Translations under genes and position numbers: made by a program
Shown: piece by piece, positions 1 to 64,000 of the stretch
Layout of the letters: each line of letters starts with the position of its first letter
Position numbering within the stretch: position 1 is the first letter of the stretch
Notes under the pieces: model-generated
Database searches by the model: none
Seen by the model: only the letters and a program-made list of their open reading frames with translations
What the model was told of the DNA's origin: nothing
Assembly (NCBI GenBank): GCA_002441425.1
Contig: DJWB01000001.1
Location: forward strand, 224,602 to 288,601
Direction of reading: 5' to 3'
Source: Patescibacteria group bacterium UBA6241
Lineage (GTDB): Bacteria > Patescibacteriota > Minisyncoccia > Phycocordibacterales > Phycocordibacteraceae
Length of the DNA stretch: 64,000 bases

Positions 1-425
1 ATTCAGAAGCAATGAGTATTGAGCGAGGTGTAGACCTTCTATGGAAGAAGGTTCGTAAGACTATTTCTGGTCCCGGTTTTCTTATTGGAGTGCCGGTATA
101 CCTAGAGCCTTTAGCAAAGAGATCAGAACAGAACCCTGCAGTTGTAGAGCGTTTCCAAATTATTCTCGCAGGAAGTGAGATGGGGAAAGGATTCAGCGAA
201 CTCAACAATCCTATTGATCAGCGCGAACGGTTTATGAAGCAGCAAGCCCTGCGTGATGCAGGAGATGCCGAAGCGCAAATGGCAGACATGGAATTTGTTG
301 AGGCTCTTGAGTACGGAATGCCACCTGCATTTGGATTTGGTCTTTCAGAAAGACTTTTTAGTTTCCTTATGAATATGGATGTGCGCGAGGCGCAACTGTT
401 CCCGCTCATGCGTCCAAAAGAGTAG
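1..425 (+). CDS. lysS: Lysyl-tRNA synthetase (class II), C-terminal fragment; 5' end lies upstream of window
   Basis: Frame is open from nt 3. C-terminal class IIb motifs ERFQIILAGSEMGKGFSELNNP and GFGFGLSERLFSFLMN...LFP match LysRS motif 2/3 region. Confidence 0.8.
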   Translation, partial: SEAMSIERGVDLLWKKVRKTISGPGFLIGVPVYLEPLAKRSEQNPAVVERFQIILAGSEMGKGFSELNNPIDQRERFMKQQALRDAGDAEAQMADMEFVEALEYGMPPAFGFGLSERLFSFLMNMDVREAQLFPLMRPKE

Positions 426-462
426 GTTCAAAAGGGAGTGAATTTCCCTTATACTATATGTT

Positions 463-942
463 ATGAAAAAAATTATTACACTCACTAAAGGAACAGGCAC
501 CGGAGATACTAAAATTGGCGCGTTTGATGCCGCCTTATTTGATGCAGGTATAGCGAACTACAATCTAATTCGTTTATCTTCAATAATTCCTCCTGATTCA
601 GAAATACAGATTTGTAAGGCTGAGATACAGTCAGATGAGTTTGGTCATAAACTATATCTTGTATACGCCTCTCAAATTGAGAACGAAGCAGGAATGGATG
701 CATGGGCAGGAATTGGATGGGTGTTACAGCAAGAGGGAGATGGAAGAGGACTATTCACTGAACATGAAGGGCATAGTGAGCAAGAGGTTTCAAATCTCAT
801 AAATGAAACTCTCTCCTCTATGGTTCAGTACCGCCCAGAAACATATGGGGAGATTCAGAGCGTCACTACAGGTATAACTTGCACAGGAAAACCTGTATGT
901 GCTCTAGTTGCAGCAGTATATAAAGCGGAGGGATGGGAGTAA
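463..942 (+). CDS. pdaD: Pyruvoyl-dependent arginine decarboxylase
   Basis: The stretch GTGDTKIGAFDAALFDAGIANYNLIRLSSIIPP aligns closely with archaeal PdaD, including the SS self-cleavage site. Length is about 159 aa. Confidence 0.85.
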   Translation: MKKIITLTKGTGTGDTKIGAFDAALFDAGIANYNLIRLSSIIPPDSEIQICKAEIQSDEFGHKLYLVYASQIENEAGMDAWAGIGWVLQQEGDGRGLFTEHEGHSEQEVSNLINETLSSMVQYRPETYGEIQSVTTGITCTGKPVCALVAAVYKAEGWE

Positions 943-951
943 TACGTTTCC

Positions 952-1848
952 ATGATTGCAGAATTTCCAAACTTTAAGAAAATTGAACTTTCAGACAAAG
1001 AAAACGTTGATGCTCTCACAAAGGAATACCCTCCTTATTCTGATTTTGAGTTTGGGAGCCTTTGGGCATGGGATGTTAAGGAGGAGATGGCCTTATCTGT
1101 GCTTAATGGAAACCTGGTTGTTAAATTTACGGATTACACGACAGGGAATCCATTCCTAGCATTTTTAGGGAAGAACAAGGTTACCGACACAGCACGTGAA
1201 TTGCTTTCGTACTCTAAGAAAAATGGCTTTGAAGAGACACTTCATCTTATTCCAGAAACTGTAGCGAAGGGTCTAGACAAAGAACTCTTCTCTATTGAAG
1301 AGTCTCGGGACCATTTTGATTACGTGTGTGATATTAACCGTCACATAGAATACCCAGGGAAAGAGCTTAAATCCCAAAGGAATCTCCTTAAGATATTCAA
1401 GGATGCGAGTCCTGATTTTGAACAGGTATCTCTCATGATGGATACCAAGGAAGCACAACAAGAAGTTGTTGGTGTCTTGCGACGGTGGACTGAAGGCAAG
1501 GGATTTATTACAGATAGCGAGGCATTCGCATACGATCGTTTTATTTCAGGTGCATCATCACTTTCATACTCAGCGGTTGGCATACGCGTTGGCGCAGATC
1601 TTGTCGCATTCCATATTGTTAGTCTTCCTCCTGGGAATTGTGCGAATGCTCTTTTTGGCAAGGCTGACACCTCATATCGTGGTGTATACGCTGCTTTAGA
1701 TCATGTTGTGGCGAGAGATCTCCTTTCAAGAAATTATACACACATGAACATACAGCAAGATCTGGGAATAGAAGGTCTGCGAGCAGCAAAGCTTTCACTA
1801 CATCCCTCGCACCTACTTAAAAAGTATTCTGTGAGCTTGCTTGCATGA
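952..1848 (+). CDS. DUF2156 / aminoacyl-phosphatidylglycerol synthase (MprF C-terminal domain)-like protein, standalone soluble form
   Basis: About 298 aa with no TM segment. The C-terminal stretch DLGIEGLRAAKLSLHPSHLLKKY resembles the MprF synthase-domain end (FDLGVG...GLRRFKNKFAPEWRPHY). The N-terminal FEFGSLWAWD resembles the LFLYHWW region. Sits next to lysS. Confidence 0.5.
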   Translation: MIAEFPNFKKIELSDKENVDALTKEYPPYSDFEFGSLWAWDVKEEMALSVLNGNLVVKFTDYTTGNPFLAFLGKNKVTDTARELLSYSKKNGFEETLHLIPETVAKGLDKELFSIEESRDHFDYVCDINRHIEYPGKELKSQRNLLKIFKDASPDFEQVSLMMDTKEAQQEVVGVLRRWTEGKGFITDSEAFAYDRFISGASSLSYSAVGIRVGADLVAFHIVSLPPGNCANALFGKADTSYRGVYAALDHVVARDLLSRNYTHMNIQQDLGIEGLRAAKLSLHPSHLLKKYSVSLLA

Positions 1849-1873
1849 AGCTGATACACTAACTACTACATAT

Positions 1874-2791
1874 ATGACTTGGTTTCTAATTTCCCTCATT
1901 GGTCCGTTCCTGTACGCGATGACCAATTTTATAGATAAGACACTTCTTGAGAAGTACTTCAAGAGTGGAGGAGTGGGTACACTTCTTATCTTTTCTGCAC
2001 TCCTTTCAGGACTAGCACTTCCAATTCTGTTTCTTTTTGACCCCACAGTGTTTAGCGTTGGTCTTTTTAACATCTTAGTATTGGCCGCTGTTGGAATACT
2101 TAATGTGTTGGTTCTGTTCTTTTATTTAAAGGCTCTAGAGGATGAAGAGGCCTCAATTACAGTTGTTTTCTATCAGCTTGTTCCCGTATTTGCGTACGGA
2201 CTGGCCTACTTTATTCTTGGGGAGAGTCTTACCACAATTCAACTTATTGCTATGGCAATAGTTATATTTGGTACCTCTATCATTTCATTTGAGGTAGACA
2301 CGGAGAATAAGTTTAAGCTTAGGACGAAGACCATATTTTATATGGTCTCAGCGTCTTTCTGCTGGGCATTGGGATCAGTTATTTTCAAGGCCGTAGCTCT
2401 TGAAGAGCAGGTTGTGAGATCGCTTTTTTGGGAGCACCTCATGCTCACTATTATAGGTATTGGCCTATTCTTCTTTGTTCGTACCTACAGAGAGCATTTC
2501 ATTATCGCTGTTCGGCAGAACTCTGTGGCTATCTTCTCTCTCAATGTACTTAACGAGACACTGTACATGCTAGGGAACACTATATTTGCATTTGCATATC
2601 TGCTCGGACCAATAGCAGTAGTTCTACTTGCTGAGTCGTTCCAGCCTCTCTTTGCAATTCTTATTGGTGTATTTATGACAGTGTTCTTTCCTAGAATCAT
2701 TTCTGAAAAGATACATATTAAGCATCTGTGGCAAAAGGGAATCGCATTTGCAGTTACCTGCCTAGGAACCTACTTGCTATTTGCCTTTTAG
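1874..2791 (+). CDS. EamA/DMT-family membrane transporter (10 TM)
   Basis: Polytopic hydrophobic profile. Contains the EamA-like segment YLKALEDEEASITVVFYQLVPVFAYGLAYFILGESLT. The ATG at 1874 is the first ATG; the tool ORF begins at a TTG at 1841 that overlaps the upstream stop. Confidence 0.6.
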   Translation: MTWFLISLIGPFLYAMTNFIDKTLLEKYFKSGGVGTLLIFSALLSGLALPILFLFDPTVFSVGLFNILVLAAVGILNVLVLFFYLKALEDEEASITVVFYQLVPVFAYGLAYFILGESLTTIQLIAMAIVIFGTSIISFEVDTENKFKLRTKTIFYMVSASFCWALGSVIFKAVALEEQVVRSLFWEHLMLTIIGIGLFFFVRTYREHFIIAVRQNSVAIFSLNVLNETLYMLGNTIFAFAYLLGPIAVVLLAESFQPLFAILIGVFMTVFFPRIISEKIHIKHLWQKGIAFAVTCLGTYLLFAF

Positions 2792-2859
2792 TTTATCTAC
2801 ACTGTCAAAGATTGCGACCGCTAGGCCTGCTATAGTGAGTGTAAACGAACACGTATCCC

Positions 2860-3231
2860 ATGGGATTTAAAAAGCATCCAATTCTTTACATCATCTTGCC
2901 GCTTTGCGTTATTGCTATCGTGGCATCCTTTTACAGGTTTATGGTCCTTCGGGATTATATGGTTACTTATGAGGGCGTCTGCGATCCAGCTACACACAGC
3001 TGCTTCCTAGCATGCGTGGATGACTCTTGTTCAGAAACCTACTATTACTCTTTAGTACAAAAGAGAAGCCAAGATGTGATGGCTCAGTGCGGCCCCGATA
3101 TTACTGATTGTGAGCTCGCAAGTGTGTGCGTGGAATCTGACAGAGAATGCTCAATTGAGTACTGTGATTCTTCAGTAGATACTTGTGTTGGAGGCAATGC
3201 TCCAGCACCTTTGGAACTTATGCCTCAATAA
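2860..3231 (+). CDS. Small N-terminally membrane-anchored cysteine-rich protein (hypothetical)
   Basis: N-terminal TM helix followed by about 14 Cys in 90 aa. Lies immediately upstream of a sensor kinase. Confidence 0.35.
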   Translation: MGFKKHPILYIILPLCVIAIVASFYRFMVLRDYMVTYEGVCDPATHSCFLACVDDSCSETYYYSLVQKRSQDVMAQCGPDITDCELASVCVESDRECSIEYCDSSVDTCVGGNAPAPLELMPQ

Positions 3232-3233
3232 GT

Positions 3234-4874
3234 ATGATCTGCCACTATTTCCCAGAACCCCTTTATTTCTTTTACGTAGCTGATCTACCGGGGATTCTTT
3301 ATTATTCCCACATTCCTGCGATTATTTTGGCTCTATTAACAGGAGTTTTTGTACTCCTGAGTGACAGACACTCTCTTCTTAACAAGCTTCTTTTTGGACT
3401 CTGCCTTTCTTTCTCGTTATGGTCTCTCGGAACCCTTATCACATGGACAAACATTCATAGCGATATTCTTCTTTTTGTATGGTCTTTCCTTGGACCAATC
3501 GCAGCATTCATATCAGTACTTTCTATCTACTTCACATATGTTTTCCTGCAAAAGAAAGATGTGGGTCCAAAGCTAAAAGCCATCTTCATAGCACTGCTTG
3601 CGCCGATTCTTGTCTTTGCTGCGACTCCGTACACACTAAGCGGGTTTAATCTGTCAGTGTGTGATGCCTTTGGGTTTGAAGGTCCTGCAAATACTATCTA
3701 TTACCCAGCCCTAGGAGCTGTTGCGCTAGTTTGGATACTTATTCTTTTGATAAGACACTACTACAAAGCCCCTAAAAGCTTTAAATCACAGATCGTAATC
3801 ATGGGAACAGGAATTGAGCTCTTTCTCTTCTCATTCTTCACTATTGGCTTCTTGGGAACTTATTTAACAACTACAGGATTCTTGCCTGACTCTCAGATTG
3901 AGACCTATGGGTATTTCGGGATGATTGTGTTCATGGTCTATATAGGAGTGCTTATAGTTAGGTTTAAGGCCTTCCATGCTGGGCTTATTGCCGCACAAGC
4001 TCTCATTGTTGCGCTCATAATTCTTATTGGTGCTCAGTTCACCTTTGCGAGAAGCACAACCAATCTCACCTTGAATGCAATTGCGTTCTTCTTGACCACT
4101 GTTATTGGATACATTCTCATTAAAAGCGTTAAACGAGAAATAGAGCAGAGAGAGCACATTGAGTTGCTCGCAAAAGATTTGGAGAAATCTAACAGCCAAC
4201 AGATTATCCTTATTCATTTCATTACGCACCAGATTAAGGGATTCGTCACAAAGTCGCGAAACATCTTTGCAACAGTATTGGATGGAGATTATGGAGCCGT
4301 TCCCGAGTCTGTTAAGCCAATGTTGCAAGAGGGTCTCAATTCAGACACAAAGGGTGTTGCGACAATTCAAGAGATTCTTAATGCAGCAAATATTAAGAGT
4401 GGAAAAGTTACGTACGAGAAGCAGGAGATTGACCTTAAAGAACTTGTTGATTCTATCGCAGGGGAATTGAGAGCAAACGCCGACAAGAAAGGACTTACGT
4501 TTACGGTTGAGACTGGAGATGTTCCACTTATGTATTCTGGAGATCGCATGCAGCTCACTAATGCATTTAAGAACCTTATAGACAACTCAATTAAGTACAC
4601 ACCTTCTGGAGAAGTACATGTTTACTTAAGTGAAAAAGAAGGAAGAGTCCACTTTAGAATTACTGATACTGGTGTAGGCATTACCTCAGAAGACATGGAG
4701 CATTTGTTTACTGAGGGAGGACACGGCAAAGATTCTGCGAAGGTAAACGTTGAATCCACAGGATTTGGTCTCTACATCGTGAAGAATATTATTGAGGCTC
4801 ACCACGGGAAGGTCTGGGCTTCTTCAGATGGCGCCGGGAAGGGGGCAAGCTTCATTGTTGAGCTCCCGAAGTAG
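3234..4874 (+). CDS. Membrane sensor histidine kinase (multi-TM sensor domain, HisKA + HATPase_c)
   Basis: About 8 N-terminal TM helices. H-box HFITHQIKGF. G-boxes DTGVGIT and GFGLYIVKNIIEAHHGKVW. The ATG at 3234 follows the upstream stop at 3229-3231. No adjacent response regulator is present. Confidence 0.7.
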   Translation: MICHYFPEPLYFFYVADLPGILYYSHIPAIILALLTGVFVLLSDRHSLLNKLLFGLCLSFSLWSLGTLITWTNIHSDILLFVWSFLGPIAAFISVLSIYFTYVFLQKKDVGPKLKAIFIALLAPILVFAATPYTLSGFNLSVCDAFGFEGPANTIYYPALGAVALVWILILLIRHYYKAPKSFKSQIVIMGTGIELFLFSFFTIGFLGTYLTTTGFLPDSQIETYGYFGMIVFMVYIGVLIVRFKAFHAGLIAAQALIVALIILIGAQFTFARSTTNLTLNAIAFFLTTVIGYILIKSVKREIEQREHIELLAKDLEKSNSQQIILIHFITHQIKGFVTKSRNIFATVLDGDYGAVPESVKPMLQEGLNSDTKGVATIQEILNAANIKSGKVTYEKQEIDLKELVDSIAGELRANADKKGLTFTVETGDVPLMYSGDRMQLTNAFKNLIDNSIKYTPSGEVHVYLSEKEGRVHFRITDTGVGITSEDMEHLFTEGGHGKDSAKVNVESTGFGLYIVKNIIEAHHGKVWASSDGAGKGASFIVELPK

Positions 4875-4895
4875 CCATCTGGTATACTCGTCTGC

Positions 4896-6146
4896 ATGAA
4901 CCTAGCAGAAGAGCTCTCGGCACGCGGACTGGTTGAGCACACCTCAGCACCTCTTGAAACTATTCTCAGTACTCCTCGTACTGTATATCTTGGCGTTGAT
5001 CCGTCTGCAGACTCAATGCAGGCAGGGAACTTAGTTGTGGTGCTTTTGATGAAAAGACTTGCAGATGCAGGACACAAAATAGTGCTTCTTGTTGGGGGTG
5101 GAACAGGGATGATTGGAGACCCAAGAGAATCTGGCGAGCGTTCTCTTTCAGATACTAAAACTATAGAACGGAACAAGAAGGCTATACGTGCTCAGATGCA
5201 GCAGATTATCGGGAAGAAAGTAACACTTGTAGACAACGCAGATTGGCTCCTCAAAGTTAAGCTTGTTGATTTCTTGCGTGATATTGGGAAGCATTTCTCA
5301 GTTAACGAGCTGATCAAGCGAGACATAATCAAAAGAAGACTAGAAACACCGGACGAGAGTATTTCATACACTGAGTTTGCATACTCTCTCCTTCAGGGAT
5401 ACGACTACTTGATTCTTAGCAGAGAAAAAGGAGTAGATCTTCAGGTTGGTGCTTCAGATCAATGGACAAATATACTTTCTGGAGTTGACCTCATACGCCG
5501 CAAAGAAGGGAAAGAAGCATATGCGCTAACTTGCCCGTTAGTTACTGACGCAAATGGAAAGAAGTTTGGAAAGTCTGAAGGAAATGCTGTATGGCTTGAT
5601 GGACACAAGACTTCTCCGTTTAGTTTTTACCAGTTCTGGCTTAATCAGCCTGACGAAATGGTTGAGAAGTACCTAAAGATGTATACCTTCATTCCTTTGG
5701 ATCAGATTGAAGAGATTCTAAGAGAGCATCGGAATAATCCAGGAGCCCGCGAGGCTCAGGAAGCACTCGCAAGAAGTATTACGGAACTTGTTCACGGACC
5801 GGGCGCTACGGCCGCAGCCACAGCTGCATCAAGTGCGCTGTTTGGGAAGGAAGGGTTGTCTCATCTTCCTCGGGAGGCACGCTCAATGCTTCTTACGGAG
5901 GCGCCAAACCTTCATGTATTATCAAGCGATATCAAAAAAGGACTTAACGTCCTTGATGTGCTAGCGACAAGTCCGCTTGTTACCTCAAAATCTGAGGCCC
6001 GACGCCTTATTGAAGCAAAGGGTATTTCTCTAAACGGGACTCAAGTATCCGAGGTAGACCAGCTGCTTACAGAGGGAGACTTTTCAGACGGAATAGCGCT
6101 CCTCAAGAAGGGAAAGAGGGATGTGCTCGTTCTTGTTTTGAAATAG
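4896..6146 (+). CDS. tyrS: Tyrosyl-tRNA synthetase with C-terminal S4 domain
   Basis: Global alignment to bacterial TyrRS (DPSADS..., AGHKIVLLVGGGTGMIGDP, KFGKS as KMSKS). The HIGH motif is replaced by MQAGN. Confidence 0.9.
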   Translation: MNLAEELSARGLVEHTSAPLETILSTPRTVYLGVDPSADSMQAGNLVVVLLMKRLADAGHKIVLLVGGGTGMIGDPRESGERSLSDTKTIERNKKAIRAQMQQIIGKKVTLVDNADWLLKVKLVDFLRDIGKHFSVNELIKRDIIKRRLETPDESISYTEFAYSLLQGYDYLILSREKGVDLQVGASDQWTNILSGVDLIRRKEGKEAYALTCPLVTDANGKKFGKSEGNAVWLDGHKTSPFSFYQFWLNQPDEMVEKYLKMYTFIPLDQIEEILREHRNNPGAREAQEALARSITELVHGPGATAAATAASSALFGKEGLSHLPREARSMLLTEAPNLHVLSSDIKKGLNVLDVLATSPLVTSKSEARRLIEAKGISLNGTQVSEVDQLLTEGDFSDGIALLKKGKRDVLVLVLK

Positions 6147-6174
6147 TCGGGAGGTATCGTATACTCGCCCTATT

Positions 6175-6260
6175 GCGTCGGTGGCAGAGTGGTCAATTGC
6201 AATTGGCTGTAAACCAATCGGATTTATCCTACGTAGGTTCGAATCCTACCCGGCGCACCA
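6175..6260 (+). tRNA. tRNA-Tyr (anticodon GTA), long variable arm, encoded CCA
   Basis: Cloverleaf built by hand: acceptor gcgtcgg/ccggcgc, anticodon loop ctGTAaa, 14-nt variable arm, T-loop ttcgaat, 3' acca. Confidence 0.9.
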
Positions 6261-6350
6261 AAAAGGCACTCTTCAAAAGGGGTGCTTTTTGCGTAAATAG
6301 GCATATACTCTTCCTTAGATCATGGCCGCTACTGGCACTGGTCTTTTGTA

Positions 6351-6896
6351 TTGGAGGAGGGAACTGTGGAGCTTCCACGACTAGTACTGCTAACAACGCG
6401 AGGGAAGGCAAGTCTCGTTGCAGAACGGGATCGCCTGAAATCTGAGTTGCGGACGATTCGCGAGAATCGGCCGTCGCTTGATGCCCGCTCCCCTGGGAAC
6501 ACCAGCAGCGGGACTCGCATGGCGGGCGAAAATGCCCGGCAAGAGGACCTCTACCTGCAACGCGTAGAGGAAATCCAGCATATTCTGAGCGTTGCGCAAA
6601 CTGCGCCGAAACCGAAAGGGGTAAAGACGGTTCAAATCGGGCACATCATAACTCTGTGTTATGCCTCATGGGTTGAAAAAACCCCTGGGGGTCCGAAGAC
6701 CTCTCGCCGCACGCGCAGGTACTACGAAATCGTTGGCTTCCGCGAGGGAGACTGCGATACGACGCCAGCACGTCTCTGCTACGAGGCGGGCCTGGCGAAA
6801 CATTTCGTGGGGGAATCCAAGGGCCACAAGGTCCTGGTGCGCATGGATGGAGAAGTCCGTCCGGTTACCCTCACCAACATCAAGATGCCCAAGTAG
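6351..6896 (+). CDS. GreA/GreB-family (Gfh/Rnk-like) transcription factor paralog on a GC-rich cassette
   Basis: C-terminal FKBP-like region YYEIVGFREGDC...GLAKHFVGESKGHKVLVRMDGEVRPVTLTNI parallels the GreA C-terminus. N-terminal coiled coil. The tool start is TTG 6351; the likelier start is GTG at about 6366, after GGAGGAGGG. GC-rich with GC3-rich codons, unlike the flanking genes. Confidence 0.55.
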   Translation: MEEGTVELPRLVLLTTRGKASLVAERDRLKSELRTIRENRPSLDARSPGNTSSGTRMAGENARQEDLYLQRVEEIQHILSVAQTAPKPKGVKTVQIGHIITLCYASWVEKTPGGPKTSRRTRRYYEIVGFREGDCDTTPARLCYEAGLAKHFVGESKGHKVLVRMDGEVRPVTLTNIKMPK

Positions 6897-6972
6897 GGAG
6901 GACCTGGGCAAGTAAAGCGCCATCTCGTAGAAAGCGGGGTGGCGTTAGTGTGTATATGGTATCGTACTAGCA

Positions 6973-7929
6973 ATGGAATCAGACAAGCCTATTTTGCTCT
7001 CAGGTATCAAACCAACAGGGACCCCCCATATTGGCAATTACTTTGGTGCACTTCGTCAATTTGTAGAATTTCAAACTATTGGCACCCATCAGTGCTATTT
7101 CATGATTGCGGACTACCACGCATTAAACTCAGTCCAGAACGCAGGCCAGATGAGAGAGCTAACTAAGGAGCTTGTTTTAACGTTCTTAGCTATAGGACTT
7201 AATCCAGACAAGGTAGTTATCTTTAAACAGTCTGATGTGCCTGCACACACGGAGCTTGCATGGATTTTTGACACCATCACTACGGTTCCATACCTTATGC
7301 GCGCACATGCATACAAGGATGCAGAAGCAAAAAAGCATGAAATATCTGTAGGCACTTTTAACTATCCAATGCTCATGGCTGCAGATATTCTTTTGTATAA
7401 CGCAGCGAGAGTACCGGTTGGACAGGATCAGAAGCAACATATTGAATACGCGAGAGATACTGCCGAGAAGTTCAACCGTATTTATGGAGAAACCTTTGCG
7501 GTTCCTGAGGAATACATTGTTCCTGACGTTGCTATTGTCCCTGGAATTGACGGGCAAAAGATGAGCAAGAGTTACAACAACACGATCCCTCTCTTTGCGA
7601 GCCGTTCAGAAATTGAAGAGCTAGTTATGAGTATTGTTACAGACTCTTCAGGAGACCGACCTGAGAATGTGTATCAAATGCATAGACTACTCAAGTCTGA
7701 GCATGATTTGGTACCTGTATACGAAGAACATAAAGGAAAGTACAAAGCATTGAAGGAAGCACTCATAGAAGATCTTGATGCGTTCATAAAACCGATGCGA
7801 GAAAGATATGCAGAACTTGCTGCAAATCCTAAGATTGTCTCGGAAACTTTGGAAAAGGGAGCAGAGTTCGCGCGAGCACGTGCTGAGGAGAAAATTGAAG
7901 AGGTACGCAGGGCAGTTGGGGTTGCATAA
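6973..7929 (+). CDS. trpS: Tryptophanyl-tRNA synthetase
   Basis: Motifs GIKPTGTPHIGNYFGAL and KMSKS. Length 318 aa. Confidence 0.9.
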   Translation: MESDKPILLSGIKPTGTPHIGNYFGALRQFVEFQTIGTHQCYFMIADYHALNSVQNAGQMRELTKELVLTFLAIGLNPDKVVIFKQSDVPAHTELAWIFDTITTVPYLMRAHAYKDAEAKKHEISVGTFNYPMLMAADILLYNAARVPVGQDQKQHIEYARDTAEKFNRIYGETFAVPEEYIVPDVAIVPGIDGQKMSKSYNNTIPLFASRSEIEELVMSIVTDSSGDRPENVYQMHRLLKSEHDLVPVYEEHKGKYKALKEALIEDLDAFIKPMRERYAELAANPKIVSETLEKGAEFARARAEEKIEEVRRAVGVA

Positions 7930-8021
7930 GTTATCCCAAAGGGGATATTTACAGATATAGCACCTGTGGTATAGTTCGCGCGTGGCAACAAGTCCACGTC
8001 TGAACCTTAGGGAGGTTCGCC

Positions 8022-8213
8022 ATGCTTAACCACCATCTCCCGGAAAAGACGGCTCATTTTGAGGGCGAAGACTATGTCGCCCAACAAATGGCTTTCGTCG
8101 AAAGCCTGGGATCCGGGAACATGAACTCCGAGATCACCGGCTACCACTGCAACGGAGCGGCCAACCCGCCCTACGCTGAGGTCTTCTACCGGGAGCAAGC
8201 AACTGAACACTGA
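8022..8213 (+). CDS. Small hypothetical protein (63 aa) on GC-rich cassette
   Basis: Strong SD AGGGAGG 7 nt upstream of the ATG. GC-rich codons. A 10-bp-stem hairpin follows. No recognisable family. Confidence 0.35.
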   Translation: MLNHHLPEKTAHFEGEDYVAQQMAFVESLGSGNMNSEITGYHCNGAANPPYAEVFYREQATEH

Positions 8214-8224
8214 GCTCCCGTCCG

Positions 8225-8275
8225 CCCCGGACCCCACTGCTTCTTGTAAGCGAAAGGGTCCGGGGCGTGGTATTT
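8225..8275 (+). terminator. Hairpin (ccccggaccc / gggtccgggg, 10-bp stem) followed by a T-run
   Basis: Inverted repeat read directly from the sequence, downstream of the 63-aa ORF and upstream of aspS. Confidence 0.4.
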
Positions 8276-8285
8276 TATAGACATT

Positions 8286-9635
8286 ATGGAACGGACACTA
8301 ATTGGCGAGCTTTCCGCACACAAAGGAAGCGAGATTTGCATACAAGGATGGGTTGACGTGCGCAGAGACCAAGGGAAACTTGTCTTCTTTGATTTCAGAG
8401 ACAGGAGCGGGATTGTGCAGGGTGTAGTACTTCCAGGAGATGAGAGTCTTATGGAGATAGCTAAAACTGTCCGTACAGAAGCAGTTGTATCTGTGCAGGG
8501 AATTGTTAACGAACGTCCAGAGCGTAACGTACAGGCAGATAAGCTAAACGGAGATATTGAACTTGAAATCAAACGAATAACTATTCTTGCACTCCCACAG
8601 ACTCTTCCATTTGAGCTAGACGCAGAACTTAATCTTGATACGTATCTTGATTATCTCCCACTCACACTTCGCAGCGAGCGCAGTCGCGCAATCTTTACTG
8701 TGCAGGCTGAGATTGTGCGCGCATACCGTGCATTCTTAAACCAGGAAGGCTTTACAGAGTTCCAAGCACCAAAACTTATCGGAGACGATGCTGAGGGCAG
8801 CGGAGAAGTTTTTGAAGTCCCATACTTCTATGGGAAGACTGCGCATCTTGCCACTTCACCTCAGTTGTACAAGCAGATTATGGTTGGGGCATTGGAGCGA
8901 GTCTTTTCTATTGGCATCGTATTCCGCGCTGAGAAGCACAGCACAACAAGACACTTGAATGAGTACACCTCTATGGATATGGAGATGGGCTTCATCAAGG
9001 ACCACACAGATGTCATGGCAGTTGAGAACAAGCTTATGCGCTATGTCTCTGCTGAGCTTGCTAAGAACTGCAGCAAAGAGTTTGCGCTTCTTAAGGCTGA
9101 GGTGCCTGAAGTTCCAGAACGTATCCCAAATCTAAAGTTGCGTGAGGCGCAGGAATTGATTTTTGCAGAGACTGGCAAAGATAAGAGAAATGAACCAGAT
9201 CTTGAGCCGGAAGACGAGCGTTGGCTCTGTGAATGGTCTAAGCGTGAGCACAACTCAGACTTTGTGTTCGTTACGCACTATCCTGTCTCAAAGCGTCCTA
9301 TGTACACCTTTGAAGATTCAACTGATCCGGGATATACAAACGGGTTTGATCTTTTGTTCCGTGGCGTTGAGATAACTACAGGAGGGCAGCGTAGACATGA
9401 CTACGAGAATCTTATTGAAGGAATAAAAATGAAAGGTCTTGATCCTGAGAAGTTTTCTTACTATCTCCAGGCTTTCAAATATGGCATTCCACCGCACGGC
9501 GGATGGGGTATGGGTCTAGAGCGACTCACCGCAAAGTTCCTTAATCTTGCAAACGTTAAGGAGGCAACACTATTCCCACGAGATATTAACCGCATTGATA
9601 CTCGCCTTACGGAGAATGAACCAACTGAAGTATGA
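8286..9635 (+). CDS. aspS: Aspartyl-tRNA synthetase, short archaeal/type-2 form
   Basis: Motifs SPQLYKQ, FRAE, GGWGMGLERL. About 449 aa and lacks the GAD insertion. Confidence 0.85.
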   Translation: MERTLIGELSAHKGSEICIQGWVDVRRDQGKLVFFDFRDRSGIVQGVVLPGDESLMEIAKTVRTEAVVSVQGIVNERPERNVQADKLNGDIELEIKRITILALPQTLPFELDAELNLDTYLDYLPLTLRSERSRAIFTVQAEIVRAYRAFLNQEGFTEFQAPKLIGDDAEGSGEVFEVPYFYGKTAHLATSPQLYKQIMVGALERVFSIGIVFRAEKHSTTRHLNEYTSMDMEMGFIKDHTDVMAVENKLMRYVSAELAKNCSKEFALLKAEVPEVPERIPNLKLREAQELIFAETGKDKRNEPDLEPEDERWLCEWSKREHNSDFVFVTHYPVSKRPMYTFEDSTDPGYTNGFDLLFRGVEITTGGQRRHDYENLIEGIKMKGLDPEKFSYYLQAFKYGIPPHGGWGMGLERLTAKFLNLANVKEATLFPRDINRIDTRLTENEPTEV

Positions 9636-11044
9636 AGCTAACTTTTAAGAAAGGAGATATTGATTCTGCACCTAAGGGCTATACCCGTGTTCGCCTTACT
9701 GGGGAGTCACGAGGAACAAAGAGAGTAGTCCGTGAGAACGGAATTGAGTGGCTTGAAATTGGTGCAGGCAAAGGTTCAGAAATGAACCGTAGGAAGTTTG
9801 TGTTGCTGTGTCGCACAATCGTAAAAACTGCAAAAGAGAATAAGTGTAAGAAAATTGCACTACAGTTTGATCGCTCTCCAGAATACTTCTCTGGCATACA
9901 AAAGGATGTAACACCAGAGGAGGTTTCAAGAATTGCCGCAGAGAACTTTGAGATGGCAAACTTTGAGTTCACTACCTACAAGACAAAGCCTAAAGAGGGG
10001 TGGGTAGCTGTTGAAGAAATACTTTTGTACGGAAAATCCTCTGCCGCATTGGAGCGAGCAGCAAAGGATGGACAAGTAGTTGGACAGTATGTAAATACAT
10101 GCCGCGACCTTGCAAACACTCCTTCAAGCGACATGCCTCCACAGCAGCTTGCGAAGACTGCTAAAAAACTCGTAGCAAATCTTCCTGTTACGGTAACCAC
10201 ACTTGGGAAAGCGCAAATGCAGAAGCTGGGTATGGGAGGAGTTCTTGGCGTAGCAAAAGGTTCAAGCCAAGAACCTGCATTTATTGTTATGGAATACAAA
10301 GGTGCTGCTGGTGCGCCTGTAGTGCTTGTTGGGAAGGGAGTTACATTTGATTCTGGAGGAATCAACCTGAAGACAGATGGGGGACATGAGATGCATATGG
10401 ATATGTCTGGAGGCGCAGCCGTTATTAGTACAGTTGCACTCGCCGCGAAGTTAAAACTTAAGAAGCACGTTGTTGGACTCGTACCGGCAGTTGAAAACAT
10501 GCCTGGTCCTGCTGCATATCGCATTCATGACGTGCTCAAGACACTTTCAGGAAAGACGATTGAGGTTATGCATACCGATGCTGAAGGTCGTATTATTTTG
10601 GCTGATACACTCACGTATGCAAAGCGCTTCAATCCGAGCGTAGTTATTGATGTGGCAACTCTTACTGGTGCCTGTCATGTGGCACTTGGAGATTATGCGA
10701 GCGGGCTTTTTACAAGAGATGATGCGCTCGCACGCACCCTTGAAGACACTGCTGAAAAGAGCGGGGACTATGTATGGAGACTTCCACTTTGGGACGAATA
10801 TGAACCAGCAGTGCGCGGCACTATTGGAGACGTGGTGAATTCAGTTGGAGGCGCCTCAAGCAAGTACGGAGGTGCTACCAATGCTGCAATGTTCTTGTGG
10901 CAATTTGCCAAGGAGCTTAGCTGTCCCTGGGTTCATCTAGATATCGCTCCCCGTATGACTGCAGCACAGGGAGAAGAGCTTTCAAAGGGCGCAGTTGGCG
11001 CACCCGTTCGCCTGCTTATTTCCTTTATTGAGTCATGGAAATAA
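9632..11044 (+). CDS. pepA: Leucyl aminopeptidase (M17)
   Basis: Motifs VGKGVTFDSGG and M17 signature HTDAEGRIILAD. Confidence 0.85.
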   Translation: MKLTFKKGDIDSAPKGYTRVRLTGESRGTKRVVRENGIEWLEIGAGKGSEMNRRKFVLLCRTIVKTAKENKCKKIALQFDRSPEYFSGIQKDVTPEEVSRIAAENFEMANFEFTTYKTKPKEGWVAVEEILLYGKSSAALERAAKDGQVVGQYVNTCRDLANTPSSDMPPQQLAKTAKKLVANLPVTVTTLGKAQMQKLGMGGVLGVAKGSSQEPAFIVMEYKGAAGAPVVLVGKGVTFDSGGINLKTDGGHEMHMDMSGGAAVISTVALAAKLKLKKHVVGLVPAVENMPGPAAYRIHDVLKTLSGKTIEVMHTDAEGRIILADTLTYAKRFNPSVVIDVATLTGACHVALGDYASGLFTRDDALARTLEDTAEKSGDYVWRLPLWDEYEPAVRGTIGDVVNSVGGASSKYGGATNAAMFLWQFAKELSCPWVHLDIAPRMTAAQGEELSKGAVGAPVRLLISFIESWK

Positions 11045-11775
11045 CTAACACTCAGGGATTCACTATACGTGCCGGATCATTTGAGGGACCCTTTGAGCTC
11101 ATTATTGAGCTCATTGATAGAAGGAAGCTCTCTGTAAACGAGTTATCACTGACTCAAATCACTGACGACTATATTTCGTTTGTGCGTGGCCACGAAGCAT
11201 TTCCTATGGAGGATGCTGCGCAGTTTATTGGCGTAGCTGCCACACTTCTTCTTATAAAATCTAAGTCTTTGATTCCTGAACTGGAGTTGTCTACAGAAGA
11301 GGAGGAGGACGTTGATGATCTCAAACGGAGACTGATGCAGTACGAGAAAGTACGAGAAGCTATGAAGGAGCTTTCTCGTGTTTTTGGAACTGCAGTACTT
11401 GTTTCAGCGGGAGACCGTGTTCCTGAACCATTCTTTGCACCTTCACGTGATTTTACACAGGCAAGACTTTCAGAAGCTCTATTTAGCGCACTACAAACCT
11501 TGGAAAAGGCTGAGGAGAAATTGCCAGAGGCAAGAGTGCGCCCACTCGTTACCATTGAAGAGATGATGGATACACTTTTAAAGCGCGTTCAAACTGCCAT
11601 GACACTTTCATTTAAAGACTTCTCAAAGGGAAGTGCAGAGAAAGTTGAAGTTATTGTTTCTTTCTTGGCACTCCTTGAACTCGTTAAACAAGGCGCAGTT
11701 GAGGCATTGCAGCACGATCCGTTTGAAGATATTCGTATAACTAATACGAGTACAGGAGTTCCTCGGTACGGTTAA
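11035..11775 (+). CDS. scpA: Segregation and condensation protein A
   Basis: N-terminal FEGPFELIIELI...LSLTQITDDY is typical of ScpA. Confidence 0.8.
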   Translation: MEITNTQGFTIRAGSFEGPFELIIELIDRRKLSVNELSLTQITDDYISFVRGHEAFPMEDAAQFIGVAATLLLIKSKSLIPELELSTEEEEDVDDLKRRLMQYEKVREAMKELSRVFGTAVLVSAGDRVPEPFFAPSRDFTQARLSEALFSALQTLEKAEEKLPEARVRPLVTIEEMMDTLLKRVQTAMTLSFKDFSKGSAEKVEVIVSFLALLELVKQGAVEALQHDPFEDIRITNTSTGVPRYG

Positions 11776-12614
11776 AGCACAAACAAGAAGAAAAGGAGAG
11801 CTGCAACGATACGGTATATACCGAAAGAAATGAACGTATGCTTTCTCACGTACTGAAGAAGGAAACGAATCGCGAGAAGCGCAACAACAAACGAAACAAC
11901 GAACCCAACTCCTAAGTTGCCCGCATCTGCAGAGGAAAAAGCATGCGCACTTTTAAATAAGTCCAAAGCTGTTGCTGCTGCCATAACAGGAACTGCAAGC
12001 AAGAAGGAGAACTCAACAATAGCTACGCGGCGAACACCCATAACAAGACCACCAATGATTGTGGCAGCCGAGCGAGAGACTCCTGGAATAATAGCGAGTG
12101 CCTGGAACACACCAACAGCTATTGCCTGAGGATAGGTAATAGTAGTTACAGAATCCGCGCCATCTTCCTTCTCCTTATGGAGTAGTTCAAAGACAATAAG
12201 TGCAACACCCCCAATTCCAAGCGCCCAGAGCACAACTTCAACATTTCCAAGAAGATAGGTCTTCGCAAGGTCATGCAAGAGGAGCCCGATAATAGCGGTT
12301 GGTATAAATGCTGCAGCAATCTTTTTAAGTATTGAGAAATCTAGAAATGATCTCCAGTACAAGACTACAACTGCAAGAATTGCTCCTAGTTGGATGGCAA
12401 TCTCAAAACTCTTCAGAAACTCCGTAGAAGGGAGTCCAAGAAGCGTGCTCGTTAAGATGAGATGGCCAGTTGAGGAAATAGGGAGAAACTCAGTAATACC
12501 CTCAACAATTCCCAGGATGGCGCTATCTAGCAAAGTCATAGCAGCTAGTATAGCAGCCCATCCCCAGGTCAGGTGGGTTGCTGTTGAGCGAGGAGGCGGT
12601 ATTCTGACTAGCAT
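11772..12614 (-). CDS. uppP: Undecaprenyl-diphosphatase (BacA/UppP)
   Basis: Motif GIVEGITEFLPISSTGHL. Eight TM helices. Confidence 0.85.
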   Translation of the reverse strand: MLVRIPPPRSTATHLTWGWAAILAAMTLLDSAILGIVEGITEFLPISSTGHLILTSTLLGLPSTEFLKSFEIAIQLGAILAVVVLYWRSFLDFSILKKIAAAFIPTAIIGLLLHDLAKTYLLGNVEVVLWALGIGGVALIVFELLHKEKEDGADSVTTITYPQAIAVGVFQALAIIPGVSRSAATIIGGLVMGVRRVAIVEFSFLLAVPVMAAATALDLFKSAHAFSSADAGNLGVGFVVSFVVALLAIRFLLQYVRKHTFISFGIYRIVAALLFFLFVL

Positions 12615-13163
12615 ATGGCGCTCGCGCTCTCATCCCGATTAGAAGCCCTTCTTTTTGCCTCAGGCGAGCCGTTGGCAAAGACTAGACTCGCGACACTGCT
12701 TAATGTGTCTCAGGAGAGTATTGAGGACGCCCTTCACGCACTTTCTATAACACTTCAGGATCGGGGTCTTGCACTCGTTCAGACAGGTAGAGATGTTGAG
12801 TTGCGGACTGCCGCTGCAGCAGCTGAAGATATTAAGCATCTGCGTGAAAGCGAGCTTTCTCGCGATTTAGGCAAGGCAAGTCTTGAAACACTTGCACTTG
12901 TTATGTACAGAGGCAGCGCAACTCGTGGAGAGATTGACTGGGTTCGTGGCGTTAATTCAAGTGCAGCAGTCCGCTCTCTACTTTTGCGTGGATTAATTGA
13001 GCGCATTGAAGATCCTGCAGACAAACGCCGTGCAAGATACCAAGCCACCATAGACGCATTAGCTCATCTAGGCATACAAGCAAAAGAAGAACTTCCGCGG
13101 TATGCTGAGCTCAGCGCAGCACTAGCAGCACACGAAGCGAAGGCAGACGAAAGCGAATTATGA
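12615..13163 (+). CDS. scpB: Segregation and condensation protein B
   Basis: N-terminal LEALLFASGEPL motif. Length 182 aa. Confidence 0.8.
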   Translation: MALALSSRLEALLFASGEPLAKTRLATLLNVSQESIEDALHALSITLQDRGLALVQTGRDVELRTAAAAAEDIKHLRESELSRDLGKASLETLALVMYRGSATRGEIDWVRGVNSSAAVRSLLLRGLIERIEDPADKRRARYQATIDALAHLGIQAKEELPRYAELSAALAAHEAKADESEL

Positions 13164-14134
13164 CCACTGAGCAACCTGATTTACAGACACTAATCCGCAA
13201 ACTTGAAAAGCGGCATCAAAAGAAACAGGCGACCACTGCGCTCGTGGCAGGTACTGCCGTACTCGCACTCACCGTACTTGTTGCACCGCTTTTTATGCAA
13301 CCAGAGAAGAGTCAGATTGTTGAAGCTCCAGCTCCTCTTGCTCCTGTTGCAGTGTCAGATGCATTCGCAGATTTACGTCTGGAAGGGAAGGCTGCAATTG
13401 TATTTGATTTAACTACTCAAGAAACTCTTTATGAGCGCAATGCACGCTCTCAGCTTCCACTCGCGTCTCTCACTAAACTTCTCACCATATACGCAGCCGC
13501 CAACACACTTGCCCCTGAGTCTCAGGTTTCTATATCAAGCAGTGCACTTGCTGCGGAAGGAGAGAGCGGCTTCTCTGAGGGAGAGACTTTCACCTTTAAC
13601 GATCTTGCGCGCTTCACCCTCATTTCTTCTTCTAACGATGGAGCGGCAGCAATTGCAGAAGCTGCCGCTACAAAGCAGGCAATGTCAGGAAAGAATCTTC
13701 TTGCAGGGGCTGCAGCTGCAGCTGGGCTCTCTCAGACGTATGCACTAAATGGAACTGGACTTGATGAGAGCACCTCTGTCTCAGGAGGATACGGGTCTGC
13801 ATATGATGTAGCGCGTCTTTCAGGGGCTCTTCTTGAGAAGGCGCCTGATATTGCACACGCAACCGTCTCTAGTATGGGATCAGTCCGTTCTTCTACAGGA
13901 GCAGTACACACGCTTCCTAATACGAATCCTGATGTAGTACACATTCCAAATCTACTTCTTTCAAAGACAGGATTCACAGATCTCGCAGGAGGAAATCTTG
14001 CCGTCGTGTATGACGCAGGTATCGGGCACCCCGTTGCCGTTGTAGTGCTTGGATCAAGCAGAGAGGGTAGGTTCACAGATGTTGAGCGGCTTATTAATCG
14101 GACCCAGGAGTACTTTATTGGGATCGCACCATAG
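13160..14134 (+). CDS. dacA: D-alanyl-D-alanine carboxypeptidase (S11, low-MW PBP), N-terminally anchored
   Basis: Motifs SLTK (SxxK), SSSND (SxN), KTGFT (KTG). Confidence 0.7.
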   Translation: MTTEQPDLQTLIRKLEKRHQKKQATTALVAGTAVLALTVLVAPLFMQPEKSQIVEAPAPLAPVAVSDAFADLRLEGKAAIVFDLTTQETLYERNARSQLPLASLTKLLTIYAAANTLAPESQVSISSSALAAEGESGFSEGETFTFNDLARFTLISSSNDGAAAIAEAAATKQAMSGKNLLAGAAAAAGLSQTYALNGTGLDESTSVSGGYGSAYDVARLSGALLEKAPDIAHATVSSMGSVRSSTGAVHTLPNTNPDVVHIPNLLLSKTGFTDLAGGNLAVVYDAGIGHPVAVVVLGSSREGRFTDVERLINRTQEYFIGIAP

Positions 14135-14139
14135 GATTC

Positions 14140-15201
14140 ATGATTTTGGCTGCTGCAAGCGTCCTCATTCCTTCCGTAATTTCCTTCATCATAGGAATAG
14201 CGCTCTCACCTGTACTCACGCACTATTTGTATAAGTATCAGGCTTGGAAAAAGAAGCCGGGAAAGGGGACAGGTATGGGGGACACGCAGGGAACTCCTTT
14301 ATTTGATGAGCTCCATAGAGAGCGAGAAGTTTCTACACCTCGCATGGGAGGAATTATTGTATGGGGTTCAACGCTTATTACCGCACTTAGTATTGCGGGT
14401 TTTGCATTCTTCTTCGGAGAGCCCTTTGAGACTTTTAACTTTGTGAATCGTGGACAGACCTGGATTCCTCTATTTGCGCTTGCCATAGGCGCTCTCGCAG
14501 GGCTGATTGATGACGTGCTGGAAGTAACTAAATCAACTGGAGGACTACGTCTTCGTTGGCGTCTTTTTGTAGTTGCTGCCCTTAGTGCATTTGTGGGGTG
14601 GTGGTTCTATTACAAGCTTGGTGTTTCTTCCATAGGCATTCCGTTCTTTGGGGAGTTGCAGCTTGGCATACTCTTTATTGCCTTCTTCATGTTCGTGACG
14701 CTTGCCTTGTATGCCGGAGGCATTATTGACGGCATTGATGGACTTGCGGGGGGAGTATTTGCCATTATTTTCATGACGTATGCGGGTATCGCGTTTGCGC
14801 AGGAACAAATCTCGCTCGCTGCCTTTGCAGCTACAGTCTCAGGAGCGCTCGTGGCATTCCTTTGGTTTAATATTCCGCCCGCACGCTTTTATCTGTCAGA
14901 AACCGGGACCATGGCGCTTACGGTTGCGCTTGCGGTTGTGGCGTTCTCTACAGATGTTTTGGGCGAGGGAGTTGGAGTTTCTGTACTTCCAATTATTGCG
15001 CTTCCGCTTACCGTTACTGTATTTACCAGTATGCTCCAAGTACTTTCAAAGAAAGTGTTCAAGCGAAAGCTCTTCCAAATTGCACCTATTCATCACCACT
15101 TTGAAGCAATTGGGTGGCCAGCGTACAAAGTTACGATGCGGTACTGGGTTATTACACTTATCGCGGGTATTTTCGGGCTTGCACTAGCGCTGCTGAAATA
15201 A
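14140..15201 (+). CDS. mraY: Phospho-N-acetylmuramoyl-pentapeptide transferase
   Basis: Motif GLIDDVLE, polytopic membrane profile, and the GGIIVW region. Confidence 0.9.
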   Translation: MILAAASVLIPSVISFIIGIALSPVLTHYLYKYQAWKKKPGKGTGMGDTQGTPLFDELHREREVSTPRMGGIIVWGSTLITALSIAGFAFFFGEPFETFNFVNRGQTWIPLFALAIGALAGLIDDVLEVTKSTGGLRLRWRLFVVAALSAFVGWWFYYKLGVSSIGIPFFGELQLGILFIAFFMFVTLALYAGGIIDGIDGLAGGVFAIIFMTYAGIAFAQEQISLAAFAATVSGALVAFLWFNIPPARFYLSETGTMALTVALAVVAFSTDVLGEGVGVSVLPIIALPLTVTVFTSMLQVLSKKVFKRKLFQIAPIHHHFEAIGWPAYKVTMRYWVITLIAGIFGLALALLK

Positions 15202-15241
15202 TTCTTTGGAAGAACCGGGTATAGGATAGAATAGGGACATC

Positions 15242-16351
15242 ATGCGTCTATCCGGGGATCGTATTTTTGCCTTCATTATTGCAATCCTCGTAGTGGGAGG
15301 TGCTGCAATCTTTCTTTCTGCAGCTCTTGGGCTACTTGCTCGCGACGGCGCATCTATAAGCAGGCTCGCGATGACTCAGCTTGCGCTTGGACTTATTCCT
15401 GGAGTCCTTGCACTAGCAGCAATACGCTTCTCTCCTCCTGAGTGGATTATGAAAGCAGTGGTGCCGTTTTATATATTTTCTTTGGCTCTAACTGCACTAG
15501 TATTTGTTCCGGGACTTGGAGTACATGCAGGAGGCGCTACACGATGGATTGATCTTGGACCCATAACCATACAGCCTGCTGAGTTTCTGAAGCCTGCAGT
15601 AATTCTCATGCTTGCTCTGTATTTGGGAAAGATGAAAGACAAGATTAAAGACATGCGCTATGGCCTGCTCGCATTTGGCGTGATCGTGGGCCTTCCTGCA
15701 TTGCTACTCCTTGCTCAGCCAAACACTTCAACAACACTCATCATAGGGGCCACTGCTGCAGCGCTCTATTTCCTTGCAGGGGCTCCGTGGAGAGACTTTG
15801 CAGTTCTTGCAGTTATTACTATCGTTGCTTTAAGTGCACTTTTGTTCACGAGACCATATCTCATGAACCGTGTAATGACATTTGTGAATCCTGCGCATGA
15901 TTCCCTTGGAAGCGGGTACCAGATCCAACAATCTCTTATAGCTATTGGCTCAGGAGGGATGATTGGTCGGGGATTTGGTCAGAGCGCGCAGAAATATAAA
16001 TACTTACCCGAACCAGTAGGGGACTCAGTCTTTGCTGTATACGGAGAAGAGTTCGGATTTATTGGAACGGTTCTTCTTGTGCTTCTGTTTACTGCGTTTG
16101 CTATGCGTGGGTTCGCTATAGCAGCACAAGCTAGCACTGCCTTTGGTGCCTTTAGTGCGACAGGACTGACACTTTTGATTTCGCTTAGTGCGTTTATGAA
16201 TATCGGGGCGATGTTAGGTATCATGCCTCTCACCGGACTTCCGCTCCCGTTTGTCTCGCACGGAGGAACTGCACTGTTGGCTGCACTCGCCTCAGTTGGA
16301 ATTATTTTGAATGTCGCAGCACACAGGAGTAAGAGGAAGACCTTCGCGTAA
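15242..16351 (+). CDS. ftsW: SEDS-family peptidoglycan glycosyltransferase FtsW/RodA
   Basis: Conserved SEDS block QSLIAIGSGGMIGRGFGQS...DSVFAVYGEEFGFIG. Confidence 0.85.
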   Translation: MRLSGDRIFAFIIAILVVGGAAIFLSAALGLLARDGASISRLAMTQLALGLIPGVLALAAIRFSPPEWIMKAVVPFYIFSLALTALVFVPGLGVHAGGATRWIDLGPITIQPAEFLKPAVILMLALYLGKMKDKIKDMRYGLLAFGVIVGLPALLLLAQPNTSTTLIIGATAAALYFLAGAPWRDFAVLAVITIVALSALLFTRPYLMNRVMTFVNPAHDSLGSGYQIQQSLIAIGSGGMIGRGFGQSAQKYKYLPEPVGDSVFAVYGEEFGFIGTVLLVLLFTAFAMRGFAIAAQASTAFGAFSATGLTLLISLSAFMNIGAMLGIMPLTGLPLPFVSHGGTALLAALASVGIILNVAAHRSKRKTFA

Positions 16352-16353
16352 GT

Positions 16354-16935
16354 ATGCCGAGTCCAATTTTAATGATTGGAGTTTTAGTTGCGAGCATAGG
16401 AATTTTTTCCTACATACGCGATACCGTCCGCGGGAAAGTTAAGCCAAACCGAGTTACATGGCTGCTGTGGGCGATCGCGCCCCTTATCGCAACAGCAGCA
16501 GCAATTTCTGATGGTGTTGGGTGGGCAGTTCTCCCTGTATTTCTTTCAGGCTTTGGACCTCTTTTGGTATTCCTATTTTCCTTTGTGAACAAAGAATCAT
16601 ATTGGAAGCTTGGACGTTTTGATTATGTTTGTGCACTATTCTCCTTGCTCGCCCTTATTCTTTGGGCCATAACGAGCCAGCCTGCTATAGCTATATTGTT
16701 TGCAATCTTGAGTGACGCTGTTGCTGCCATACCAACCGTTGTTAAGGCATGGAAGCATCCAGAGACAGAGAATGCAGGCCCATTCCTTTCTGGACTCTTT
16801 ACTTCCTCAACGGCATTTACAGCCATAACTGCGCTACGGTTCTCTGAAATAGCGTTCCCGATATACCTCATAAGTATCAACTGCGTTCTCGTCTTCTCAA
16901 TTCTGAGAAAAAGGGTTCATCTGGGGAAAACCTAG
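16354..16935 (+). CDS. Hypothetical polytopic membrane protein (about 6 TM) between ftsW and murG
   Basis: Hydrophobic profile only. Confidence 0.35.
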   Translation: MPSPILMIGVLVASIGIFSYIRDTVRGKVKPNRVTWLLWAIAPLIATAAAISDGVGWAVLPVFLSGFGPLLVFLFSFVNKESYWKLGRFDYVCALFSLLALILWAITSQPAIAILFAILSDAVAAIPTVVKAWKHPETENAGPFLSGLFTSSTAFTAITALRFSEIAFPIYLISINCVLVFSILRKRVHLGKT

Positions 16936-16962
16936 GTTCTGCTATAATCCAGCTATTCTGGT

Positions 16963-18105
16963 ATGAAAATACTTTTTACTGCAGGAGGCACAGGGGGTCA
17001 CTTTTACCCACTTATTGCTATTGCTGAGGCAATACGTGATGTTGTGGCAGAACAGAAGATACTTCCTCCAACCCTGTACTACTTGGCAGACAAGCCGTAT
17101 GACGAAGAGGTTCTTTTCGCAAACGATATTATTTTCCTTAAGGCACCCGCAGGCAAGGTCCGCAGATACGCCTCGTTTGCGAATGTAACAGATATCTTTG
17201 TTACCTTTGCCGGTGTAGTTAAGGCATTCTTTATACTCCTTAGGATTTATCCTGACGTGATTATTTCTAAAGGTGGGTATGCAAGTGTCCCTACGGTTAT
17301 AGCAGCCTCTTTGTTGCGCATTCCACTCATTGCGCACGAGTCAGATGCAAAGCCAGGAAGAGCTAACTTGCTTGCCGCAAAATCTGCAGTGCGCATTGGT
17401 GTTGCCTTTGAAAGTGCGCGTGAAGCTTTCCCACAAAAGTATCAATACAAAGTTGCAAAGACCGGCATTCCCGTGCGCAAGCGGCTTATGCAGAAGATTC
17501 CTCGTACTGAAGCGGTACAGACACTAGGTCTTGATCCACTTGTACCAACAGTCTTTATTGTTGGAGGATCATCAGGATCTCAACGCATAAACGAGACTGT
17601 CCTTGATGCACTCCCTGATCTTGTTTCCTTTGCGAACGTGATTCACCAAACAGGAAAGACTCACTTTGAAAGTACTCGCCAGACAGCAAGTGTAATTCTA
17701 GGGAAGAGTGCACATAAGGAGCGCTACCATCCATACCCGTATCTAAACGCAGATACATTAGTCCAGGCGGCAGGCGCAGCTGATGTTGTTATCGCACGTG
17801 CTGGATCTACTTCTATTACGGAAATCTCCCTATGGGGCAAGCCATCAATACTCATCCCTATTCCAGAAAGTATCAGCCACGACCAGAGAACAAATGCATA
17901 CACATATGCGCACACAGGTGCTGCCGTTGTTTTAGAAGAAGCGAATCTTACACCCCATGTACTTGCGAGCGAGGCAAGGCGTATTAGTACAGACACTATT
18001 GTGGCTACTCGCATGAGTTCTTTAGCTCAAGGATTTGCAAATCCTGATGCAGCAAGCATTCTTGCAAAAGAGGCTATTCGCATAGCACTCTCTCACGAAA
18101 AATAG
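16963..18105 (+). CDS. murG: UDP-GlcNAc:lipid I GlcNAc transferase
   Basis: N-terminal ILFTAGGTGGHFYP and the C-terminal GT28 domain. Confidence 0.85.
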   Translation: MKILFTAGGTGGHFYPLIAIAEAIRDVVAEQKILPPTLYYLADKPYDEEVLFANDIIFLKAPAGKVRRYASFANVTDIFVTFAGVVKAFFILLRIYPDVIISKGGYASVPTVIAASLLRIPLIAHESDAKPGRANLLAAKSAVRIGVAFESAREAFPQKYQYKVAKTGIPVRKRLMQKIPRTEAVQTLGLDPLVPTVFIVGGSSGSQRINETVLDALPDLVSFANVIHQTGKTHFESTRQTASVILGKSAHKERYHPYPYLNADTLVQAAGAADVVIARAGSTSITEISLWGKPSILIPIPESISHDQRTNAYTYAHTGAAVVLEEANLTPHVLASEARRISTDTIVATRMSSLAQGFANPDAASILAKEAIRIALSHEK

Positions 18106-18106
18106 T

Positions 18107-19540
18107 ATGTCTGTACGAACTCGTTTTGCTCCAAGTCCAACCGGATTCATACACGTAGGAAGTGCGCGCACTGCGTTGTATGCGTGGCTCTTTGCCAAAA
18201 AGCACGGAGGTCAGTTTGTTCTTCGCATTGAAGACACAGACAAGGCTCGTGAGGTTGAGGGTGCTATCGGGCACTTAATGGAGTCTCTTAAGTGGTTGGG
18301 TATTCAATGGGACGAGAGTATTGATGTAGGGGGTCCCTACGAGCCATACCTCCAATCTGCACGTATAGACTCACACCAAGATTACGCACGTCGCCTTATT
18401 GATGCGGGCTTTGCATATCCAGACCCCTATACGCCCGAAGAGGTAGACGTATTTAGGAAGAGGGCAGAGGAAGAGAAGCGACCGTTTCTATTCCGTGATC
18501 ATCGCCCTGACCAATTTGAGGAATGGGATGGTACGAAACCATTGCGCTTTAAAGTGCCGGTTATAAAGAGGTATGAGTGGGAGGATGTTGTGTTTGGAAC
18601 TCTCTCCGCAGGTGAGGAGGCTCTGGACGATTTCATTCTCATAAAGGGAGATGGCTACCCAACCTATAACTTTGCACATGTTATAGACGATATTGAAATG
18701 CGTGTTACGCACGTCATGCGCGGACAAGAATTCATATCTTCAACTCCAAAGTTCCTCTCGTTATATGACGCTCTTGGAGAGACACCACCTATTTTTGCAA
18801 CACTCCCTCCAATTCTTGGAGATCAAGGTACTAAGAAACTTTCAAAGCGAGACGGTGCGAAAGACATTCTTGAGTATCGTGACGAGGGATACTTGCCTGA
18901 AGCTATGATTAATTTCTTGGCGCTTCTTGGATGGAACCCAGGCGGAGAGAAAGAGATTTACACACGCAACGAACTTGTAGCCGCATTTGAACTTGAGCGT
19001 ATTCAGCGATCTGGCGCACGCTTTGACGAAGAAAAACTTTTGTTCATGAACAGAGAGCACATGCGTATGTTGTCTGATGAAGCGTTCATAGAGCGCGGAG
19101 GGTTAACGGCGCCTGACACTGCAAAATTAAAGAAAGCAGTTCCACTCCTTAAAGAAAGAACCCATACATTTGGAGAAGCGAAAGCTATGCTTGCAGGGGA
19201 GCTGGCTTGTCTGTGGGAAGCCCCAAAACTGGCCAAAGAGCTACTTATTGCCAAAGAGCCAGCAGAGCGCCCAGACCTTACTAAAACAGCCCTGGAGGCC
19301 ATTTTGGAGGCCCTAGACGGCATTCCAGAGAGCCTTTCTGTAGAGGAGGTGAAGGAGATCCTCATGCCTCTCGCAGACGCGGAAGAGGCGAAGGGGAAGG
19401 GAGGAAGAGGGGCAGTGCTGTGGCCAGCTCGGTACGCACTATCGGGTCTAGAAAAATCTCCAGACCCATTTATCTTGGTATCTATTCTTGGAACAGAGGA
19501 ATCTACTTCACGCCTACGCACTGCGCTTGCTATACTGTAG
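18107..19540 (+). CDS. gltX: Glutamyl-tRNA synthetase
   Basis: Motifs RFAPSPTGFIHVGSARTALY and KLSKRDGA. Confidence 0.9.
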   Translation: MSVRTRFAPSPTGFIHVGSARTALYAWLFAKKHGGQFVLRIEDTDKAREVEGAIGHLMESLKWLGIQWDESIDVGGPYEPYLQSARIDSHQDYARRLIDAGFAYPDPYTPEEVDVFRKRAEEEKRPFLFRDHRPDQFEEWDGTKPLRFKVPVIKRYEWEDVVFGTLSAGEEALDDFILIKGDGYPTYNFAHVIDDIEMRVTHVMRGQEFISSTPKFLSLYDALGETPPIFATLPPILGDQGTKKLSKRDGAKDILEYRDEGYLPEAMINFLALLGWNPGGEKEIYTRNELVAAFELERIQRSGARFDEEKLLFMNREHMRMLSDEAFIERGGLTAPDTAKLKKAVPLLKERTHTFGEAKAMLAGELACLWEAPKLAKELLIAKEPAERPDLTKTALEAILEALDGIPESLSVEEVKEILMPLADAEEAKGKGGRGAVLWPARYALSGLEKSPDPFILVSILGTEESTSRLRTALAIL

Positions 19541-19543
19541 CGG

Positions 19544-20881
19544 ATGTTGAAGTTCCGTTTATTCTTTTTAGGAATCTGTGTGCTTGGTCTTTCTCTTTCC
19601 GGAATTTCTGGAGAAGTTTTTGCGCAGAGTGTGGACGAGATTAAATCTCAAATAGAAGAGCACAACGGAAAAATTCAAGCTCTTGAGAAAGAGATTAATG
19701 AGTATCAAAAGCAACTCAATGTTGTGTCCGGACAGAAGCAGACTCTGCAGTCTGCAATTAAGACATTGGATATTTCTCGCCAACAAACTTCTACACAGAT
19801 AAATCTTACGCAGAACAAAATCTCCTCAACAAATCTAAAACTTGAGAAACTTTCGTACGATATTGAAGATACTGAGCAACTTATAGCGCTTGACCAGCGC
19901 ACACTCGCAAAGTCTATTCGGACCATGGCAGAGACTGGAGATATTTCTCTAATTGAGCAGGTCTTTGCTTCCGACAACCTTACAGCTGCATGGGTTGCTA
20001 TGGATGACGCTGCGGCAATTAACGACGCATTGCGTGCGAACGTTGCAAACCTGAACGAAGCAAAAGAAAATCTCACCGGACAGAAAGAAGATGTGAGCGC
20101 AAAGAAGAACGAACTTACCTCGTTGCAGGGAGAGCTTTCTAACCAGAAGAAAGCGCTAGACGTTGCAAAGAGCGAGAAAGACAAACTCCTTACACAAACC
20201 AAAAACCAAGAGAGCACGTATCAGGCATTAATAGCTACAAAACGAGCAGAGCAGAAGGTGTTTGAATCAGCACTCTCAAGCCTTGAGAACAGTCTTGCCT
20301 CTATCGGAAAGGGAGCTGCACCAACTGCGCAAACTGGCGCGCTTGCGTGGCCGTACTCTTCAACATTCGCAGCTTCCTGCGCAGGGAAGGCGAGTGCTCT
20401 TGGAAACACCCGCTGCATTACGCAGTATTTTGGAAACACTGCATTCGCAACTGCAAACGCGCAGATATATAACGGTTCAGGACACAATGCCATTGATATT
20501 GGAATGCCTTCAGGTACTCCTGTACTTTCAGCTCTCTCTGGAACAGTTACAGCAACAGGGAACACAGACGCAGTTCCTGGCTGCTACTCATTTGGAAAAT
20601 GGGTTGTAGTGAAGCATCCAAATGGACTCTCAACCCTGTACTCACACCTTTCCTCAATTGGTGTATCCGCAGGACAGAGTGTAAGTACAGGTCAGTTCCT
20701 TGGAAACTCTGGTATGACAGGGTACGCAACTGGTCCTCACCTACACTTTGGAGTGTATGCATCTGCGGGTATTCAGATTATGACTTTGGCACAGTACAGA
20801 GGGGCAACCACTCCATGTGCACGGGCAACCATGCCTGTTGCGCCTAAGGATGCATACTTGAATCCTATGTCGTATCTCTAA
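19544..20881 (+). CDS. Coiled-coil M23 peptidase (EnvC/NlpD-like murein hydrolase activator or peptidase)
   Basis: Signal/TM segment, long coiled coil, and a C-terminal M23 domain (HNAIDIG, HLHFGV). Confidence 0.75.
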   Translation: MLKFRLFFLGICVLGLSLSGISGEVFAQSVDEIKSQIEEHNGKIQALEKEINEYQKQLNVVSGQKQTLQSAIKTLDISRQQTSTQINLTQNKISSTNLKLEKLSYDIEDTEQLIALDQRTLAKSIRTMAETGDISLIEQVFASDNLTAAWVAMDDAAAINDALRANVANLNEAKENLTGQKEDVSAKKNELTSLQGELSNQKKALDVAKSEKDKLLTQTKNQESTYQALIATKRAEQKVFESALSSLENSLASIGKGAAPTAQTGALAWPYSSTFAASCAGKASALGNTRCITQYFGNTAFATANAQIYNGSGHNAIDIGMPSGTPVLSALSGTVTATGNTDAVPGCYSFGKWVVVKHPNGLSTLYSHLSSIGVSAGQSVSTGQFLGNSGMTGYATGPHLHFGVYASAGIQIMTLAQYRGATTPCARATMPVAPKDAYLNPMSYL

Positions 20882-21509
20882 TTCTCCACAGCACTCTTGA
20901 AGCAAATGTTCTGTGCGGAGACCAGCGTATGGAGATAAGTTCTAGTTCCTTTTGGTGTATATCTTTTTCAAGTCCATAGAGCTGCTCAATAGATCTACGC
21001 AGTCCAAGATCGCCCGGAGAGAACACATCCTCTCTTTGAAGAGCAAACATAAGGAACATTTCTGCAGTCCAGCGTCCAATACCCCACACTGAAGAAAGTT
21101 GCATCACTGCTTCTTCTTCAGGGAGTTTTGTAAGAAGGAGGAGATTGAGTTTTCCGGAGAGGACTGCTTTTGAAAGTTCTTTGAGAGATTTTACTTTTGC
21201 CGCAGAAAGTCCTGCCTTGCGCAGCGTTGGGGCTCTAAGTTTTTGAATAGCCTCAGGGGTAACTTCTCCTTTGCATGCGTCTCGTACTCGTCTCCAGATA
21301 GTGTCGGCAGCTTTTGTAGAGAGCTGCTGACCAGTTATTGAACTTGCGAGCTCCGCAAAGAGTTTATTTCCTGTCTTTCTTCTGCGAACTGCCTTTCCAC
21401 GCAGATGCTCTGCGTGGGGCAGGGCAGCTGCGTACAAAATAGGATCAACAATTTTCAGATGATTTAGTGCTGCATCCACTCCCTCCTCCTTTTTGACAGA
21501 CATGGCCAT
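20865..21509 (-). CDS. HhH-GPD DNA glycosylase (AlkA-like 3-methyladenine glycosylase)
   Basis: HhH-GPD segment VWGIGRWTAEMFLMFALQREDVFSPGDLGLRR. Confidence 0.65.
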   Translation of the reverse strand: MAMSVKKEEGVDAALNHLKIVDPILYAAALPHAEHLRGKAVRRRKTGNKLFAELASSITGQQLSTKAADTIWRRVRDACKGEVTPEAIQKLRAPTLRKAGLSAAKVKSLKELSKAVLSGKLNLLLLTKLPEEEAVMQLSSVWGIGRWTAEMFLMFALQREDVFSPGDLGLRRSIEQLYGLEKDIHQKELELISIRWSPHRTFASRVLWRIRDTT

Positions 21510-21524
21510 AGTATACTGGCCTAT

Positions 21525-21719
21525 ATGGTTAGGTTCATAATCCTGCTCATTATCCTCGTCTTGGCACTCTCATACTTTGGGATTTCAATACGAAATATAG
21601 TTGAGTCTCCCACAGGCCAGGACAACTTCACGTTTGTCTGGGCACACATAAAAGAAGGCTGGGAACTCCTTGTGGTCTGGGTGGCAGGAATTATTCAGTC
21701 TCTAAAGAATATATTCTAG
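21525..21719 (+). CDS. Small 2-TM membrane protein (hypothetical)
   Basis: Hydrophobic 64-aa ORF. Confidence 0.3.
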   Translation: MVRFIILLIILVLALSYFGISIRNIVESPTGQDNFTFVWAHIKEGWELLVVWVAGIIQSLKNIF

Positions 21720-21721
21720 AT

Positions 21722-21979
21722 ATGGAAGGAGAAGTAAAGCAAAAGCAGATATCAATCGTCCTTCCTACGGACGCAAAGGCAGAATTTGTAAACGCAACAC
21801 AGGTTACGGTGTCAGATGATGCAGTGCTCATTCAGTTCGCATATGTACGCCCAAATTCAGAAACTGGCCAGTTAGTCTCAGAAATAGCACTTTCTCCAAA
21901 ACACGCCATTGAATTCAGCAGAGCACTTGATGCCACAATTAAGCAGCATTTTACTCGTCATCTGACGGATCAGGTGTAA
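21722..21979 (+). CDS. Small hypothetical protein (85 aa)
   Basis: ORF followed by a hairpin carrying the recurring ACGCTTCATCTT motif. Confidence 0.35.
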   Translation: MEGEVKQKQISIVLPTDAKAEFVNATQVTVSDDAVLIQFAYVRPNSETGQLVSEIALSPKHAIEFSRALDATIKQHFTRHLTDQV

Positions 21980-22067
21980 ATTCATGTGAGCCGCATGAAC
22001 GCTTCATCTTGCGTTCATGAGGTCTTCTATATAGTGACAAAGGATTATTAATCCTAAGACACAACAC

Positions 22068-22304
22068 ATGAAAACAACTTTCCTTGGAATCGCTGCATTA
22101 GCTGCAGTTATCGCAGTCCCAAGCCTCTCGCTTGCGGCAACATTCGCATATGTTAATCAGGCAGGTGAGGTTATGACTACTGAAGCAGCAACACCTACCG
22201 AGGCACTTATGACTGCACCAAACATTGATGAACACAGTGGCGTTATGCTCATAAACAGCTCTACCGACTCAGAAGTTGTTGGAGACAGCGTTAACGGAGT
22301 GTAA
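22068..22304 (+). CDS. Small secreted protein (signal peptide)
   Basis: N-terminal MKTTFLGIAALAAVIAVPSLSLA. A 38-bp perfect palindrome lies downstream. Confidence 0.4.
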   Translation: MKTTFLGIAALAAVIAVPSLSLAATFAYVNQAGEVMTTEAATPTEALMTAPNIDEHSGVMLINSSTDSEVVGDSVNGV

Positions 22305-22326
22305 TCACTTTAGTGATTCATCGCTA

Positions 22327-22364
22327 ACAAGGTCCTCCTGCAAATATTTGCAGGAGGACCTTGT
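22327..22364. terminator. Perfect 38-bp palindrome (acaaggtcctcctgcaaat|atttgcaggaggaccttgt), likely bidirectional terminator
   Basis: Read directly from the sequence. As RNA it forms a 17-bp stem. Confidence 0.5.
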
Positions 22365-22427
22365 CCGTTAACGCTTCATCTTCATGAAGATTACGCGATA
22401 TTTATTACTATACGTAAAGAGTATTAC

Positions 22428-23300
22428 TTGATAGACTACATGCATATGACTACGATCTTTTCGCGCGCACAAAGCGCCACACTTTTCCTTTTACTAATGT
22501 TAGGCTTCGGCTTCATACCAGCAGCAACTCATGCAGCTGAGGATGACTTAGGCTGTCTACTCATTACCAGCACTCCGAGAGGATACGAAGTATTTGAAGG
22601 AGAGAAGGACATTGAGATTCGTTCAGGAGAGCGAATTATCCTTGCATGGATTGGAATCAATGCTGAATCAGGTGAGGATCGTGACGGCACCTCAATTTCT
22701 ACTGTTGGACTACGTCTGTTTACCGCGCAAGGGAGCGGCTCTTACGATTTCACTTTTAAAGATGGGTCAGACGAAACAACCTGTACTGCTAATTTGCAGC
22801 TTGCAGGAGGGCAGCAAACAAACACCGTTGATACTTCAGACATAGATGAGGACGCGGGTGTTCTCTCTATTAGTTCCATTCCACTTCTCTCTGGAGGTGT
22901 AGCAGCGCGCGGTGCTTCTGTGCCAGTTGCATACATTAAGGTTGAGAACACAAGTACAGAGGCCGCAAAGATAGAAGGGTTTACTCTTGTACAAAATGGT
23001 TCTGCTGATACCGATGTAGTTATTGGATTTGCAACGAACGATGACAAAGGAGGATCTCGTTCTGTTATTGGAGGCAACGAAGACGACACTGTCTTTGACG
23101 GACGTGAGGCATACGTACCTTTGTCAGCAGTACTCAATCCAAAGTCATTCCGTATCTTTACACTGAAGAGTATTCTAAGTGCTGACGCGAGTGGGGAAGC
23201 AGGGAACACTCTTATGCTAGACGTTGATTCTGTTGATACTGGAGCCAAAGTATACGGGGCCTTCCCTATACGCGGCACAACTTGGAGACTCGGCTTCTAG
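22428..23300 (+). CDS. Secreted hypothetical protein (signal peptide, about 290 aa)
   Basis: Hydrophobic N-terminus ending AATHAAED. No recognisable domain. Confidence 0.45.
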   Translation: MIDYMHMTTIFSRAQSATLFLLLMLGFGFIPAATHAAEDDLGCLLITSTPRGYEVFEGEKDIEIRSGERIILAWIGINAESGEDRDGTSISTVGLRLFTAQGSGSYDFTFKDGSDETTCTANLQLAGGQQTNTVDTSDIDEDAGVLSISSIPLLSGGVAARGASVPVAYIKVENTSTEAAKIEGFTLVQNGSADTDVVIGFATNDDKGGSRSVIGGNEDDTVFDGREAYVPLSAVLNPKSFRIFTLKSILSADASGEAGNTLMLDVDSVDTGAKVYGAFPIRGTTWRLGF

Positions 23301-23336
23301 CCAAAACCAAGGCTTCTGCGGTAGAATCAGGGCCAC

Positions 23337-24206
23337 ATGACGTATCAAGTGCTTCTATTCTACAAATACGTAGAAATCCAAGATCCCGAGCTTCTAAAGG
23401 AGCAGATTCGGGATCTTGCTGCTGCACACTCTTTAACTGGACGTATCCTCGTTGCTAACGAGGGAATTAACGGAACTGTTGAGGGGGAAGTTGAGCACAC
23501 AGAACAATTCGCATCAGCACTTCTCTCTTACCCTCTATTTTCTGATATGGGTATTAAGCGAAGTGTAGGGACAGGAGATTCATTCCCTAAACTCTCTGTT
23601 AAAGTTCGTGACGAGATTGTAGGAACACACTTTGACAAGAAGATTGATCCAACAAAGAAAACCGGCAAGCGATTGTCTGCAGAGGAATTGCGCACGTGGT
23701 ACGAGGAGCAGCGTGACTTTGTTGTAGTTGATATGCGCAACGACTACGAATACAAGTCTGGTCACTTTAAGGACTCAATAAACCCAGAGCTGGAAAATTC
23801 ACGTGATCTTCCTAAGGCGCTTCCTAAGCTAGAGCCTCTTAAGAAGAAGACGGTCCTTACCGTTTGTACTGGAGGTATTCGTTGCGAAAAGATGTCTGCG
23901 TTCTTGCTTGAACACGGATTTGAAGATGTGTATCAGCTAGACAATGGAATCCATGGGTATATGGAGAAGTTCCCCGGGAAGGATTTTGAAGGGGCACTCT
24001 ACACGTTTGATAATAGAAAGACCATGGACTTCGGAGGAGACCGGAGTGTGATTGGCACCTGCTATTTGTGTTCGGAGCCTACAGAGCTCTATGTGAACTG
24101 CAAAAATGATTTCTGTCACCTGCATTTCCTTGCATGCGCAAACTGTCAGAGTGAGGACGGTACCTTCTGCTCAAAATCTTGTGCGAGCAAAATAGCAACG
24201 ACATAA
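23337..24206 (+). CDS. trhO: Rhodanese-domain tRNA U34 hydroxylase family (UPF0176/YceA/TrhO)
   Basis: N-terminal LLFYKYV...GRILVANEGINGT, rhodanese CTGGIRCEK, and a C-terminal Cys cluster. Confidence 0.75.
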   Translation: MTYQVLLFYKYVEIQDPELLKEQIRDLAAAHSLTGRILVANEGINGTVEGEVEHTEQFASALLSYPLFSDMGIKRSVGTGDSFPKLSVKVRDEIVGTHFDKKIDPTKKTGKRLSAEELRTWYEEQRDFVVVDMRNDYEYKSGHFKDSINPELENSRDLPKALPKLEPLKKKTVLTVCTGGIRCEKMSAFLLEHGFEDVYQLDNGIHGYMEKFPGKDFEGALYTFDNRKTMDFGGDRSVIGTCYLCSEPTELYVNCKNDFCHLHFLACANCQSEDGTFCSKSCASKIATT

Positions 24207-24249
24207 GTTTCATGAATGCTTCATCATACTCAGTGTAGAGTATGACTAT

Positions 24250-24579
24250 ATGATTCTTTCCCTTATCTTCGGATTTGTTATCGGTGCGGGCGCAATTATT
24301 TTCATCCTACAAAACACAGCCACAGTTGCACTTACCTTTATTGGTTGGCAATTTGAGAGTTCTCTCGCAATTGTAGTTATGCTCTCAATACTCGTAGGTA
24401 TTGTCTTTAGTCTCCTTGCATCAATTCCTAGCGCCATTAGAAGCAGCATGGCCATAGCAAGGCTCAAGAAGCAGAATAAGTCCCTCCAGGAAGAGGCTCA
24501 GAGCTACCTGCATACCGCTCAAGAAGCGACTGCACGCCTTAATGCGTCTTCAACTCCAACTCATCCTTCAGCGATGTAG
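24250..24579 (+). CDS. LapA/DUF1049-like small inner-membrane protein
   Basis: Two TM helices followed by a short coiled tail, in LapA-like arrangement. Confidence 0.45.
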   Translation: MILSLIFGFVIGAGAIIFILQNTATVALTFIGWQFESSLAIVVMLSILVGIVFSLLASIPSAIRSSMAIARLKKQNKSLQEEAQSYLHTAQEATARLNASSTPTHPSAM

Positions 24580-25053
24580 AAAGCAGGGAAGTACCACTCC
24601 CCCGACACTGGTTTCAAAATTGAGACCAATCGGGGGAGTCCTTATACCTACCTTTAACTGGAGGAATAGAGGGGAGACACCAGAAATGTCACACCCTCTA
24701 CATCAGACCTAGAACCATAGACAACGACAGGGAAAAGAAAACTTCTGCCAACAGACGAATACAGATCAGCGAACGCGCGGCTTATATAAGCGGCTATTTG
24801 TTTATCGTAAAAGGTATATTGTGCGCACATTAGAAACAAAGCTCTTTCTTGGCCTTTAATGGATTTATCCTCTGAGATGATTTGTCCCTTACTCTTCCCT
24901 GTTTGGACACTTAAGAAAATATTTCTCTGCGGTATCCTTGTCGCTACTTTTATCTTTAAAGTTAAGGAAACTTTATTTTGCATAAATCTGACCACTTCCC
25001 CGATTTCCAAATTCTGCCGCTAGGGAAGACCTAAGCGGGATCATAGTTGAGGG

Positions 25054-25347
25054 TTGACCTTCACTTCCCTATTTGCCATGCTTGCGATGGGCAGAAGGAG
25101 GTTGATCTTTGCCATGAAGACACTTCTCATTGCTGTTGAGATATTTTGCATTTTTCTTTCGGCAGTCCTCATTCTGTTTGGGATACTTAGCCTACTGAAC
25201 CTCGCATACATTTCAGCCAACCCAATTGAAGAGTGTGTGCGGGAAGTTTTACTTTCAGCCTTAAGCGTCCCTTTAATTCTTTTTGGTCTCTACCTGGACC
25301 GCCTTGTGCCTATCTTAATAGAGCGCAGGAGAATCAAATACCACTAG
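25054..25347 (+). CDS. Small membrane protein (hypothetical)
   Basis: Hydrophobic ORF followed by a hairpin terminator at about 25346-25374. Confidence 0.35.
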   Translation: MTFTSLFAMLAMGRRRLIFAMKTLLIAVEIFCIFLSAVLILFGILSLLNLAYISANPIEECVREVLLSALSVPLILFGLYLDRLVPILIERRRIKYH

Positions 25348-25817
25348 ACCGCCGCAGATTGCGACGGTCTTTTAATTTAGTAGCAGGCCAATTATCTAGC
25401 GTGCCTTCTTGCCGTAGTATGTTGCGCGAACTTGCTTCTTAACACCCTTTGCTGAGAAGCCTTTCTTTACACCAGGGCCCTGGAAGCCTGGAACCTTTTT
25501 TGATGCACTCATATGCTGCTATCCCTTTGTTGCAACGATAAGCACATGGAGCAAGCTAATAATAGTACTTGCAAACCCTGTCCAGAATGCGTACACCTCA
25601 AGTCCAGGCTGAATTCTCGTTCTTCGTTTTTTGTGGGCGCGTGCCATATACAAAAAAGAATATCACAGCTAGCGCAGTGCAGTGAGAATGAGCTGCACAA
25701 GGGAGATAAGCATACCCATGACTCCAGTTAGAAACGCATACTTTTGTAGCTTCTTGTTTTTCTTGCTGCGAAAGCCAGCACCCACAAGTCGCTTCTGACT
25801 GTAATCAAGTCCCATAC

Positions 25818-26606
25818 TTAACAGGTTACATTCTTTACTATGTACTCGTATGCTTCGTCCACAGAATCAACAACCTGGAATAGGTTAAGGTCTGCCTCAT
25901 CAATGTTGTGATACTTAGCAAACAGATGGTTCTTAAAGAGATCAACTATTGGATCCCAGTAGTCTTTTCCGTACAGGACTATAGGAACTGGATTGATTTT
26001 CTTGGTCTGCACGAGCGTAAGAATCTCAGTAAACTCATCAAGCGTTCCGTATCCTCCCGGGAAATACACATAGACTTCAGACGCGAAGGCGAGCATCACT
26101 TTACGCACAAAGAAGTGATCAAACGTAAACGAGCTATTAACATATTTGTTAAGTGACTGATCGTCAGACAGTCTGATGTTTAGACCAATTGAAGACCCTC
26201 CCGCATCAAATGCTCCCTTATTCCCTGCCTCCATAATTCCGGCTGATCCACCTGTGATAACCGAGTACCCGTTCTTGGCGAGTTTTCCTCCGAGCTCAAC
26301 GGCTGCCTCGTAGTATGGATCTCCAGGCTGAGTACGCACGCTTCCAAAAAAGGTTGCAGTAAGTCCGAAATTCTTAAGAAGATCAAAGCCATCAACAAAT
26401 TCGGCCATGATCTTAAATACTCTCCAGCTCTCAAGCTTCTGAGGCTTACAGACAAGAGGCGCAGGATTCTCTGGAACATCGCGCTTCCCTTCTTCAATTA
26501 CGCGCGACAAAATTGAACCCATCTCATGTGCACGCTCTCGCGTATTTGAGTGATCAGGAATAGTAATGTCTCCTGTTGGTGTTGAAATTATCGGTTGGTC
26601 TCCCAT
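25818..26606 (-). CDS. LOG-family (TIGR00730) nucleotide 5'-monophosphate nucleosidase
   Basis: Motifs VITGGSAGIMEAGNKGA and YFPGGYGTLDEF. Confidence 0.8.
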   Translation of the reverse strand: MGDQPIISTPTGDITIPDHSNTRERAHEMGSILSRVIEEGKRDVPENPAPLVCKPQKLESWRVFKIMAEFVDGFDLLKNFGLTATFFGSVRTQPGDPYYEAAVELGGKLAKNGYSVITGGSAGIMEAGNKGAFDAGGSSIGLNIRLSDDQSLNKYVNSSFTFDHFFVRKVMLAFASEVYVYFPGGYGTLDEFTEILTLVQTKKINPVPIVLYGKDYWDPIVDLFKNHLFAKYHNIDEADLNLFQVVDSVDEAYEYIVKNVTC

Positions 26607-27217
26607 GGAATATCGTATGTACTAAACTCGGGCAATAATTTTCTAGTATACGCTATGCGCGAGATAACTTCGGCATGGCAAAACGCTCCAGTGAGCGCAT
26701 TATGCGGTTTTGGTTCCTCAGGTATTCCGCAATAACGAAGCGCAGCATCAAGATTAATTGCTGAGTGCGCATGATTTTGTGGCGGCACAATTCCCTGCCC
26801 TGTCATGTGTAACCAAACGAGGGTATGCACGTCTATAGTGCGCTTTGCAAACGGACACTCAATACCCGCACGCTTGCATGCAGCCTGCACGAACTCTAAA
26901 TCAAAAGAAGGATTCTGTGCAGCAAGTGTTCTGTCCTTTGGGCGGTCTGTTGCCCACGCAACAAATGCTTGTACAAGACCCGCTTCTGTTTGCCTTTCTG
27001 GAGAAACAATTTCCTCTTCTGTAAACCCGTTTATACGTAGCGCATCCTCATCCACAGAAGCCCCCTCCCAGATGCGACACTCCTCATAAAACTGGTTAGT
27101 AGGATCTTCAAGATCCAGAGCACCTATTGAAAGAATGGAATGTGTTTCCGGCACGAGTCCTGTTGACTCAACATCTAGAACAATCATGCACGTATTGTAC
27201 CCTACAGCCCTGGGCAA
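26588..27217 (-). CDS. DEDDh 3'-5' exonuclease (DnaQ/epsilon-like)
   Basis: Motifs MIVLDVESTGL and HNALTGAFCHAEV. The likely true start is the internal ATG at about 27188 (MIVLDV). Confidence 0.7.
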   Translation of the reverse strand: MPRAVGYNTCMIVLDVESTGLVPETHSILSIGALDLEDPTNQFYEECRIWEGASVDEDALRINGFTEEEIVSPERQTEAGLVQAFVAWATDRPKDRTLAAQNPSFDLEFVQAACKRAGIECPFAKRTIDVHTLVWLHMTGQGIVPPQNHAHSAINLDAALRYCGIPEEPKPHNALTGAFCHAEVISRIAYTRKLLPEFSTYDIPWETNR

Positions 27218-27621
27218 TTTGCTGCAGGAGCATACCCTGCCGCCTCAGCCTCAGCTTTAGTTGCAAACCAGACCCTGTTTTCTGGCTTTATGCGGTTTGA
27301 GGAGCTACATGTTGGCAGATAGTACTTAGTACCGTTCTTAGAGGCCATGTAGGTGCCTGTGGTGGCCTTTGCGGCCTGCGCAGGAGCAGCCCCGACAGCT
27401 GCAGGCCCTCCCCCGCCAACAGGCACAGCAGGGACTTCAAACAACTCAAAGCTAATATCGGACCCTCCCCCTGAAAGAGCCTGGTCCTTCCCTGTTACAT
27501 ACCCAAGTCCAAAGGCTGCGAATATAGACCCAAGGAATACCATAACAACCAAAGCATCCGTTGGAACCCGGCCTAAAAGGGCCTTGCTCCTCTGTATAAG
27601 GCCTGGTATAGTCATATGCAT
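27202..27621 (-). CDS. Membrane-anchored protein with C-terminal Ada-like zinc-binding domain
   Basis: N-terminal TM segment and a Gly/Ala/Pro linker. C-terminal KYYLPTCSSSNRIKPENRVWFATKAEAEAAGYAPAANCP resembles the Ada N-terminal metal-binding domain. Confidence 0.45.
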   Translation of the reverse strand: MHMTIPGLIQRSKALLGRVPTDALVVMVFLGSIFAAFGLGYVTGKDQALSGGGSDISFELFEVPAVPVGGGGPAAVGAAPAQAAKATTGTYMASKNGTKYYLPTCSSSNRIKPENRVWFATKAEAEAAGYAPAANCPGL

Positions 27622-27683
27622 ATCAGTATATAGTCTTCAACAGGTGTGATGGGGTATATCCCCTCCCCTGATTTACTACGTGT

Positions 27684-27962
27684 ATGGCACATACAAAAGC
27701 CGGGGGTTCAACAAAAAACGGGCGCGACTCAGGACCGAAGTATCTCGGAGTGAAGGTTGCTGATGGTCAGGCTGCACGCCCAGGCATGGTTATCGTTCGC
27801 CAACGCGGTACGAAGATTGAAGCTGGAAAGGGTGTGAAAGTTGGCCATGACCACACTCTTTACTCTGTAGTTACCGGAATTGTTTCATTCCGTAACCGAC
27901 GCAAGACCAACTTTGACGGACGAGTCGTCAGCAAGAAAGTTGTAGACGTTGTTGCTGCGTAA
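27684..27962 (+). CDS. rpmA: Ribosomal protein bL27
   Basis: N-terminal [16 protein letters not shown]. Confidence 0.9.
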
Positions 27963-27982
27963 CAACCTCCCCTACCTAAAAC

Positions 27983-28014
27983 AAAAGACCCGCATAAAGC
28001 GGGTCTTTTGTTTT
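27983..28014. terminator. Bidirectional hairpin terminator between rpmA and rplI
   Basis: Sequence aaaagacccgc-ataa-agcgggtcttttgtttt. Confidence 0.6.
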
Positions 28015-28026
28015 ACTACGCGCTTC

Positions 28027-28452
28027 CTACTCAGCCTCAACAATAACTGAAATCTTTCCAAATACTTCTCCAACAGCAACAGGAACTTCAATTGTTCCGA
28101 GTTCTTTAACAGGCTTTTCAAGCTTGATTGCCTCAACGGGAAGGCTTGTAGCAGATGCAATCTCTGCAGCATCAACTGCGTCATACAGATGTCCCTTCTC
28201 GTTTGCCTTCTTGCGAATAACAATGCGCTCCTCAGCGAGTGCAGCAATGCGGTCCTGTACGAGCTTCACATCAAGCTCCTTACGATCCTTGTTCTGCTGT
28301 GCACGAAGCTCAGCCTGCTTTACGTTTGCTGGAGTTGCTGGCGCCGCCATGCCGCGAGGGATAAGGAAGTTAAGGGCGTGTCCGCTCGCACATTCAATAA
28401 TGGCTCCTGCACGCCCTGTGTTCTTCACGTCTTTGAGTAGTACGACTTTCAT
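28027..28452 (-). CDS. rplI: Ribosomal protein bL9
   Basis: N-terminal MKVVLLKDVKNTGRAG. Confidence 0.85.
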   Translation of the reverse strand: MKVVLLKDVKNTGRAGAIIECASGHALNFLIPRGMAAPATPANVKQAELRAQQNKDRKELDVKLVQDRIAALAEERIVIRKKANEKGHLYDAVDAAEIASATSLPVEAIKLEKPVKELGTIEVPVAVGEVFGKISVIVEAE

Positions 28453-28545
28453 ATAGGACTATCCTACAGAGAAAGGTCTCTGGGTGCAAATAAAAGCACC
28501 CTCCTTCCGAAGAAGTGAGGGCGCTAAAGTATTCCGTCGTTCTGA

Positions 28546-29145
28546 TTACGGGAGACGGCCGCCGGTGATGGTGACGACACGCGCACCAGCCCAGCGGCTG
28601 CCACGACCGTCCACCTTGACCAGGTCCACGTCCCAGAAGGGCGTGACATGGAGACAGTGGCCGATGAAGACCAGGCTGATGGCCCGGGCCCCGTTTTCAA
28701 TCAGCAGAAGGTTCGGCTGGCCGTTGTCGCGCAGGATGACGTCTGGCTGTTCAGCGTCGTGCAGCAGCAGACGCGCGAACAGATCGGGCATCTTGTCGGT
28801 GAGATGGGTCTCGCCGGCTTTCGTGCACGCGTGCTCCGCCTTGACGCACAGCTCCGGTCCTTGAAGCGGACCGTCGTCGCAGAGCGGCAGGGCTTTCACG
28901 TTCACCGGCATGGCCAGGAACGGCGAGCAGTTGTCCTCCTGGCTGTACCAGTGCAGAAGAGCCGGCGACAGACGCACTTGCGTCTGCAGGCTCCTCAAGG
29001 CCATGACCCCGTCACCTTCCTTGAAGGTCGGCGACGGCAGATGGGCCCGGTTGATCAGACGCTTTTCGGGCGCGTCAGCCACCAGAGCAAGAGCATTCAT
29101 TAGATTTTCCTCCAGGAATACACTGCGTACGATTAAGTTCGTCAC
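28546..29145 (-). CDS. Hypothetical protein (199 aa) on GC-rich cassette
   Basis: GC3-rich codons. SD GGAGGAAAATCTA precedes the ATG. The antisense ORFs are Arg/Gln-rich and were judged non-coding. No family recognised. Confidence 0.45.
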   Translation of the reverse strand: MTNLIVRSVFLEENLMNALALVADAPEKRLINRAHLPSPTFKEGDGVMALRSLQTQVRLSPALLHWYSQEDNCSPFLAMPVNVKALPLCDDGPLQGPELCVKAEHACTKAGETHLTDKMPDLFARLLLHDAEQPDVILRDNGQPNLLLIENGARAISLVFIGHCLHVTPFWDVDLVKVDGRGSRWAGARVVTITGGRLP

Positions 29146-29239
29146 AGCAGAAAAAAGCCAGAAGCTGCTTTCTGCTGTGACGAACTGAGGATATTTACGA
29201 AGAACAGCTCATAGCATTATACCATGCTATGAGCTGTTC
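29137..29239. promoter_or_regulatory. Two tandem perfect hairpins (17-bp and 16-bp stems); a near-consensus promoter for the minus-strand cassette gene is embedded in hairpin 1
   Basis: Hairpin 2 is 29137-29185; hairpin 1 is 29202-29239. On the minus strand, TTGGAC (29240-29245) + 18 nt + TATAAT (29216-29221) spans the loop and arm of hairpin 1. Confidence 0.5.
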
Positions 29240-29255
29240 GTCCAAACGTTGTGTA

Positions 29256-30521
29256 TTACTTCCCTGTCCTTAAGAATTCAACTGCACGAGCCTTCTGGGG
29301 ATCTTTTCCTGCAACGATGTCTTCCTTGGTTACCTCTATCTTAATGTCTGGAGTGAGTCCTCCTTCTGAAATAGATCGGCCTGAAGGGGTAAGCCAGCGA
29401 GCAACAGTCACCTTGAGCGCTCCTCCATTGATATCAACCAGTTCCTGCACTGATCCCTTTCCAAAGGATCGAGTTCCGATAAGTGTGGCAACACCAGCGT
29501 CTTGCAATGCTCCTGCAAGAATCTCGGAAGCAGAGGCTGATCCCTGATCCATGAGAATAACTACTTTTGTTCCCTCAGGTATTCCTCCCTTTCCACTGCT
29601 GCGGTGCACAATATTCTCTTGCTTTCCCTTGTAGTCTTCTGTTACCACAACTGAGCCGCGAGGAAGGAAGTGGCTTGCGATAGAGACCGCTGCTTCAAGA
29701 TAGCCTCCTGGGTCTCCGCGAAGATCAATAATGAGGTTCTTTGAACCAGACGCTTTGAATTCTGTAAGTGCCTTTGCAAATAGTTGTCCTGAGTTTGCAG
29801 TAAAGCTGTACAACGCAATGCTATAGACTCCCGTCTCACGATCATACGTGTTCTCAATGGTTGGAACTGCAATGGTGTCGCGTACTACACTAATCTCCAT
29901 AGTTTCTCCATCTCTGAGTACCGTAAAGATAACGGTAGTCCCCTTTTCTCCACGAATCTTCTTAACTGCTTCGTCAGTAGAAAGTCCTTCGGTTGAAGCC
30001 CCATCAATTGCAAGGATCCCGTCACCAGAGCGGATACCTGCACGCTCTGCTGGAGTTCCCTTAAGGGGCGCTATAACCGTGAGGAGTCCTTCTTTTACTC
30101 CAATCTCCATTCCTACTCCTTCAAAGTTTCCCTTTATGTCGTCTTGGAAAACCTTAGCCTCAGCCGGAGGAAGAAACACGGTATAGGGGTCCCCATAAGA
30201 CGCAGTAAGTCCCTGAATTGCGCCCCAAAGTTTTTCCTTTGCCGTTGGGTTACTTGAAGAAGCGTGTGTCTCAACGAATCTAGTATTAAGTGCATTCCAT
30301 GCCTTCCAGAAAGCACCGAGATCTACAGATTCATCTGGTGTTGCATCAAGACCATCTCCTAGCAATGGAACGTTTGAGAAAAAGCTATTCCCTCCTGCAG
30401 CACCCACAGAAACTCCTCCCGCAAAACCAATAGCGAGAACGAGTGCGAATGCAATTCCCATCTTTGCAAACTTTCCAAGTGGTCGTGCTTGGGATTCTTT
30501 TTCTTCAAGTTCCGGTGTCAT
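29256..30521 (-). CDS. ctpA: Carboxy-terminal processing peptidase (S41A, PDZ)
   Basis: PDZ block followed by LIIDLRGDPGGYLEAAVSIASHFL. Confidence 0.85.
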   Translation of the reverse strand: MTPELEEKESQARPLGKFAKMGIAFALVLAIGFAGGVSVGAAGGNSFFSNVPLLGDGLDATPDESVDLGAFWKAWNALNTRFVETHASSSNPTAKEKLWGAIQGLTASYGDPYTVFLPPAEAKVFQDDIKGNFEGVGMEIGVKEGLLTVIAPLKGTPAERAGIRSGDGILAIDGASTEGLSTDEAVKKIRGEKGTTVIFTVLRDGETMEISVVRDTIAVPTIENTYDRETGVYSIALYSFTANSGQLFAKALTEFKASGSKNLIIDLRGDPGGYLEAAVSIASHFLPRGSVVVTEDYKGKQENIVHRSSGKGGIPEGTKVVILMDQGSASASEILAGALQDAGVATLIGTRSFGKGSVQELVDINGGALKVTVARWLTPSGRSISEGGLTPDIKIEVTKEDIVAGKDPQKARAVEFLRTGK

Positions 30522-30568
30522 ACGAGTAGTGTAGCACGCACCTTTATGCCCACATATCGTATAGGAGG

Positions 30569-31513
30569 GTGTGTTTAGAACGGTATACTGAAAGCAAGAT
30601 GATAACGCGACACACTCGTGGAAAGACCACGTGGATTGATCTTGAGTACCCGACCTCTGAGGAACTTCTCACCGTAATGGGTGAGTTTCAGATTGATGAG
30701 CGAGTACGTGAGGAGATTCTGACTCCTACTCCCTATCCGTTTACCATTGCCTTCCCTGGCTACTGCTACTTGGTGCTTCACTTCCCAACCGCAGACGCAC
30801 AGAGCGGTGCAAAAGTACAAGAAGTTGATTTTATTGTAGGGAAAAACTTCATCATTACAGCAAGGTACGAAGTCATTCATCAAATTCACTCTCTTCACAA
30901 GATTATTGAAGCTGAGGAATTGCTTGGTAAGACACAGAAGCAATTCAAAATTGAAGAGCTCCTTTCGCGAATCATGGACCGCATGTATGTGGGAATCAGT
31001 GAAGAGATTGAGCAGGTGGGATACCGTCTTGATCGCATTGAGCGGGATATATTTTCTGGAAAAGAGCGTGAAGCAGTACGCACTATTTCAGACACTGCAC
31101 GAATCTTGCTTAGGTTTGAAACTGCGCTTACAAGACACGAGACTCCACTTGCTGACTTCCTCACATTCCTCGGAGCTCCTGCGTTCTTCGGCACGAAGTT
31201 TGATGAGTACGCAGCACACATAGAAGGAGGTCGTAATCATGCTGCAGCTATGGTGGCTGCATACCGCTCAACGGCAACAGAGCTACGTATTACAAATGAT
31301 TCCCTTCTCACCTCATCACAAGATCGGATCATTAGGAGGCTTATGGTGTTTTCATTTGTGAGCTATCCTCCCCCACTTCTGGCCGTTATCTTTGCTATGC
31401 GTACGGATCTCCCAATTGTCGGAGGTCAAAACGACTTCCTGTGGGTTATCGCCATTATGCTCGGCTCTTCCCTATTCTTGTTCCTCATAGCACGTTTCAA
31501 TCGCTGGCTATAA
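30569..31513 (+). CDS. CorA-like divalent cation transporter (divergent)
   Basis: Large cytoplasmic N-domain and two C-terminal TM helices with YPPPLLAVIFAMRTD (no canonical GMN). Confidence 0.5.
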   Translation: MCLERYTESKMITRHTRGKTTWIDLEYPTSEELLTVMGEFQIDERVREEILTPTPYPFTIAFPGYCYLVLHFPTADAQSGAKVQEVDFIVGKNFIITARYEVIHQIHSLHKIIEAEELLGKTQKQFKIEELLSRIMDRMYVGISEEIEQVGYRLDRIERDIFSGKEREAVRTISDTARILLRFETALTRHETPLADFLTFLGAPAFFGTKFDEYAAHIEGGRNHAAAMVAAYRSTATELRITNDSLLTSSQDRIIRRLMVFSFVSYPPPLLAVIFAMRTDLPIVGGQNDFLWVIAIMLGSSLFLFLIARFNRWL

Positions 31514-31534
31514 ATGCGGTAGTATAGAGACATT

Positions 31535-32998
31535 ATGTCTTGGTTTTCTCAGCTGTTTGCGCGTGCCCCAAAACCACTTACAAGCGACGCGCCGCTTTTT
31601 TTCACCAATACACTCACTGGGAAAAAGGATCTCTTTTCTCCCCAAACAGCGGGACAGGCGACCATGTATTCTTGTGGTCCTACCGTCTACAGCAAGGCTC
31701 AAATTGGAAATCTTCGCGCCTATATATTCTCTGATCTTATTGCACGAGTACTTTCTGAAAATGGATATCGTGTCCGTAGAGTTATAAACATTACAGATGT
31801 TGGACATCTGCAAGGAGACGGTGACGAAGGAGAGGACAAGATTGAAGCAGGAGCAAAGAAAGAGGGACTCAATGCTGAAGCAATTGCCACAAAATATACG
31901 AAACTCTTCGTTGACGATTTGTCTGATCTTAATGTAGATGTTGCACACATTCAGTTCCCTCGTGCTACAGAATATATAAAGGAACAGATTGCTATTATTA
32001 AACTCCTTGAAGAAAAGGGATTCACGTACCGCACCTCAGATGGAATTTATTTTGATACTGAAAAATACCCAAATTATGGTGCGCTAGATCATAGCGGACC
32101 TAAACTTAAAGAAGAAGCGTTCGCAGAGATTGGACGAAGAATAAAAACAAATAAGGATAAACAGCATCCCGCAGATTTTGCTCTTTGGAAGTTCTCTCCG
32201 CTAGGTGCGCGCAGACAGCAGGAGTGGAGTTCGCCTTGGGGTATCGGATTCCCTGGATGGCACATTGAATGTTCTGCAATGGCACGTGCACTCTTGGGAC
32301 AACCTATTGATATCCATACGGGCGGTATGGACCACATACCTGTGCATCACACCAATGAGATTGCGCAGTCTGAATGTGCATTCGGAAAACCTCTTGCACG
32401 CTTCTGGATACATGAAGCCTTCCTTACTCTCTCAGGAGAAAAGATTTCAAAGTCTTTGAATAACGATATATACCTCTCAGATATTATTGAGCGAGGATAC
32501 AGTCCGCTTGCATTACGATATTTTTTCTTGCAGGCACATTACCGCACTCCCCTCTCGTTCTCATGGGAAGCACTCGCTGCAGCGAATGAAGCATTAGAGC
32601 GACTGACAAAGCTTGCCCGCCGTATTAACGAAGAGGCAAAGTACAAGGCAACTCCTACAGACACGAGTCGCAGAGTTATTGCATTGTTGCGAGACGATCT
32701 TGCAACACCTGCAGCTCTTGGACTTCTATGGGAAGCGGTGCGTGACGAAGATATGGAGCGAACAGAACAGCTTGCCGTTATTCTTGCTGCAGATGCAGTG
32801 TTTGGACTTTCGCTGCTAGAACCAGCTCAGAAGATTGAAGTACCTGAAAATATTCAGAGACTCATAGAAAAGCGCGAAGAAGCACGGAAAAGTAGAGATT
32901 TTGCTACTGCAGACGCACTTCGTATCCACATAGCAAACAGTGGATATCATGTTGAAGACGGCCCTTCTGGCCCCATAGTCACCACCCGTCCTGGTTGA
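31535..32998 (+). CDS. cysS: Cysteinyl-tRNA synthetase
   Basis: Co-linear with E. coli CysRS (MYSCGPTVY, WHIECSAM, KISKSLNN). HIGH is replaced by QIGN. Confidence 0.9.
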   Translation: MSWFSQLFARAPKPLTSDAPLFFTNTLTGKKDLFSPQTAGQATMYSCGPTVYSKAQIGNLRAYIFSDLIARVLSENGYRVRRVINITDVGHLQGDGDEGEDKIEAGAKKEGLNAEAIATKYTKLFVDDLSDLNVDVAHIQFPRATEYIKEQIAIIKLLEEKGFTYRTSDGIYFDTEKYPNYGALDHSGPKLKEEAFAEIGRRIKTNKDKQHPADFALWKFSPLGARRQQEWSSPWGIGFPGWHIECSAMARALLGQPIDIHTGGMDHIPVHHTNEIAQSECAFGKPLARFWIHEAFLTLSGEKISKSLNNDIYLSDIIERGYSPLALRYFFLQAHYRTPLSFSWEALAAANEALERLTKLARRINEEAKYKATPTDTSRRVIALLRDDLATPAALGLLWEAVRDEDMERTEQLAVILAADAVFGLSLLEPAQKIEVPENIQRLIEKREEARKSRDFATADALRIHIANSGYHVEDGPSGPIVTTRPG

Positions 32999-33011
32999 TA
33001 GAATAGAGGGA

Positions 33012-34376
33012 ATGGCCACCTCAAGTGTGATGCGCGTCCCTCCCCAGAGTCTTGATTCTGAGCGTGCACTTTTAGGTGCTCTCCTTTTAAAGCCTGATGC
33101 ACTGCATGATATTGCAGACTTAGTTAAGCCTGATTCCTTTTACGCTGAGAAGCATCGTTTGATATTTGAATGCATGCGCGAACTTGCTGAGCGCGGCGAG
33201 CCTATTGATATTCTTTCTCTTGGAGAACGTCTTCAGTCAAAAGGGACTCTGGAGCGCTGTGGAGGACGTGCATACATCGCGGAACTTGCAGGAAGTGCGC
33301 CAACTCCGGGCAACTACAATCACTATGCAGATCTTGTGGTGCGTAAACATCTTATGCGCTCACTTATTGATGCTGCACATGACATAACTGAAGCCGCGTA
33401 CGACGAATCAACTGACACGGCTGTACTTTTAGACCAAGCAGAGAAATCAATCTACGCTATTGGAAATGCTTCTGCCGTACACAAGTTCGTTGCTATTGCA
33501 GACAAAGTAGATGATGCATGGGAGCGTATTGAACAACTTTCAAAGAGCAAAGATGCAATTCGTGGAGTTTCAACAGGCTTCCCAGACTTGGATGGACTCC
33601 TCTCAGGACTCCACAAATCTGATCTCATAATCCTTGCTGCTCGTCCTTCAATGGGAAAGACTTCCCTTGCGCTTGATATTGCACGCAATGCGGCAGTTCG
33701 TCATGACGTACCAGTAGGAATCTTCTCTCTTGAGATGAGTTCCGAGCAGCTTGTGGATCGTATGCTTTCTGCTGAATCATTTGTTAACTCTTGGAAGATG
33801 CGCACCGGTGCTATTCATGCGGAAGAGGATTTTGGAAAGATTAGAGACGCACTGGAGAGCTTGTCTAAGGCTCCTATCTATATTGACGACAAGCCAGCAC
33901 AGAACATTCTTTCTATGCGTGCTGTAGCGCGCAGACTTAAGCGCGAACGCGGTATTGGACTGATTGTAGTTGATTACTTGCAGCTCATGGCTCCAACCAA
34001 TACCAAAGCTTCAGACTCAATGGTGCAGCAGGTTACAGAGATCTCTCGCTCCCTAAAGTCTCTTGCTCGCGAGCTTGAGGTTCCTGTTATTGCACTCTCA
34101 CAGCTTTCTCGTGCAGTTGAGCAGCGCGGAGGAAAGCCTCGCCTTTCAGATCTTCGTGACTCAGGATCTATTGAGCAGGATGCGGATGTGGTTATGTTTA
34201 TCCATCGCGAGGACAAGCAGAACAAGGAGAGTGATAGACCAAACATTGCAGAGATTCTTGTTGAAAAGCATCGTAACGGTCCTACAGGAAAGATTGAGTT
34301 GTACTTTGATGAAAAGCGCACCAGCTTTATGCCTATGGATAAGTCAGGGTACGGGGACTTGGCTTCTGAGTTTTAA
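33012..34376 (+). CDS. dnaB: Replicative DNA helicase
   Basis: Walker A ARPSMGKTSLAL and DnaB C-terminal blocks. Confidence 0.9.
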   Translation: MATSSVMRVPPQSLDSERALLGALLLKPDALHDIADLVKPDSFYAEKHRLIFECMRELAERGEPIDILSLGERLQSKGTLERCGGRAYIAELAGSAPTPGNYNHYADLVVRKHLMRSLIDAAHDITEAAYDESTDTAVLLDQAEKSIYAIGNASAVHKFVAIADKVDDAWERIEQLSKSKDAIRGVSTGFPDLDGLLSGLHKSDLIILAARPSMGKTSLALDIARNAAVRHDVPVGIFSLEMSSEQLVDRMLSAESFVNSWKMRTGAIHAEEDFGKIRDALESLSKAPIYIDDKPAQNILSMRAVARRLKRERGIGLIVVDYLQLMAPTNTKASDSMVQQVTEISRSLKSLARELEVPVIALSQLSRAVEQRGGKPRLSDLRDSGSIEQDADVVMFIHREDKQNKESDRPNIAEILVEKHRNGPTGKIELYFDEKRTSFMPMDKSGYGDLASEF

Positions 34377-34378
34377 GT

Positions 34379-34984
34379 ATGAGAGATCGTATTGAAGACC
34401 TCGCTCATGCCTTTACGAGATTCCCTGGAATAGGACCTCGCCAGGCGAAGCGTTTTGTATACCATCTGCTTTCAGCCCCTCCCCAGGAGCGCGCACGTCT
34501 TGCAGACCTTGTCCTTAATCTTTCTAACGACATTCGCCAGTGCGGACTCTGCATGCGCTTTGCGCAGACTAATAGCGAGAACCTCTGTATGTATTGTGCG
34601 GACACACACAGAGATGATTCAGTCCTCATGATTGTAGAGAAGGACCAGGATGTTGCTGCAGTTGAAAGAGCAAACACCTATAAAGGCAGATACTTTGTGT
34701 TGGGCGGCGTACTCACCCTCTCAGGCAAAGGAACTATTCGCGAACGAGAGCTTGTACGCATTGTTGAGTTGCGTGCTGCCTCTGGACTCTCTGAAATTGT
34801 ACTTGCCCTCTCAGCAACGTCTGAGGGAGAGCATACTGCAGACCGTGTTCGCCAGATCCTGACACCGTTGCGTGGTCCTATGACTCTTACAGAGCTTGGA
34901 AGAGGCCTCTCAACAGGTGCTGAGCTTGAATACGCTGATTCCACTACCCTTTCCGAAGCGCTTCGCAATCGCAAGGAGACCTAA
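34379..34984 (+). CDS. recR: Recombination protein RecR
   Basis: HhH motif FPGIGPRQAKRF, zinc finger CGLC...CMYC, Toprim domain. Confidence 0.9.
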   Translation: MRDRIEDLAHAFTRFPGIGPRQAKRFVYHLLSAPPQERARLADLVLNLSNDIRQCGLCMRFAQTNSENLCMYCADTHRDDSVLMIVEKDQDVAAVERANTYKGRYFVLGGVLTLSGKGTIRERELVRIVELRAASGLSEIVLALSATSEGEHTADRVRQILTPLRGPMTLTELGRGLSTGAELEYADSTTLSEALRNRKET

Positions 34985-35016
34985 TCAAAAAAGACTCCCT
35001 CGGGAGTCTTTTTTGA

Positions 35017-35346
35017 TTACTTGATTGCGTCAATCTTTACTTTGACGTATGGCTGGCGGTGTCCGCGGCGCTTCAAGTAGTTGCTCTTTGCTTTGTACTT
35101 AACAACCTCTACTTTCTTTGCGCGTCCTACAGACTGAACAGTTCCAGTAACTGTCTTTCCTGAGACTGTTGGAGTTCCGAGAGTAAGTGTACCGTTGTCG
35201 GTCATAAGCACCTGATCAAAAGTAACCGTATCTCCCTTCTTCAGGTCCTGAGTAGCAGCACCCCGACCGAGTTTCTCAATCGTAACGGTTGCGCCGGGAG
35301 CAACCACATACTGCTTTCCACCGGTCTTTATAACTGCGAGTTCCAT
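35017..35346 (-). CDS. rplU: Ribosomal protein bL21
   Basis: N-terminal MELAVIKTGGKQYVV. Confidence 0.9.
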   Translation of the reverse strand: MELAVIKTGGKQYVVAPGATVTIEKLGRGAATQDLKKGDTVTFDQVLMTDNGTLTLGTPTVSGKTVTGTVQSVGRAKKVEVVKYKAKSNYLKRRGHRQPYVKVKIDAIK

Positions 35347-35394
35347 AGTAGGGCCATTCTAGCCTGTTTAAAGTAAAAAGCAAGGAGTAGGGCG

Positions 35395-36456
35395 CTAGTC
35401 CTCCTCGTCAGTTCCTGGCTTATCTAAAAGGTTTATTTCAATCTCAATCTTCTCCTTGGCTATACGGTACACATCCTTATCTATCTTCCCGAGCTCTTTC
35501 ATACCGCTGTTGTAGTGGGATACAGAGGTTCCCAGGGCCGTTCCAAGCTTCCTGTAGTACTCCTGATAGGCTCCTAGGTGCTTCCCGAGCTCTCCCACGC
35601 GCTTTTGTATCTCCTCTGCCTGCTTCTCAATCTGGAGGGCTTTTAGGCCCTGCATAACGGTCTGCAAATACGCGAGGAAAGAGGTTGGGGAGACGATAAT
35701 AACCTTGCTCTTTGAGGCTGCGCGCTGAATAAGATTCTCGTCCTCCCCTGCTCCTACCTGGTTCGTAAGGAGGTCGTAATAAATACCCTCAGAAGGGATG
35801 AACATAAACGCAAAGTCCATGGTTCCCTCTTCAGGCCTGATGTATTTTGCGGTCTCAGTGATTCTAAGCTTGAGATCATTCACGAATGCTTTTTCAAGCG
35901 TAATTCGCTCTGTTCCCTCTGCATGAATGTACCTGTTGTAGTTGTCCAAAGAGAACTTTGAATCAATAGGAACTATTTTGTCATTCACATACACAGCAGC
36001 GTCTACAATCTCTCCGTTACTGAACGGATGCTGCATACGATACATACCCGGAGGCAATACATTCTTGAGCACGGTCTCAAGGTAGTACTCTCCCAAGATT
36101 CCGCGCTGCTTTGGGTTCTTAAGAATATCTTGCAAGTTCTTAAGCTGTTCTGCAAACTTGCCAGTCTCTCTTCCAATTTCCTTAACACTCGTTATCTCCT
36201 CTGTTATCTCGCGAATAAGACGTGAGGATTCCCCGAGCTGGCTTCGCATGGTCTCATTCACCTGTTTAGATGATTCGTTCATGCGAGAGTCCAAAGAACG
36301 TTCCAGATTCTCTATCTGCTTCTGAAGCATAAGCAATCCTCCAGACTCCTGTGCGTGATCCTTTTGACTCTCCTTTCTGCGCAGAATAAGCCACAGACCG
36401 ACTCCCTGCAGGAAGACGAGTCCAAGAACTATGAGTGCGATTGAAAGCGTGTTCAT
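35395..36456 (-). CDS. rmuC: DNA recombination protein RmuC
   Basis: N-terminal TM segment, coiled coil, and a C-terminal RmuC nuclease-like block. Confidence 0.75.
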   Translation of the reverse strand: MNTLSIALIVLGLVFLQGVGLWLILRRKESQKDHAQESGGLLMLQKQIENLERSLDSRMNESSKQVNETMRSQLGESSRLIREITEEITSVKEIGRETGKFAEQLKNLQDILKNPKQRGILGEYYLETVLKNVLPPGMYRMQHPFSNGEIVDAAVYVNDKIVPIDSKFSLDNYNRYIHAEGTERITLEKAFVNDLKLRITETAKYIRPEEGTMDFAFMFIPSEGIYYDLLTNQVGAGEDENLIQRAASKSKVIIVSPTSFLAYLQTVMQGLKALQIEKQAEEIQKRVGELGKHLGAYQEYYRKLGTALGTSVSHYNSGMKELGKIDKDVYRIAKEKIEIEINLLDKPGTDEED

Positions 36457-39191
36457 GCAGGAAGTATACGTGATTTAGTCTCAGGGCGAATAAAGAACAC
36501 CCACTTCGCAAGCTCTATAGTTGCTAGGTTAATGAGACCAAAGCCAAAGAGAATTGCGAGCTGCAGCAGAGTAGGTTCCGTAACATGAACCAGAACCTGT
36601 AGGAATGGAATATACAGTGCTCCGAAGAGGAATGCGGTACTTCCAAGGAGCGCAAGCAGCAAGAAGCGGTTAGAAAGCAGAGGCAACTTCCAAAGCGGAG
36701 TTCCAAGGCTCTTCATTGAGAATGCCATGAAGATACAGTTCACAGACACAGCAACGAACATAAGTGTCTGAATTTCATCTAGTGGGAGCCCGAGGTTCAA
36801 GAGGAACAAGTAGATTCCAATAAGGATTGCTGCGGTGAGAGAACCAACCAGCACAATGAGCTTCATCAGTTTTGGTGAAAGCACGCGTGCTATCTCAGGG
36901 TCCTTTGGTTTGCGCTTCATTGCAGAAGGATACAGAGGCTCAAAGGCAAATGCGAAATTCATAAATCCTCCCTCAATAAGATTAGACCAGAGCACCTGTG
37001 TTGGCAGGATCGGAAGCGGGAGTCCCACTATAAGCGCAAATCCAATGAGGATAACCTCACTGAAGTTTGTAGAGAGCATATACGCAAAGATTTTCTTAAA
37101 GTTCTCACGCAACCTACGCCCCTCACGAATGGCCGCTGTAATAACTGAGAATCCGTTATCAAGCAGCACGAGGTCTGAAGCTTCCTTTGCAACATCTGTT
37201 CCAGAACCAACCGCTACTCCAATGGCTGCAGCGCGTAGTGCCGGTGCGTCATTAACTCCGTCTCCGGTCATAGCAACAACTTCGCCAGCATCTCGCAACA
37301 CATTCGCAATACGCAGTTTCTCAGCAGGGGCTACGCGTGAGAATACGGTGTGCGTGTTTAGAATCTCAAGCAATTCTGCATCTGAAAGTACTGAGAGCTC
37401 TGCTCCGGTATACGCACGCTCTCCCTCTTCTGCAATCCCTACTATCTTTGCTATAGCGAGTGCAGTTTCAGGGTTATCTCCCGTTAGCATGAGCACGCGC
37501 GCACCCGCGTCCTGCATGTCATGAATCGCTACTTTTGCTTCCTCGCGTATGACATCAGAAAATACAAGGAACCCAACCAACGCACCGGTACTCAGGTATC
37601 CTTGGAGATCCTTTTCTGCAGGGAATGCTCTAGCTGCACCCTCTACACGCGCAACACCAATAACACGCTTTCCATCTCTGGCAGCTGTCTCAAGTGCACG
37701 AAGGAAGTACGTGCGTGTTTTATCTGTTAGAGGCTCAGCATCTCCTGTAGCGCCAACAACTAAAGACGTACTAGAAAGCAGCAATTCAGGGGCACCCGTA
37801 ATATATGCAATTGGATTCTTCTCGTTCTGCACGAGCATTCCTCCAAATCTGCGAGAGGAGTCAAAGTGAAGCTCGTCTAGACGCGGGTACGCACTCAGAC
37901 ATGCTTGTTGAGAAATACCTGCCTTAAGTCCTGCGAGCACAATAGCCTGTTCAATAGGTCTTCCGTGCACTACAAGCTTCTCGTCTCCTTCTGCCTCAGG
38001 ACGCTCTTCAACATACGCATTTGAAGCAAGGACTGCTGCGGTGAGCAATCTCCTTGCTTCTCCTTCCTGCCCGCTCTCACTAATCTCGTGCATGCTTACG
38101 TATGACTCCAGGGTCATACGACCTTCGGTAAGAGTTCCTGTCTTATCTGTAAGAATAATACTTGTTGTTCCAAGCGTTTCTGCAGCAAGCAGGTTGCGGA
38201 CTAGTCCTCCTGATTTAAGGATCCGCTCCATACCGAGCGCAAGCACAACTGTCACTGCTGCAGGAAGTCCCTCAGGCACACTCGCCACAGCAAGCGCGAT
38301 TGCAGTGAAAAGAGTTTCCTCAAAAGGAAGTCCTCGTATAACACCGAGTGCAAAAATTCCTACCATAATGAACGCAACTGCAATCAGGATGAATCGCGCA
38401 ACCTGACGAATATCCTTCATGAGAGGCGTTACTGATTCATCTTTCTTCCCAAGTTCAACAGCAATTCGTCCAATCTCTGTATCTCCTCCGATAGCAACTA
38501 CAATTGCCCTTCCCGCACCAGACGCTACGAGTGTACCTGCGTACGCCATACCACTTCGCTCAACAAGTGGGGCTTCCTCAGCAGCTGCCTCTGTGTCTTT
38601 CTCAACGGCCAACCACTCGCCTGAGAGTGCTGATTCGTTAATAGTGAGACCATGTACTTCAATGAGACGCATGTCTGCAGGAACTGCGTTTCCAGCAGAA
38701 AGTACAACGACATCTCCAACAACGAGCTGTTCGGCAGGAATCTTTAGAGGCTCTCCATCTCTAAATACCACTGCATGTTGTGCTTCTCCCTTCTTTAGCG
38801 CTTCAAATGCTTTTGATGCTCTTCCCTCCTGCAGAAGTCCCATACCCACGTTCACCAGAAGTGCGATGGTAATCACAATTGCATCAGTGTAGTGCGCAAG
38901 AGATGCTGTAGCGATAACCGCAAGCACGAGCACTAACGTAATAGGACTCTTGAACTGCTGGAACAGTTTCATAAGCATGCCGTCCCGATCTGGAGTTGGC
39001 ATACTGTTTGGCCCTTTTTCCTTTAAACGGTCAATTGCTTCGCTTTTAGTGAGTCCCTTTTCACTACTTGTTCGTAGATGTTCCCCTACTTCTTTGATAG
39101 TACGTGCGTGCCAATGTTCTGAAATAAGCATAGATACGAGAAGTATACCAAGCCAATCACGGTATGGTAGGATTTTTCCATGACCATACAC
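36453..39191 (-). CDS. P-type cation-transporting ATPase (type II, Ca2+/Mg2+-like)
   Basis: Motifs DKTGTLT, MTGDGVNDAPAL, and an N-terminal cation-ATPase domain. The real start may be the internal Met at about 39131. Confidence 0.85.
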   Translation of the reverse strand: MYGHGKILPYRDWLGILLVSMLISEHWHARTIKEVGEHLRTSSEKGLTKSEAIDRLKEKGPNSMPTPDRDGMLMKLFQQFKSPITLVLVLAVIATASLAHYTDAIVITIALLVNVGMGLLQEGRASKAFEALKKGEAQHAVVFRDGEPLKIPAEQLVVGDVVVLSAGNAVPADMRLIEVHGLTINESALSGEWLAVEKDTEAAAEEAPLVERSGMAYAGTLVASGAGRAIVVAIGGDTEIGRIAVELGKKDESVTPLMKDIRQVARFILIAVAFIMVGIFALGVIRGLPFEETLFTAIALAVASVPEGLPAAVTVVLALGMERILKSGGLVRNLLAAETLGTTSIILTDKTGTLTEGRMTLESYVSMHEISESGQEGEARRLLTAAVLASNAYVEERPEAEGDEKLVVHGRPIEQAIVLAGLKAGISQQACLSAYPRLDELHFDSSRRFGGMLVQNEKNPIAYITGAPELLLSSTSLVVGATGDAEPLTDKTRTYFLRALETAARDGKRVIGVARVEGAARAFPAEKDLQGYLSTGALVGFLVFSDVIREEAKVAIHDMQDAGARVLMLTGDNPETALAIAKIVGIAEEGERAYTGAELSVLSDAELLEILNTHTVFSRVAPAEKLRIANVLRDAGEVVAMTGDGVNDAPALRAAAIGVAVGSGTDVAKEASDLVLLDNGFSVITAAIREGRRLRENFKKIFAYMLSTNFSEVILIGFALIVGLPLPILPTQVLWSNLIEGGFMNFAFAFEPLYPSAMKRKPKDPEIARVLSPKLMKLIVLVGSLTAAILIGIYLFLLNLGLPLDEIQTLMFVAVSVNCIFMAFSMKSLGTPLWKLPLLSNRFLLLALLGSTAFLFGALYIPFLQVLVHVTEPTLLQLAILFGFGLINLATIELAKWVFFIRPETKSRILPA

Positions 39192-39635
39192 CAGACTATT
39201 AAGGCAGGAATTCCTGATGCGTTGCGCGCTAGAGATGAGGTGCGCCTGCGTACACTTCGTTCTCTTGCTACTGCTATGACTAATGAAGTGGTGAGCAAAA
39301 AGCGTAAGCCAGATGAGTTTTTAACTGATGAGGAGGCTCTTGTAGTCCTTAAACGAGCAGCGAACCAGCGCAAAGATTCAATTGAGCAGTTTACGGCCGC
39401 AGGTCGCACAGAACTTGCTGAGCCTGAGATTGCAGAGCTTGCTGTTATTGAGACTTTTCTTCCTGAGCTTATGAGCAAGGAGGAGATTCGCGCAATTGCT
39501 ACTGAAAAGCTCACCGCTATGGATATTACAGAGAAAAAAGATGCAGGCCGCTTCATGGGATCCTTGATGCAGGAACTAAAAGGCAAAGCTGATGGAGGAG
39601 ATGTGAAAGAAGTGGTGGACTCTCTTTTGAGCTAG
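39180..39635 (+). CDS. yqeY: GatB/YqeY-domain protein
   Basis: 151 aa with the typical YqeY helical pattern. Confidence 0.7.
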   Translation: MTIHQTIKAGIPDALRARDEVRLRTLRSLATAMTNEVVSKKRKPDEFLTDEEALVVLKRAANQRKDSIEQFTAAGRTELAEPEIAELAVIETFLPELMSKEEIRAIATEKLTAMDITEKKDAGRFMGSLMQELKGKADGGDVKEVVDSLLS

Positions 39636-39717
39636 TGGTAGCATTGCGCCGGACCCAGAACAAAGAATTCTGGGACAGTGATGGTCGGGTGTCTCCACTT
39701 TTTTATGGAGCACACTT

Positions 39718-40053
39718 TTGACTGACGCATACGTTATTTACCCCGAGCTCTGGGAAGTGAATGAAGGAGCCAAACTAGTGGTCCGCATCTTCCCGAGCGG
39801 AATCCGCAAGATCCGGAAGGATCCGAAGGCTTTCGCATATGGGCTGCTGCGCGCGCAGCTTGAGCTTGGACAGCGCTTTGTCGTCTCATATACAGAGGGT
39901 GTCTTCTTGATTGAAGGCTATGTATGTTCCGCAGTTCGCGGGATAGACATATGGGCGGAAGCTAACACCTTCCTCTGCCTGCTGGATATGTGCACTGGCC
40001 TTACGCTCAGTCCGATTTCTGAGCGCCGGTTCTACAGACGTAAAGCCGCCTAG
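39718..40053 (+). CDS. Hypothetical protein (111 aa) on GC-rich cassette, TTG start
   Basis: GC3-rich codons. Followed by a classic terminator (aacgcacc-tctcttct-ggtgcgtttt). Confidence 0.4.
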   Translation: MTDAYVIYPELWEVNEGAKLVVRIFPSGIRKIRKDPKAFAYGLLRAQLELGQRFVVSYTEGVFLIEGYVCSAVRGIDIWAEANTFLCLLDMCTGLTLSPISERRFYRRKAA

Positions 40054-40105
40054 TCAAACGCACCTCTCTTCTGGTGCGTTTTCTTTTTATCTATAGGATG
40101 AGTGT

Positions 40106-40918
40106 ATGAAGAAGTATGTGGTTATAGAGAAGCCTGTGGGGCAAACTCCTCTGGAGGCCATCCGTGTATATCAGGAGCAGCATCAAGAATATACAGATAT
40201 TCCAATGAGTTATGCGGGCAGACTTGACCCAATGGCTTCGGGAAAGCTTTTAGTACTTATAGGAGAAGAGTGCAAAAGGCAGAAGAAGTATCACGGATTG
40301 GATAAGGAGTATGTAATTGAAGTCGTGCTTGATATCGGAACTGATACCGGAGATGTATTGGGTATGGCAACTCATACAGAGACCAGCTCAAGACCAACAG
40401 AAGGAGAGCTTAAGGATGCACTTTCAAAAGTAACGGGAATTGCTGAAGTTCCCTATCCCGCCTTCTCCTCAAAGACTGTTAATGGGAAGCCATTGTTTCT
40501 ATACTCCCTTGAGGGAAATTTGGATTCAATAGAGATTCCCACACATACAGAGGAAGTTTTCTCAATCACCCCTTTGAAATCTGAATCGGTACCAAGCTCT
40601 GTTCTTCAGAAGCGCATTTCTGAAACTCTGTCCCTTGTTCCTCGTTCAACTGAGCCCTCTAAAGAATTGGGTGCAGACTTTAGACAGGATGCCGTCCGAG
40701 AATCATGGAGGGAGCTTTTCACTGCATATCCAGACAGGACATACTGCGTGTATACGCTTCGCGTTGCGTGTGGATCTGGCACTTACATGCGTACGCTTGC
40801 TGGACGCATTGCACACGTACTTGGAACCAAAGGCTGTGCCCTGTCCATACATCGCACCAAGATTGGGAAAAGAATATCTGTAGCTGGGATTCCTCTTTGG
40901 ATACGGAAGTATACATAA
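40106..40918 (+). CDS. truB: tRNA pseudouridine-55 synthase
   Basis: Catalytic Asp motif YAGRLDPMASGKLLVL. Confidence 0.85.
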   Translation: MKKYVVIEKPVGQTPLEAIRVYQEQHQEYTDIPMSYAGRLDPMASGKLLVLIGEECKRQKKYHGLDKEYVIEVVLDIGTDTGDVLGMATHTETSSRPTEGELKDALSKVTGIAEVPYPAFSSKTVNGKPLFLYSLEGNLDSIEIPTHTEEVFSITPLKSESVPSSVLQKRISETLSLVPRSTEPSKELGADFRQDAVRESWRELFTAYPDRTYCVYTLRVACGSGTYMRTLAGRIAHVLGTKGCALSIHRTKIGKRISVAGIPLWIRKYT

Positions 40919-40922
40919 CGTG

Positions 40923-40950
40923 AAAAAGCGCCACAGGGCGCTTTTTCTTT
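40923..40950 (+). terminator. truB hairpin terminator (agcgcc-acag-ggcgcttttt)
   Basis: Read from the sequence. Confidence 0.6.
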
Positions 40951-40951
40951 G

Positions 40952-41111
40952 GTGAGGAATTACTTACCCTCGCGCGAATCTACTTCGAGAATATTTAGCC
41001 CTCTCACGCCTCGCGGACTCGCGCTCGGGGTTGAATGCATATCTGATTTCTGAATTTAGGAGGGGGGTATGAAAAATGCATTCGGGAAATAAACAGCCCG
41101 GGGCTGTTTGG
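40952..41111. repeat. IR1 left copy (about 160 bp)
   Basis: About 90% identical to the reverse complement of 42982-43158. Begins with gtgagga. Confidence 0.85.
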
Positions 41112-41201
41112 TATTAAGAAAATGTCGCGAGCGCGGCTGGTATTCTGAGGAGAGGATATGAAGCAAAAATCTATGTATCGTGAGGAGTTTTATGAAGAAC
41201 T

Positions 41202-42944
41202 ATGATATATACTTCCTATATCGCCTTAGCTTCACGGAATTCAACCATGTCAAATTTTAACGGTGCTCCGAGACAGTCTGATCCTCTGAAACAGGAGCAG
41301 TTCAATTCTGCGGAAGACAGCGCTTTCGACCAGGCGCGTGAACGCGTCCTTGCGAGAAATAGAGACTTTGTAGAAACCGACAAAAACAGAGAGGAATCAT
41401 TCTCTGCACCTCGAACCGTTCAGGAAGAGCAGGATGATATAGAATGGAAAAATTTGCTCCTAAACACCGAAGCTACACTCGGGAGCATTGGTAACCCAGA
41501 CCAACGTAAGTTACTACAAGCAAACCCTGTTATGGCAAATGATGCTACGTATTTCTTAGCATCACAGACTTCGAGCTGGATAGATAGTAGGCATCTTGCC
41601 AAGAATATTCCTGACGATGTTCAGGAAGTGTGGAGGAGTGCGGAAAAGGATGACCGAAAACTTTTTGTTGAGACCGGTAAGCGCCTTTATCCTGAAGTGG
41701 AGCTTTCGTCTAACAATGTTGATACGATTTTTGGAACCCTTAAGAACGATGCCATGAAGTTCAGTAGCAAGGAACTAAAAGATTGGCTTCAAGATTTTCC
41801 TGTGCATGGAGCTGCCAACAGTTCCATGAATGGAAGTCCTGATAAGTTCCTAAGTCAGGTTGAATCCTTTATTCAAAGAGGAGCGGACAGTATCGGGAGA
41901 GCACGCAAGAGCAGTGACCCTGTTACATCAATGGAAATCGCAGCCGTTGGAAAAGGTCTATACGCGCTCGAACTACTCAGACAAGATCTGGAGCAACGCG
42001 TCCAAGAGAGAAAGGAGCCAAAAATTCAACATGGTGCTCTTAATACTGATGAAGAACTTCGTCGCAAAGCTGCGGAGCTCAGTAAATTAAATATTAGTGG
42101 AGAAATGAGCGCAGACACCAAGGCAAAACTTGAGGCTCACAGAGCAAAAATGGGGCTGTCTGTTTCTCCCGAAGTGCAACAAGGAATTCCAGTTTCTGAG
42201 GTAGACCCAGTTCGACCAGAAGCTACCTCTGAAGAGCATCCAAACACCCCGCAAACGCCAGGAGAAAAATTCTTTGCAGCGAAGGAAGCGGAACTCAAGG
42301 GAAACATCCAGAGCTTCTTTGAAGAGGAGAACGCGGAGTTCTCAAAAGTAGAGGTAAGCGGTCCTGCTTTTGTTGAGAATCCTGAAAAGCTTGAGATGAA
42401 GAAGGATTCGCTTCAGAGGGCTGAAGCACTCGTAAAAAGACTTCTCGATCCTAAATCTGCTGAAGACATCCGGGACAACTGGTTGGAGAATATAGACGAG
42501 ACAAATAATCTTTCGCAGTTTTTTACTAATGCGCTGACAAAAGAGATTCAGGGCAGCAGAACTGCGCCAAAGGAAGGAGGCAGTAGGAATATTGCCAGCT
42601 CTCTATTTAAGGAAATCATTCACAAGCGCCTGTATCCTTACCTGTCACCGTTGCCGCCTGCAGCTACCCTAAGTTCCAGAGGATTCGAACAGTTTAAAAA
42701 CCCCGCTCTTAAATACTGGGGAGAATCACTTACTAATGATGGTTTGACGGTTAACGAACCGGAAGCCCTGTTAGAAAAACTTGAAAGTGCGATTACTCAC
42801 GCCGCAAGTCAATTAGAGCTCGCACAGAGCGATACAGTGAATCCTCCTACCTCACTGGAATTAAGAATGGTTGGAGAACGCATTTTAGGCATAGAGCTAC
42901 TTAGAAGTGCCATAAAACAAAAACTTGAGCTTAGGAATCAGTAA
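41202..42944 (+). CDS. Large acidic hydrophilic protein of unknown function (580 aa), cargo bracketed by IR1
   Basis: Long ORF with no TM segment and no recognisable catalytic motif. Glu/Lys-rich helical character. The alternative start is Met16. Confidence 0.5.
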   Translation: MIYTSYIALASRNSTMSNFNGAPRQSDPLKQEQFNSAEDSAFDQARERVLARNRDFVETDKNREESFSAPRTVQEEQDDIEWKNLLLNTEATLGSIGNPDQRKLLQANPVMANDATYFLASQTSSWIDSRHLAKNIPDDVQEVWRSAEKDDRKLFVETGKRLYPEVELSSNNVDTIFGTLKNDAMKFSSKELKDWLQDFPVHGAANSSMNGSPDKFLSQVESFIQRGADSIGRARKSSDPVTSMEIAAVGKGLYALELLRQDLEQRVQERKEPKIQHGALNTDEELRRKAAELSKLNISGEMSADTKAKLEAHRAKMGLSVSPEVQQGIPVSEVDPVRPEATSEEHPNTPQTPGEKFFAAKEAELKGNIQSFFEEENAEFSKVEVSGPAFVENPEKLEMKKDSLQRAEALVKRLLDPKSAEDIRDNWLENIDETNNLSQFFTNALTKEIQGSRTAPKEGGSRNIASSLFKEIIHKRLYPYLSPLPPAATLSSRGFEQFKNPALKYWGESLTNDGLTVNEPEALLEKLESAITHAASQLELAQSDTVNPPTSLELRMVGERILGIELLRSAIKQKLELRNQ

Positions 42945-42981
42945 ATCGAACCTTCCATTCAAAACTATAAGGTGGGAATTT

Positions 42982-43158
42982 TCCACAAAGCAGCCCGAGA
43001 CATTGTCTCGGGCTGCTTTGTTCCCGAATGCATTTTTTCATACCCCCCTCCTAAATTCAGAAATCAGATATGCATTCAACCCCGAGCGCGAGTCCGCGAG
43101 GCGCGAGAGGGCTAAGTATTCTCGAAATGGGTTCGCGCGAGGGTTAGGAGTTCCTCAC
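42982..43158. repeat. IR1 right copy (inverted), includes an extra 12-bp-stem palindrome
   Basis: Hand alignment to 40952-41111 in reverse complement. Confidence 0.85.
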
Positions 43159-43283
43159 AAAAAGATACTTCCTCGGAAGATAGTTCGGAATACAATCCCG
43201 CCCATGGCGGGATTGTATTCATTTTCGCGCGCAGACGCGCGGCATTCTCAGACGGCGGGGATACTCTGAAATGCATGGATTTG
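43155..43283. repeat. IR2 left copy (129 bp) containing a 33-bp perfect palindrome (43188-43220) and a GC palindrome (43226-43241)
   Basis: Identical to the reverse complement of 44719-44847. Confidence 0.9.
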
Positions 43284-43330
43284 CACTTCTCTTTCGAGCC
43301 ATACCGTCGCAAGTGATACCATGCAAAGAT

Positions 43331-44875
43331 ATGGCACCGAGATATTTTCTCTACGCGCGCAAAAGTACCGAGCCGGACGACAAGCAAGCGATGAGTATTC
43401 CGGCGCAGCTCGTTGAGTTGCGAGAGTTCGCGCGGAGAGAAAACCTGAATATTGTCAGTGAGTACACTGAATCAAAAAGCGCAAAGACACCGGGACGCGA
43501 TGTGTTTGGCGATATGATGATGCGTCTTGAGCGCGACGAAGCCAACGGAATAATCGCGTGGCATCCCGATAGGTTGGCGAGAAACAGCATTGACGGTGGG
43601 CGCATCATATACGCCGTAGACACGGGCAAGATCGTGTCGTTGCGCTTTCCGACATTCTGGTTTGAACCCACGCCACAGGGTCTATTTATGCTTCAGGTGG
43701 CGTTCGGGCAGTCCAAGTACTATTCAGATAACCTCGGCGAGAACACGAGGCGTGGGATGCGGCAGAAACTGCGTAGAGGCGAGTGGCTCACAAAAGCGCC
43801 GTTCGGGTATACCAACAACCCTAAAACCCGCAATATCGAGCCGGACGCGGTAAAAGCAAAAATCATCGTTCGCGCTTTTGACGAGTACGCAACCGGAAAA
43901 TATACGCTCGTTTCCATGGCGCAGTTTCTCCAAGACCTCGGCATCACGACCAAAGCCGGAACACAGCTCGGCAAAGCGTCCATAAAGCGCATTTTGACGA
44001 ATCGTGCATACCTCGGCTTTACGAAACACCTCGGCGAATTCTTTCCCGGCTCGTTCGCTTCGATTATCACTTCAACGCAGTTTGAAGCGGTGCAAAATAT
44101 CCTCGCAAAACGCGAGCATCGCTACAAACGCCGTCAAAGGAACGATTTCCCGTTTACCAATCTTTTTCGCTGCACTGAGTGTACGTCTATGTACACGGCG
44201 CAATGGACAACTGGAAAATCTGGCGGACGCTATCGCTACTACCGTTGCACGAAAAAGAAAGGAAACTGCACATCAGGCTATGTGCGCGAGGATATATTGC
44301 TCGCGCAAATTCAAGAGCGGATCGAAAGCATCTCGCTTCGCGATAGGCATACGGGCTGGATGTTGAACAAGGTGGACGAGTGGGAGCGCAAAGAAAATAG
44401 TTCCAACGGGAGCGAGATACAAAATCTTTCTTCCAAGATATCAGCGAGCGAAGAGCGCATGGACAAACTGGTTTCCGCATACCTGGACGGCGATATCCCC
44501 AAGCCAATCTATTTGAAGCGGAAAGACGAAATTATGCGCGCTCTCGCCTCGCTGAACGAAGAAAAGAAAGATTTCGAGAACGGAAAGAAAAAGTGGGTCG
44601 AACCCTTGCGTGCGTGGGTTCTAGACACCAAACAAGCCATGGAATTGAGTTCGTCCGACAACTTGCACGAAATCTCCGCTTTCGTCAGGAAGGTCGGAAC
44701 GAACCCCCGTATTGAATACAAATCCATGCATTTCAGAGTATCCCCGCCGTCTGAGAATGCCGCGCGTCTGCGCGCGAAAATGAATACAATCCCGCCATGG
44801 GCGGGATTGTATTCCGAACTATCTTCCGAGGAAGTATCTTTTTGTGACCTCACGGGGAATCGAACCCCGATTTGA
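43331..44875 (+). CDS. Large serine recombinase (resolvase catalytic domain + recombinase domain + zinc ribbon + coiled coil)
   Basis: N-terminal YFLYARKSTEPDD...SIPAQ catalytic Ser region, Cys cluster CTECT...YRCTKKKGNC, and a coiled-coil tail. The ATG at 43331 is internal to the tool ORF. The ORF reads through IR2 and 30 nt into tRNA-Glu before its first stop, so the true C-terminus is uncertain. Confidence 0.8.
   Translation: MAPRYFLYARKSTEPDDKQAMSIPAQLVELREFARRENLNIVSEYTESKSAKTPGRDVFGDMMMRLERDEANGIIAWHPDRLARNSIDGGRIIYAVDTGKIVSLRFPTFWFEPTPQGLFMLQVAFGQSKYYSDNLGENTRRGMRQKLRRGEWLTKAPFGYTNNPKTRNIEPDAVKAKIIVRAFDEYATGKYTLVSMAQFLQDLGITTKAGTQLGKASIKRILTNRAYLGFTKHLGEFFPGSFASIITSTQFEAVQNILAKREHRYKRRQRNDFPFTNLFRCTECTSMYTAQWTTGKSGGRYRYYRCTKKKGNCTSGYVREDILLAQIQERIESISLRDRHTGWMLNKVDEWERKENSSNGSEIQNLSSKISASEERMDKLVSAYLDGDIPKPIYLKRKDEIMRALASLNEEKKDFENGKKKWVEPLRAWVLDTKQAMELSSSDNLHEISAFVRKVGTNPRIEYKSMHFRVSPPSENAARLRAKMNTIPPWAGLYSELSSEEVSFCDLTGNRTPI
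44719..44847. repeat. IR2 right copy (inverted); its last 3 nt overlap the tRNA-Glu 3' end
   Basis: 129/129 identity to 43155-43283 in reverse complement. The palindrome sits at 44782-44814. Confidence 0.9.
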
Positions 44876-44916
44876 TCCGTGAGAGGGATCTGTCCTAACC
44901 GTTAGACGATGAGGCC
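44845..44916 (-). tRNA. tRNA-Glu (anticodon CTC), no encoded CCA
   Basis: Hand-built cloverleaf: acceptor ggcctca/tgaggtc, D-arm identical in layout to E. coli tRNA-Glu, anticodon loop ctCTCac, T-loop ttcgatt. Confidence 0.85.
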
Positions 44917-44958
44917 GTATGGCCATTTATACCAGAATCAGGTGCCGTACGCTAGGGT

Positions 44959-46230
44959 CTACCGACGCTTCCACTCACGTTCTTGGCGAACGAGACGCGA
45001 TGCATCTTCAGGGTTTCTGAGAAGCGCCTCAGATACCCGCTCCATACGCACAGACTGGGAACCTTTAACAAGAACCACATCATTTTCTGATACGAGATCA
45101 ACAAGGAGTGTCGCTGCATCCTGAGCTGTATCAACTGCATACGCCGCATCTTCAGAAAGTCCTGCTGTCTTCGCAGCTTCATAGGTAGCGCGCGAACGAA
45201 CACCCACAGCAACGAGCATGTCTGCCTTTTGGGCAACAAGAGTTCCAATTCGCGCGTGCTCTTCCTGAGAGTATCTTCCAAGCTCCAACATATCTCCCAA
45301 AACTGCGATACGTCTTCCCTTCTGCGGTATAAGAGAAAGCGAAGAAAGACCTTCTTCAACTGCTGCAGGAGATGCGTTGTATGAGTCGTCAATAATGTAC
45401 GAGTTGTGTATACCTAGAAGAACTCGTGCACGTCCAGGAGGAGCTACGTAGTTTGCAAGACCTGCAAGAACATCAGCGCGAGAGATGTTTAATGCCTTTG
45501 CAAGTGCCAGCGCTGCTGCTGGCGCATACAACTGAGGCCTTCCGAGTGCTCCTTGTACCTTAATCTCTTCGTTATCAATCTGTGCACGCATACCGCTCGC
45601 TTCTCCTTCAGCATAAAACTCAGGGCTGGCAATGCAGATGTCTGCATCTTTTGAGAATCCAAATGTAGTTACGGAAACAGGAAGTCTTGCTGCCATTGTC
45701 TTTGCATATGTATCCTCTGCACAAATAATCAACGGAGCTTCCGGGTTAAGCGCATACGCGGGAGTGAATTCTTCGTCTCGCACCGCCTGTGGTCCTTCAT
45801 ATGCCTCAACATGTACAGGCACATCGGGAAGTCTCGTGACAACAACTGCATCAGGCTTTGCAATGCGAAGAATTCGTTTTAGGTCTCCAGGCCTGTCTGC
45901 GCCAACTTCTAGAATTAGAAGCTTTGGATAGTGGCTTGGCAGCATGATAAGTGCGAGCGCTTCTTGGAATACGCCGAACCATGCAGCGGGATTCTCCCAA
46001 GGGTTCTTTGCACCGATAACCGTAAGAGGAAGTCCGAATTCGCTGTTATAGCTTTTCTCGCTTGCTCTCAGGAAATGGGTCTCAGAAAATGCCGCGGCGA
46101 GTGCGTCTTTCGTAGAGGTCTTCCCTACGCTTCCTGTAACCATAACTATCTGGGGCTGGTACTTGTTTAGAATCGCTCGCGCAAGAATGGCGAGAAATAC
46201 TGCTACCGGAGCTTTTAGGAGCTTTTTCAT
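44959..46230 (-). CDS. murF: UDP-MurNAc-tripeptide--D-Ala-D-Ala ligase (Mur ligase family)
   Basis: P-loop GSVGKTSTK and DDSYNASP signature. Confidence 0.75.
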   Translation of the reverse strand: MKKLLKAPVAVFLAILARAILNKYQPQIVMVTGSVGKTSTKDALAAAFSETHFLRASEKSYNSEFGLPLTVIGAKNPWENPAAWFGVFQEALALIMLPSHYPKLLILEVGADRPGDLKRILRIAKPDAVVVTRLPDVPVHVEAYEGPQAVRDEEFTPAYALNPEAPLIICAEDTYAKTMAARLPVSVTTFGFSKDADICIASPEFYAEGEASGMRAQIDNEEIKVQGALGRPQLYAPAAALALAKALNISRADVLAGLANYVAPPGRARVLLGIHNSYIIDDSYNASPAAVEEGLSSLSLIPQKGRRIAVLGDMLELGRYSQEEHARIGTLVAQKADMLVAVGVRSRATYEAAKTAGLSEDAAYAVDTAQDAATLLVDLVSENDVVLVKGSQSVRMERVSEALLRNPEDASRLVRQEREWKRR

Positions 46231-47960
46231 AGACTAGATGCGTATTCTGCCCTATCTGGCGGAATTTCGTAATAGTTAATCAAAAAGTGTGTGAGATCCA
46301 TGAATGGGTGTGTGAGCGTCTCAGATGCATACTGCACATTCTGTGGCTCACGTGTATACAAGAGAATAATGAACTTCGGATCGTACGCTGGGAAATACCC
46401 GAAGAATGAGTGGAAGTATCTTCCTTCTGCATACTTCCCGCCTGGCCCTGCAATCTGTGCTGTTCCTGTCTTTGCAGCGACACTCATCTCTGGAATACGA
46501 ACCGTTCCATTCGCAAGCTTTAGATCAACAACGTTAACCAACATGCGCGTAGTTTCTGCTGTTGCCTCAGCACCAAACACTCGTTCAGGCTGCCCCCATG
46601 ACAACTTCTTTTCAATACCAGATTCAAGACGCACCGAGCGGACAAGATGCGGGGTTACGATCTGTCCCTGATTTGCGAGAGCTGCGAGCGCACGCACCAT
46701 CTCAATGGGTGTTTGCGCGATACCCTGCCCGTACGAAGCAGTTGCGTATTCAATATCGCGAGGACTCGTTTCAATGTTGTCCAAGCTTCCTGAAATCTCA
46801 CTCGGCAAATCAATACCAGTTTCAGTCCCCATACCTAAATCCTTGAAATAGTGACGCATCTTTTCGTGCCCTACCTGGAGTGCGATGTATGCAGCTCCCA
46901 TGTTTAAAGACTGAGACAGTACTTGCTGCATTGGCGTTACACCGCGCGCCTTAAGGTCGTAATTGCAGAACGTCTTGTTATTAAGTGTTGTACACCCCGT
47001 ATCGTTATACGTTGAGTTAGCGGTTACTGCTCCTGAATCAAGCCCCGCTGCCATGGTGAGCGCTTTAACAATAGAACCGAACTCATACCGGTGCTCAACA
47101 AGAGGATTTCCAAAGTGCGTAGAGTCTCCATTCGCAAAATCATTCGCATTAAATGAAGGGGCTGTATCAAGTGCGATTATCTCCCCAGTCTTAGGGTCCA
47201 TGATGATTCCACCGGTCTCTCTACTTCCGTATTGAGTATTAACACTGAGGAGAATCTGATCCAGCTTTTCTTGCACCACTGGCTCAATTGTTGTTATAAG
47301 GTCTCCTTCGCGTGTCTCTCTTGCGTCAACAACAACACTATCAATGTTCGCAAAGAGTTCTGAAAAGAAGTTCCCAAACAATCCAACTGAGCCGCGACTT
47401 AATACATCGTTGTAGTAGCGCTCAAGTCCAAACCGCCCCGCAAGAGTATCGTCATCATCAAACGCAACAAATCCAATAGATTGTGCCGCACGTGTACTTC
47501 CTGGATAGGATCGCCATCGCTCTCGCTCCAGCTGTATACCCTCAATCTCAAGTGCTTCAATTGCCTGTCCCTGTTCTTCAGACACACGCTTTGCAACAAC
47601 TTCGTATGGATCGTCCGTACGAGCTGCTGACTCCATAAATACCGCCTCCTCAATAGGAATAATTGCAGAAAGCGCAGCATATGCTGCGCCTGGATCGGTT
47701 AGTCTCTTTGGTGTCATAGCAACGGTAAAGCCATTTGAAAGCGTCGCTGCTGAAATGATGGTGCCGTCCTTCCTGGTGAAATAAATACTTCCACGATCAT
47801 ACAGCTCCTGGCTCGCGGAAATGTATTGTCGTTCAGCACGTAGTGCAAAATCTGCACCATGAACTACTTGTACGAAATAAAGACGAGTTATGAGAAGTGC
47901 AGCAACAAGAATCAACCCAATGGATAGAATGCGCAGCCGTCCTCGTATCGCCCTACGCAT
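46227..47960 (-). CDS. ftsI: Division transpeptidase PBP (FtsI-like)
   Basis: N-terminal TM anchor and motifs SIVK, SQSLN-like, KTGTAQ. Confidence 0.85.
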   Translation of the reverse strand: MRRAIRGRLRILSIGLILVAALLITRLYFVQVVHGADFALRAERQYISASQELYDRGSIYFTRKDGTIISAATLSNGFTVAMTPKRLTDPGAAYAALSAIIPIEEAVFMESAARTDDPYEVVAKRVSEEQGQAIEALEIEGIQLERERWRSYPGSTRAAQSIGFVAFDDDDTLAGRFGLERYYNDVLSRGSVGLFGNFFSELFANIDSVVVDARETREGDLITTIEPVVQEKLDQILLSVNTQYGSRETGGIIMDPKTGEIIALDTAPSFNANDFANGDSTHFGNPLVEHRYEFGSIVKALTMAAGLDSGAVTANSTYNDTGCTTLNNKTFCNYDLKARGVTPMQQVLSQSLNMGAAYIALQVGHEKMRHYFKDLGMGTETGIDLPSEISGSLDNIETSPRDIEYATASYGQGIAQTPIEMVRALAALANQGQIVTPHLVRSVRLESGIEKKLSWGQPERVFGAEATAETTRMLVNVVDLKLANGTVRIPEMSVAAKTGTAQIAGPGGKYAEGRYFHSFFGYFPAYDPKFIILLYTREPQNVQYASETLTHPFMDLTHFLINYYEIPPDRAEYASSL

Positions 47961-47963
47961 AGA

Positions 47964-48242
47964 TTAGCGGCGTGAAAGCGCAGGTGCTTGTGCCTTAACT
48001 GCATAGCTCACGGAAACCGGTGCAACGAGCCCTAGAGAGCTTGGCTTCGCGGCGTCAATCTCGGAAACCATTTGGTAGTAAGTATTCTCAAGTTGCGCAA
48101 TCTTCCCTTCAGTTACATGCACCTCAACAGCAAGGTCTGTCTGCCACGCAGCTAGAGAGACCGTTACGATAATGAGAGCTAGGTATGCCACAACCAGAGC
48201 TGCACAAGAATATCCAAGAATTGAAATGGTTCGGTCAGGCAT
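47964..48242 (-). CDS. ftsL: FtsL-like small bitopic division protein
   Basis: TM segment plus a short coiled coil between rsmH and ftsI. Start taken at an internal Met; the tool ORF (to 48407) overlaps rsmH. Confidence 0.45.
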   Translation of the reverse strand: MPDRTISILGYSCAALVVAYLALIIVTVSLAAWQTDLAVEVHVTEGKIAQLENTYYQMVSEIDAAKPSSLGLVAPVSVSYAVKAQAPALSRR

Positions 48243-49185
48243 ACACAGGAAAGGAATGAAGATTAATAGATTTTTTTGGTGCAGGGGCTCCTGCTTCAAA
48301 CACACGCAACTTTGCACTACGCGCACGAGGATTTGCTTTGCACTCCGCCTCTGAAGGCACGAGGGGCTTACGAGACACCAAAGTGCCCTGCCCAGCCTGA
48401 GCTGCATCGCGGAACATGCCTTTCACAATCCGGTCCTCAATGCTGTGGAAAGTAATGACCGCAACACGTCCTGCATCTGGAACGCGCGTGAGCGCCGCTC
48501 CTACTCCCTCGCGAATAGCACCGAGTTCGTCATTTGTTGCGATGCGTAGTGCTTGGAATGTTTTTGTCGCTGGATGAAGACGGCGATGCTTGTACCAAGC
48601 TGGTGTCCCTGCTTCTATAGCGCTCACCAACTGGTGCGTAGTGCTAATTTCAGCTTCTTCCCTCGCCTCCACGATGCTCTTTGCAATTTTTCGTGAAAAT
48701 CGTTCTTCTCCTAGAGACCAAAGGAGATCTGCGAGAGATTCCTCAGAGAGATGGTTTACGAGATCACCTGCAGTTGTTGCAGTCTCTGGGTCTCCATACG
48801 TCATGAGAAGAGGCTCGTCAGCACGAAATGAGAATCCTCTTCCGTTTGCAAGCTGAAACCCACTCCATCCAAGATCAAAGAGGATCTTCGTGGGAGTAAG
48901 CTTCTGCTCGTCCAAAATCTCAGCAAGATCACGGAAGTTTCCATTTACGAGACGCACATCAGGACGTGATTCTTCTGGGGTTTCATCAACTACTGCTTGA
49001 GCTCGTACGAGCGCATCAGCATCTGCATCAATTCCCACGAGCACACCATCCTTTCCGAGCTTCTTTAGAAGTTCACGGAAGTGTCCTGCGCCTCCAAGAG
49101 TTGCATCAACTACTACGTCGTCAGGCTGCACCAAAAGCGCGTCTACGGATTCATTTAGGAGAACGGTTTCGTGACGAGCTTCCAT
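48235..49185 (-). CDS. rsmH: 16S rRNA m4C1402 methyltransferase
   Basis: N-terminal VLLNESVDAL...DATLGGAGH. Confidence 0.9.
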   Translation of the reverse strand: MEARHETVLLNESVDALLVQPDDVVVDATLGGAGHFRELLKKLGKDGVLVGIDADADALVRAQAVVDETPEESRPDVRLVNGNFRDLAEILDEQKLTPTKILFDLGWSGFQLANGRGFSFRADEPLLMTYGDPETATTAGDLVNHLSEESLADLLWSLGEERFSRKIAKSIVEAREEAEISTTHQLVSAIEAGTPAWYKHRRLHPATKTFQALRIATNDELGAIREGVGAALTRVPDAGRVAVITFHSIEDRIVKGMFRDAAQAGQGTLVSRKPLVPSEAECKANPRARSAKLRVFEAGAPAPKKSINLHSFPVYA

Positions 49186-49188
49186 ACG

Positions 49189-49623
49189 CTAGGTGAGGCC
49201 TTTCTGGCCGAGAGTCTCTGCAAACTGATCGGCATCTCTCTCAATATCTGTGGTGTACTGCTCCCATACCGGTTCGTCCCACAACTCAACACGATCTGAT
49301 ACTCCAGCAACAACACACTTTCCTGAAAGACCTGCGTAGGTTCGTAAGTAATCAGGTACGAGCACGCGTCCTGCACTGTCTACATCTGCTTCATTTGCTC
49401 CTGCAAGCATAAGGCGCGCGAATGCTCGTCCTGCTGCTCCTCCTGAAGAATGCTGTGCAAACTTCTGTGCTTCTTTCTTCCATGCAGCCTTTGGATACAC
49501 AAAGAGACAGTGATCCAAACCACGCGTCACAATTACAGAAGAACCTAACTCTTTCCGAAACTTTGCCGGAAGAGAGACGCGGTTCTTTGCATCAAGGGTG
49601 TGACGGTATTCTCCGATAAACAT
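49189..49623 (-). CDS. mraZ: Transcriptional regulator MraZ
   Basis: N-terminal MFIGEYRHTLDAKNRVSLPAKFR and duplicated SpoVT/AbrB-like halves. Confidence 0.85.
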   Translation of the reverse strand: MFIGEYRHTLDAKNRVSLPAKFRKELGSSVIVTRGLDHCLFVYPKAAWKKEAQKFAQHSSGGAAGRAFARLMLAGANEADVDSAGRVLVPDYLRTYAGLSGKCVVAGVSDRVELWDEPVWEQYTTDIERDADQFAETLGQKGLT

Positions 49624-49799
49624 AGAAGGTAGTTGCGCGAGATTTAGATGAAGAACATATATTCCCACTTCATCCCACTAGTAGCTAAGTATATGACACT
49701 TTGCCCCACTCTCCTCATCTCCCCTTCAGGAAATTGTGCATAACTATAATCACAAAAGGCCCGAATCTAGGGCCTTTTAATAACCTATTTGTGAGAAAT

Positions 49800-50543
49800 T
49801 TATCCTAAGAGCGCCGCAAATCTCGGTATAAGTGTGGAAGCTTCTGGAGAGGCCTTACTAACATCAGTTGGTTCAACACCCTCTGGCAAGTAGCCGGGTG
49901 AAAGCAGCAACTTTCTTGTGACATCTTGGGCAGTGAGCTCTGGATGAAACTGGAAAGTGTACATCTTCGGACCATAGCGAAGGCCACTAAACTTACACTG
50001 CGCTCCTGTAGCAATAAGTTCTGCTCCCTCAGGCAATGTAGTTAGGCTGTCTTTGTGGCCATACTGCGCAATAAAAGCATCAGGCATACCCGTAAAGAGA
50101 GGGTCTGATTTTCCCGTGTCTGTTAAGAGCACTTCGTGAGAACCTATCTTTTTCTGTGTGGGATCACACGATACTTTCCCTCCCTTCCATTCACCAATAA
50201 TCTGGTGCCCGTAACAAATACCGAGCGTAGGAATAGCATTTTGGAAAATATACTCAAGCAAAGGAGTTACCTGAGTGAGTATGGCTTGTGAAGTGGAACG
50301 AGCAGGGTCCTCCATTGCCCTTCCTCCATCAAAATCATATTCTCCAGAACCTCCGAAAATAACGCCTGCAGCGTCTTCAATAATTTGCTCAGGCATGTTC
50401 CAAGGGATAGATGCGTCAAGAGCATTCTTAAACACAGGGTAGTACTCAGTACCCGCGAGCGCACGAGTGTATTCTCCTTGCTCCCCTTCAACCATCTCTG
50501 GGCGGGTGCGGGATTGTATAACGAGAATCTTTTTCATAGTCAC
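49800..50543 (-). CDS. Class I glutamine amidotransferase-like protein
   Basis: Motif GICYGHQI with the nucleophile Cys, and a GATase1 fold pattern. Confidence 0.7.
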   Translation of the reverse strand: MTMKKILVIQSRTRPEMVEGEQGEYTRALAGTEYYPVFKNALDASIPWNMPEQIIEDAAGVIFGGSGEYDFDGGRAMEDPARSTSQAILTQVTPLLEYIFQNAIPTLGICYGHQIIGEWKGGKVSCDPTQKKIGSHEVLLTDTGKSDPLFTGMPDAFIAQYGHKDSLTTLPEGAELIATGAQCKFSGLRYGPKMYTFQFHPELTAQDVTRKLLLSPGYLPEGVEPTDVSKASPEASTLIPRFAALLG

Positions 50544-50616
50544 ACCGTATCATCTTAAGCTTCCTAATAAAAATCAGGCGATGGATATGTTCCACCGCCT
50601 GAGGCAAGATTACGCG

Positions 50617-51609
50617 CTACTCGCGAAACAGCAGCGGTCCCGTCACGGTCTGGTCGGTGCCATGGACGATGAGCGAATCAAGCGCCATCCACACTCCGCC
50701 CAGTGGCCTCCACTTGCCAGTGGCAAGATCAAAGCCGTAGAACATCCGATAGATCGCGTTACGCGAGGGCTCATGCAGAAGACGCATGGGCTCCACGAAC
50801 GGCTGCCGGTACATCTGTGACGTGGGTTGACTGCGAATCAGCTTCAAGAGCTGAGGGATGCTGTCCGTATCGCTCTTGCGCATCGGAACACCCCGTTCTC
50901 GCAGTTCCTGCTTCATGCCCTGAGGCAGGTGCACCTTGATGTGCCTGCTTCTGGTCCCCTGTACTGGCTTGAGCACACTCGCGCTTGCGAGCGCGGGCGA
51001 GATGTACCAGTCCAGATCTCCGTCATGTGTGGACGAGACCAGATCCCACCAGCCAAACTGGAGTCCGTACTGTTTGTTCCCCTCGTGAGAGATGGAACTA
51101 ACCGAGCGGTCCTCCAACTCGTGGAATTCGGTTTCCTCGGGCCTGCTTCTCGCGAGAAGCATTCCCTCATGATCTTTCGCTTCTTCAAGCGTCAGACCCG
51201 GACCGAAATGCAGTTCGTCATCGGTCGCCCGATAATTGCTCTGCACCCAGCGAATTGCTGGCCACGACGCTTGAACCCTTTTCAGGTTCTGGGCGAAAGC
51301 CGGATTGCAGAGTCCCGTGAGACCGAGGCCACACGGGCGCTCTTCAATCTCGTAGGGTCTGATCTGATTGTACACGTCCACGACGCAATCAATCCGCACG
51401 ATCAGAGAAGGCACGCCGCAGTGCTTGCCGACCCAGGTGTTCCCCACAGGAAACACGCGAGACCAGTCTTTCAGGATTTCTACGCCCTGAAAGACAGCTT
51501 CTGTGGGCATGTACTCCACCTCCTGCGACAAGTTGGTTCTCCACTCGCCGCCGTGGTGTTTGATAGCTCCCGAAGGTGCTTCAGCACCGGGAAAATCAAC
51601 TCCGTCCAT
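50617..51609 (-). CDS. Hypothetical protein (330 aa) on GC-rich cassette
   Basis: GC3-rich codons. SD GGAAGGAAG precedes the ATG. Bounded upstream by a 20-bp-arm palindromic terminator. No family recognised. Confidence 0.45.
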   Translation of the reverse strand: MDGVDFPGAEAPSGAIKHHGGEWRTNLSQEVEYMPTEAVFQGVEILKDWSRVFPVGNTWVGKHCGVPSLIVRIDCVVDVYNQIRPYEIEERPCGLGLTGLCNPAFAQNLKRVQASWPAIRWVQSNYRATDDELHFGPGLTLEEAKDHEGMLLARSRPEETEFHELEDRSVSSISHEGNKQYGLQFGWWDLVSSTHDGDLDWYISPALASASVLKPVQGTRSRHIKVHLPQGMKQELRERGVPMRKSDTDSIPQLLKLIRSQPTSQMYRQPFVEPMRLLHEPSRNAIYRMFYGFDLATGKWRPLGGVWMALDSLIVHGTDQTVTGPLLFRE

Positions 51610-51687
51610 TGAATACTTCCTTCCATAATTGAACGCGTTGCTGAGTATGTGAGAAGCTTCTGCTTCTGATAGAAAGAACTTCCTACC

Positions 51688-51733
51688 CTAGAAAAAGCGC
51701 GAGACCCATTGCTGGGTCTCGCGCTTTTTCTAG
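51688..51733. terminator. Perfect 20-bp-arm palindrome (ctagaaaaagcgcgagaccc-attgct-gggtctcgcgctttttctag), bidirectional terminator
   Basis: Read from the sequence. Sits between greA and the GC-rich cassette. Confidence 0.6.
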
Positions 51734-51885
51734 GAGTTTCTCTATCCAGAAATTTTACGCAGTGACCCAGGCCCTCTTCATAAAGAGAGTCCATAGGACA
51801 ACCACGTAAATCTGCTGGAAATAAGTCACCTAGTAACCTTATACCCAAAAAGAACCCTGTCAATAAGGGTTCTTGGGATAAATTC

Positions 51886-52356
51886 TTAGCTCACTTTCTC
51901 AATGCTGTACGTCTGCTTTCCGTTAGGAGTTTCAAACGTAAAGACGTCTCCCTTCTTCTTTCCCATGAGTGCCGCGCCAAGTGGAGAAACGTGCGAGAGC
52001 TTGTGTACACGCATGTCAGCTTCTTCGCTTCCTACAATAGTGTACTCGTGAGCCTCAGCACTTCCTTCTTTCTTAATCGTAACCGTGGAGGTGAATCCAA
52101 CTACATCTTTCTTCTTTCCGTCAGTAACAATCTTCGCTCGCTTAACCAATTCTTCTAGTTTGCGAATACGCTCCTCTGTTGCTGCTTGCAACTCGCGTGC
52201 TTCTTGGTATTCAGCATTCTCTGAAAGATCCCCAAGAGAACGTGCATACTCCAAGTTCTCCGCAATCTCTGTACGACGCACAGTTTTGAGTGTCTCAAGT
52301 TCCTTGAGCATTTCGTCAAACTTTTCCTGGCTAACGACGGTTTCCTGATCGGTCAT
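51886..52356 (-). CDS. greA: Transcription elongation factor GreA (canonical)
   Basis: Motifs GDLSENAEYQEARE and the C-terminal FKBP-like domain. Confidence 0.9.
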   Translation of the reverse strand: MTDQETVVSQEKFDEMLKELETLKTVRRTEIAENLEYARSLGDLSENAEYQEARELQAATEERIRKLEELVKRAKIVTDGKKKDVVGFTSTVTIKKEGSAEAHEYTIVGSEEADMRVHKLSHVSPLGAALMGKKKGDVFTFETPNGKQTYSIEKVS

Positions 52357-52426
52357 GTATGTAGTGAATGAATGATGGGCTTTGTAGCTGTATTCTACGG
52401 GCTCCTACGAAGCCGTCAAATAGTCT

Positions 52427-54178
52427 TTATTCAAAATATTCTGGAGCAGTTCTATGGAGCTCCGAGAGCGCATGATATGTCGCGTAAATACCCCCCACAG
52501 CATTCGTTGAGGGTCCTCGCTCCATAACCACCACATATACATACTTTGGTTTGTCGTATGGGAAGTATCCTACGGCCCAGGAGTTATAGAATTCATTATT
52601 AACCCCAAGCTGCGCAGTACCCGTCTTTCCTGCAAGTTCAACAAAGGAGAGATCTGAAAGTCCTATGGAAGTTCCCTCAGTTGCACCCAACCGCATTCCA
52701 TCCCTTGCAACCTGTAGTGCAGCTTGATCTACTGGAATACTCTTCCCTTCAAGTGGCGCATCTTTCACAAGAGTAGGACGGATCAATTTCCCGCCATTAG
52801 CAACAGCAGCAACAGCTCTCGCCGCTTCAAGTGGAGTTACCTGCATCGCGTACTGTCCAATGGCAGTGTTGTACGTATCTCCTACACGCCATGGTTCTCC
52901 GTATCGTTCTTCCTTCCACTCTGGAGTAGGTACAAATCCTTCCGCCTCTCCTTCAAGTTCAATACCGGTGCGCGAGGTAAATCCAAACAAGTCGTACCAA
53001 TATTTAAGTCGTGCAATCCCAAGTCCTCTAATTCCGTCATACCCTCCTCCTACGGCATAAAAGTACACGTCAGAGGACCATGCCACGGCACTGCGTGCGT
53101 TCATGGGACCATGCACTTTCCAGTCTTTAAAGATTGAAGGACGGGAAGGATCATATGGGTTGGGTATAGAAATAAACCCATTTGAAACAATAATGGTCTC
53201 GGGAGTAACCACTCCATCAGTAAGCGCTCCTGCAACTTCCATCGGCTTTACAATTGAACCAGGAGTATAGAGACCAGACACGGCTCTATCCAAATACACT
53301 TGTCGGGTATCTTTTTGGTACGACGCAATAAGTTCACTCGGACCACCCGAAGAGAGCACGTTAGGATCGTATTCAGGATACGAGACAAGTGCATGTACTT
53401 CTCCGGTGTTTACGTCCATAAGAATCGCAGAGCCGCCTTTGAAAGGAATACGGTCTGCAAGTTCCTGTATGGATCGTGCAAAGGCACGTTGCGCACGTGA
53501 GTCAATTGAAAGTGTGACCGTCTGGCCTTTCTCTGCAGGCTTAACTGTTCCAGAGGACTGAATCTTTCCAAGCGCGTCCTCCTCAACGAGCAATGTTCCA
53601 TTCTTTCCAGACAGTATGTCGTTCATCGCAGACTCAACTCCGCTCAATCCCTTTATTTCTGTATCATAGAACTTCCCTGACGAGTCTCTCTTTGGATACG
53701 ATACGTACCCGAGCAGGTGTGCAAATCCTGGAGATTCATACTTTCGCGTTACGAACCCATCATCTCCTGCTTCATTAAACACAAGCGCAACTCCATTGCG
53801 ATCAACAATAGCGCCACGCTCTGCAAACAATACTTGTGGGCGCAGTCTATTACGCTCGCTCTGTGCCGAGTACCGCTCTCCCTGCAACATTTGCAGATTC
53901 GCTGCCTGTGCGACAAGTGCAGTTAGTATGAGCACTGCAACAAGACCAATGCCCGCAAATGTATTCGGTGCGATAGGTTTTTCAAGACGCCCCTCAAGCT
54001 GTCCCGTATCAAATCCGGACAGGTTTGAAGAATCCAGAAATATTTCATCAGGATCAAGTTCCCGCTCTCTTCTCCTTCTTCGTCCTCTCCCAAATAGCAT
54101 TACTCTATGATACGCGTCTTCACGAAACGATGCACGAGGAGCGCAAAAGCCGTCGCACACGCTCCTCCTATAGCCCAT
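52427..54178 (-). CDS. mrdA: Penicillin-binding protein 2 (elongation transpeptidase)
   Basis: Motifs SIVKP, SSD (SxD/N) and KTGTAQ, downstream of mreBCD. The tool ORF N-terminus overlaps mreD; the real start is probably later. Confidence 0.8.
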   Translation of the reverse strand: MGYRRSVCDGFCAPRASFREDAYHRVMLFGRGRRRRRERELDPDEIFLDSSNLSGFDTGQLEGRLEKPIAPNTFAGIGLVAVLILTALVAQAANLQMLQGERYSAQSERNRLRPQVLFAERGAIVDRNGVALVFNEAGDDGFVTRKYESPGFAHLLGYVSYPKRDSSGKFYDTEIKGLSGVESAMNDILSGKNGTLLVEEDALGKIQSSGTVKPAEKGQTVTLSIDSRAQRAFARSIQELADRIPFKGGSAILMDVNTGEVHALVSYPEYDPNVLSSGGPSELIASYQKDTRQVYLDRAVSGLYTPGSIVKPMEVAGALTDGVVTPETIIVSNGFISIPNPYDPSRPSIFKDWKVHGPMNARSAVAWSSDVYFYAVGGGYDGIRGLGIARLKYWYDLFGFTSRTGIELEGEAEGFVPTPEWKEERYGEPWRVGDTYNTAIGQYAMQVTPLEAARAVAAVANGGKLIRPTLVKDAPLEGKSIPVDQAALQVARDGMRLGATEGTSIGLSDLSFVELAGKTGTAQLGVNNEFYNSWAVGYFPYDKPKYVYVVVMERGPSTNAVGGIYATYHALSELHRTAPEYFE

Positions 54179-54369
54179 AGCGGCAACACATGTACTCCTG
54201 GAGAGAAATACAATGCTTCAGCAAAAAGGCCCAGCGCAAACCCTGCGAACGGGAGCAACAAAGCTGCTGCAAGAAGGAGCAGTGCTGAAACGGGGTACGG
54301 AAAGAAAAAGAACGAGAGCACCGCACTCACGAGGACGACTATGCGGATCATGGCAGAATAGTTACCCAT
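54100..54369 (-). CDS. mreD: Rod shape-determining protein MreD-like small membrane protein
   Basis: Three-TM 89-aa ORF between mreC and pbp2. Confidence 0.45.
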   Translation of the reverse strand: MGNYSAMIRIVVLVSAVLSFFFFPYPVSALLLLAAALLLPFAGFALGLFAEALYFSPGVHVLPLWAIGGACATAFALLVHRFVKTRIIE

Positions 54370-55133
54370 GTCGTTGAGAAAGGATTTAGATACGGACGAA
54401 TGCCCACTGCAGAGCGTGGAGAAGAAGGATCATTCCCTACTGAGCTAACCACACCCACGGGCGCAAATGAGGAACCGTCTATATATACAAAATCTCCCTC
54501 TGAAACTCCTGACTCTCTTGCTGCAGTTGCAGTAAACGCTCCGCTTCCTTTGCCACTCAAGATAAGTGCCAGTCGCTCTTCCCCAACCCAGCTCGTCGTT
54601 TCGCGTGCGGGTGCTGAGTATAAGAGTACGCGTGCAGTGCGTTCAGTTACGCTTTCAATAGTTCCAAGCGGTACTCCTCCAGGACCAAGTACACGCATGC
54701 CTGGCCCAACTCCTGCGCTCTCTCCCTGATCTAGAACAAACGTGTCGTACGGAGACACTGGCGGACGAACAAGTACTGCTGCAAGTATTTCGTCAGTGCG
54801 TTCTGTGCGTGTGCCGAGCAACTTAGTTAAGTCTTGCACTTTTGCCTGAAGAGCTAGCTGCTCTGCCTTCAGAGCCGTATTTTCTGCAAGAAGCTCATCA
54901 CGCTCTTTGGTGAGGGTGGTTGCATTGCCAAAGAATGAAGTGGCGCTTTGTACATTTGCTGAAAGTGCAGCGCCCGTCTTCCAAAAAGGAGTACCGAGAG
55001 CGGCGAGTGCTCCAGGCGCAACTGCGCGCAGTATAAGAAACAGGACAGCAATACCCACTACAGACAGCGAGGCAGGACCTATCCAGGAATTGCCTATGAG
55101 CGAATTACGTTTTCGGGAGAATTGCGTCTTCAT
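54348..55133 (-). CDS. mreC: Rod shape-determining protein MreC
   Basis: TM segment, coiled coil, and a beta-rich C-domain. Position after mreB. Confidence 0.7.
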   Translation of the reverse strand: MKTQFSRKRNSLIGNSWIGPASLSVVGIAVLFLILRAVAPGALAALGTPFWKTGAALSANVQSATSFFGNATTLTKERDELLAENTALKAEQLALQAKVQDLTKLLGTRTERTDEILAAVLVRPPVSPYDTFVLDQGESAGVGPGMRVLGPGGVPLGTIESVTERTARVLLYSAPARETTSWVGEERLALILSGKGSGAFTATAARESGVSEGDFVYIDGSSFAPVGVVSSVGNDPSSPRSAVGIRPYLNPFSTTWVTILP

Positions 55134-56160
55134 GCATAAATGCGTCCGCCCACGGACGAGGATCTTCTGTAACTACACCAGTACCGCGCACCACAGCAGT
55201 AAGTGGGTCGCTTGCTACATGTACAGGCACGCCGAGCATTTTAGCTAAAAGCTCTGGAAGACCACGCACCAGCGCACCTCCTCCAAATACGGTTACACCC
55301 CGTTCAAGTACATCTGAGAGAAGTTCAGGAGGAGTGTGTTCAATAACATCCTTCATAGCTTCCATAAGAGAATCCATTGAAGGCGCGAGTGCCTCTCTCA
55401 CATGCGCATCGGTAAGCACAATCTCTCTTGGGAGTCCTGTTGCAAGATCGCGGCCACGAATTGCCTTTTCTAGTCCTGTCTCAAGCGGCAGTACCGCACC
55501 AATAGCAATCTTTGTGTCTTCAGCGGTCTTCTCGCCAATAGCAAGCTGGAACTCGCTTCGTACGTAGTCAATGATGTTGTCATTGAACCGATCTCCTGCA
55601 ACCTGCGAACTCTTTGACGCAACCGTGCCTCCGAGCGCAATAACTGCAATGTCTGTTGTACCAGCTCCGATATCAAGAACCATGGTTCCCAATGCTTCCA
55701 TAACGGGAAGTTTTGCACCAATAGCACCTGCCATAGGTTCCTCAAGGATAAATACTTCGCGTGCACCTGCCGTGAGTGCAGCATCACGTACCGCACGACT
55801 CTCCACGTTTGTAACTCCGGTTGGAACTCCCACCACTACACGTGGCCCAAACAGACGAGAACGTCCTCCCTGCGCTTTATTAATGAAATACGCAAGTAAC
55901 TCTTCTGTTACTTCAAAATCAGAGATAACTCCATGCGAGAGAGGACGCACTGCACGAATGTGCGGAGGGGTCTTGCCAAGCATTTGCTTTGCGCTTTGCC
56001 CAACTGCCACCATCTGTCCTGTCTTTTCGTTAACGGTAACAACAGAAGGCTCTGCGATAACAATCCCGCGGCCACGAACATAGACAAGCGTATTGCCGGT
56101 ACCTAAATCAATACCAATGTCAGTTGAGAACAAAGAGTTCTTTGAAAATCGGTTAGCCAT
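55105..56160 (-). CDS. mreB: Actin-like rod shape-determining protein MreB
   Basis: Motifs DLGTGNTLVYV and EPMAGAIGA. Confidence 0.9.
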   Translation of the reverse strand: MANRFSKNSLFSTDIGIDLGTGNTLVYVRGRGIVIAEPSVVTVNEKTGQMVAVGQSAKQMLGKTPPHIRAVRPLSHGVISDFEVTEELLAYFINKAQGGRSRLFGPRVVVGVPTGVTNVESRAVRDAALTAGAREVFILEEPMAGAIGAKLPVMEALGTMVLDIGAGTTDIAVIALGGTVASKSSQVAGDRFNDNIIDYVRSEFQLAIGEKTAEDTKIAIGAVLPLETGLEKAIRGRDLATGLPREIVLTDAHVREALAPSMDSLMEAMKDVIEHTPPELLSDVLERGVTVFGGGALVRGLPELLAKMLGVPVHVASDPLTAVVRGTGVVTEDPRPWADAFMHEDAILPKT

Positions 56161-56162
56161 AC

Positions 56163-57407
56163 TTATCGTTGAAGCAACTCAGCGCGGCCCACGCGAGTAA
56201 CCTCGCCTGTCTTCCTATGAACAAGCTCAACCTGTCCTGTCGCGAGTGCTTCTTTCCCAATAACAATTCTCCACGGAATACCAATGAGGTCTGCATCTGC
56301 AAACTTCTCTCCGGCACGGGCATCCCGGTCGTCATACAGCACGGACTTTCCAGCATCAGTAAGTTCCTCATATAACCCTTCTGCAAAGGCAGCAATCTCT
56401 GCGTCATTTCCTGCGAGAGAAACGAGGTGGTACGCAAAAGGAGAAACAGACTCAGGCCACACGATTCCCTTTTCGTCCGCAAAAGCTTCAACAATCGTTC
56501 CCATGAGACGAGTGATGCCAATGCCGTATGAACCCAAAATAACGGGCTTCTCGTTGCCCTCTTCGTCTCTATACGTGAGTCCTAATTGCTGAGACTTCAC
56601 ATCTCCGAAACTAAAGATATTTCCAACTTCAACTGCTTTCTCTTCAACAAGATCTTCTCGTTTAATATCAAGCTGTGCGAGTACTTCTGGAGTAAGTACT
56701 TCCTTGTTAACAGCAAGTCGCTTTTCTTTGTGTACATAAATAATATCCTCCCCAGCATCACAGAGAGTCTGGAACTCGTGACTAAATTGTGTGAACGCGC
56801 CTCCTGACGCAAAGGTGAGATAGGTGCGCTCTCCAAGTCCTACACGCATAAATACGTTGTGGTATGCCTGAATGGCTGCGTTATAAAATTTAAGGTGCGC
56901 TTCCTCGTCACGTGTGTAGGAATACATATCCTTCATAACAAATTCCCTTCCACGCATAATTCCTGACTTTGCGCGAAGCTCATTTCGCAGCTTTGTCTGG
57001 AACTGGTACACGAATGCAGGAAGATCTCGGTAGCTCTCAAGGTACTCAGTCATGAGTTCAGTAATAGGCTCTTCGTGGGACCATCCGAATCCAACCTCAG
57101 ATCCATTCTTAAGTTCAGACTTAAACCAGACGTCTACGTTCTTATCATCCCAACGATCAGTCTTCTCCCAGAGCTCCTTGCTCTGCAGACTTGTCATGAG
57201 TAGTTCGTGAGCACCTACTGCCTCCATCTCCTCACGCACAATTTCTTTGATACGCTCAACAACTTTGAGTCCGAGAGGGAGATACGCGTACACCCCTGCC
57301 ATTTCTTTGTGTACATATCCTGCACGAATAAGAAGCTGTGCATTCTTGGCAAGCTCGTCCTTTGGGGCTTCCCGACGAGTCTTTGTGAAGAGGCTGGACT
57401 GGCGCAT
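56163..57407 (-). CDS. proS: Prolyl-tRNA synthetase, short form lacking the INS editing domain
   Basis: Motif 2 RGREFVMKDMYSY and class IIa layout. Length is 414 aa, versus about 570 aa for INS-containing forms. Confidence 0.85.
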   Translation of the reverse strand: MRQSSLFTKTRREAPKDELAKNAQLLIRAGYVHKEMAGVYAYLPLGLKVVERIKEIVREEMEAVGAHELLMTSLQSKELWEKTDRWDDKNVDVWFKSELKNGSEVGFGWSHEEPITELMTEYLESYRDLPAFVYQFQTKLRNELRAKSGIMRGREFVMKDMYSYTRDEEAHLKFYNAAIQAYHNVFMRVGLGERTYLTFASGGAFTQFSHEFQTLCDAGEDIIYVHKEKRLAVNKEVLTPEVLAQLDIKREDLVEEKAVEVGNIFSFGDVKSQQLGLTYRDEEGNEKPVILGSYGIGITRLMGTIVEAFADEKGIVWPESVSPFAYHLVSLAGNDAEIAAFAEGLYEELTDAGKSVLYDDRDARAGEKFADADLIGIPWRIVIGKEALATGQVELVHRKTGEVTRVGRAELLQR

Positions 57408-57509
57408 GATGCTCCCAGTATACGACTCTCCGCACCTGAGGGCAAAACCATACTTTTGACTGAATATGCTGAGGGTGTAGTGTCTATATAGATCAGAGGG
57501 AGGAAGCTG

Positions 57510-58109
57510 ATGAGACTCTGTGTATCTGTTTCGGGACGCACCGGAACACAGAAGGCTGAGATCCTTTGTGAGCTACACCGGCTTGCTGAGGGCGCGCGAT
57601 TTGCGCGAGGAGACACCGATCGGGATTACCGGCCCGGCGATCTTCTGAACGTTCGCAACTATCTCACCCGGAATTCGTTTGACTGTATGCGTCGGAGTGA
57701 GTCGTTCTTGTGGACGATCCGTCATGACGGCGCAGACTACGGAATGTCGGAAGGCGCGCTTCAGTTTGCGCTTCGCGGGCGTGAGGACGAACCGATTCTA
57801 GCGCTTACGAGTGTGGTGCCGCGTATGGTTCCCGAGCTTCACAAGGCGGTTCACGAGATCACCGGCGATCCTGAATCCTATGTACCGTTTTATGTTCTCT
57901 CCACAGAAGAGGACCTGATGCGGCGCAGATGGACAACGGATGCGGGGTACCGAGACCGCCGGACTGCCGAACGGCTCTTTGAAGAAAAGGACTGGTTCAG
58001 AGAAGCGAGAAACAGCTCTGTTCCCTTCCGGTTCGTTCGCAACAACGTGAGCCCCGAACACACCGCGAGGCGCATTCTAACGCGCCTTGGCATTGAGCCG
58101 CTTTCCTAA
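57510..58109 (+). CDS. Hypothetical protein (199 aa) on GC-rich cassette, possible degenerate P-loop/kinase-like
   Basis: SD GAGGGAGGAAG precedes the ATG. N-terminal VSVSGRTGTQKAEI is loosely P-loop-like. GC3-rich codons. Confidence 0.4.
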   Translation: MRLCVSVSGRTGTQKAEILCELHRLAEGARFARGDTDRDYRPGDLLNVRNYLTRNSFDCMRRSESFLWTIRHDGADYGMSEGALQFALRGREDEPILALTSVVPRMVPELHKAVHEITGDPESYVPFYVLSTEEDLMRRRWTTDAGYRDRRTAERLFEEKDWFREARNSSVPFRFVRNNVSPEHTARRILTRLGIEPLS

Positions 58110-58122
58110 GGGAGGCGGCTTT

Positions 58123-58719
58123 TTATATAGACTGAATCTCTTGAATGAGTTCTGGAAACTCTTCTTGCAGAAAATGTCCCTTATCTGGAAAGGTTCGCAC
58201 TGCTGCATCTGGCAGTTTTTCTTTGTACTTCTCAAGCGCTGAGAACGGGACTATAGGATCGTCTGTGCTGTGATACACGAATATCTTTGACGTCTGCGCA
58301 GATACCTTTTCAAGAGAATCCGGGAGTACAAAGTCTGCAAGTGAATAGTCCGTATCACTGGTATCAAATGGCGCAGCAACAAGCCACAGTGCTGAGATAG
58401 ATACAGGAAGCGTGTGTTCGCTCAGATACTTTGCAAGAAAGATTCCTCCCAATGAATGCCCAACCAATCTCACCTCGTCTTTAAGGAATGGAACCACCTT
58501 TTCAAACCAAATACACCACTCCACATACTTGGCGTTGTATTTGGAAGGCATGGTAGGCGCAAAGACCAACCATTCATCTCCGAGTTCCTCAGCAAGAGAA
58601 TTCTTCCACCGTCCACCAAATTCTTTAAACGGATCGTATGTCCATTCCTTCAGTGCATCCAAGTATGCGTCGTATGTATCAAAGGTTTCTCCCCCGTGAA
58701 TGAATACGAGCTGCTTCAT
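58123..58719 (-). CDS. Alpha/beta hydrolase (YdeN/RBBP9-like serine hydrolase)
   Basis: Nucleophile elbow GHSLGG. Length about 198 aa. Confidence 0.7.
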   Translation of the reverse strand: MKQLVFIHGGETFDTYDAYLDALKEWTYDPFKEFGGRWKNSLAEELGDEWLVFAPTMPSKYNAKYVEWCIWFEKVVPFLKDEVRLVGHSLGGIFLAKYLSEHTLPVSISALWLVAAPFDTSDTDYSLADFVLPDSLEKVSAQTSKIFVYHSTDDPIVPFSALEKYKEKLPDAAVRTFPDKGHFLQEEFPELIQEIQSI

Positions 58720-58721
58720 AG

Positions 58722-59813
58722 CTAACTAACGATTCTAAATATATCGTTTGCGGTTACTACAAGCATAAGAAGAATAAGGAGCGCAAACCCAACAGTATTG
58801 AATGAGTTTGCAACAATAGGATGGATTGGGCGCCTGGTTATAGCTTCAATGATCACAAAGAGGAGTCTTCCTCCATCAAGCGCCGGCACAGGGAGCAGGT
58901 TAATAAGTGCCAAGTTAATAGATATGAGTGCAGTTATGGAGAGCAAAGATGCGAGTCCGTTAGACGACGCACTTCCAACTGCTCCTGCAATACCAACGGG
59001 TCCTGAGACCTGAGACAAATCTGCACTAAAGGTAAAGAGTGCCGCAAAGAAATGGAACAGTGCTACTGCTGTCTGCTTGGTAAGCTCCCACGTGAGAATT
59101 GCCCCTTGAATAGGTGCTTCCCAAAGCGGGACAGACACGGTGCCAATTGTTGCGAGTCCTACCCCGAGCGCTTTGCGTTCAGGGTCTGATGCAATAACTC
59201 CTGACTCAGCAGTTATAAAAATCTCCTGCGCCTCTTCCCCACGCTCAACAGAAAGCGTAATAGGACCGCTCTGCTCTGTAATTAGTGTAGTGAACGTCTC
59301 AGGATCTGCACCTTCGTATAGAGTGTCGTTGCTTTCAGCTGAAAGAATTATATCCCCCTGAACAAGTCCTGCGCGGGCAGCTGGAGAATCCGGAAGCACG
59401 CTTGCAACTGCAAGTTCTGCATCTGGGGCAGACTTCGCTTCCTCTGGAGAAAGTGCGCGCACCGTACCCATGGTGAGTGTTGCACTGATAAGAAGGTAGG
59501 CAAACAAAAGGTTCATTCCAATACCAGCAACAAGCACCGCAGCTTGCAGAATGCGTGGACGCGAAGAGAATGCGCGCGGATCTTTCGCTGCTCCTGGCTC
59601 TGGGTCTTCTCCGAATATCTTTACGAACCCTCCAAATGGAAGCCAGTTAAGTGTGTACTCGGTCTCCCCTATTTTCTTTCCGAATGCTTTAGGCGGATAC
59701 CCTATACCAAACTCATCCACACGCATCTTTGAAAGTTTAGCCACTACAAAGTGCCCAAACTCATGAACAACGATGAGCGCAACGAGCACGAGGATAAAAA
59801 TAACAATAGTCAT
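58722..59813 (-). CDS. rseP: Site-2 protease RseP (M50, PDZ)
   Basis: HEFGH motif, PDZ, and a C-terminal LDGG motif. Confidence 0.85.
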   Translation of the reverse strand: MTIVIFILVLVALIVVHEFGHFVVAKLSKMRVDEFGIGYPPKAFGKKIGETEYTLNWLPFGGFVKIFGEDPEPGAAKDPRAFSSRPRILQAAVLVAGIGMNLLFAYLLISATLTMGTVRALSPEEAKSAPDAELAVASVLPDSPAARAGLVQGDIILSAESNDTLYEGADPETFTTLITEQSGPITLSVERGEEAQEIFITAESGVIASDPERKALGVGLATIGTVSVPLWEAPIQGAILTWELTKQTAVALFHFFAALFTFSADLSQVSGPVGIAGAVGSASSNGLASLLSITALISINLALINLLPVPALDGGRLLFVIIEAITRRPIHPIVANSFNTVGFALLILLMLVVTANDIFRIVS

Positions 59814-60367
59814 TATTGAGAGACTTCAGTTTCCTTTCGTTTTCCGAGTGCATCTAGTGCCTCATTCGCCTTATCAATCTTCTTCTGCACTTCCTCCTTG
59901 AAGCGTGTTACTTCATCCTTGCCCATACCTCCTTCCTTTTCAGCTGCATCAATAGCTTTGAGTGCATCTGTACGGTGTCCGCGAAGCGTAATACGTGCCT
60001 GCTCCACTTTCTCTCCTGCAACCTTGAGGAGCATGGTGCGGCGCTCGCTCGTGAGTTCTGGGAACGTTACGCGTAGTCCCTGGTCATCTGTAGCGAGACC
60101 AACTCCGAGGTCTGCATCGGAAATTGCCTTTTCAATACTCTTCGTGAGTGATTTGTCCCAAGGAATGATGCGTAGAGAACGAGCGTCCTCAATAGTTACA
60201 GACGCAACCTGGTGTACTGCTTGGCGAGAGCCATATACTTCAGGCTTCACCGTGTCCAAAATAGAAGGGGTAGCGCGCCCAGTACGGACACTAGAAAGCT
60301 CACGCACGAGCCACTCCTCAGTCTCCTTAATGCTTGAATCAAGCGGGGAAAAATCAAATGATGCCAT
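59813..60367 (-). CDS. frr: Ribosome recycling factor
   Basis: Co-linear with Frr; length 184 aa. Confidence 0.9.
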   Translation of the reverse strand: MASFDFSPLDSSIKETEEWLVRELSSVRTGRATPSILDTVKPEVYGSRQAVHQVASVTIEDARSLRIIPWDKSLTKSIEKAISDADLGVGLATDDQGLRVTFPELTSERRTMLLKVAGEKVEQARITLRGHRTDALKAIDAAEKEGGMGKDEVTRFKEEVQKKIDKANEALDALGKRKETEVSQ

Positions 60368-60382
60368 ATGGTCCTTAGTGTA

Positions 60383-61066
60383 TCACTTCCCCAGTTTCTC
60401 CGGCAAAACTAATAGAAGATGCTCAAAGATTAATTTCAGAGGTGCTGAGCGCTCATGAAGGATGGGGAGGAATTTTGTGAGTTCCTCAAGGAGCAGATCC
60501 AAATCTGGAGTACTCGTTTTCTCGCGTGCTGCATACGCGGCACGTGTAATTCCCTCAACGAGTGCGAGCGCTTCAAGTCTCGCTGCCTGCTTCTCCTCAT
60601 CTTTGTCAGACTTTGTTTTCGTTATGAGTTTTGCTACAAGCTTTTCACGCTCTTCTTTCGTAGCAGAAAGAAACTCATCTGCAGCTGTTCTTTCTTGATC
60701 AGGGCTTGCGCCCAGAGACATAAGTCTTGAACGCAACGTTGGCAGTACGATTCCTTCAGCAGGAACAACTAATATAAGTGTGGTCCCCTCTGCGGGTTCT
60801 TCAAAGAGTTTCAGGAGTGCGTTCTGTGCCTCATGAAAGAGTCTTCCTGCGGAAATGATGATGACCTTCTTGTCTCCTTGTACGGGTGCTTGAGCGGCAA
60901 AGACCGTAATGCGACGCGCATCATCAACAGAGAGGTGCCCGTACTCAAATAGCGTTACATCAGGGTTCCCTTTGGACGAGAGCCCGAGCTCCTGTTCGCT
61001 GAACGTGAGTGCAGCTTGTATTCCCTCCTCTTTAGGGCCTGCATACACATACGCATGGTGGGTCAT
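60383..61066 (-). CDS. holB: DNA polymerase III delta' subunit (short)
   Basis: Motifs NALLKLFEEP and LPTLRSR. Confidence 0.7.
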   Translation of the reverse strand: MTHHAYVYAGPKEEGIQAALTFSEQELGLSSKGNPDVTLFEYGHLSVDDARRITVFAAQAPVQGDKKVIIISAGRLFHEAQNALLKLFEEPAEGTTLILVVPAEGIVLPTLRSRLMSLGASPDQERTAADEFLSATKEEREKLVAKLITKTKSDKDEEKQAARLEALALVEGITRAAYAAREKTSTPDLDLLLEELTKFLPILHERSAPLKLIFEHLLLVLPEKLGK

Positions 61067-61123
61067 TTCCTTAGGATACCCTGGTGCTAGACTATCTGTA
61101 TAGGAGGTAACGGACTCAAATCT

Positions 61124-61588
61124 ATGAACACGAAAGTAGTAACAGGAATAGTAGTCGTGCTCGCACTTTTAGTTGTGGGCTGGTGGTATTGGGCGGTGAT
61201 GGCCCCTGCAGCACTTGCGCCAACTGAAAACAATCCGGAGGAGAGCGTGAATGGTGTCGCTATCTCAGAGGAGAATGCAAGCACTATGATTGTAGGAACC
61301 TGGAGAAGCACTGAGGACGCAAACTTTGTGCGGAGTTTCAGCAGTGACGGAACTGTAACTGATAGCTACGAAGGAATTGCAGACGCTACTGTGACAGGAC
61401 AGTGGAGCTTTGTTACAGATCTCAGCCAGGAACCTGCTAGTCTACCTGTCGTTAAAGATGCGCGAGTACTGAAGATTGAGTTTCCTGAGGAAGCACTTTA
61501 CTTTGCTATAACCGGTCTTTCTGAGACTGATCTCAGCATGATATATCTTTCTGGAAACGGTGTTCTGCAGTTTACACGAGTTAACTAA
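61124..61588 (+). CDS. N-terminally anchored hypothetical protein (154 aa)
   Basis: TM segment followed by a soluble domain. Terminator hairpin at about 61600-61635. Confidence 0.4.
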   Translation: MNTKVVTGIVVVLALLVVGWWYWAVMAPAALAPTENNPEESVNGVAISEENASTMIVGTWRSTEDANFVRSFSSDGTVTDSYEGIADATVTGQWSFVTDLSQEPASLPVVKDARVLKIEFPEEALYFAITGLSETDLSMIYLSGNGVLQFTRVN

Positions 61589-61637
61589 AGAGACAGCTTG
61601 AATACTAAAGGCCCGCTATATGCGGGCCTTTAGTATT

Positions 61638-61666
61638 TTGACACTAGTACCTATGTTAGGTATAAT
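61638..61666 (+). promoter_or_regulatory. Perfect sigma70 consensus promoter TTGACA-17 nt-TATAAT
   Basis: TTGACA at 61638-61643 and TATAAT at 61661-61666, read directly. SD GGGGAG and ATG 61702 follow. Confidence 0.6.
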
Positions 61667-61701
61667 ATAGGTATCGTCCGCGCCTTCAGGGGAGAATTCC
61701 A

Positions 61702-62133
61702 ATGCGCACCAGTGTCCTTTCCATTCTTGTTTTCGGTTCCGTCATCGGCGTCGCGGGCATCGCCTGCGCCCAGGATCGTGCGCCGGCCAACATCCAGTTC
61801 GTGCACGAGCCGACCGGCCAGGAGTTTTCTCCGCCGCCGGTTCGGTTCGTCCGGACCAACCTGGCCGAGCAACGCATCGCCGAACGGCAGCGGGCCATGG
61901 ACAACGTGACCTGCGCCTACGAGCACGGCGTCGCCGGCTGCGAACAGCAGCCGTTCGCGAGCGACGAGCGCATTCTGCTCGCCGAGCGTCTGTGCGCGGA
62001 ACGCGTGCATCAGGTCTATTCCTATCGCAGCCAGATCTATCTGACCTGTCTGCGCGAGGAACTGGTTCCCCAGGGCTTCACCGTCCTGGAACCCAGCCAG
62101 GTCGCCGCTTACTACAACGTCGCGACCAACTGA
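61702..62133 (+). CDS. Secreted Cys-containing hypothetical protein (143 aa) on GC-rich cassette
   Basis: Signal peptide MRTSVLSILVFGSVIGVAGIACA. Very GC-rich codons. Terminator at 62155-62186. Confidence 0.45.
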   Translation: MRTSVLSILVFGSVIGVAGIACAQDRAPANIQFVHEPTGQEFSPPPVRFVRTNLAEQRIAERQRAMDNVTCAYEHGVAGCEQQPFASDERILLAERLCAERVHQVYSYRSQIYLTCLREELVPQGFTVLEPSQVAAYYNVATN

Positions 62134-62214
62134 CCGAAACCCGAAAAACAATGAGAGGCCCCCGCAGCGATGTGTGGGGCCTTTTAATTTCTATACAGTG
62201 GAGGTTACTTATAC

Positions 62215-62243
62215 TTGACAAAATATTGTATATGGACTATAAT
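62215..62243 (+). promoter_or_regulatory. Second perfect TTGACA-17-TATAAT promoter
   Basis: TTGACA at 62215-62220 and TATAAT at 62238-62243. Confidence 0.6.
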
Positions 62244-62296
62244 AGTATCAGTAGTGCGGTATGTGAGCCGCTAACCCTCTCTTGTGGAGATCCGAG

Positions 62297-63004
62297 ATGC
62301 GTCCCATCGCACTTGCCCTTTCTGCTTCCATTACTGCCCTGATCGCCTTCCCCGCCCTCGCCGACTGCGACACCGTCGTCTACGGCAGCGTCCAGAGCGC
62401 CTATGTCTACCAGGACATCGGCGTGGTCGCGACCGACAGACCGGTTCTGCAAGCCGGCGTCAGCAAGGTCTGCGGCAAATTCACCTATGATCTGTGGACT
62501 TCAACGGAGCTGTCCACCGACGGCCCCTACGGAAACCGCAGCTACGGTGACGAGCTGGACCTGACGGTCAACTACGACACGGAAATCAGCGACACCCCGA
62601 TCGGCGTCGTTAAAGTCCAGGTTTCGGCAGCGTACTACATCGCCGCCGACTTCGGGAACGTGGACGACGACTTCGGCCAGGTCTATGTGGACTTCGGTCG
62701 GCCCATTCAATTCGGGAGCGCTACGGTCACTCCGTATGTGCGCCCGATGCAGTGGCTCGGCGTGGAGACCATCCAAGACACCACCCTGGTGCGTGCGGGC
62801 GTTCGCTTCAACATCCCACTGGATCAGAACTGGTCTGTCCGTGGAGATGCTTCGCGCACCTCCGACCTCACGCATGGGACGGGCGTCTTCCGCGGCGACG
62901 TGACGGCAACCCGAGATATGGGAAGCTGGAACCTCTCGCTCAGCGCGAAGTTCACCGAGGCCACGCAAACGGTCTTCGGGATCGGCGCAAGTCGCGTCTT
63001 CTGA
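62297..63004 (+). CDS. Secreted beta-rich hypothetical protein (about 235 aa) ending in ...RVF, on GC-rich cassette
   Basis: Signal peptide MRPIALALSASITALIAFPALA. Alternating hydrophobic pattern and a C-terminal Phe, as in outer-membrane beta-barrels. The tool ORF starts at GTG 62282. Terminator at 63034-63069. Confidence 0.45.
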   Translation: MRPIALALSASITALIAFPALADCDTVVYGSVQSAYVYQDIGVVATDRPVLQAGVSKVCGKFTYDLWTSTELSTDGPYGNRSYGDELDLTVNYDTEISDTPIGVVKVQVSAAYYIAADFGNVDDDFGQVYVDFGRPIQFGSATVTPYVRPMQWLGVETIQDTTLVRAGVRFNIPLDQNWSVRGDASRTSDLTHGTGVFRGDVTATRDMGSWNLSLSAKFTEATQTVFGIGASRVF

Positions 63005-63071
63005 ACCAACGACGAGGTGCAGTAATGAAAGAAAAGGACCCCTTCGCTTCCGAGCGTCGGGGCCTTTTTAA

Positions 63072-64000
63072 TTACTTCTTTGAGATAATACTCTTCTTAT
63101 ACGTATCTAAATGTTTGAGTGCTACTCCTGTTCCGCGCGCTACACAATAATAGGCATCCTGCGCGAGCTTGGCCTCAACGCCCGTACGGCGATACACAAG
63201 CTCTGGAAGATTGCGGAGCTGGGAAGTTCCTCCGGTTAGGATAATGCCGTTATCAATAATGTCTGAAGCCAATTCTGGAGGAGTATCCTGAAGCACTTTG
63301 CGCACTGCATTCATCATCTCGCGCAACTCCCTATTCATTGCCTGTACAACTTCGTTTGTGCGCAGCTCAACAGTGCGTGGAAGTCCAGAAACTAAATCAC
63401 GTCCTTTAATAGACATGGTGAGCTCCTCAGTAACAGGGACAGCAGAGCCAATCTGAATCTTGATCTCCTCAGCAGTCTTGTCTCCAATAGCAAGGTTGTA
63501 CTGCTTCTTTACGTAATCAATGATGGAGCGGTCTAGCTTGTTGCCTGCAATCTTAACTGAGGTGGACGCCACGATACCTCCTAGTGAGATCACGGCCACA
63601 TCAATAGTGCCGCCACCAATGTCCGCAACCATGCGCCCCAATGCTTCCTGAATAGGAATACCTGCACCAATAGCAGCGAGGATTGGTTCTTTGACGACGT
63701 ACGCATCAGCTGCACCTGCTTTAACTGCCGCTTCAATAACAGCGCGCTTCTCAGTTGAAGTTACACCTGCAGGAACTGAAATGAGCACCGTTGGCTTAAA
63801 TATGTTTTTCCCAAGTGCCTTTTTAATGAAGTACCTGAGCATTGCTTCAGTAACGCGGTAGTCAGCAATAACACCGTCTTTCATAGGGCGGTATGCCTGA
63901 ATAGAGTCAGGAGTCTTCCCCACCATTGCTTTCGCTTCAGCACCAATTGCGAGTACTTTGTTGTTTTCAGTTGAAACCGCAACAACAGAAGGCTCGTTGA
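63072..64000 (-). CDS. Second MreB/Mbl-family actin homolog; N-terminus lies beyond the window end
   Basis: Motif EPILAAIGAGIP and co-linear with MreB. The frame is open to 64000. Confidence 0.8.
   Translation of the reverse strand, partial: NEPSVVAVSTENNKVLAIGAEAKAMVGKTPDSIQAYRPMKDGVIADYRVTEAMLRYFIKKALGKNIFKPTVLISVPAGVTSTEKRAVIEAAVKAGAADAYVVKEPILAAIGAGIPIQEALGRMVADIGGGTIDVAVISLGGIVASTSVKIAGNKLDRSIIDYVKKQYNLAIGDKTAEEIKIQIGSAVPVTEELTMSIKGRDLVSGLPRTVELRTNEVVQAMNRELREMMNAVRKVLQDTPPELASDIIDNGIILTGGTSQLRNLPELVYRRTGVEAKLAQDAYYCVARGTGVALKHLDTYKKSIISKK

Follow-up and report, generated by a model that had tools for sequence, protein, structure and literature searches.

A conserved Patescibacteria gene unit joining an amine-forming decarboxylase and a soluble DUF2156 transferase with a small-solute transporter and a sensor kinase

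Described relatives of the locus

To our knowledge, the well-characterised non-actinomycete PF09924 (DUF2156) enzymes all modify lipids (MprF, LysX, ErdS, and ErgS), a record that counts against the amine-directed function favoured below. The mycobacterial LysX is a fusion of LysRS with MprF, and the window analysed here (the whole stretch of 64,000 nucleotides) resembles this system in carrying a LysRS gene near a PF09924 gene. However, the two genes are unfused with pdaD in between, the LysRS is canonical, and the adjacency recurs in 2 of 47 related loci (see below). In contrast to MprF and the other aaPGS enzymes (L-PGS, A-PGS, LpiA), the DUF2156 protein of the window has no fused membrane domain, is acidic, and shows 9–14 % identity to them; a carrier of the DMT or PQ-loop fold accompanies it in place of the MprF flippase, and its neighbours are amine-forming decarboxylases.

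Likenesses are also found among amine-handling systems. Bacillus subtilis blt-bltD and Escherichia coli SpeG serve polyamine acetylation and efflux, and AdiA/AdiC and AaxB/AaxC are decarboxylase/antiporter pairs, AaxB being a PdaD-type enzyme. As in the window, a GNAT-fold enzyme or an arginine decarboxylase is encoded beside an amine transporter, but the GNATs are single-domain, acetyl-CoA-dependent enzymes and the transporters belong to the MFS or APC families. We know of none among these systems that combines a decarboxylase, a tandem-GNAT transferase, and a carrier in one unit.

Soluble PF09924 enzymes acting on small amine-derived molecules are represented by VlmA and Ady7 of the valanimycin and azodyrecin pathways, which acylate their substrates with aminoacyl-tRNA supplied by a dedicated aaRS or by the cellular pool (PMC9379638). 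They constitute a precedent and thus support an amine-acylating role. Set against the description of VlmA, the window has a soluble PF09924 protein with a conserved decarboxylase neighbour. However, VlmA/Ady7 and the aminoacyl-tRNA-dependent amide synthases of Sbb17/Orf11 type belong to actinomycete secondary-metabolite clusters with N-hydroxylase and tailoring genes, and neither a flavin N-hydroxylase nor VlmB/O/R-like genes are present at our locus. The fungal ergosteryl-glycine synthase ErgS is likewise a freestanding PF09924 protein that lacks TM segments and modifies its lipid with the help of an unlinked aaRS (PMC8913301), but it is eukaryotic, uses a sterol as acceptor, and is accompanied by neither a decarboxylase nor a transporter.

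The closest relative of known structure is BT_3689 (PDB 2HQY) from Bacteroides thetaiotaomicron, which a study of Helicobacter pylori reports with acetyl-CoA in its active site (PMC10700544); the same study implicates a Helicobacter DUF2156 protein (H. pylori HPB8_1270) in protein lysine acetylation. Both reports raise the possibility that the donor, and even the acceptor class, differ from those proposed below. BT_3689 differs from the Patescibacteria proteins in lacking their first-domain signature (YSDF at 29–32, DY at 61–62), which suggests a different acceptor, and its gene has no polyamine neighbours but lies near LrgAB, a GNAT, and pta-ackA. The branch is large, with more than 7,000 protein clusters (90 % identity) matching BT_3689 at E≤1e-10 among 8,000 candidates scored. 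Our literature search, covering Patescibacteria together with agmatine, BT_3689, or 2HQY, yielded nothing on the module beyond the H. pylori paper.

Gene content and conservation of the module

The lysS 3' end, pdaD, the soluble PF09924/DUF2156 gene, and the EamA gene are packed closely on a 608-kb Patescibacteria contig, separated by 37, 9, and 25 nt, respectively (Table 1). An earlier note on this DNA had listed these four genes as a cluster and suggested a split aminoacyl-lipid system, and all of them are indeed present on the same strand, each with a match to its family. The conserved unit, however, extends past position 2791 to include the genes for a Cys-rich protein and a histidine kinase. 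Promoter-like sites within positions 1–8000 occur at chance level (12 versus 12.6 expected from shuffled sequence), and the lysS-pdaD intergenic site is therefore not above chance; terminator-like sites in the same region number 10 versus 5.9 expected, all of them weak. In the annotated parts of the window and its upstream flank, which cover roughly the 9 kb before the window and its positions up to 53,000, no agmatinase, SpeY, or further polyamine genes were seen.

Table 1. Features of the module and their family assignments
Feature	Position	Strand	Supporting match
lysS 3' end, class II lysyl-tRNA synthetase	1..425	+	PF00152 E=3.7e-19
pdaD, pyruvoyl-dependent arginine decarboxylase, 159 aa	463..942	+	PF01862 E=2e-29, 103 bits
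Soluble tandem-GNAT transferase, 298 aa, BT_3689 (PDB 2HQY) subfamily	952..1848	+	PF09924/DUF2156 E=1.5e-18
EamA/DMT-family membrane transporter, 305 aa	1874..2791, from ATG 1874	+	PF00892 E=1.2e-12
Cys-rich protein, 123 aa, membrane-anchored, one N-terminal TM helix	2860..3231	+	TM scan
Sensor histidine kinase, 546 aa, multi-TM	3234..4874	+	HATPase_c 6.5e-26, weak HisKA_7TM match

Conservation was assessed among 47 well-flanked related loci, i. e., those with at least 4 kb on both sides. A pyruvoyl-dependent decarboxylase lies within three genes of DUF2156 in 26 of them, EamA in 32, and EamA or the PQ-loop-fold protein TM198 in 35; for a histidine kinase, counted within five genes, the figure is 41. 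Some polyamine gene (PdaD, AdoMet_dc, a SpeA-like PLP decarboxylase, a deoxyhypusine-synthase-like protein (PF01916), or an arginase-family member) occurs within five genes in 31 of the 47, leaving about a third of the loci with none nearby. Same-strand gaps within the module are 5–19 nt at the median (5 nt for AdoMetDC-EamA, 8 nt for EamA-PdaD), and DUF2156 is the most constant member. The conserved unit thus unites a soluble DUF2156 transferase with an amine-forming decarboxylase, a transporter for small solutes, and a membrane-bound sensor kinase. Among the 80 loci collected, it is encountered in Paceibacteria, Microgenomatia, Saccharimonadia, Peregrinibacteria-like, and ABY1-type bins, in many lineages at the same position of a conserved backbone (dnaK-dnaJ ... 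aaRS genes ... cysS-corA-rplU); in these reduced genomes it is widespread and vertically inherited. That very small genomes have kept the unit across many classes makes it likely to be important for the host-attached lifestyle.

LysRS does not belong to this unit. The window holds the last ~140 codons of lysS, whose full gene on the source contig encodes 487 aa. The full-length protein passes the canonical lysS models (443.6 versus a TIGR00499 cut-off of 427.6; also PRK00484), whereas it reaches 426 bits of the 742 needed for the LysX model. Its gene adjoins DUF2156 in 2 of the 47 loci, namely in the window's own clade (L003, L087, L088) and in one other lineage (L075), and where it does so it forms part of the dnaK-dnaJ ... 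aaRS backbone. A dedicated partnership with LysRS was accordingly rejected, lysS being a neighbour on a housekeeping backbone outside the module, and the link to LysRS drawn earlier is not supported. The expectation of a conserved gene order held in part: decarboxylase, transporter, and DUF2156 stay together in dozens of species-level genomes, which exceeds a chance arrangement, but the adjacency of lysS is not recurrent.

The decarboxylase, which the reading of the earlier note leaves without a role, is the most informative neighbour. The window's PdaD exceeds its PF01862 cut-off of 22.7 bits widely and retains the Ser-Ser self-cleavage site (LSSII); LSS(I/V) is kept in 12 of 13 PdaD neighbours, with LSSM in L019. 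Since it scores 75.6 and thus below the cut-off of the TIGR00286 equivalog (106.95), arginine is its presumed substrate and agmatine the predicted product. pdaD and DUF2156 form a conserved, closely spaced pair, and the same slot is elsewhere filled by an AdoMetDC-fold enzyme of unrelated fold, with at least five swaps on the DUF2156 tree. The exchange is also seen within the window's own backbone, where L087 and L088 carry PdaD and L089 an AdoMet_dc gene 8 nt upstream of DUF2156. Bona fide AdoMetDCs have one completely conserved Pro that is not conserved in ADCs (PMC10407285). Most AdoMetDC-fold neighbours (AESHISIHTFP...DVYTC) keep this residue, but display Phe and Tyr where bona fide SpeD1 sequences read Trp and Phe (PMC10407285, Fig. 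S5); a few are ODC-like (QFIETS). The NCBIfam AdoMetDC equivalog cut-off is passed by one of these neighbours and narrowly missed by another. In some genomes, homospermidine-pathway genes also adjoin the module.

The membrane partners are both solute-carrier folds. EamA, for which a TTG at 1841 is an alternative start, matches PF00892 over residues 13–149, with no separate match to this family detected for the second repeat, and a crude Kyte-Doolittle scan gives ~9–10 hydrophobic segments, in keeping with the 10-TM DMT transporter predicted earlier. It also shows a weak match (33 bits) to TIGR00950, 'carboxylate/amino acid/amine transporter'. The proposed pairing of DUF2156 with a DMT protein is borne out by the counts given above: EamA adjoins DUF2156 with a median gap of 15–17 nt (31 loci). 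Its placement varies between loci, before or after the other genes or on the other strand. Where EamA is absent, its place is taken by TM198, a 7-TM protein (AF2 pLDDT 87.5) that in fold comparison comes closest to SWEET, cystinosin, and the KDEL receptor. In three protein clusters TM198 is fused to DUF2156, the latter being C-terminal to the 7-TM domain.

The Cys-rich protein, which has no Pfam or NCBIfam match, is a partner of the kinase. Its gene is conserved between EamA and the kinase gene in ~12 loci; in the window, the kinase gene starts 2 nt downstream of it. The Cys-rich protein also occurs as the C-terminal part of the DUF2156 protein P0038. The N-terminal domain of the kinase has ~9 TM helices, and the orientation of the kinase block varies (divergent or co-directional). 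Two conserved neighbours, TM277 and s93, were considered as homologues of the window's kinase N-terminus or Cys-rich protein and rejected, as no homology was found; the kinase block thus comes in two architectural types. No Pfam families were found for TM198, TM277, and s93.

The DUF2156 transferase

The transferase matches PF09924 with 67.3 bits (cut-off 27.5) over residues 29–294, corresponding to model positions 7–297 of 298, and the same family matches all 32 aligned relatives. Its assignment to DUF2156 is thus significant over the full length, and no hydrophobic segment was found in its 298 aa, which agrees with the soluble, standalone protein described in the earlier note; homologues are mostly ~300 aa long. 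Its suggested resemblance to the MprF synthase domain, in contrast, did not hold up at the level of the subfamily. The family profile run against all PDB sequences has 2HQY as its sole match (2e-40), with no MprF, L-PGS, or A-PGS chain at E≤10; no alignment to solved MprF chains was obtained with either the single sequence or the profile, and the identity stated above for these domains stems from structural comparison. By full-length profile and structural match, the protein belongs to the freestanding BT_3689 (2HQY)-type subfamily.

The AF2 model (pLDDT 94.9) contains two alpha/beta domains, with an overall architecture closer to aminoacyl-tRNA transferases than to acyl-CoA-dependent tandem GNATs. 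The helix between the domains (134–153) has a mean net charge of +4.2 over 32 sequences and an invariant R143, and K280 is invariant within a GLRxxK motif. Such a basic helix and invariant lysine are typical of aminoacyl-tRNA transferases. As to acetyl-CoA use, the beta4-alpha3 loop has the sequence KADTSYRG, in which the canonical Q/R-x-x-G-x-G/A motif cannot be recognised. Overall, the proteins carry an acidic net charge (−8 to −17 in five computed), and Asp, Tyr, Phe, or Trp account for many of the invariant residues in the first GNAT domain, features that would fit a cationic acceptor. The invariant acidic and aromatic positions include D31, W40, D61, Y62, D123, and Y124.

Candidate functions

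Taken as a unit, the module points to polyamine-type amine modification and transport, not to a proven lysyl-lipid system. We tentatively favour a scheme in which PdaD makes agmatine, DUF2156 acylates it, transport of substrate or product falls to EamA, and regulation to the kinase. PdaD would decarboxylate arginine to agmatine in the cytoplasm, and the DUF2156 enzyme would move an acyl group onto this cationic amine. The donor would most likely be an amino acid from aminoacyl-tRNA of the cellular pool, or alternatively an acetyl group from acetyl-CoA; EamA may export the product or import the precursor amino acid, and the Cys-rich protein together with the multi-TM histidine kinase may control the operon. 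Gene identities, subfamily, fold, synteny, and the exchange of decarboxylase types are results of the analysis, whereas we infer acceptor, donor, and direction of transport. Amine acylation is weakened by the roughly one third of loci without a polyamine gene, by the Bacteroides gene context, by the AdoMetDC-fold neighbour that passes the true AdoMetDC cut-off, and by the lack of further polyamine genes in the annotated region. If the transferase does acylate the decarboxylase product, the translation machinery or acetyl-CoA would be newly linked to polyamine chemistry, and the large BT_3689-type DUF2156 branch would gain a function.

A broader version of this scheme, which we consider unlikely, assumes an ancient, vertically inherited Patescibacteria pathway in which DUF2156 diverts aminoacyl-tRNA to a polyamine-type amine, namely agmatine in the window and putrescine or a related amine in other genomes. 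The DMT or PQ-loop carrier would then export the cationic conjugate or display it at the surface, with a two-component system in control. No tRNA-dependent modification of a polyamine would have preceded such a pathway, which would also give a soluble bacterial PF09924 protein its first role in primary metabolism outside lipid modification.

The idea of the earlier note, taken without the link to LysRS, is quite unlikely: here the soluble DUF2156 protein would draw on the cell's aminoacyl-tRNA to aminoacylate a lipid of the membrane, be it PG, a glycolipid, or one scavenged from the host. The resulting cationic lipid would reach the outer leaflet through EamA or, in other genomes, the PQ-loop-fold protein; the kinase would regulate surface charge, and the polyamine genes would be co-regulated to serve the same charge-balancing purpose. 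Two-component regulation of mprF in staphylococci and the flipping of a lipid-linked cationic sugar by ArnE/F, members of the DMT superfamily, count in its favour, as do the full-length PF09924 match, the retained basic helix and invariant Lys, the precedent of ErgS, the conserved pairing with a membrane protein, and the fusions in which DUF2156 follows a 7-TM domain, a topology as in MprF. However, the failure of the family profile to match any solved MprF domain at the stated threshold, the low structural identity, and carrier partners of EamA and SWEET/cystinosin-like type, without the MprF flippase fold, speak against it. Moreover, a strongly acidic protein is poorly suited to dock onto anionic PG, the linkage to LysRS is not conserved, and the repeated in-place replacement of the decarboxylase is left without a reason. 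If it nevertheless applied, the module would show how lipid-scavenging bacteria tune their surface charge.

It is improbable that decarboxylase and transporter constitute an amino-acid/amine exchange (arginine in, agmatine out) that consumes a proton and builds membrane potential, as in AdiA/AdiC or the chlamydial AaxB/AaxC, with DUF2156 as an acetyl-CoA-dependent acetyltransferase that serves another or an accessory purpose, such as acting on protein lysines or detoxifying excess amine. Chlamydia pairs a PdaD-type enzyme with an antiporter, and the close, conserved decarboxylase-transporter adjacency, the weak amine-transporter signal of EamA, the reports on 2HQY and the H. pylori homologue, and the position of the Bacteroides orthologue beside pta-ackA and another GNAT all agree with such an exchange. 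Yet known amine antiporters are of the APC family, not DMT, and the constancy of DUF2156 and its occasional fusion to the membrane partner argue for a direct rather than an accessory role. The architecture of the enzyme also lies nearer to aminoacyl-tRNA transferases, and the homospermidine genes adjoining some loci are biosynthetic and not part of a catabolic exchange system (PMC13625781).

Finally, it is very improbable that the genes have no joint function and were inherited as a block of compact Patescibacteria genomes, as the shared backbone position, the demonstrably backbone-type lysS adjacency, and the chance-level lysS-pdaD promoter-like site might suggest: the unit survives rearrangement of EamA position and strand and of kinase-block orientation, it has repeatedly recruited decarboxylases of two unrelated folds to the same slot, and it includes fusions of DUF2156 with its membrane partner, patterns that passive synteny would not be expected to yield.

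The cluster and its DUF2156 protein

Six plus-strand genes, 2 to 68 nt apart, occupy positions 1-4874 of the window (see the table), among them all four that the earlier note had described there, encoding lysyl-tRNA synthetase (LysRS), PdaD, a DUF2156 protein and EamA. A search with PF09924 likewise bore out the DUF2156 assignment over essentially the whole model. A 608-kb metagenomic contig encodes an identical copy of this protein, and its closest named relatives are from Patescibacteria. Neither the DUF2156 nor the PdaD protein contains a hydrophobic segment.

Features of the window discussed in the text, with window positions
Feature	Position	Strand	Evidence or remarks
Class II LysRS, last ~140 codons	1-425	+	
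PdaD, pyruvoyl-dependent arginine decarboxylase	463-942	+	PF01862, E=2e-29; 'LSSII' self-cleavage site
PF09924/DUF2156 protein, 298 aa	952-1848	+	E=1.5e-18, 67 bits vs cut-off 27.5; near-whole model covered
EamA/DMT protein	1874-2791, or TTG start 1841	+	~9-10 hydrophobic segments (crude scan)
Cys-rich protein, 123 aa	2860-3231	+	one N-terminal TM helix
Histidine kinase	3234-4874	+	~nine N-terminal TM helices
Tyrosyl-tRNA synthetase	4896-6146		
tRNA-Tyr(GTA)	6175-6260		same strand as tyrosyl-tRNA synthetase
Asp/Asn-type synthetase	8286-9635		
Glu/Gln-type synthetase	18107-19540		
PF03641 protein	25818-26606	-	PF03641 ('Lysine_decarbox') and LDcluster4 match
CysRS	31535-32998		
580-aa ORF	41202-42944		no Pfam match
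Large serine recombinase	43271-44875		Resolvase, Recombinase, Zn-ribbon domains
tRNA-Glu(CTC)	44844-44916		strand opposite to recombinase

A confident AlphaFold2 model of the DUF2156 protein (32 relatives as input; pLDDT 94.9) matched known structures in three tiers, namely BT_3689 of Bacteroides thetaiotaomicron (PDB 2HQY; score 31.6, TM-score 0.85, 26% identity), then the aa-tRNA-dependent transferases L-PGS, LpiA, MprF, FemX, FemA, and Sbb17 (15-18; 8-12% identity), of which Sbb17 acylates an amine, and, after a clear drop, the acyl-CoA tandem GNATs MshD, VipF, ORF14, and MAB_4324 (at most 11.8). When the family profile was run against all PDB sequences, 2HQY was the only match (2e-40) and no MprF chain appeared even at E<=10, which places the protein in the BT_3689 branch of PF09924 and not in the MprF synthase branch.

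Two hallmarks of aa-tRNA transferases are kept: a basic helix between the two GNAT domains (mean net charge +4.2 over 20 residues; R143 invariant), in proteins that are acidic as a whole (net -8 to -17, five computed), and an invariant lysine, K280, within a C-terminal GLRxxK motif that, from reading the sequences unaligned, is taken as the counterpart of the FemX and MprF FK motif. Second-domain motifs are common to BT_3689 and the Patescibacteria family, while the first-domain invariants of the latter (YSDF 29-32, DY 61-62, D123-Y124, W40) are shared with BT_3689 in part only. This would fit a common donor chemistry and a family-specific acceptor, and the acidic and aromatic first-domain residues would suit a cationic one.

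Conserved neighbourhood and the place of lysS

Neighbours were compared across 80 loci encoding DUF2156 relatives in species-representative genomes (the 80 top-ranking among at least 560, the closest relatives of the query, mostly metagenome bins and some with doubtful taxonomic labels), using ORFs called by a simple longest-ORF rule and then clustered. Among the 47 loci flanked on both sides by 4 kb or more, a histidine kinase lies within five genes of the DUF2156 gene in 41, EamA within three genes in 32 (35 if the 7-TM protein TM198, see below, is accepted in its place), a pyruvoyl-dependent decarboxylase within three genes in 26, and any polyamine gene within five genes in 31. Same-strand gaps inside this module of decarboxylase, DUF2156 protein, membrane carrier and kinase have medians of 5-19 nt. 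The module survives rearrangement, with EamA either upstream or downstream or encoded on the other strand and the kinase block co-directional or divergent.

Of the four genes expected to co-occur in relatives, the decarboxylase and EamA thus do accompany DUF2156, but lysS does not, LysRS being within five genes in only 2 of the 47 loci. The full-length LysRS of the source contig scores above both canonical lysS cut-offs (TIGR00499, 443.6 vs 427.6; PRK00484, 504 vs 468) and well under that of the LysX model (426 vs 742). Two closer relatives (L087 and L088, 59-64% identity) have the order dnaK-dnaJ-ABC-lysS-pdaD-DUF2156-EamA-small protein-kinase-tyrS-trpS on a backbone wholly collinear with the window; in a third (L089, 52% identity) the backbone is recognisable, the site lacks lysS and EamA, and an AdoMet_dc-family gene, 8 nt ahead of DUF2156, stands in PdaD's stead. 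The module's position in many lineages is between dnaK-dnaJ on one side and cysS-corA-rplU on the other. The rare adjacency of lysS is therefore a matter of backbone synteny rather than functional pairing, and the proposed LysX-style link finds no support.

The region around the cluster is housekeeping in character (ribosomal proteins, grpE-dnaK-dnaJ, six aaRS genes, peptidoglycan genes). The six aaRS genes (LysRS, TyrRS, TrpRS, Asp/Asn-type, Glu/Gln-type, CysRS) fall within 33 kb (1-33000), and partly because of this density an aaRS beside any gene here carries little weight. The tyrosyl-tRNA synthetase gene and its cognate tRNA gene adjoin, 28 nt apart.

Between DUF2156 and the kinase, most loci (52 related loci, e.g. 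L005 8903-10128) encode a ~277-aa multi-TM and a ~93-aa soluble protein, sometimes fused to give ~385 aa; neither has a Pfam match or homology to the window kinase N-terminus or the Cys-rich protein. Also conserved is the pair of a Cys-rich anchored small protein, for which no family was found, and a multi-TM histidine kinase that follows after 2-4 nt or overlaps it (window 2860-4874; loci L016, L027, L039, L048, L053, L057, L060, L064). In protein P0038, the C-terminal part of the DUF2156 protein is the Cys-rich small protein (30% identity, E=1e-11).

Decarboxylase and membrane partners

PdaD serves as the decarboxylase in 13 loci in all, both copies of the window itself (L001 and L002) included, and a class 1b AdoMetDC-fold protein in 25 (PF02675, E=4e-26). 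On a quick neighbour-joining tree of DUF2156, PdaD-linked and AdoMetDC-linked members are interleaved, with at least five sister-level switches (e.g. L041/L054, L019/L021, L004/L001). That two unrelated pyruvoyl decarboxylases were repeatedly recruited to one slot argues for a functional tie between amine-forming decarboxylation and the DUF2156 gene. Within the candidate phyla radiation, proteins of the AdoMetDC fold have turned out to be ornithine decarboxylases that arose by neofunctionalisation, and the fold also has members that are arginine decarboxylases (PMC10407285). In several genomes, the module abuts genes for a SpeA-like PLP decarboxylase, a deoxyhypusine-synthase homologue (PF01916, 2e-38), and an arginase-family protein (PF00491, 2e-55), the same set as in a recently described agmatine-dependent homospermidine route (PMC13625781). 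In a few loci (L007, L043, L023, L046), EamA and DUF2156 are separated by a gene for a MetK-like SAM synthetase or for a SAM-dependent methyltransferase resembling PrmA, a hint at a possible role of SAM or its decarboxylated form in AdoMetDC-fold versions of the module. The organism's polyamine and lipid genes were surveyed within the window and about 9 kb upstream; the PF03641 gene, which we take to belong to the LOG family (nucleotide phosphoribohydrolases) and to encode no decarboxylase, is not counted as a polyamine gene.

The usual membrane neighbour is EamA, replaced in seven loci by TM198, a 7-helix protein of 190-200 aa without a Pfam family (e.g. loci L009, L015, L018, L022, L055, L062; proteins P0040, P0043, P0050, P0241-P0255). 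The 13 best PDB matches of its AlphaFold2 model (pLDDT 87.5) are SWEET13, cystinosin, and KDEL-receptor structures only (TM-scores 0.45-0.63, with modest E of 0.02-0.3), and a PQ-loop/SWEET/cystinosin-like fold is predicted, of which full-length 7-TM members are unusual in bacteria. EamA and TM198 are both small-solute carrier folds and neither resembles the flippase domain of MprF. In three protein clusters, a TM198-type protein is fused to the DUF2156 N-terminus, which indicates that the transferase works at the membrane, adjoining the carrier.

Acyl donor, proposed function and alternatives

According to one paper, on H. pylori RNase J, the 2HQY active site contains acetyl-CoA, and a Helicobacter DUF2156 protein is implicated in lysine acetylation (PMC10700544). 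In Bacteroides (L083/L084), the unit that contains the BT_3689 orthologue has the order lrgA-lrgB-DUF2156-GNAT (Acetyltransf_9) and adjoins pta-ackA in divergent orientation, a further pairing of a BT_3689-branch DUF2156 protein with a membrane transporter, beside acetyl-CoA/acetyl-phosphate metabolism. The acetyl-CoA, the acetylation link and the pta-ackA neighbours count against aa-tRNA as donor, which we still favour slightly over acetyl-CoA.

The best-supported reading, put forward tentatively, is a three-step unit of amine formation, acylation and carriage under two-component control: the decarboxylase would produce a cationic amine (in the window, agmatine), the DUF2156 enzyme would acylate it, and the carrier would move precursor or product. 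If acetyl-CoA were the donor, the precedents would be polyamine acetylation-and-efflux pairs. The closest functional precedents are VlmA and Ady7, soluble PF09924 enzymes as here, which aminoacylate small amine-derived molecules (for valanimycin, the amine is the decarboxylase product) with aa-tRNA from a dedicated aaRS or just the cellular pool (PMC9379638, PMC12945691). What stands, judged from sequence, is a widespread, uncharacterised Patescibacteria module in which amine formation and solute transport would be coupled to a transferase of the MprF family.

Lipid modification as originally suggested, now without LysRS, seems unlikely: lipid-modifying enzymes are known among freestanding DUF2156 proteins (ErgS) and the TM198-DUF2156 fusions have a suggestive, MprF-like topology, but the decarboxylase linkage, the solute-carrier partners, and the acidity of the DUF2156 protein would be left unexplained. 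Exchange of arginine for agmatine, with the DUF2156 protein as an accessory acetyltransferase, is less probable still. Passive synteny, the least plausible explanation, is hard to square with the rearrangements, in-place decarboxylase replacements, and fusions.

Elsewhere in the window, the 3' end of a large serine recombinase gene, preceded by the 580-aa ORF, overlaps the opposite-strand tRNA-Glu(CTC) gene, and this stretch (41202-44916) may mark the boundary of an integrated element.

Follow-up and report, generated by a model that had tools for sequence, protein, structure and literature searches.

[quoted passage not shown] The observations behind this reading are the sequence itself, its conservation, purifying selection, synteny with the gene for tRNA-Tyr, and a fold model. 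The HIGH element contacts the ATP phosphates, chiefly in the transition state of amino-acid activation, and its histidines are textbook catalytic residues whose role in the transition state was defined on TyrRS. The gene and its relevant sites are as follows:

4896..6146, + strand: tyrS, full-length bacterial-type tyrosyl-tRNA synthetase of 416 aa (TIGR00234, Pfam, alignment with E. coli TyrRS, AlphaFold model)
5004..5006, + strand: Ser37, equivalent to Thr40 of Bacillus stearothermophilus (Bst) TyrRS (Ser in 99 and Thr in 21 of 120 aligned homologs)
5016..5030, + strand: variant class I signature 1, M-Q-A-G-N replacing L-H-I/L-G-H, with Q42 for the first His and N45 for the fourth-position His
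5562..5576, + strand: KFGKS, class I signature 2 (KMSKS loop), aa 223-227 (KFGKS in 120/120 homologs)

Nucleotides 5016-5030 read ATG CAG GCA GGG AAC, which are translated as M41 Q42 A43 G44 N45 of the TyrRS open reading frame (ORF). The signature stretch, DPSADSMQAGNL, was aligned by phmmer column by column and free of gaps with DPTADSLHLGHL of E. coli TyrRS (PDB 6hb5), which bears out the initial annotation that both HIGH histidines are substituted (H to Q and H to N); its statement that the KMSKS-type signature is kept, as KFGKS, was likewise confirmed. No gaps were needed either when MQAGN was aligned with the signatures of 6hb5, 2jan, and 6n0w. In the numbering of the Bst enzyme, taken from a reference sequence that agreed with the literature numbering in the signature region, Q42 and N45 occupy the positions of H45 and H48. 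MQAGN is a specific substitution within a well-aligned motif, repeated in dozens of independent assemblies, and not a product of chance. The PROSITE class I pattern, in the form [HT] for position 1 and [HNTG] for position 4, was applied as a regular expression and gave no match in the TyrRS, Q42 being the sole residue that failed, and it matched the TrpRS of the window. In the class I signature, a fourth-position Asn and a first-position Thr have long been known; Gln is absent from this pattern at position 1. Motif-based annotation would mistake QxGN genes for degenerate ones wherever it demands that position 1 be His or Thr.

Apart from the literal signature histidines, all tested features of a bacterial-type TyrRS are present in the protein, and a literal H-x-G-H is no criterion for membership of the synthetases, since accepted TrpRS carry TIGN and the TyrRS 6n0w carries HIGS. 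The protein scores 348.8 bits against the TIGR00234 tyrS equivalog model (cutoff 113.8), and Pfam recognises the class I W/Y catalytic domain (tRNA-synt_1b, PF00579, E=3e-72) and, at the C-terminus, an S4-like tRNA-binding domain (SYY_C-terminal/S4, PF22421 and PF01479). The alignment with E. coli TyrRS (6hb5) runs from end to end (E=3.5e-95), and solved bacterial relatives are found at E values of 1e-95 to 1e-86, compared with 6.5e-4 for the archaeal 2cyb. An AlphaFold2 model, which was built from an input alignment of 35 sequences and read as confidence values and secondary structure, has a mean pLDDT of 86.3 and a pTM of 0.84, the low scores being confined to two known mobile loops. A strand at residues 29-34 is followed by a helix at residues 43-57, with Q42 as its N-cap residue and its first turn containing N45; in comparison with the location of the HIGH signature described for the class I fold (PMC10485003), MQAGN is predicted to sit at the canonical place, the N-terminus of helix alpha-1. 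When the model was searched with Foldseek, bacterial TyrRS ranked first, the best being M. tuberculosis 2jan (TM 0.80).

Conservation was examined in an alignment of the 120 closest database homologs (67-100% identity) together with the Bst reference. The tyrosine/adenylate-binding residues Y34, D78, Y169, Q173, D176, D194, and Q195 (Bst numbering) are all present in the window TyrRS and, along with R86 and KFGKS, are invariant in 120 of the 120 homologs, and D38 is Asp in 119 and Glu in one. Against an 85%-identical ortholog with conserved gene order (GCA_018826145.1), the dN/dS of tyrS is 0.043 and those of the neighbouring genes are 0.013 and 0.018; as dS is saturated (~2.5), the tyrS value can be read as an upper-level sign that purifying selection is strong. 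In short, tyrS is an ordinary essential housekeeping synthetase gene, and the variant leaves its identity unchanged. A cyclodipeptide synthase (CDPS) or a dead TyrRS-like pseudo-domain was also considered and ruled out by KFGKS and the S4-like domain, Pfam giving no match to a CDPS family.

A tRNA gene lies directly beyond tyrS:

6175..6260, + strand: tRNA-Tyr (GTA), 29 nt downstream of tyrS (ARAGORN, sequence, fold)

This tRNA has an encoded CCA besides a G1-C72 pair, A73, and a long variable arm; the last three features give it bacterial identity, and it is of the kind recognised by a bacterial-type TyrRS with an S4-like domain. Of 27 related loci, 26 keep tyrS linked to tRNA-Tyr, and each of the 27 tRNA-Tyr examined (from those 26 loci and the window) starts with G1. 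The bacterial G1-C72 pair matters because several groups of Parcubacteria have acquired an archaeal-type TyrRS together with a C1-G72 tRNA-Tyr (PMC5370408). For the window gene, an archaeal/eukaryal-type TyrRS was ruled out by the bacterial best relatives, the weak match to 2cyb, and the G1-C72 tRNA-Tyr.

Judged by the names of its close homologs, the window belongs to Patescibacteria/Paceibacterota (Parcubacteria, near Kaiserbacteria). The variant is common among close relatives. In the 120 homologs, position 1 of the signature is Gln in 68 and His in 52, and position 4 is Asn in 114 and His in 6, with QxGN or HxGN in 114 sequences and the canonical HxGH in 6. The initial annotation had held that canonical orthologs, combined with other inactivating lesions in this copy, would speak against a natural variant; the canonical form is the rare one among these homologs, and no other lesions were found. 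Among 39 species-representative genomes of the same group, QxGN was detected in 19, HxGN in 9, and HxGH in 11 (28/39 being xxGN), frequencies that are biased upward for Q by a scan seeded with query peptides including ADSMQAGN. Parsimony on a neighbour-joining tree gave, as a rough count, about 10 changes between His and Gln at position 1 and 3 between His and Asn at position 4. TyrRS pairs that are 82-86% identical (14-18% divergent) differ in their H/Q state, and the nearest neighbour is in the opposite state for 8 of the 120 sequences. The codons used at position 1 are CAG and CAA for Gln and CAT and CAC for His, which lie one base apart. Such frequent switching suggests that the difference between His and Gln may be nearly neutral on an Asn background.

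Beyond the lineage, the least biased estimate of frequency comes from HMMER, run exhaustively against 1.84 billion cluster representatives, as word-indexed searches are biased upward by their preference for sequences with 5-mers in common with the query. In the best 150 TyrRS clusters of the HMMER list (50%-identity clusters; 36-53% identity to the query, two fragments being higher), position 4 was Asn in about 70, His in 38, and Ser in 36, and position 1 was Gln in 13 (~9%) and Thr in 7-8, T-I/V-G-N being literally present in 7 or 8 cluster representatives. HIGN was also found in the TyrRS of cultured Promicromonospora, Xylanimonas, Myceligenerans, and Bifidobacterium bohemicum, HVGS in those of Empedobacter, Moheibacter, and Weeksellaceae, and HIGS in the solved Elizabethkingia anophelis TyrRS (6n0w). 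Across these sequences, replacement of the fourth-position His by Asn or Ser is commonplace in bacterial TyrRS, and replacement of the first-position His by Gln is rarer; the equal treatment that the initial annotation gave to the two substitutions was not sustained.

One TyrRS from outside the group (P0186), encoded on contigs of 2.2-3.7 Mb, carries QLGN, as do 17 of its 18 closest homologs in a word-indexed search that is biased upward, the single exception being a pattern mis-hit. The next relatives of this clade are HAGH proteins named Chloroflexota, and further QVGN clades are among the same matches; P0186 itself possibly belongs to Chloroflexota, an assignment taken only from named relatives at ~57% identity. 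QxGN TyrRS is not confined to Patescibacteria and recurs in several other TyrRS clades. Of the proposal that MQAGN is a lineage-specific variant and not a pseudogene, the natural, conserved variant in an intact ORF stands, and the restriction to one lineage does not, as QxGN also occurs in those other clades. No description of a Q-x-G-N TyrRS or CysRS was found in the literature searched, which was of limited extent, and the QxGN TyrRS variant appears to be unreported.

Gln and Thr at position 1 keep company with an amide at position 4. Of 87 TyrRS sequences with Gln or Thr at position 1, 86 have Asn and one has Gln at position 4, and neither residue was found at position 1 among the TyrRS sequences collected with His (0/44) or Ser (0/36) at position 4. 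This rule, by which Gln or Thr occurs only together with an amide (Asn, once Gln), offers a clean and testable contingency in the evolution of an active site. Two further synthetase genes of the window are relevant here:

6973..7929, + strand: trpS, TrpRS with H-I-G-N and KMSKS, a sister class Ic enzyme that serves as comparison case (Pfam)
31535..32998, + strand: cysS, CysRS with Q-I-G-N (aa 56-59) and KISKS (aa 303) (Pfam tRNA-synt_1e)

The Q-x-G-N that the initial annotation had also reported for CysRS is indeed present and was aligned with HLGH of PDB 8qhp and HIGN of PDB 3sp1. The rule extends to the CysRS of the lineage: in 120 homologs, position 4 is Asn in all, and position 1 is His in 89, Gln in 29, and Thr in 2. 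TrpRS has HxGN at 15 of 15 related loci, and the GluRS of the window carries an ordinary HVGS. The hint that Gln is a trait shared by TyrRS and CysRS did not hold up, as one relative (C7867-004) has QAGN in TyrRS with HIGN in CysRS, and another, with a 426,504-bp contig, has HAGN in TyrRS with QIGN in CysRS. A genome-wide shift from His to Gln in class I signatures was ruled out by this lack of co-occurrence, by the His of TrpRS at all 15 loci, and by the HVGS of GluRS. On the sequences compared, Gln in TyrRS and Gln in CysRS are of independent origin, and because the two do not co-occur, the succession from H..H through H..N to Q/T..N appears to be an accessible path that drift has followed repeatedly and independently, and not a genome-wide change.

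For the enzyme encoded by the window, we infer the hydrogen-bond roles, the catalytic competence, and the near-neutrality as follows. As tyrosine is activated, the amide NH2 of Gln42 would supply, in the transition state, the hydrogen bond that the ATP phosphates otherwise receive from the first His, and the amide of Asn45 would take over the contact of the fourth-position His with the ATP ribose, the remaining phosphate contacts being made by Ser37 (in place of Thr40) and the intact KFGKS loop. Such a TyrRS should be able, perhaps at a lower rate, to activate tyrosine and to load it onto the neighbouring tRNA-Tyr. In evolution, the position-4 His would have changed to Asn first, a step that is common in bacteria, and on the Asn background position 1 would then be free to alternate by drift between Gln and His, with Thr (the residue of the TrpRS signature TIGN) as a further option, through single-base changes with little cost to fitness.

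Leatherbarrow, Fersht and Winter reportedly found in 1985 that removal of His45 lowers kcat about 10^2-fold, and are said to have identified Thr40 of Bst TyrRS as the gamma-phosphate-binding partner of His45. Papers from the Fersht laboratory are likewise said to place His45 and Thr40 in contact with the gamma-phosphate in the transition state and to have His48 hydrogen-bonded to the ribose ring oxygen, the His48-to-Asn mutant reportedly being near wild type in activity. Mutagenesis of TyrRS, as summarised in PMC5919687, showed that a change of either HIGH histidine lowers activity, both residues stabilising the transition state. Given this outcome and the cost reported for His45, a TyrRS with Gln at position 1 may be slower than, and not equivalent to, its His counterpart.

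A tentative extension, to which we would give somewhat less than even odds, is that Asn is an epistatic permissive state, on which His, Gln, and Thr then interchange almost neutrally, and that x-x-G-N is a second stable solution which has been reached repeatedly. If so, the first histidine would be merely a neutral hydrogen-bond donor, and a TrpRS-like x-x-G-N would have been reached repeatedly by different class I synthetases.

Q-x-G-N might instead be adaptive, through altered handling of ATP or through less binding of inhibitors that mimic the aminoacyl-adenylate; one example would be an enzyme tuned, in its ATP affinity or its rate, to the life of slow-growing episymbionts poor in ATP, and an analogue of the mupirocin hyper-resistance of IleRS2 another. 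We know of no inhibitor or ecological correlate of a Q-x-G-N TyrRS, and we consider adaptation an unlikely explanation. Its supporting points are that replacement of the first His by Gln recurs in two enzymes of the lineage, TyrRS and CysRS, that Gln is fixed in unrelated TyrRS clades (such as that of P0186, leaving aside the mis-hit), and that an altered HIGH signature is a proven route to resistance in IleRS2 (PMC10485003). In a covariation scan of TyrRS, made with no phylogenetic correction, two positions also follow the H/Q state: position 47 is V in the Q enzymes and L in the H enzymes, and position 263 is Y in the Q enzymes and F or Y in the H enzymes. This covariation may simply reflect phylogeny, and we do not take the two positions to be compensatory. 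The frequent two-way switching between close relatives, by contrast, resembles drift and is unlike a selective sweep, the Gln states of TyrRS and CysRS do not coincide genome by genome, and the TrpRS of the same lineage retains its His, all of which argue against adaptation.

The loss of both signature histidines could also mark an inactive or repurposed paralog, charging being left to another TyrRS elsewhere, for instance one of the archaeal type as in some CPR bacteria, and archaeal-type genes are indeed present in several Parcubacteria groups (PMC5370408). Such a paralog is very improbable: strong purifying selection has preserved the tyrosine/adenylate-binding residues, KFGKS, and the S4-like domain; the tRNA-Tyr next to the gene carries G1-C72 and not the C1-G72 that is paired with the archaeal-type enzyme; most members of the clade have the xxGN variant; and the genomes of the lineage are small (contigs of ~0.6-1 Mb). 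The sole point in favour of a sequencing or assembly artefact would be that textbook sequences rarely show the motif, and independent assemblies effectively refute it: an identical TyrRS protein is present in an independent dataset (P0001), MQAGN is shared by 66 other clusters and by about 19 species-representative genomes of unrelated projects, and the ortholog in GCA_018826145.1 has the same five signature residues with a synonymous GCG for GCA. A working TyrRS with amides for histidines is the reading that we prefer.

The chief relevance of these findings is to synthetase enzymology, as they reveal a large natural set of apparently functional TyrRS and CysRS with Gln and Asn in place of the HIGH histidines. 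The close natural TyrRS pairs that differ in their H/Q state (82-86% identity) provide material for measuring the contribution of the first histidine, and with it a direct test of transition-state assignments that are forty years old.

Compared with known systems, the window TyrRS resembles bacterial type-1 TyrRS (E. coli 6hb5, M. tuberculosis 2jan, and B. stearothermophilus 2ts1) over its full length at ~40-45% identity, with a Rossmann catalytic domain, an alpha-helical domain, and an S4-like C-terminal domain in the same order, and it shares their tyrosine-binding residues, KFGKS loop, and tRNA-Tyr with a long V-arm and G1-C72; it differs from them in having Q-A-G-N for H-x-G-H, Ser for Thr40, and Leu for Cys35. 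The HIGS and HIGN TyrRS (6n0w; Promicromonospora, Xylanimonas, and Bifidobacterium bohemicum), which are housekeeping enzymes of cultured bacteria, also lack the fourth-position His but retain the first, and QxGN apparently arose from HxGN. In class Ia, the HIGN CysRS of Borrelia burgdorferi (3sp1) and the QIGN CysRS of the window offer a parallel, as Asn is fixed at position 4 in the CysRS of the lineage and His is recurrently replaced by Gln at position 1; CysRS is, however, a different enzyme, and its Gln states are independent of those of TyrRS and lie in different genomes. IleRS2, another class I synthetase with a natural clade-level alteration of HIGH, has a non-canonical G/A-x-H-H, is active, confers mupirocin hyper-resistance, and escaped notice until sequences were surveyed (Brkic et al. 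2023, PMC10485003). There the His has moved, positions 1 and 3 being swapped, whereas in the window TyrRS it is lost, and the window TyrRS is not known to have a resistance phenotype of this kind. The classical bacterial TrpRS (E. coli and B. stearothermophilus), of the sister class Ic, carries TIGN in place of HIGH and is active without either histidine, pairing a small polar residue at position 1 with a fourth-position Asn (PMC10201369, PMC3684856). The window TyrRS likewise has neither histidine and ends its signature in Asn; its position 1, however, is Gln and not Thr, and the amino acid and the tRNA served are others, while the TrpRS of the window lineage itself retains His (HIGN).

Among 114 TyrRS homologs with an xAGN signature (any residue at the first position, Asn at the fourth), two residues of the protein were found to vary with the state, His or Gln, of the first signature position. 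Residue 47 (nt 5034-5036) is Val, Leu or Ala in Q-state sequences and Leu in all H-state sequences, and residue 263 (nt 5682-5684) is Tyr in all Q-state sequences and mostly Phe in H-state ones. These associations could be compensatory, or could be phylogenetic only.

The window contains six aminoacyl-tRNA synthetase genes within 64 kb, as follows.

4896..6146, + strand, TyrRS
6973..7929, + strand, TrpRS
8286..9635, class II D/K/N synthetase
18107..19540, GluRS, signature HVGS
31535..32998, + strand, CysRS (cysS), QIGN for HIGH and KISKS for KMSKS
56163..57407, class II G/H/P/S/T synthetase

For CysRS, the fourth signature position was Asn in all 120 homologs (120/120), and the first was His in 89, Gln in 29 and Thr in two. 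The pattern K[MIL]SKS was matched in only 65 of the 120, implying that the second CysRS signature is also variable in this lineage.

Directly downstream of tyrS lies the following gene.

6175..6260, + strand, tRNA-Tyr(GTA)

Related Paceibacteria share this linkage irrespective of the signature state: it is retained at all but one of 27 loci (drawn from database loci L001-L040 and L081), hence at 26. Every tRNA-Tyr in the linked loci and in the window begins with G1, the bacterial identity. A 181-aa ORF without a Pfam match (6351..6896, + strand) separates tRNA-Tyr from trpS; in L081, its syntenic place is occupied by a called gene of 120 aa, likewise without a domain.

Elsewhere in the window, the 3' end of a large serine recombinase gene overlaps a tRNA-Glu gene on the opposite strand.

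43271..44875, + strand, large serine recombinase with Resolvase, Recombinase and zinc-ribbon domains
44844..44916, - strand, tRNA-Glu(CTC)

Upstream of the recombinase is a 580-aa ORF (41202..42944) with no Pfam match, and the region may represent a mobile element integrated at a tRNA gene.

Among the related loci, the tyrS match of L040 (3001..4220; Kaiserbacteria CG10_big_fil_rev_8_21_14_0_10_56_12) has the signature MHIGH and eight stop codons in the reported frame, probably reflecting a frameshift or assembly problem of that MAG. A QLGN signature is fixed in the TyrRS clade of the following locus, being present in 17 of the 18 closest homologs of the cluster representative P0186, with a pattern mis-hit as the sole exception.

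L083, contig ctg258031l (2,999,341 bp), 5001..6410, QLGN TyrRS clade (proteins P0186 and P0403-P0419)

Because the contigs bearing this clade are 2.2-3.7 Mb long, it does not come from a tiny-genome CPR bacterium; its nearest named relatives are Chloroflexota (~57% identity), whose signature is HAGH.

Follow-up and report, generated by a model that had tools for sequence, protein, structure and literature searches.

Small GC-rich accessory genes in recurrent slots of a Patescibacteria genome, probably exchanged among related lineages

We analysed a 64,000-nucleotide stretch of a Patescibacteria contig (hereafter the window) in which nine islands carry GC-rich codon usage. The islands are probably genuine accessory genes that sit in recurrent slots, are exchanged among related Patescibacteria, arrive GC-rich and then ameliorate. 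They came most likely from GC-richer relatives of the same clade, and not from a host. The exchange is of an ordinary kind, but the window offers an unusually clear view of gene swapping within a clade.

Nine islands deviate at synonymous positions

The genome belongs to the Patescibacteria (Paceibacteria-like), measures roughly 0.6 Mb and has a core that is GC-poor for its clade: core GC3 is about 0.41 here and in the closest sisters, and 0.5–0.9 in other clade members. A preliminary description, made from the letters of the DNA, had called the genome low in GC, which holds relative to its own clade but not in absolute terms (47.8% GC). It had also proposed nine discordant islands, and all nine ORFs were located at or within the intervals it gave: i1 (6366–6896, + strand, 176 aa, GC3 0.64), i2 (8022–8213, +, 63 aa, 0.69), i3 (28546–29100, −, 184 aa, or 199 aa from an upstream GTG, about 0.78), i4 (39718–40053, +, 111 aa, 0.62), the large serine recombinase or LSR (43271–44875, +, 534 aa, 0.60), i6 (50617–51609, −, 330 aa, 0.69), i7 (57510–58109, +, 199 aa, 0.60), i8 (61702–62133, +, 143 aa, 0.81) and i9 (62297–63004, +, 235 aa, 0.79). 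When computed, the discordance proved real: island GC3 of 0.60–0.81 (z = 5.5 to 11.5; 6.5 for i1) lies above the maximum of 0.486 among the 55 background genes in the window that encode 100 aa or more (mean 0.408, s.d. 0.035). Because GC1 and GC2 are unremarkable, the discordance sits at synonymous positions. Together the islands account for 9% of the window, some 6.0 kb in all.

Divergence points to recent exchange of i8 and i9

The i8 module (61590–62192, +) comprises a perfect sigma-70-like promoter (61638–61666), a gene for a secreted Cys-containing protein and a terminator (62160–62179); the i9 module (62193–63053, +) likewise comprises a perfect promoter (62215–62243), the gene and a terminator. 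Perfect 12/12 matches to TTGACA-17-TATAAT occur only twice in 50.4–63.2 kb, directly 5′ of i8 and i9. Compared with the relative L083, the core flanks show 65–85% nucleotide identity (dS 1.2–3.2), whereas the i8–i9 block, non-coding spacers included, shows 91–98%, with a sharp identity step directly past the upstream gene's stop codon. The dS of i8 is 0.07 versus L083 and 0.22 versus L086 (core >1.2), and that of i9 versus L083 is 0.21, with a dN/dS of 0.12. Moreover, the exact i9 stretch (62193–63053) is missing in L086–L089, in an indel bounded by GGGGCCTTTT(T)AATT. These alignments, in which the block has a dS of 0.07–0.22 and the flanking core one above 1.2, together with the absence of i9 from one lineage, directly evidence a recent horizontal exchange of the block.

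The i9 family comprises 4 clusters among 5.8 billion proteins, and its nearest non-sister homologs are all 44–47% identical, irrespective of the GC content of their genomes. The i9 product is predicted to have a signal peptide and a 12-stranded porin-like β-barrel (AlphaFold2 pLDDT 80, pTM 0.73), with OmpG, KdgM, NanC and Tsx as best Foldseek matches. It resembles these (KdgM, NanC and Tsx being 12-stranded porins) in the signal peptide and the predicted antiparallel 12-stranded barrel, and outer-membrane porins in an invariant C-terminal Phe, but shares only 7–14% sequence identity with the four and has no Pfam match. Unlike the genes of outer-membrane porins, that of i9 sits in a Patescibacteria genome; the phylum is considered to have no outer membrane.

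Islands occupy recurrent variable slots

The islands had been placed in plain intergenic gaps. Their sites are instead recurrent variable slots, which in relatives hold other small genes and often a distant positional homolog: of i7 in L003, L086 and L176, of i9 in L046 and L084, of i8 in L084, of i3 in L177, and of i4 and i6 in L176. Comparison with sister genomes at the same sites, as the preliminary description had recommended, revealed empty i2, i3 and i7 sites and, besides the absence of i9 described above, that of the LSR in L176 and L093; within the closest sisters the comparison covered the islands other than i1 and i2. i6, i7 and i8 had no homolog by tblastn (E ≤ 1e-5) in 80 GTDB loci.

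The TyrRS/TrpRS slot that holds i1 has at its left edge a tRNA-Tyr(GTA) gene (6175–6260, +; ARAGORN, Rfam), which stands before different cargo in L097 and L085. i1 is a highly divergent GreA-like paralog, matching NCBIfam GreA over its full length (E = 7.6e-7, 29 bits, cutoff 145), with relatives at 71%, 51% and 35% identity in a representative library. The TrpRS/AsnRS slot contains i2, a 63-aa orphan ORF with a promoter-like site, a Shine–Dalgarno (SD) sequence and a hairpin terminator; the spacer measures 356 bp in the window versus 50–73 bp in L096, L097 and L099. The S41/L9 slot, empty in L105 (34 bp), holds i3, and the YqeY/TruB slot, which in L092 and L093 holds unrelated small genes, holds i4; neither protein has an assigned function. 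The i3 homolog in L177 has a GC3 of 0.83 and 48% identity between flanking genes at 87–100%, a sign of allele replacement, and i4 shares 70% identity with its ortholog in L176, which has a GC3 of 0.56; pS between the two is saturated.

i6, in the GreA/MraZ slot beside a GATase gene, has an ortholog in L176 that is 81% identical (dS 1.37, GC3 0.62). Its family is large and uncharacterised (hundreds of 50%-identity clusters at 26–48% identity, no match to i6 in Pfam, PDB or PADLOC), and because the members are mostly unnamed its taxonomy is only partly known. i7, in the M50/aaRS slot, encodes a guanylate-kinase-like protein with a degenerate P-loop (phrog_1815, E = 8.8e-4; TIGR03263, E = 0.015). 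Its positional homologs are 75% (L176), 58% (L086) and 25% (L003) identical, with saturated dS and a GC3 of 0.60–0.66 throughout; the value of 58% in L086 versus 75% in L176 is a further sign of allele replacement, as are the 42–47% of i8 and i9 in L084, where both stay rich in GC3. The slot is empty (54–75 bp) in L005, L008, L010 and L046. Judged by their presence in the sister lineage L176 at saturated dS, i4, i6 and i7 are not recent acquisitions. The horizontal acquisition proposed earlier is thus borne out by dS for i8 and i9, and by presence and absence for i9 and the LSR, but not as a recent event for i4, i6 and i7.

Work by Oliveira et al. (2017, Nat Commun) reportedly found accessory genes concentrated in few intervals between core genes, many of them without mobility genes, with turnover ascribed to homologous recombination in the flanks. 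The slots in the window differ from such hot spots in being mostly one gene wide, in a 0.6-Mb genome, and in often holding distant homologs of the same family. In the model we favour, the slots would be few and lie between conserved core genes, each island having its own promoter or SD sequence and a terminator. Slot genes, which form small families, would move horizontally between related lineages, and an incoming gene would often displace a distant homolog already in the same slot. On arrival its codon usage would be GC-rich, as in most of the clade, and would decay slowly toward host composition. The most likely route of entry would be uptake of DNA, which then recombines within or close to terminator microhomologies or the conserved flanks.

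Composition favours donors within the clade

Consistent with the earlier claim, codon usage in the islands is that of GC-rich genomes: RSCU correlates with that of GC-rich relatives (r = 0.74–0.80) and not with that of the host core (r = −0.14), a likeness that is not specific, since any GC-rich genome would correlate. Core GC3 reaches 0.71–0.90 in L003, L008, L085, L092 and L093, and such GC-rich sister lineages of the same clade (core GC3 0.7–0.9) are a sufficient donor pool. Slot genes are intermediate in GC3, lying below the core in GC-rich relatives and above it in GC-poor ones.

According to Lawrence and Ochman (1997), imported genes are said to keep the composition of their donor, chiefly at third positions, and to drift toward that of the recipient. 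In line with such amelioration, GC3 is lower in the older islands i4, i6 and i7 (0.60–0.69) than in the young i8 and i9 (0.79–0.81), and polarised substitutions show a GC-to-AT excess relative to the core (odds ratio 1.96, p = 0.0014; i7 and i8 combined, polarised by parsimony at partly saturated sites, neither being significant alone, with binomial p about 0.1 each). Both the intermediate GC3 and the GC-to-AT bias are compatible with genes that come from a pool common to the clade and ameliorate afterwards. By contrast, the GC3 excess of i4, i6 and i7 outlasts synonymous saturation in two lineages, longer than a simple model would have it; simple amelioration can barely accommodate it, and repeated replacement or another force might be required.

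One such force, which we consider unlikely, would be locus-specific (for example GC-biased gene conversion in a recombination hot spot, or selection that acts at synonymous positions), acting on mostly vertical, fast-evolving, lineage-specific genes and not on recent imports. It would account for the GC3 of 0.56–0.69 of i4, i6 and i7 in the window and L176 despite core-like saturated dS, for that of about 0.8 of i3 in both lineages, and for the L084 positional homologs of i8 (42% identical, GC3 0.83) and i9, which at 42–47% amino-acid identity are still GC3-rich (0.75–0.83) in a genome with a core GC3 of 0.35–0.52; frequent recombination is, moreover, evidenced at these very loci. However, the GC-to-AT bias of i7 and i8 means that the islands have yet to reach compositional equilibrium, and a GC-raising force does not predict the opposite deviation of slot genes in GC-rich relatives. 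Nor is synonymous constraint alone sufficient for an i8–i9 block that, spacers included, is 5–20 times less diverged than its flanks.

Less probable still is the earlier proposal that genes were captured one by one into empty sites and came from an unrelated organism of high GC, for instance the host on which an episymbiont lives. The GC-rich codon usage and the empty sites in certain relatives agree with it, as do the predicted fold and C-terminal Phe that i9 shares with diderm porins, so that the i9 family may have an ancient diderm origin. However, no host or other foreign donor is visible: all island relatives that bear a source name are Patescibacteria or Paceibacterota, the same slots hold positional homologs in relatives, and GC-rich sister lineages suffice as donors. 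Relatives are few for i1, i3, i4 and i7 (1–3 each), and the searches for island relatives did not return the donor sequence itself.

The islands are genes on correctly assembled DNA

The islands appear to be real single-gene modules, separately expressed judging by their own promoter, SD and terminator signals. Every strong SD motif quoted in the preliminary description was located: GGAGGAGGG (i1), AGGGAGG (i2), GGAAGGAAG (i6) and GAGGGAGGAAG (i7). Hairpin terminators, claimed for each island, were found by scan 3′ of i6, i7, i8 and i9 and by eye 3′ of i2 and i4, and are reported for those six. That the islands are instead non-coding, being structured RNAs of high GC content or spurious ORFs that arise in GC-rich spacers, is very improbable. 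Long ORFs do arise on both strands of GC-rich DNA, most islands have no Pfam domain, and i2 has no homolog among the best 150 matches listed from 1.84 billion representatives. However, an Rfam search returned two tRNAs only and no match for the islands; one frame has the pattern GC3 > GC1 > GC2; dN/dS lies below 1, at 0.12–0.31 for i8 and i9; homologous proteins are conserved in relatives, in the same positions for i3, i4, i6 and i7; and the fold of i9 is confidently predicted. The non-coding reading may apply to i2 only.

A metagenomic mis-join or a chimeric consensus of GC-poor and GC-rich populations, the earlier null hypothesis, has a negligible probability and is rejected on the assembled sequences: although the contig was assembled from a metagenome with MEGAHIT, no supporting evidence was found, the GC shift falls inside complete promoter–gene–terminator modules, and the junctions recur in independent JGI, Logan and NCBI assemblies, namely the JGI contig L002 (100% identical across i1 and i2, junctions included), L090 (99.95%, JGI assembly) and L091 (100%, Logan contig), which span the i3 junctions, and diverged sister MAGs of other projects, in which the gene order is the same. 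It is refuted for i1–i4 and i6–i9 unless all assemblies share reads and the same error, which the divergence of the sister MAGs rules out for these.

Relation to known gene exchange

Gene transfer within the phylum has been documented before in Patescibacteria. Applying MetaCHIP and IslandViewer to MAGs, Gios et al. (2025, mSystems; PMC12455944) found Patescibacteria donors for 83% of detected transfers into Patescibacteria, with transferred genes and small islands making up to 13% of genome length, and proposed DNA uptake plus homologous recombination as the route; the term 'hotspot' is absent there. Both studies concern small streamlined Patescibacteria genomes with individually transferred genes. 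In the window, by contrast, exchange is resolved per gene at fixed syntenic slots with dS evidence, replacement is positional and allelic, and the direction of deviation follows recipient GC. The islands also resemble integron cassettes as single-gene units of foreign composition, but they are scattered, each with its own promoter and terminator, and have no integron integrase, no array and no attC-like repeat at their borders.

An LSR element at tRNA-Glu

An identifiable site-specific mechanism exists only for the LSR element, integration at the 3′ end of tRNA-Glu. The insertion (about 3.9 kb, 40951–44846) lies between the TruB terminator and tRNA-Glu(CTC) (44844–44916, −), its target, whose 3′ end it adjoins, with GTGA at both junctions; its cargo is a 580-aa gene and the LSR. 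L176 shows the empty site, and in L093 MurE and TruB are separated by 170 bp with tRNA-Glu alone. The LSR has Resolvase, Recombinase and Zn_ribbon_recom domains (Pfam), matches a PHROG integrase (E = 5e-82) and is 24–28% identical to phage integrases. A perfect 129-nt inverted repeat has its left arm (43155–43283), which includes a 33-bp palindrome, across the start codon of the LSR and the region upstream of it, and its right arm (44719–44847) inside the LSR 3′ coding end, abutting tRNA-Glu. A second pair (40948–41076 and 43034–43162, 93% complementary) flanks the 580-aa gene, which has native GC3 (41202–42944).

In its domain set, tRNA-Glu 3′ site and two segment orientations, the element resembles serine-integrase tRNA elements and invertons; it differs from invertons in having no evident target gene under regulation and in enclosing the LSR gene within the segment that inverts. 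The segment between the inverted repeats occurs in both orientations, the inverted form being found in L175 and in protein P0011. Because the 129-nt repeats overlap the LSR start and 3′ coding end, inversion exchanges only the last 9–14 residues.

Nine single-gene islands are genuine parts of the genome

The preliminary description had reported at least nine GC-rich islands in the gaps between intact conserved genes, and all nine that it listed were found at those positions, with coordinates right to within the chosen start codon: i1 (6366–6896, plus strand), i2 (8022–8213, plus), i3 (28546–29100, minus), i4 (39718–40053, plus), the gene for a large serine recombinase (LSR; 43271–44875, plus), i6 (50617–51609, minus), i7 (57510–58109, plus), i8 (61702–62133, plus) and i9 (62297–63004, plus). 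The database gene call for i3 starts at 29100, giving 184 aa, and not at 29145. The window has a GC content of 47.8%, and a background of 55 genes of at least 100 aa, obtained by greedy selection of non-overlapping open reading frames (ORFs), has a GC3 of 0.408 ± 0.035 with a maximum of 0.486. Against this background the nine ORFs have GC3 values of 0.60–0.81 (z = 5.5–11.5) with ordinary GC1 and GC2, which bears out the claim that they are unlike their neighbours. Together with an RSCU that correlates at r = −0.14 with that of the host core, this is the atypical composition expected of horizontally acquired genes. A raised GC3 does not by itself mark a gene as accessory: RmuC (35395–36456), a conserved core gene, is mildly raised to 0.554 (z = 4.1) in the window and to 0.53 in the relative L177 (L numbers denote loci or contigs from relatives or other assemblies).

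The Shine–Dalgarno motifs quoted for the islands are all present, and hairpin terminators follow i6–i9 in a scan and i2 and i4 by eye. Between 50.4 and 63.2 kb, perfect TTGACA-17-TATAAT sequences occur only twice, directly upstream of i8 and i9. Rfam at gathering thresholds returned only two tRNAs, tRNA-Tyr (6175–6260), which adjoins i1, and tRNA-Glu (44844–44916), which adjoins the LSR gene, and a structured-RNA reading of the islands was discarded.

A metagenomic mis-join had been put forward as the null hypothesis. The DNA of the window lies within contig k141_820366 (608 kb) of ENA assembly ERZ27315056. Names of protein clusters place the organism in the Patescibacteria group, and among GTDB species representatives Parcubacteria bacterium C7867-004 comes closest, its class-II aminoacyl-tRNA synthetase (aaRS) being 73% identical. 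The contig Draft_10009145 (L002) of JGI 3300001592 is 100% identical to 4838–14012, covering i1 and i2; JGI contig Draft_10002056 (L090) is 99.95% identical to 18546–39090, across i3; and a Logan contig (L091) is 100% identical to 28412–29345, again across i3. Diverged sister metagenome-assembled genomes (MAGs) from other projects share this gene order and carry island homologs at the corresponding positions. Because independent contigs and sister MAGs reproduce the arrangement, we reject the mis-join, which is excluded for practical purposes. The older contig L090 differs from the window at 11 positions over 20.5 kb, and DnaB, an intact 454-aa gene in the window (33012–34376), is split there into three ORFs of 129, 105 and 128 aa (L090 4720–6071), probably through assembly or sequencing errors.

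Islands are confined to variable slots between conserved genes

We compared the window with relatives whose core proteins are 60–95% identical to its own. Gene order is strongly conserved, and the islands are confined to a few intervals between conserved core genes (slots, named by their flanks) that vary in all relatives examined: tRNA-Tyr|TrpRS, TrpRS|AsnRS, S41|L9, YqeY|TruB, TruB|tRNA-Glu, GreA|MraZ, aaRS|M50 and holB|MreB. Empty sites measure 50–73 bp for i2 (L096, L097 and L099), 34 bp for i3 (L105) and 54–75 bp for i7 (L005, L008, L010 and L046), and in other relatives unrelated small genes occupy the same slots; such patchy presence at conserved syntenic sites is characteristic of horizontally acquired genes. 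No homolog of i6, i7 or i8 was found in 80 GTDB loci (tblastn, E ≤ 1e-5). One of two MreB paralogs, which lie about 7 kb apart (55105–56160 and 63072–63926) and each keep 91–98% amino-acid identity across the clade, forms the right flank of the i8–i9 slot.

Rather than being new insertions, several islands represent diverged forms of genes that occupy the same slot in relatives. i7 matches slot occupants over its full length in L003 (25%), L086 (58%) and L176 (75%); i9 has homologs beside a holB-like gene in L046 (43%) and L084 (47%), the latter also carrying an i8 homolog (42%); the S41|L9 slot of L177 holds an i3 homolog (48%); and L176 carries i4 (70%) and i6 (81%) in place. These homologs are GC3-rich in GC-poor relatives as well (0.83 and 0.75 in L084, 0.83 in L177 and 0.56–0.66 in L176 and L086). 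i1 shows no similarity to the L097 occupant of its slot. In the Logan contig L087 (446–2386), whose i8 protein is identical to that of L086, the aaRS call runs to 499 aa rather than 414 aa and the i7 slot has no called gene, which may reflect a deletion or fusion.

Accessory genes of native GC3 also occur in the window, namely a GATase (49800–50543), an alpha/beta hydrolase (58123–58719) and a 580-aa protein (41202–42944). All three are missing from more distant relatives, in which tblastn returned one weak hydrolase match (32%, L058), each being either an older gain that has fully ameliorated or a gene from a GC-poor donor. In L097, a 675-kb contig with a core GC3 of about 0.53, a 235-aa singleton of GC3 0.76 (7281–7988) lies in the HATPase|TyrRS spacer, a stretch of just some 20 bp in the window.

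Island and core genes differ in divergence

Four islands (i8, i9, i3 and, in L086, i7) differ in divergence from their flanking core genes. Between the window and L083 the core flanks have 65–85% nucleotide identity and saturated dS values of 1.2–3.2, whereas the block that starts just past the stop codon of a 154-aa gene and runs through i9 is 91–98% identical, spacers included; dS is 0.07 for i8 (dN/dS 0.31) and 0.21 for i9 (dN/dS 0.12). Against L086, dS is 0.22 for i8 and 1.2–2.5 for the core. The discordance of i3 has the opposite sign, its protein being far more diverged than its flanks (48% versus 87–100% amino-acid identity), and the same holds for i7 in L086 (58%). For i4, i6 and i7 compared with L176, dS is saturated as in the core, without such discordance, and these three islands predate the split from the L176 lineage.

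L086–L089 lack exactly 62193–63053, that is, the promoter, gene and terminator of i9. The breakpoints fall in copies of a terminator tail, GGGGCCTTTT(T)AATT, at 62171–62192 and 63054–63075 in the window and at 10450–10491 in L086, a pattern suggesting that whole promoter–gene–terminator units are deleted or inserted through microhomology. As i9 is present in the more distant L084, L046 and L085, the simplest reading of its absence from the L086 lineage is that the module suffered a deletion or was replaced there. The proposal of one-gene-at-a-time horizontal transfer thus stands in part: the low dS of i8 and i9 and the patchy presence of the islands favour exchange, whereas positional homologs in the same slots speak against acquisition into empty gaps.

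The genes probably circulate within Patescibacteria

Defence systems drew no PADLOC matches. An integron cassette is contradicted by island borders that consist of ordinary terminators and promoters without a shared motif and carry nothing attC-like, by units that are scattered and each have their own promoter, and by the sole recombinase being a serine integrase and not an IntI tyrosine integrase. A phage vector was also discarded: PHROG matches amount to the integrase and a weak guanylate-kinase match, and searches of IMG/VR for the i6 and i9 families were negative.

Transfer from a host had been offered as a natural hypothesis should the organism be an episymbiont, and we saw no sign of a host donor. 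Among 5.8 billion proteins, i9 is represented by four clusters drawn at 90% identity, its own and three others lying at 44–47% identity. An exhaustive HMMER search of 1.84 billion representatives, with six island proteins concatenated as the query, returned one to three relatives each for i1, i3, i4 and i7 and, among the 150 best matches listed, none for i2. i6 belongs to a large uncharacterised family with hundreds of clusters at 26–48% identity. Every island relative that bears a source name is from Patescibacteria or Paceibacterota; ten distant members sampled from the i6 family carry no source name. Patescibacteria were the only relatives found, none of them similar enough to count as the donor.

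Core GC3 differs widely among the gene-order-conserving relatives: 0.90 in L092, 0.74–0.91 per gene in L085 (0.52 in one gene), 0.81 in L093, 0.72 in L003, 0.71 in L008, 0.66 in L005, 0.53 in L097, 0.51 in L094, about 0.41 in the window, L083/L176 and L086/L177, and 0.35–0.52 per gene in L084. A range from about 0.37 to 0.90 is a very large spread for one Patescibacteria clade, and with such a range the proposed 'high-GC donors' need be nothing more exotic than sister lineages. Consistent with a shared pool, although not specific to these relatives, island RSCU correlates at r = 0.74–0.80 with the cores of L085, L092 and L093.

The sign of the deviation follows the recipient. In GC-poor genomes slot genes exceed the core in GC3, whereas in the GC-rich L092 they have values of 0.66–0.89, most of them below the core (0.90), and in L093 of 0.41–0.71 against 0.81. 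Such a pattern would be expected if a common flexible pool circulated through hosts of differing composition. A mirror image of the islands is a 132-aa gene in the PBP2|GreA spacer of L093 (5378–5776), with a GC3 of 0.41 against a core of 0.81 (z = −11).

Gene-turnover hot spots between core genes, like the amelioration of imported DNA, are established concepts. This case is one of a known kind, transfer within Patescibacteria: a survey of 125 aquifer Patescibacteria genomes found hundreds of islands and individually transferred genes, with horizontal transfer making up as much as 13% of genome length and 83% of detected transfers coming from other Patescibacteria (Gios et al. 2025, PMC12455944). 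Of interest here are the one-gene, fixed-slot layout, the positional replacement of alleles, the recipient-dependent sign of the deviation in a clade of extreme GC spread, and a porin-like secreted protein. The window offers a clean, gene-resolved case in which a very small, symbiont-type genome turns over accessory genes at few fixed slots between essential genes, one promoter–gene–terminator module each time, from a gene pool common to relatives that differ by up to 0.5 in GC3. With the sign of deviation set by the recipient, slot genes standing out as GC-rich where the host is GC-poor and as GC-poor where it is GC-rich, composition-based detectors of horizontal transfer and MAG decontamination tools might flag or remove such genes as contamination.

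Island composition is probably drifting toward that of the host

We polarised third-position changes with three lineages. The ratio of GC-to-AT to AT-to-GC changes is 13:5 in i8 and 52:36 in i7, compared with 426:527 in seven core genes (islands versus core, odds ratio 1.96, Fisher p = 0.0014). This excess indicates that the islands are off compositional equilibrium and are drifting toward the host. Likewise, GC3 is lower in the islands shown to be old (i4, i6 and i7, 0.60–0.69) than in those shown to be young (i8 and i9, 0.79–0.81). The GC3 excess of i4, i6 and i7 nevertheless persists after synonymous saturation, in two lineages. Their dS may be only just saturated, their alleles may have been re-imported, or a locus-specific force such as GC-biased gene conversion may contribute.

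Island proteins include a predicted porin-like barrel

Most islands had been said to encode proteins without an assignable family; apart from the LSR no island protein has a Pfam domain, and i2, i3, i4 and i6 have no assigned function. By its sequence, i1 is a very divergent GreA-like paralog that is not assignable to the GreA/GreB family: aligned along the entire protein, the NCBIfam GreA model (E = 7.6e-7) reaches 29 bits against a cutoff of 145, Pfam gives no match, and BLASTP with the genome's own GreA gives E = 0.088. The genome also encodes a canonical GreA. i7 is guanylate-kinase-like with a degenerate P-loop, scoring 14.9 bits for TIGR03263 (cutoff 160) and E = 8.8e-4 for phrog_1815; the P-loop position reads SGRTGTQKAE, with the second Gly of GxxGxGK[ST] replaced, whereas the positional homolog in L003 has an intact GATGTGKS. 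On neither the family cutoff nor the P-loop does i7 qualify as a guanylate kinase. PDB sequences gave nothing meaningful for i7 or i1. The i6 family profile matched nothing in PDB sequences or Pfam, and a single-sequence AlphaFold2 model was unusable (pLDDT 32); our impression is that its motifs recall ATP-grasp.

The i8 protein is small, secreted and Cys-containing. That of i9 has a hydrophobic N terminus that ends in ALA|DC, a predicted signal peptide, and an invariant C-terminal Phe (F235). AlphaFold2 models it as an antiparallel beta-barrel of 12 long strands (pLDDT 80, pTM 0.73), for which the best Foldseek matches are OmpG, KdgM, NanC and Tsx (probability 1.0), plus autotransporter barrels. 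With a signal peptide, a closed antiparallel barrel and a C-terminal aromatic residue, i9 is predicted to have the features of an outer-membrane beta-barrel porin. The 64-kb window holds no BamA or LPS genes.

The clade-restricted secreted module of i8 and porin-like i9, exchanged between lineages, is a reasonable candidate for host interaction. It is improbable that proteins mediating the symbiont–host interface undergo recurrent allele replacement at slots dedicated to them, and that the membrane-anchored 154-aa protein, secreted i8 and porin-like i9 act together as a module, exported by a monoderm-type Patescibacterium and inserted into a diderm host's outer membrane to open a nutrient channel. 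Were this so, the frequent exchange (dS 0.07–0.2) would reflect host switching or an arms race, and the GC3 excess would persist through continual re-import or biased gene conversion and not as the trace of one-off acquisition.

The recombinase gene lies in an invertible segment

The LSR matches PF00239 (Resolvase), PF07508 (Recombinase) and PF13408 (Zn ribbon), each above cutoff, as expected of a large serine recombinase, and has the N-terminal YARKST motif. It lies in an insertion of about 3.9 kb (around 40951–44846) that separates the TruB terminator from the 3′ end of tRNA-Glu, has GTGA at both junctions and also holds the 580-aa gene (41202–42944) of native composition. L176 has an empty site (16640–16800), and in L093 the MurE–TruB spacer is 170 bp with tRNA-Glu alone. 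With a GC3 of 0.60 for the LSR gene and 0.41 for the 580-aa gene, the element is a compositional mosaic.

A perfect 129-nt inverted repeat (43155–43283 and 44719–44847) overlaps the start and the 3′ coding end of the LSR gene, and the segment that it bounds occurs in the opposite orientation in L175 (1–4162), from another ENA assembly, and in protein P0011, so that both orientations expected of an inverton are seen. Because the repeat is shorter than the k of 141 given in the contig name (k141_), each junction is spanned by k-mers. The sole change seen on inversion, with no regulated target identified, is a swap of the C-terminal tail of the LSR, DLTGNRTPI versus EELLTLARTHFENT in P0011. Each 129-nt arm carries a 33-bp palindrome, GAATACAATCCCGCC-CAT-GGCGGGATTGTATTC, a plausible candidate for the recombinase site. 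A second inverted-repeat pair (40948–41076 and 43034–43162; 129 nt, 93% complementary), not clearly related to the first, flanks the 580-aa gene, which matches no known family, and the pair and this gene may form a second invertible segment beside the recombinase.
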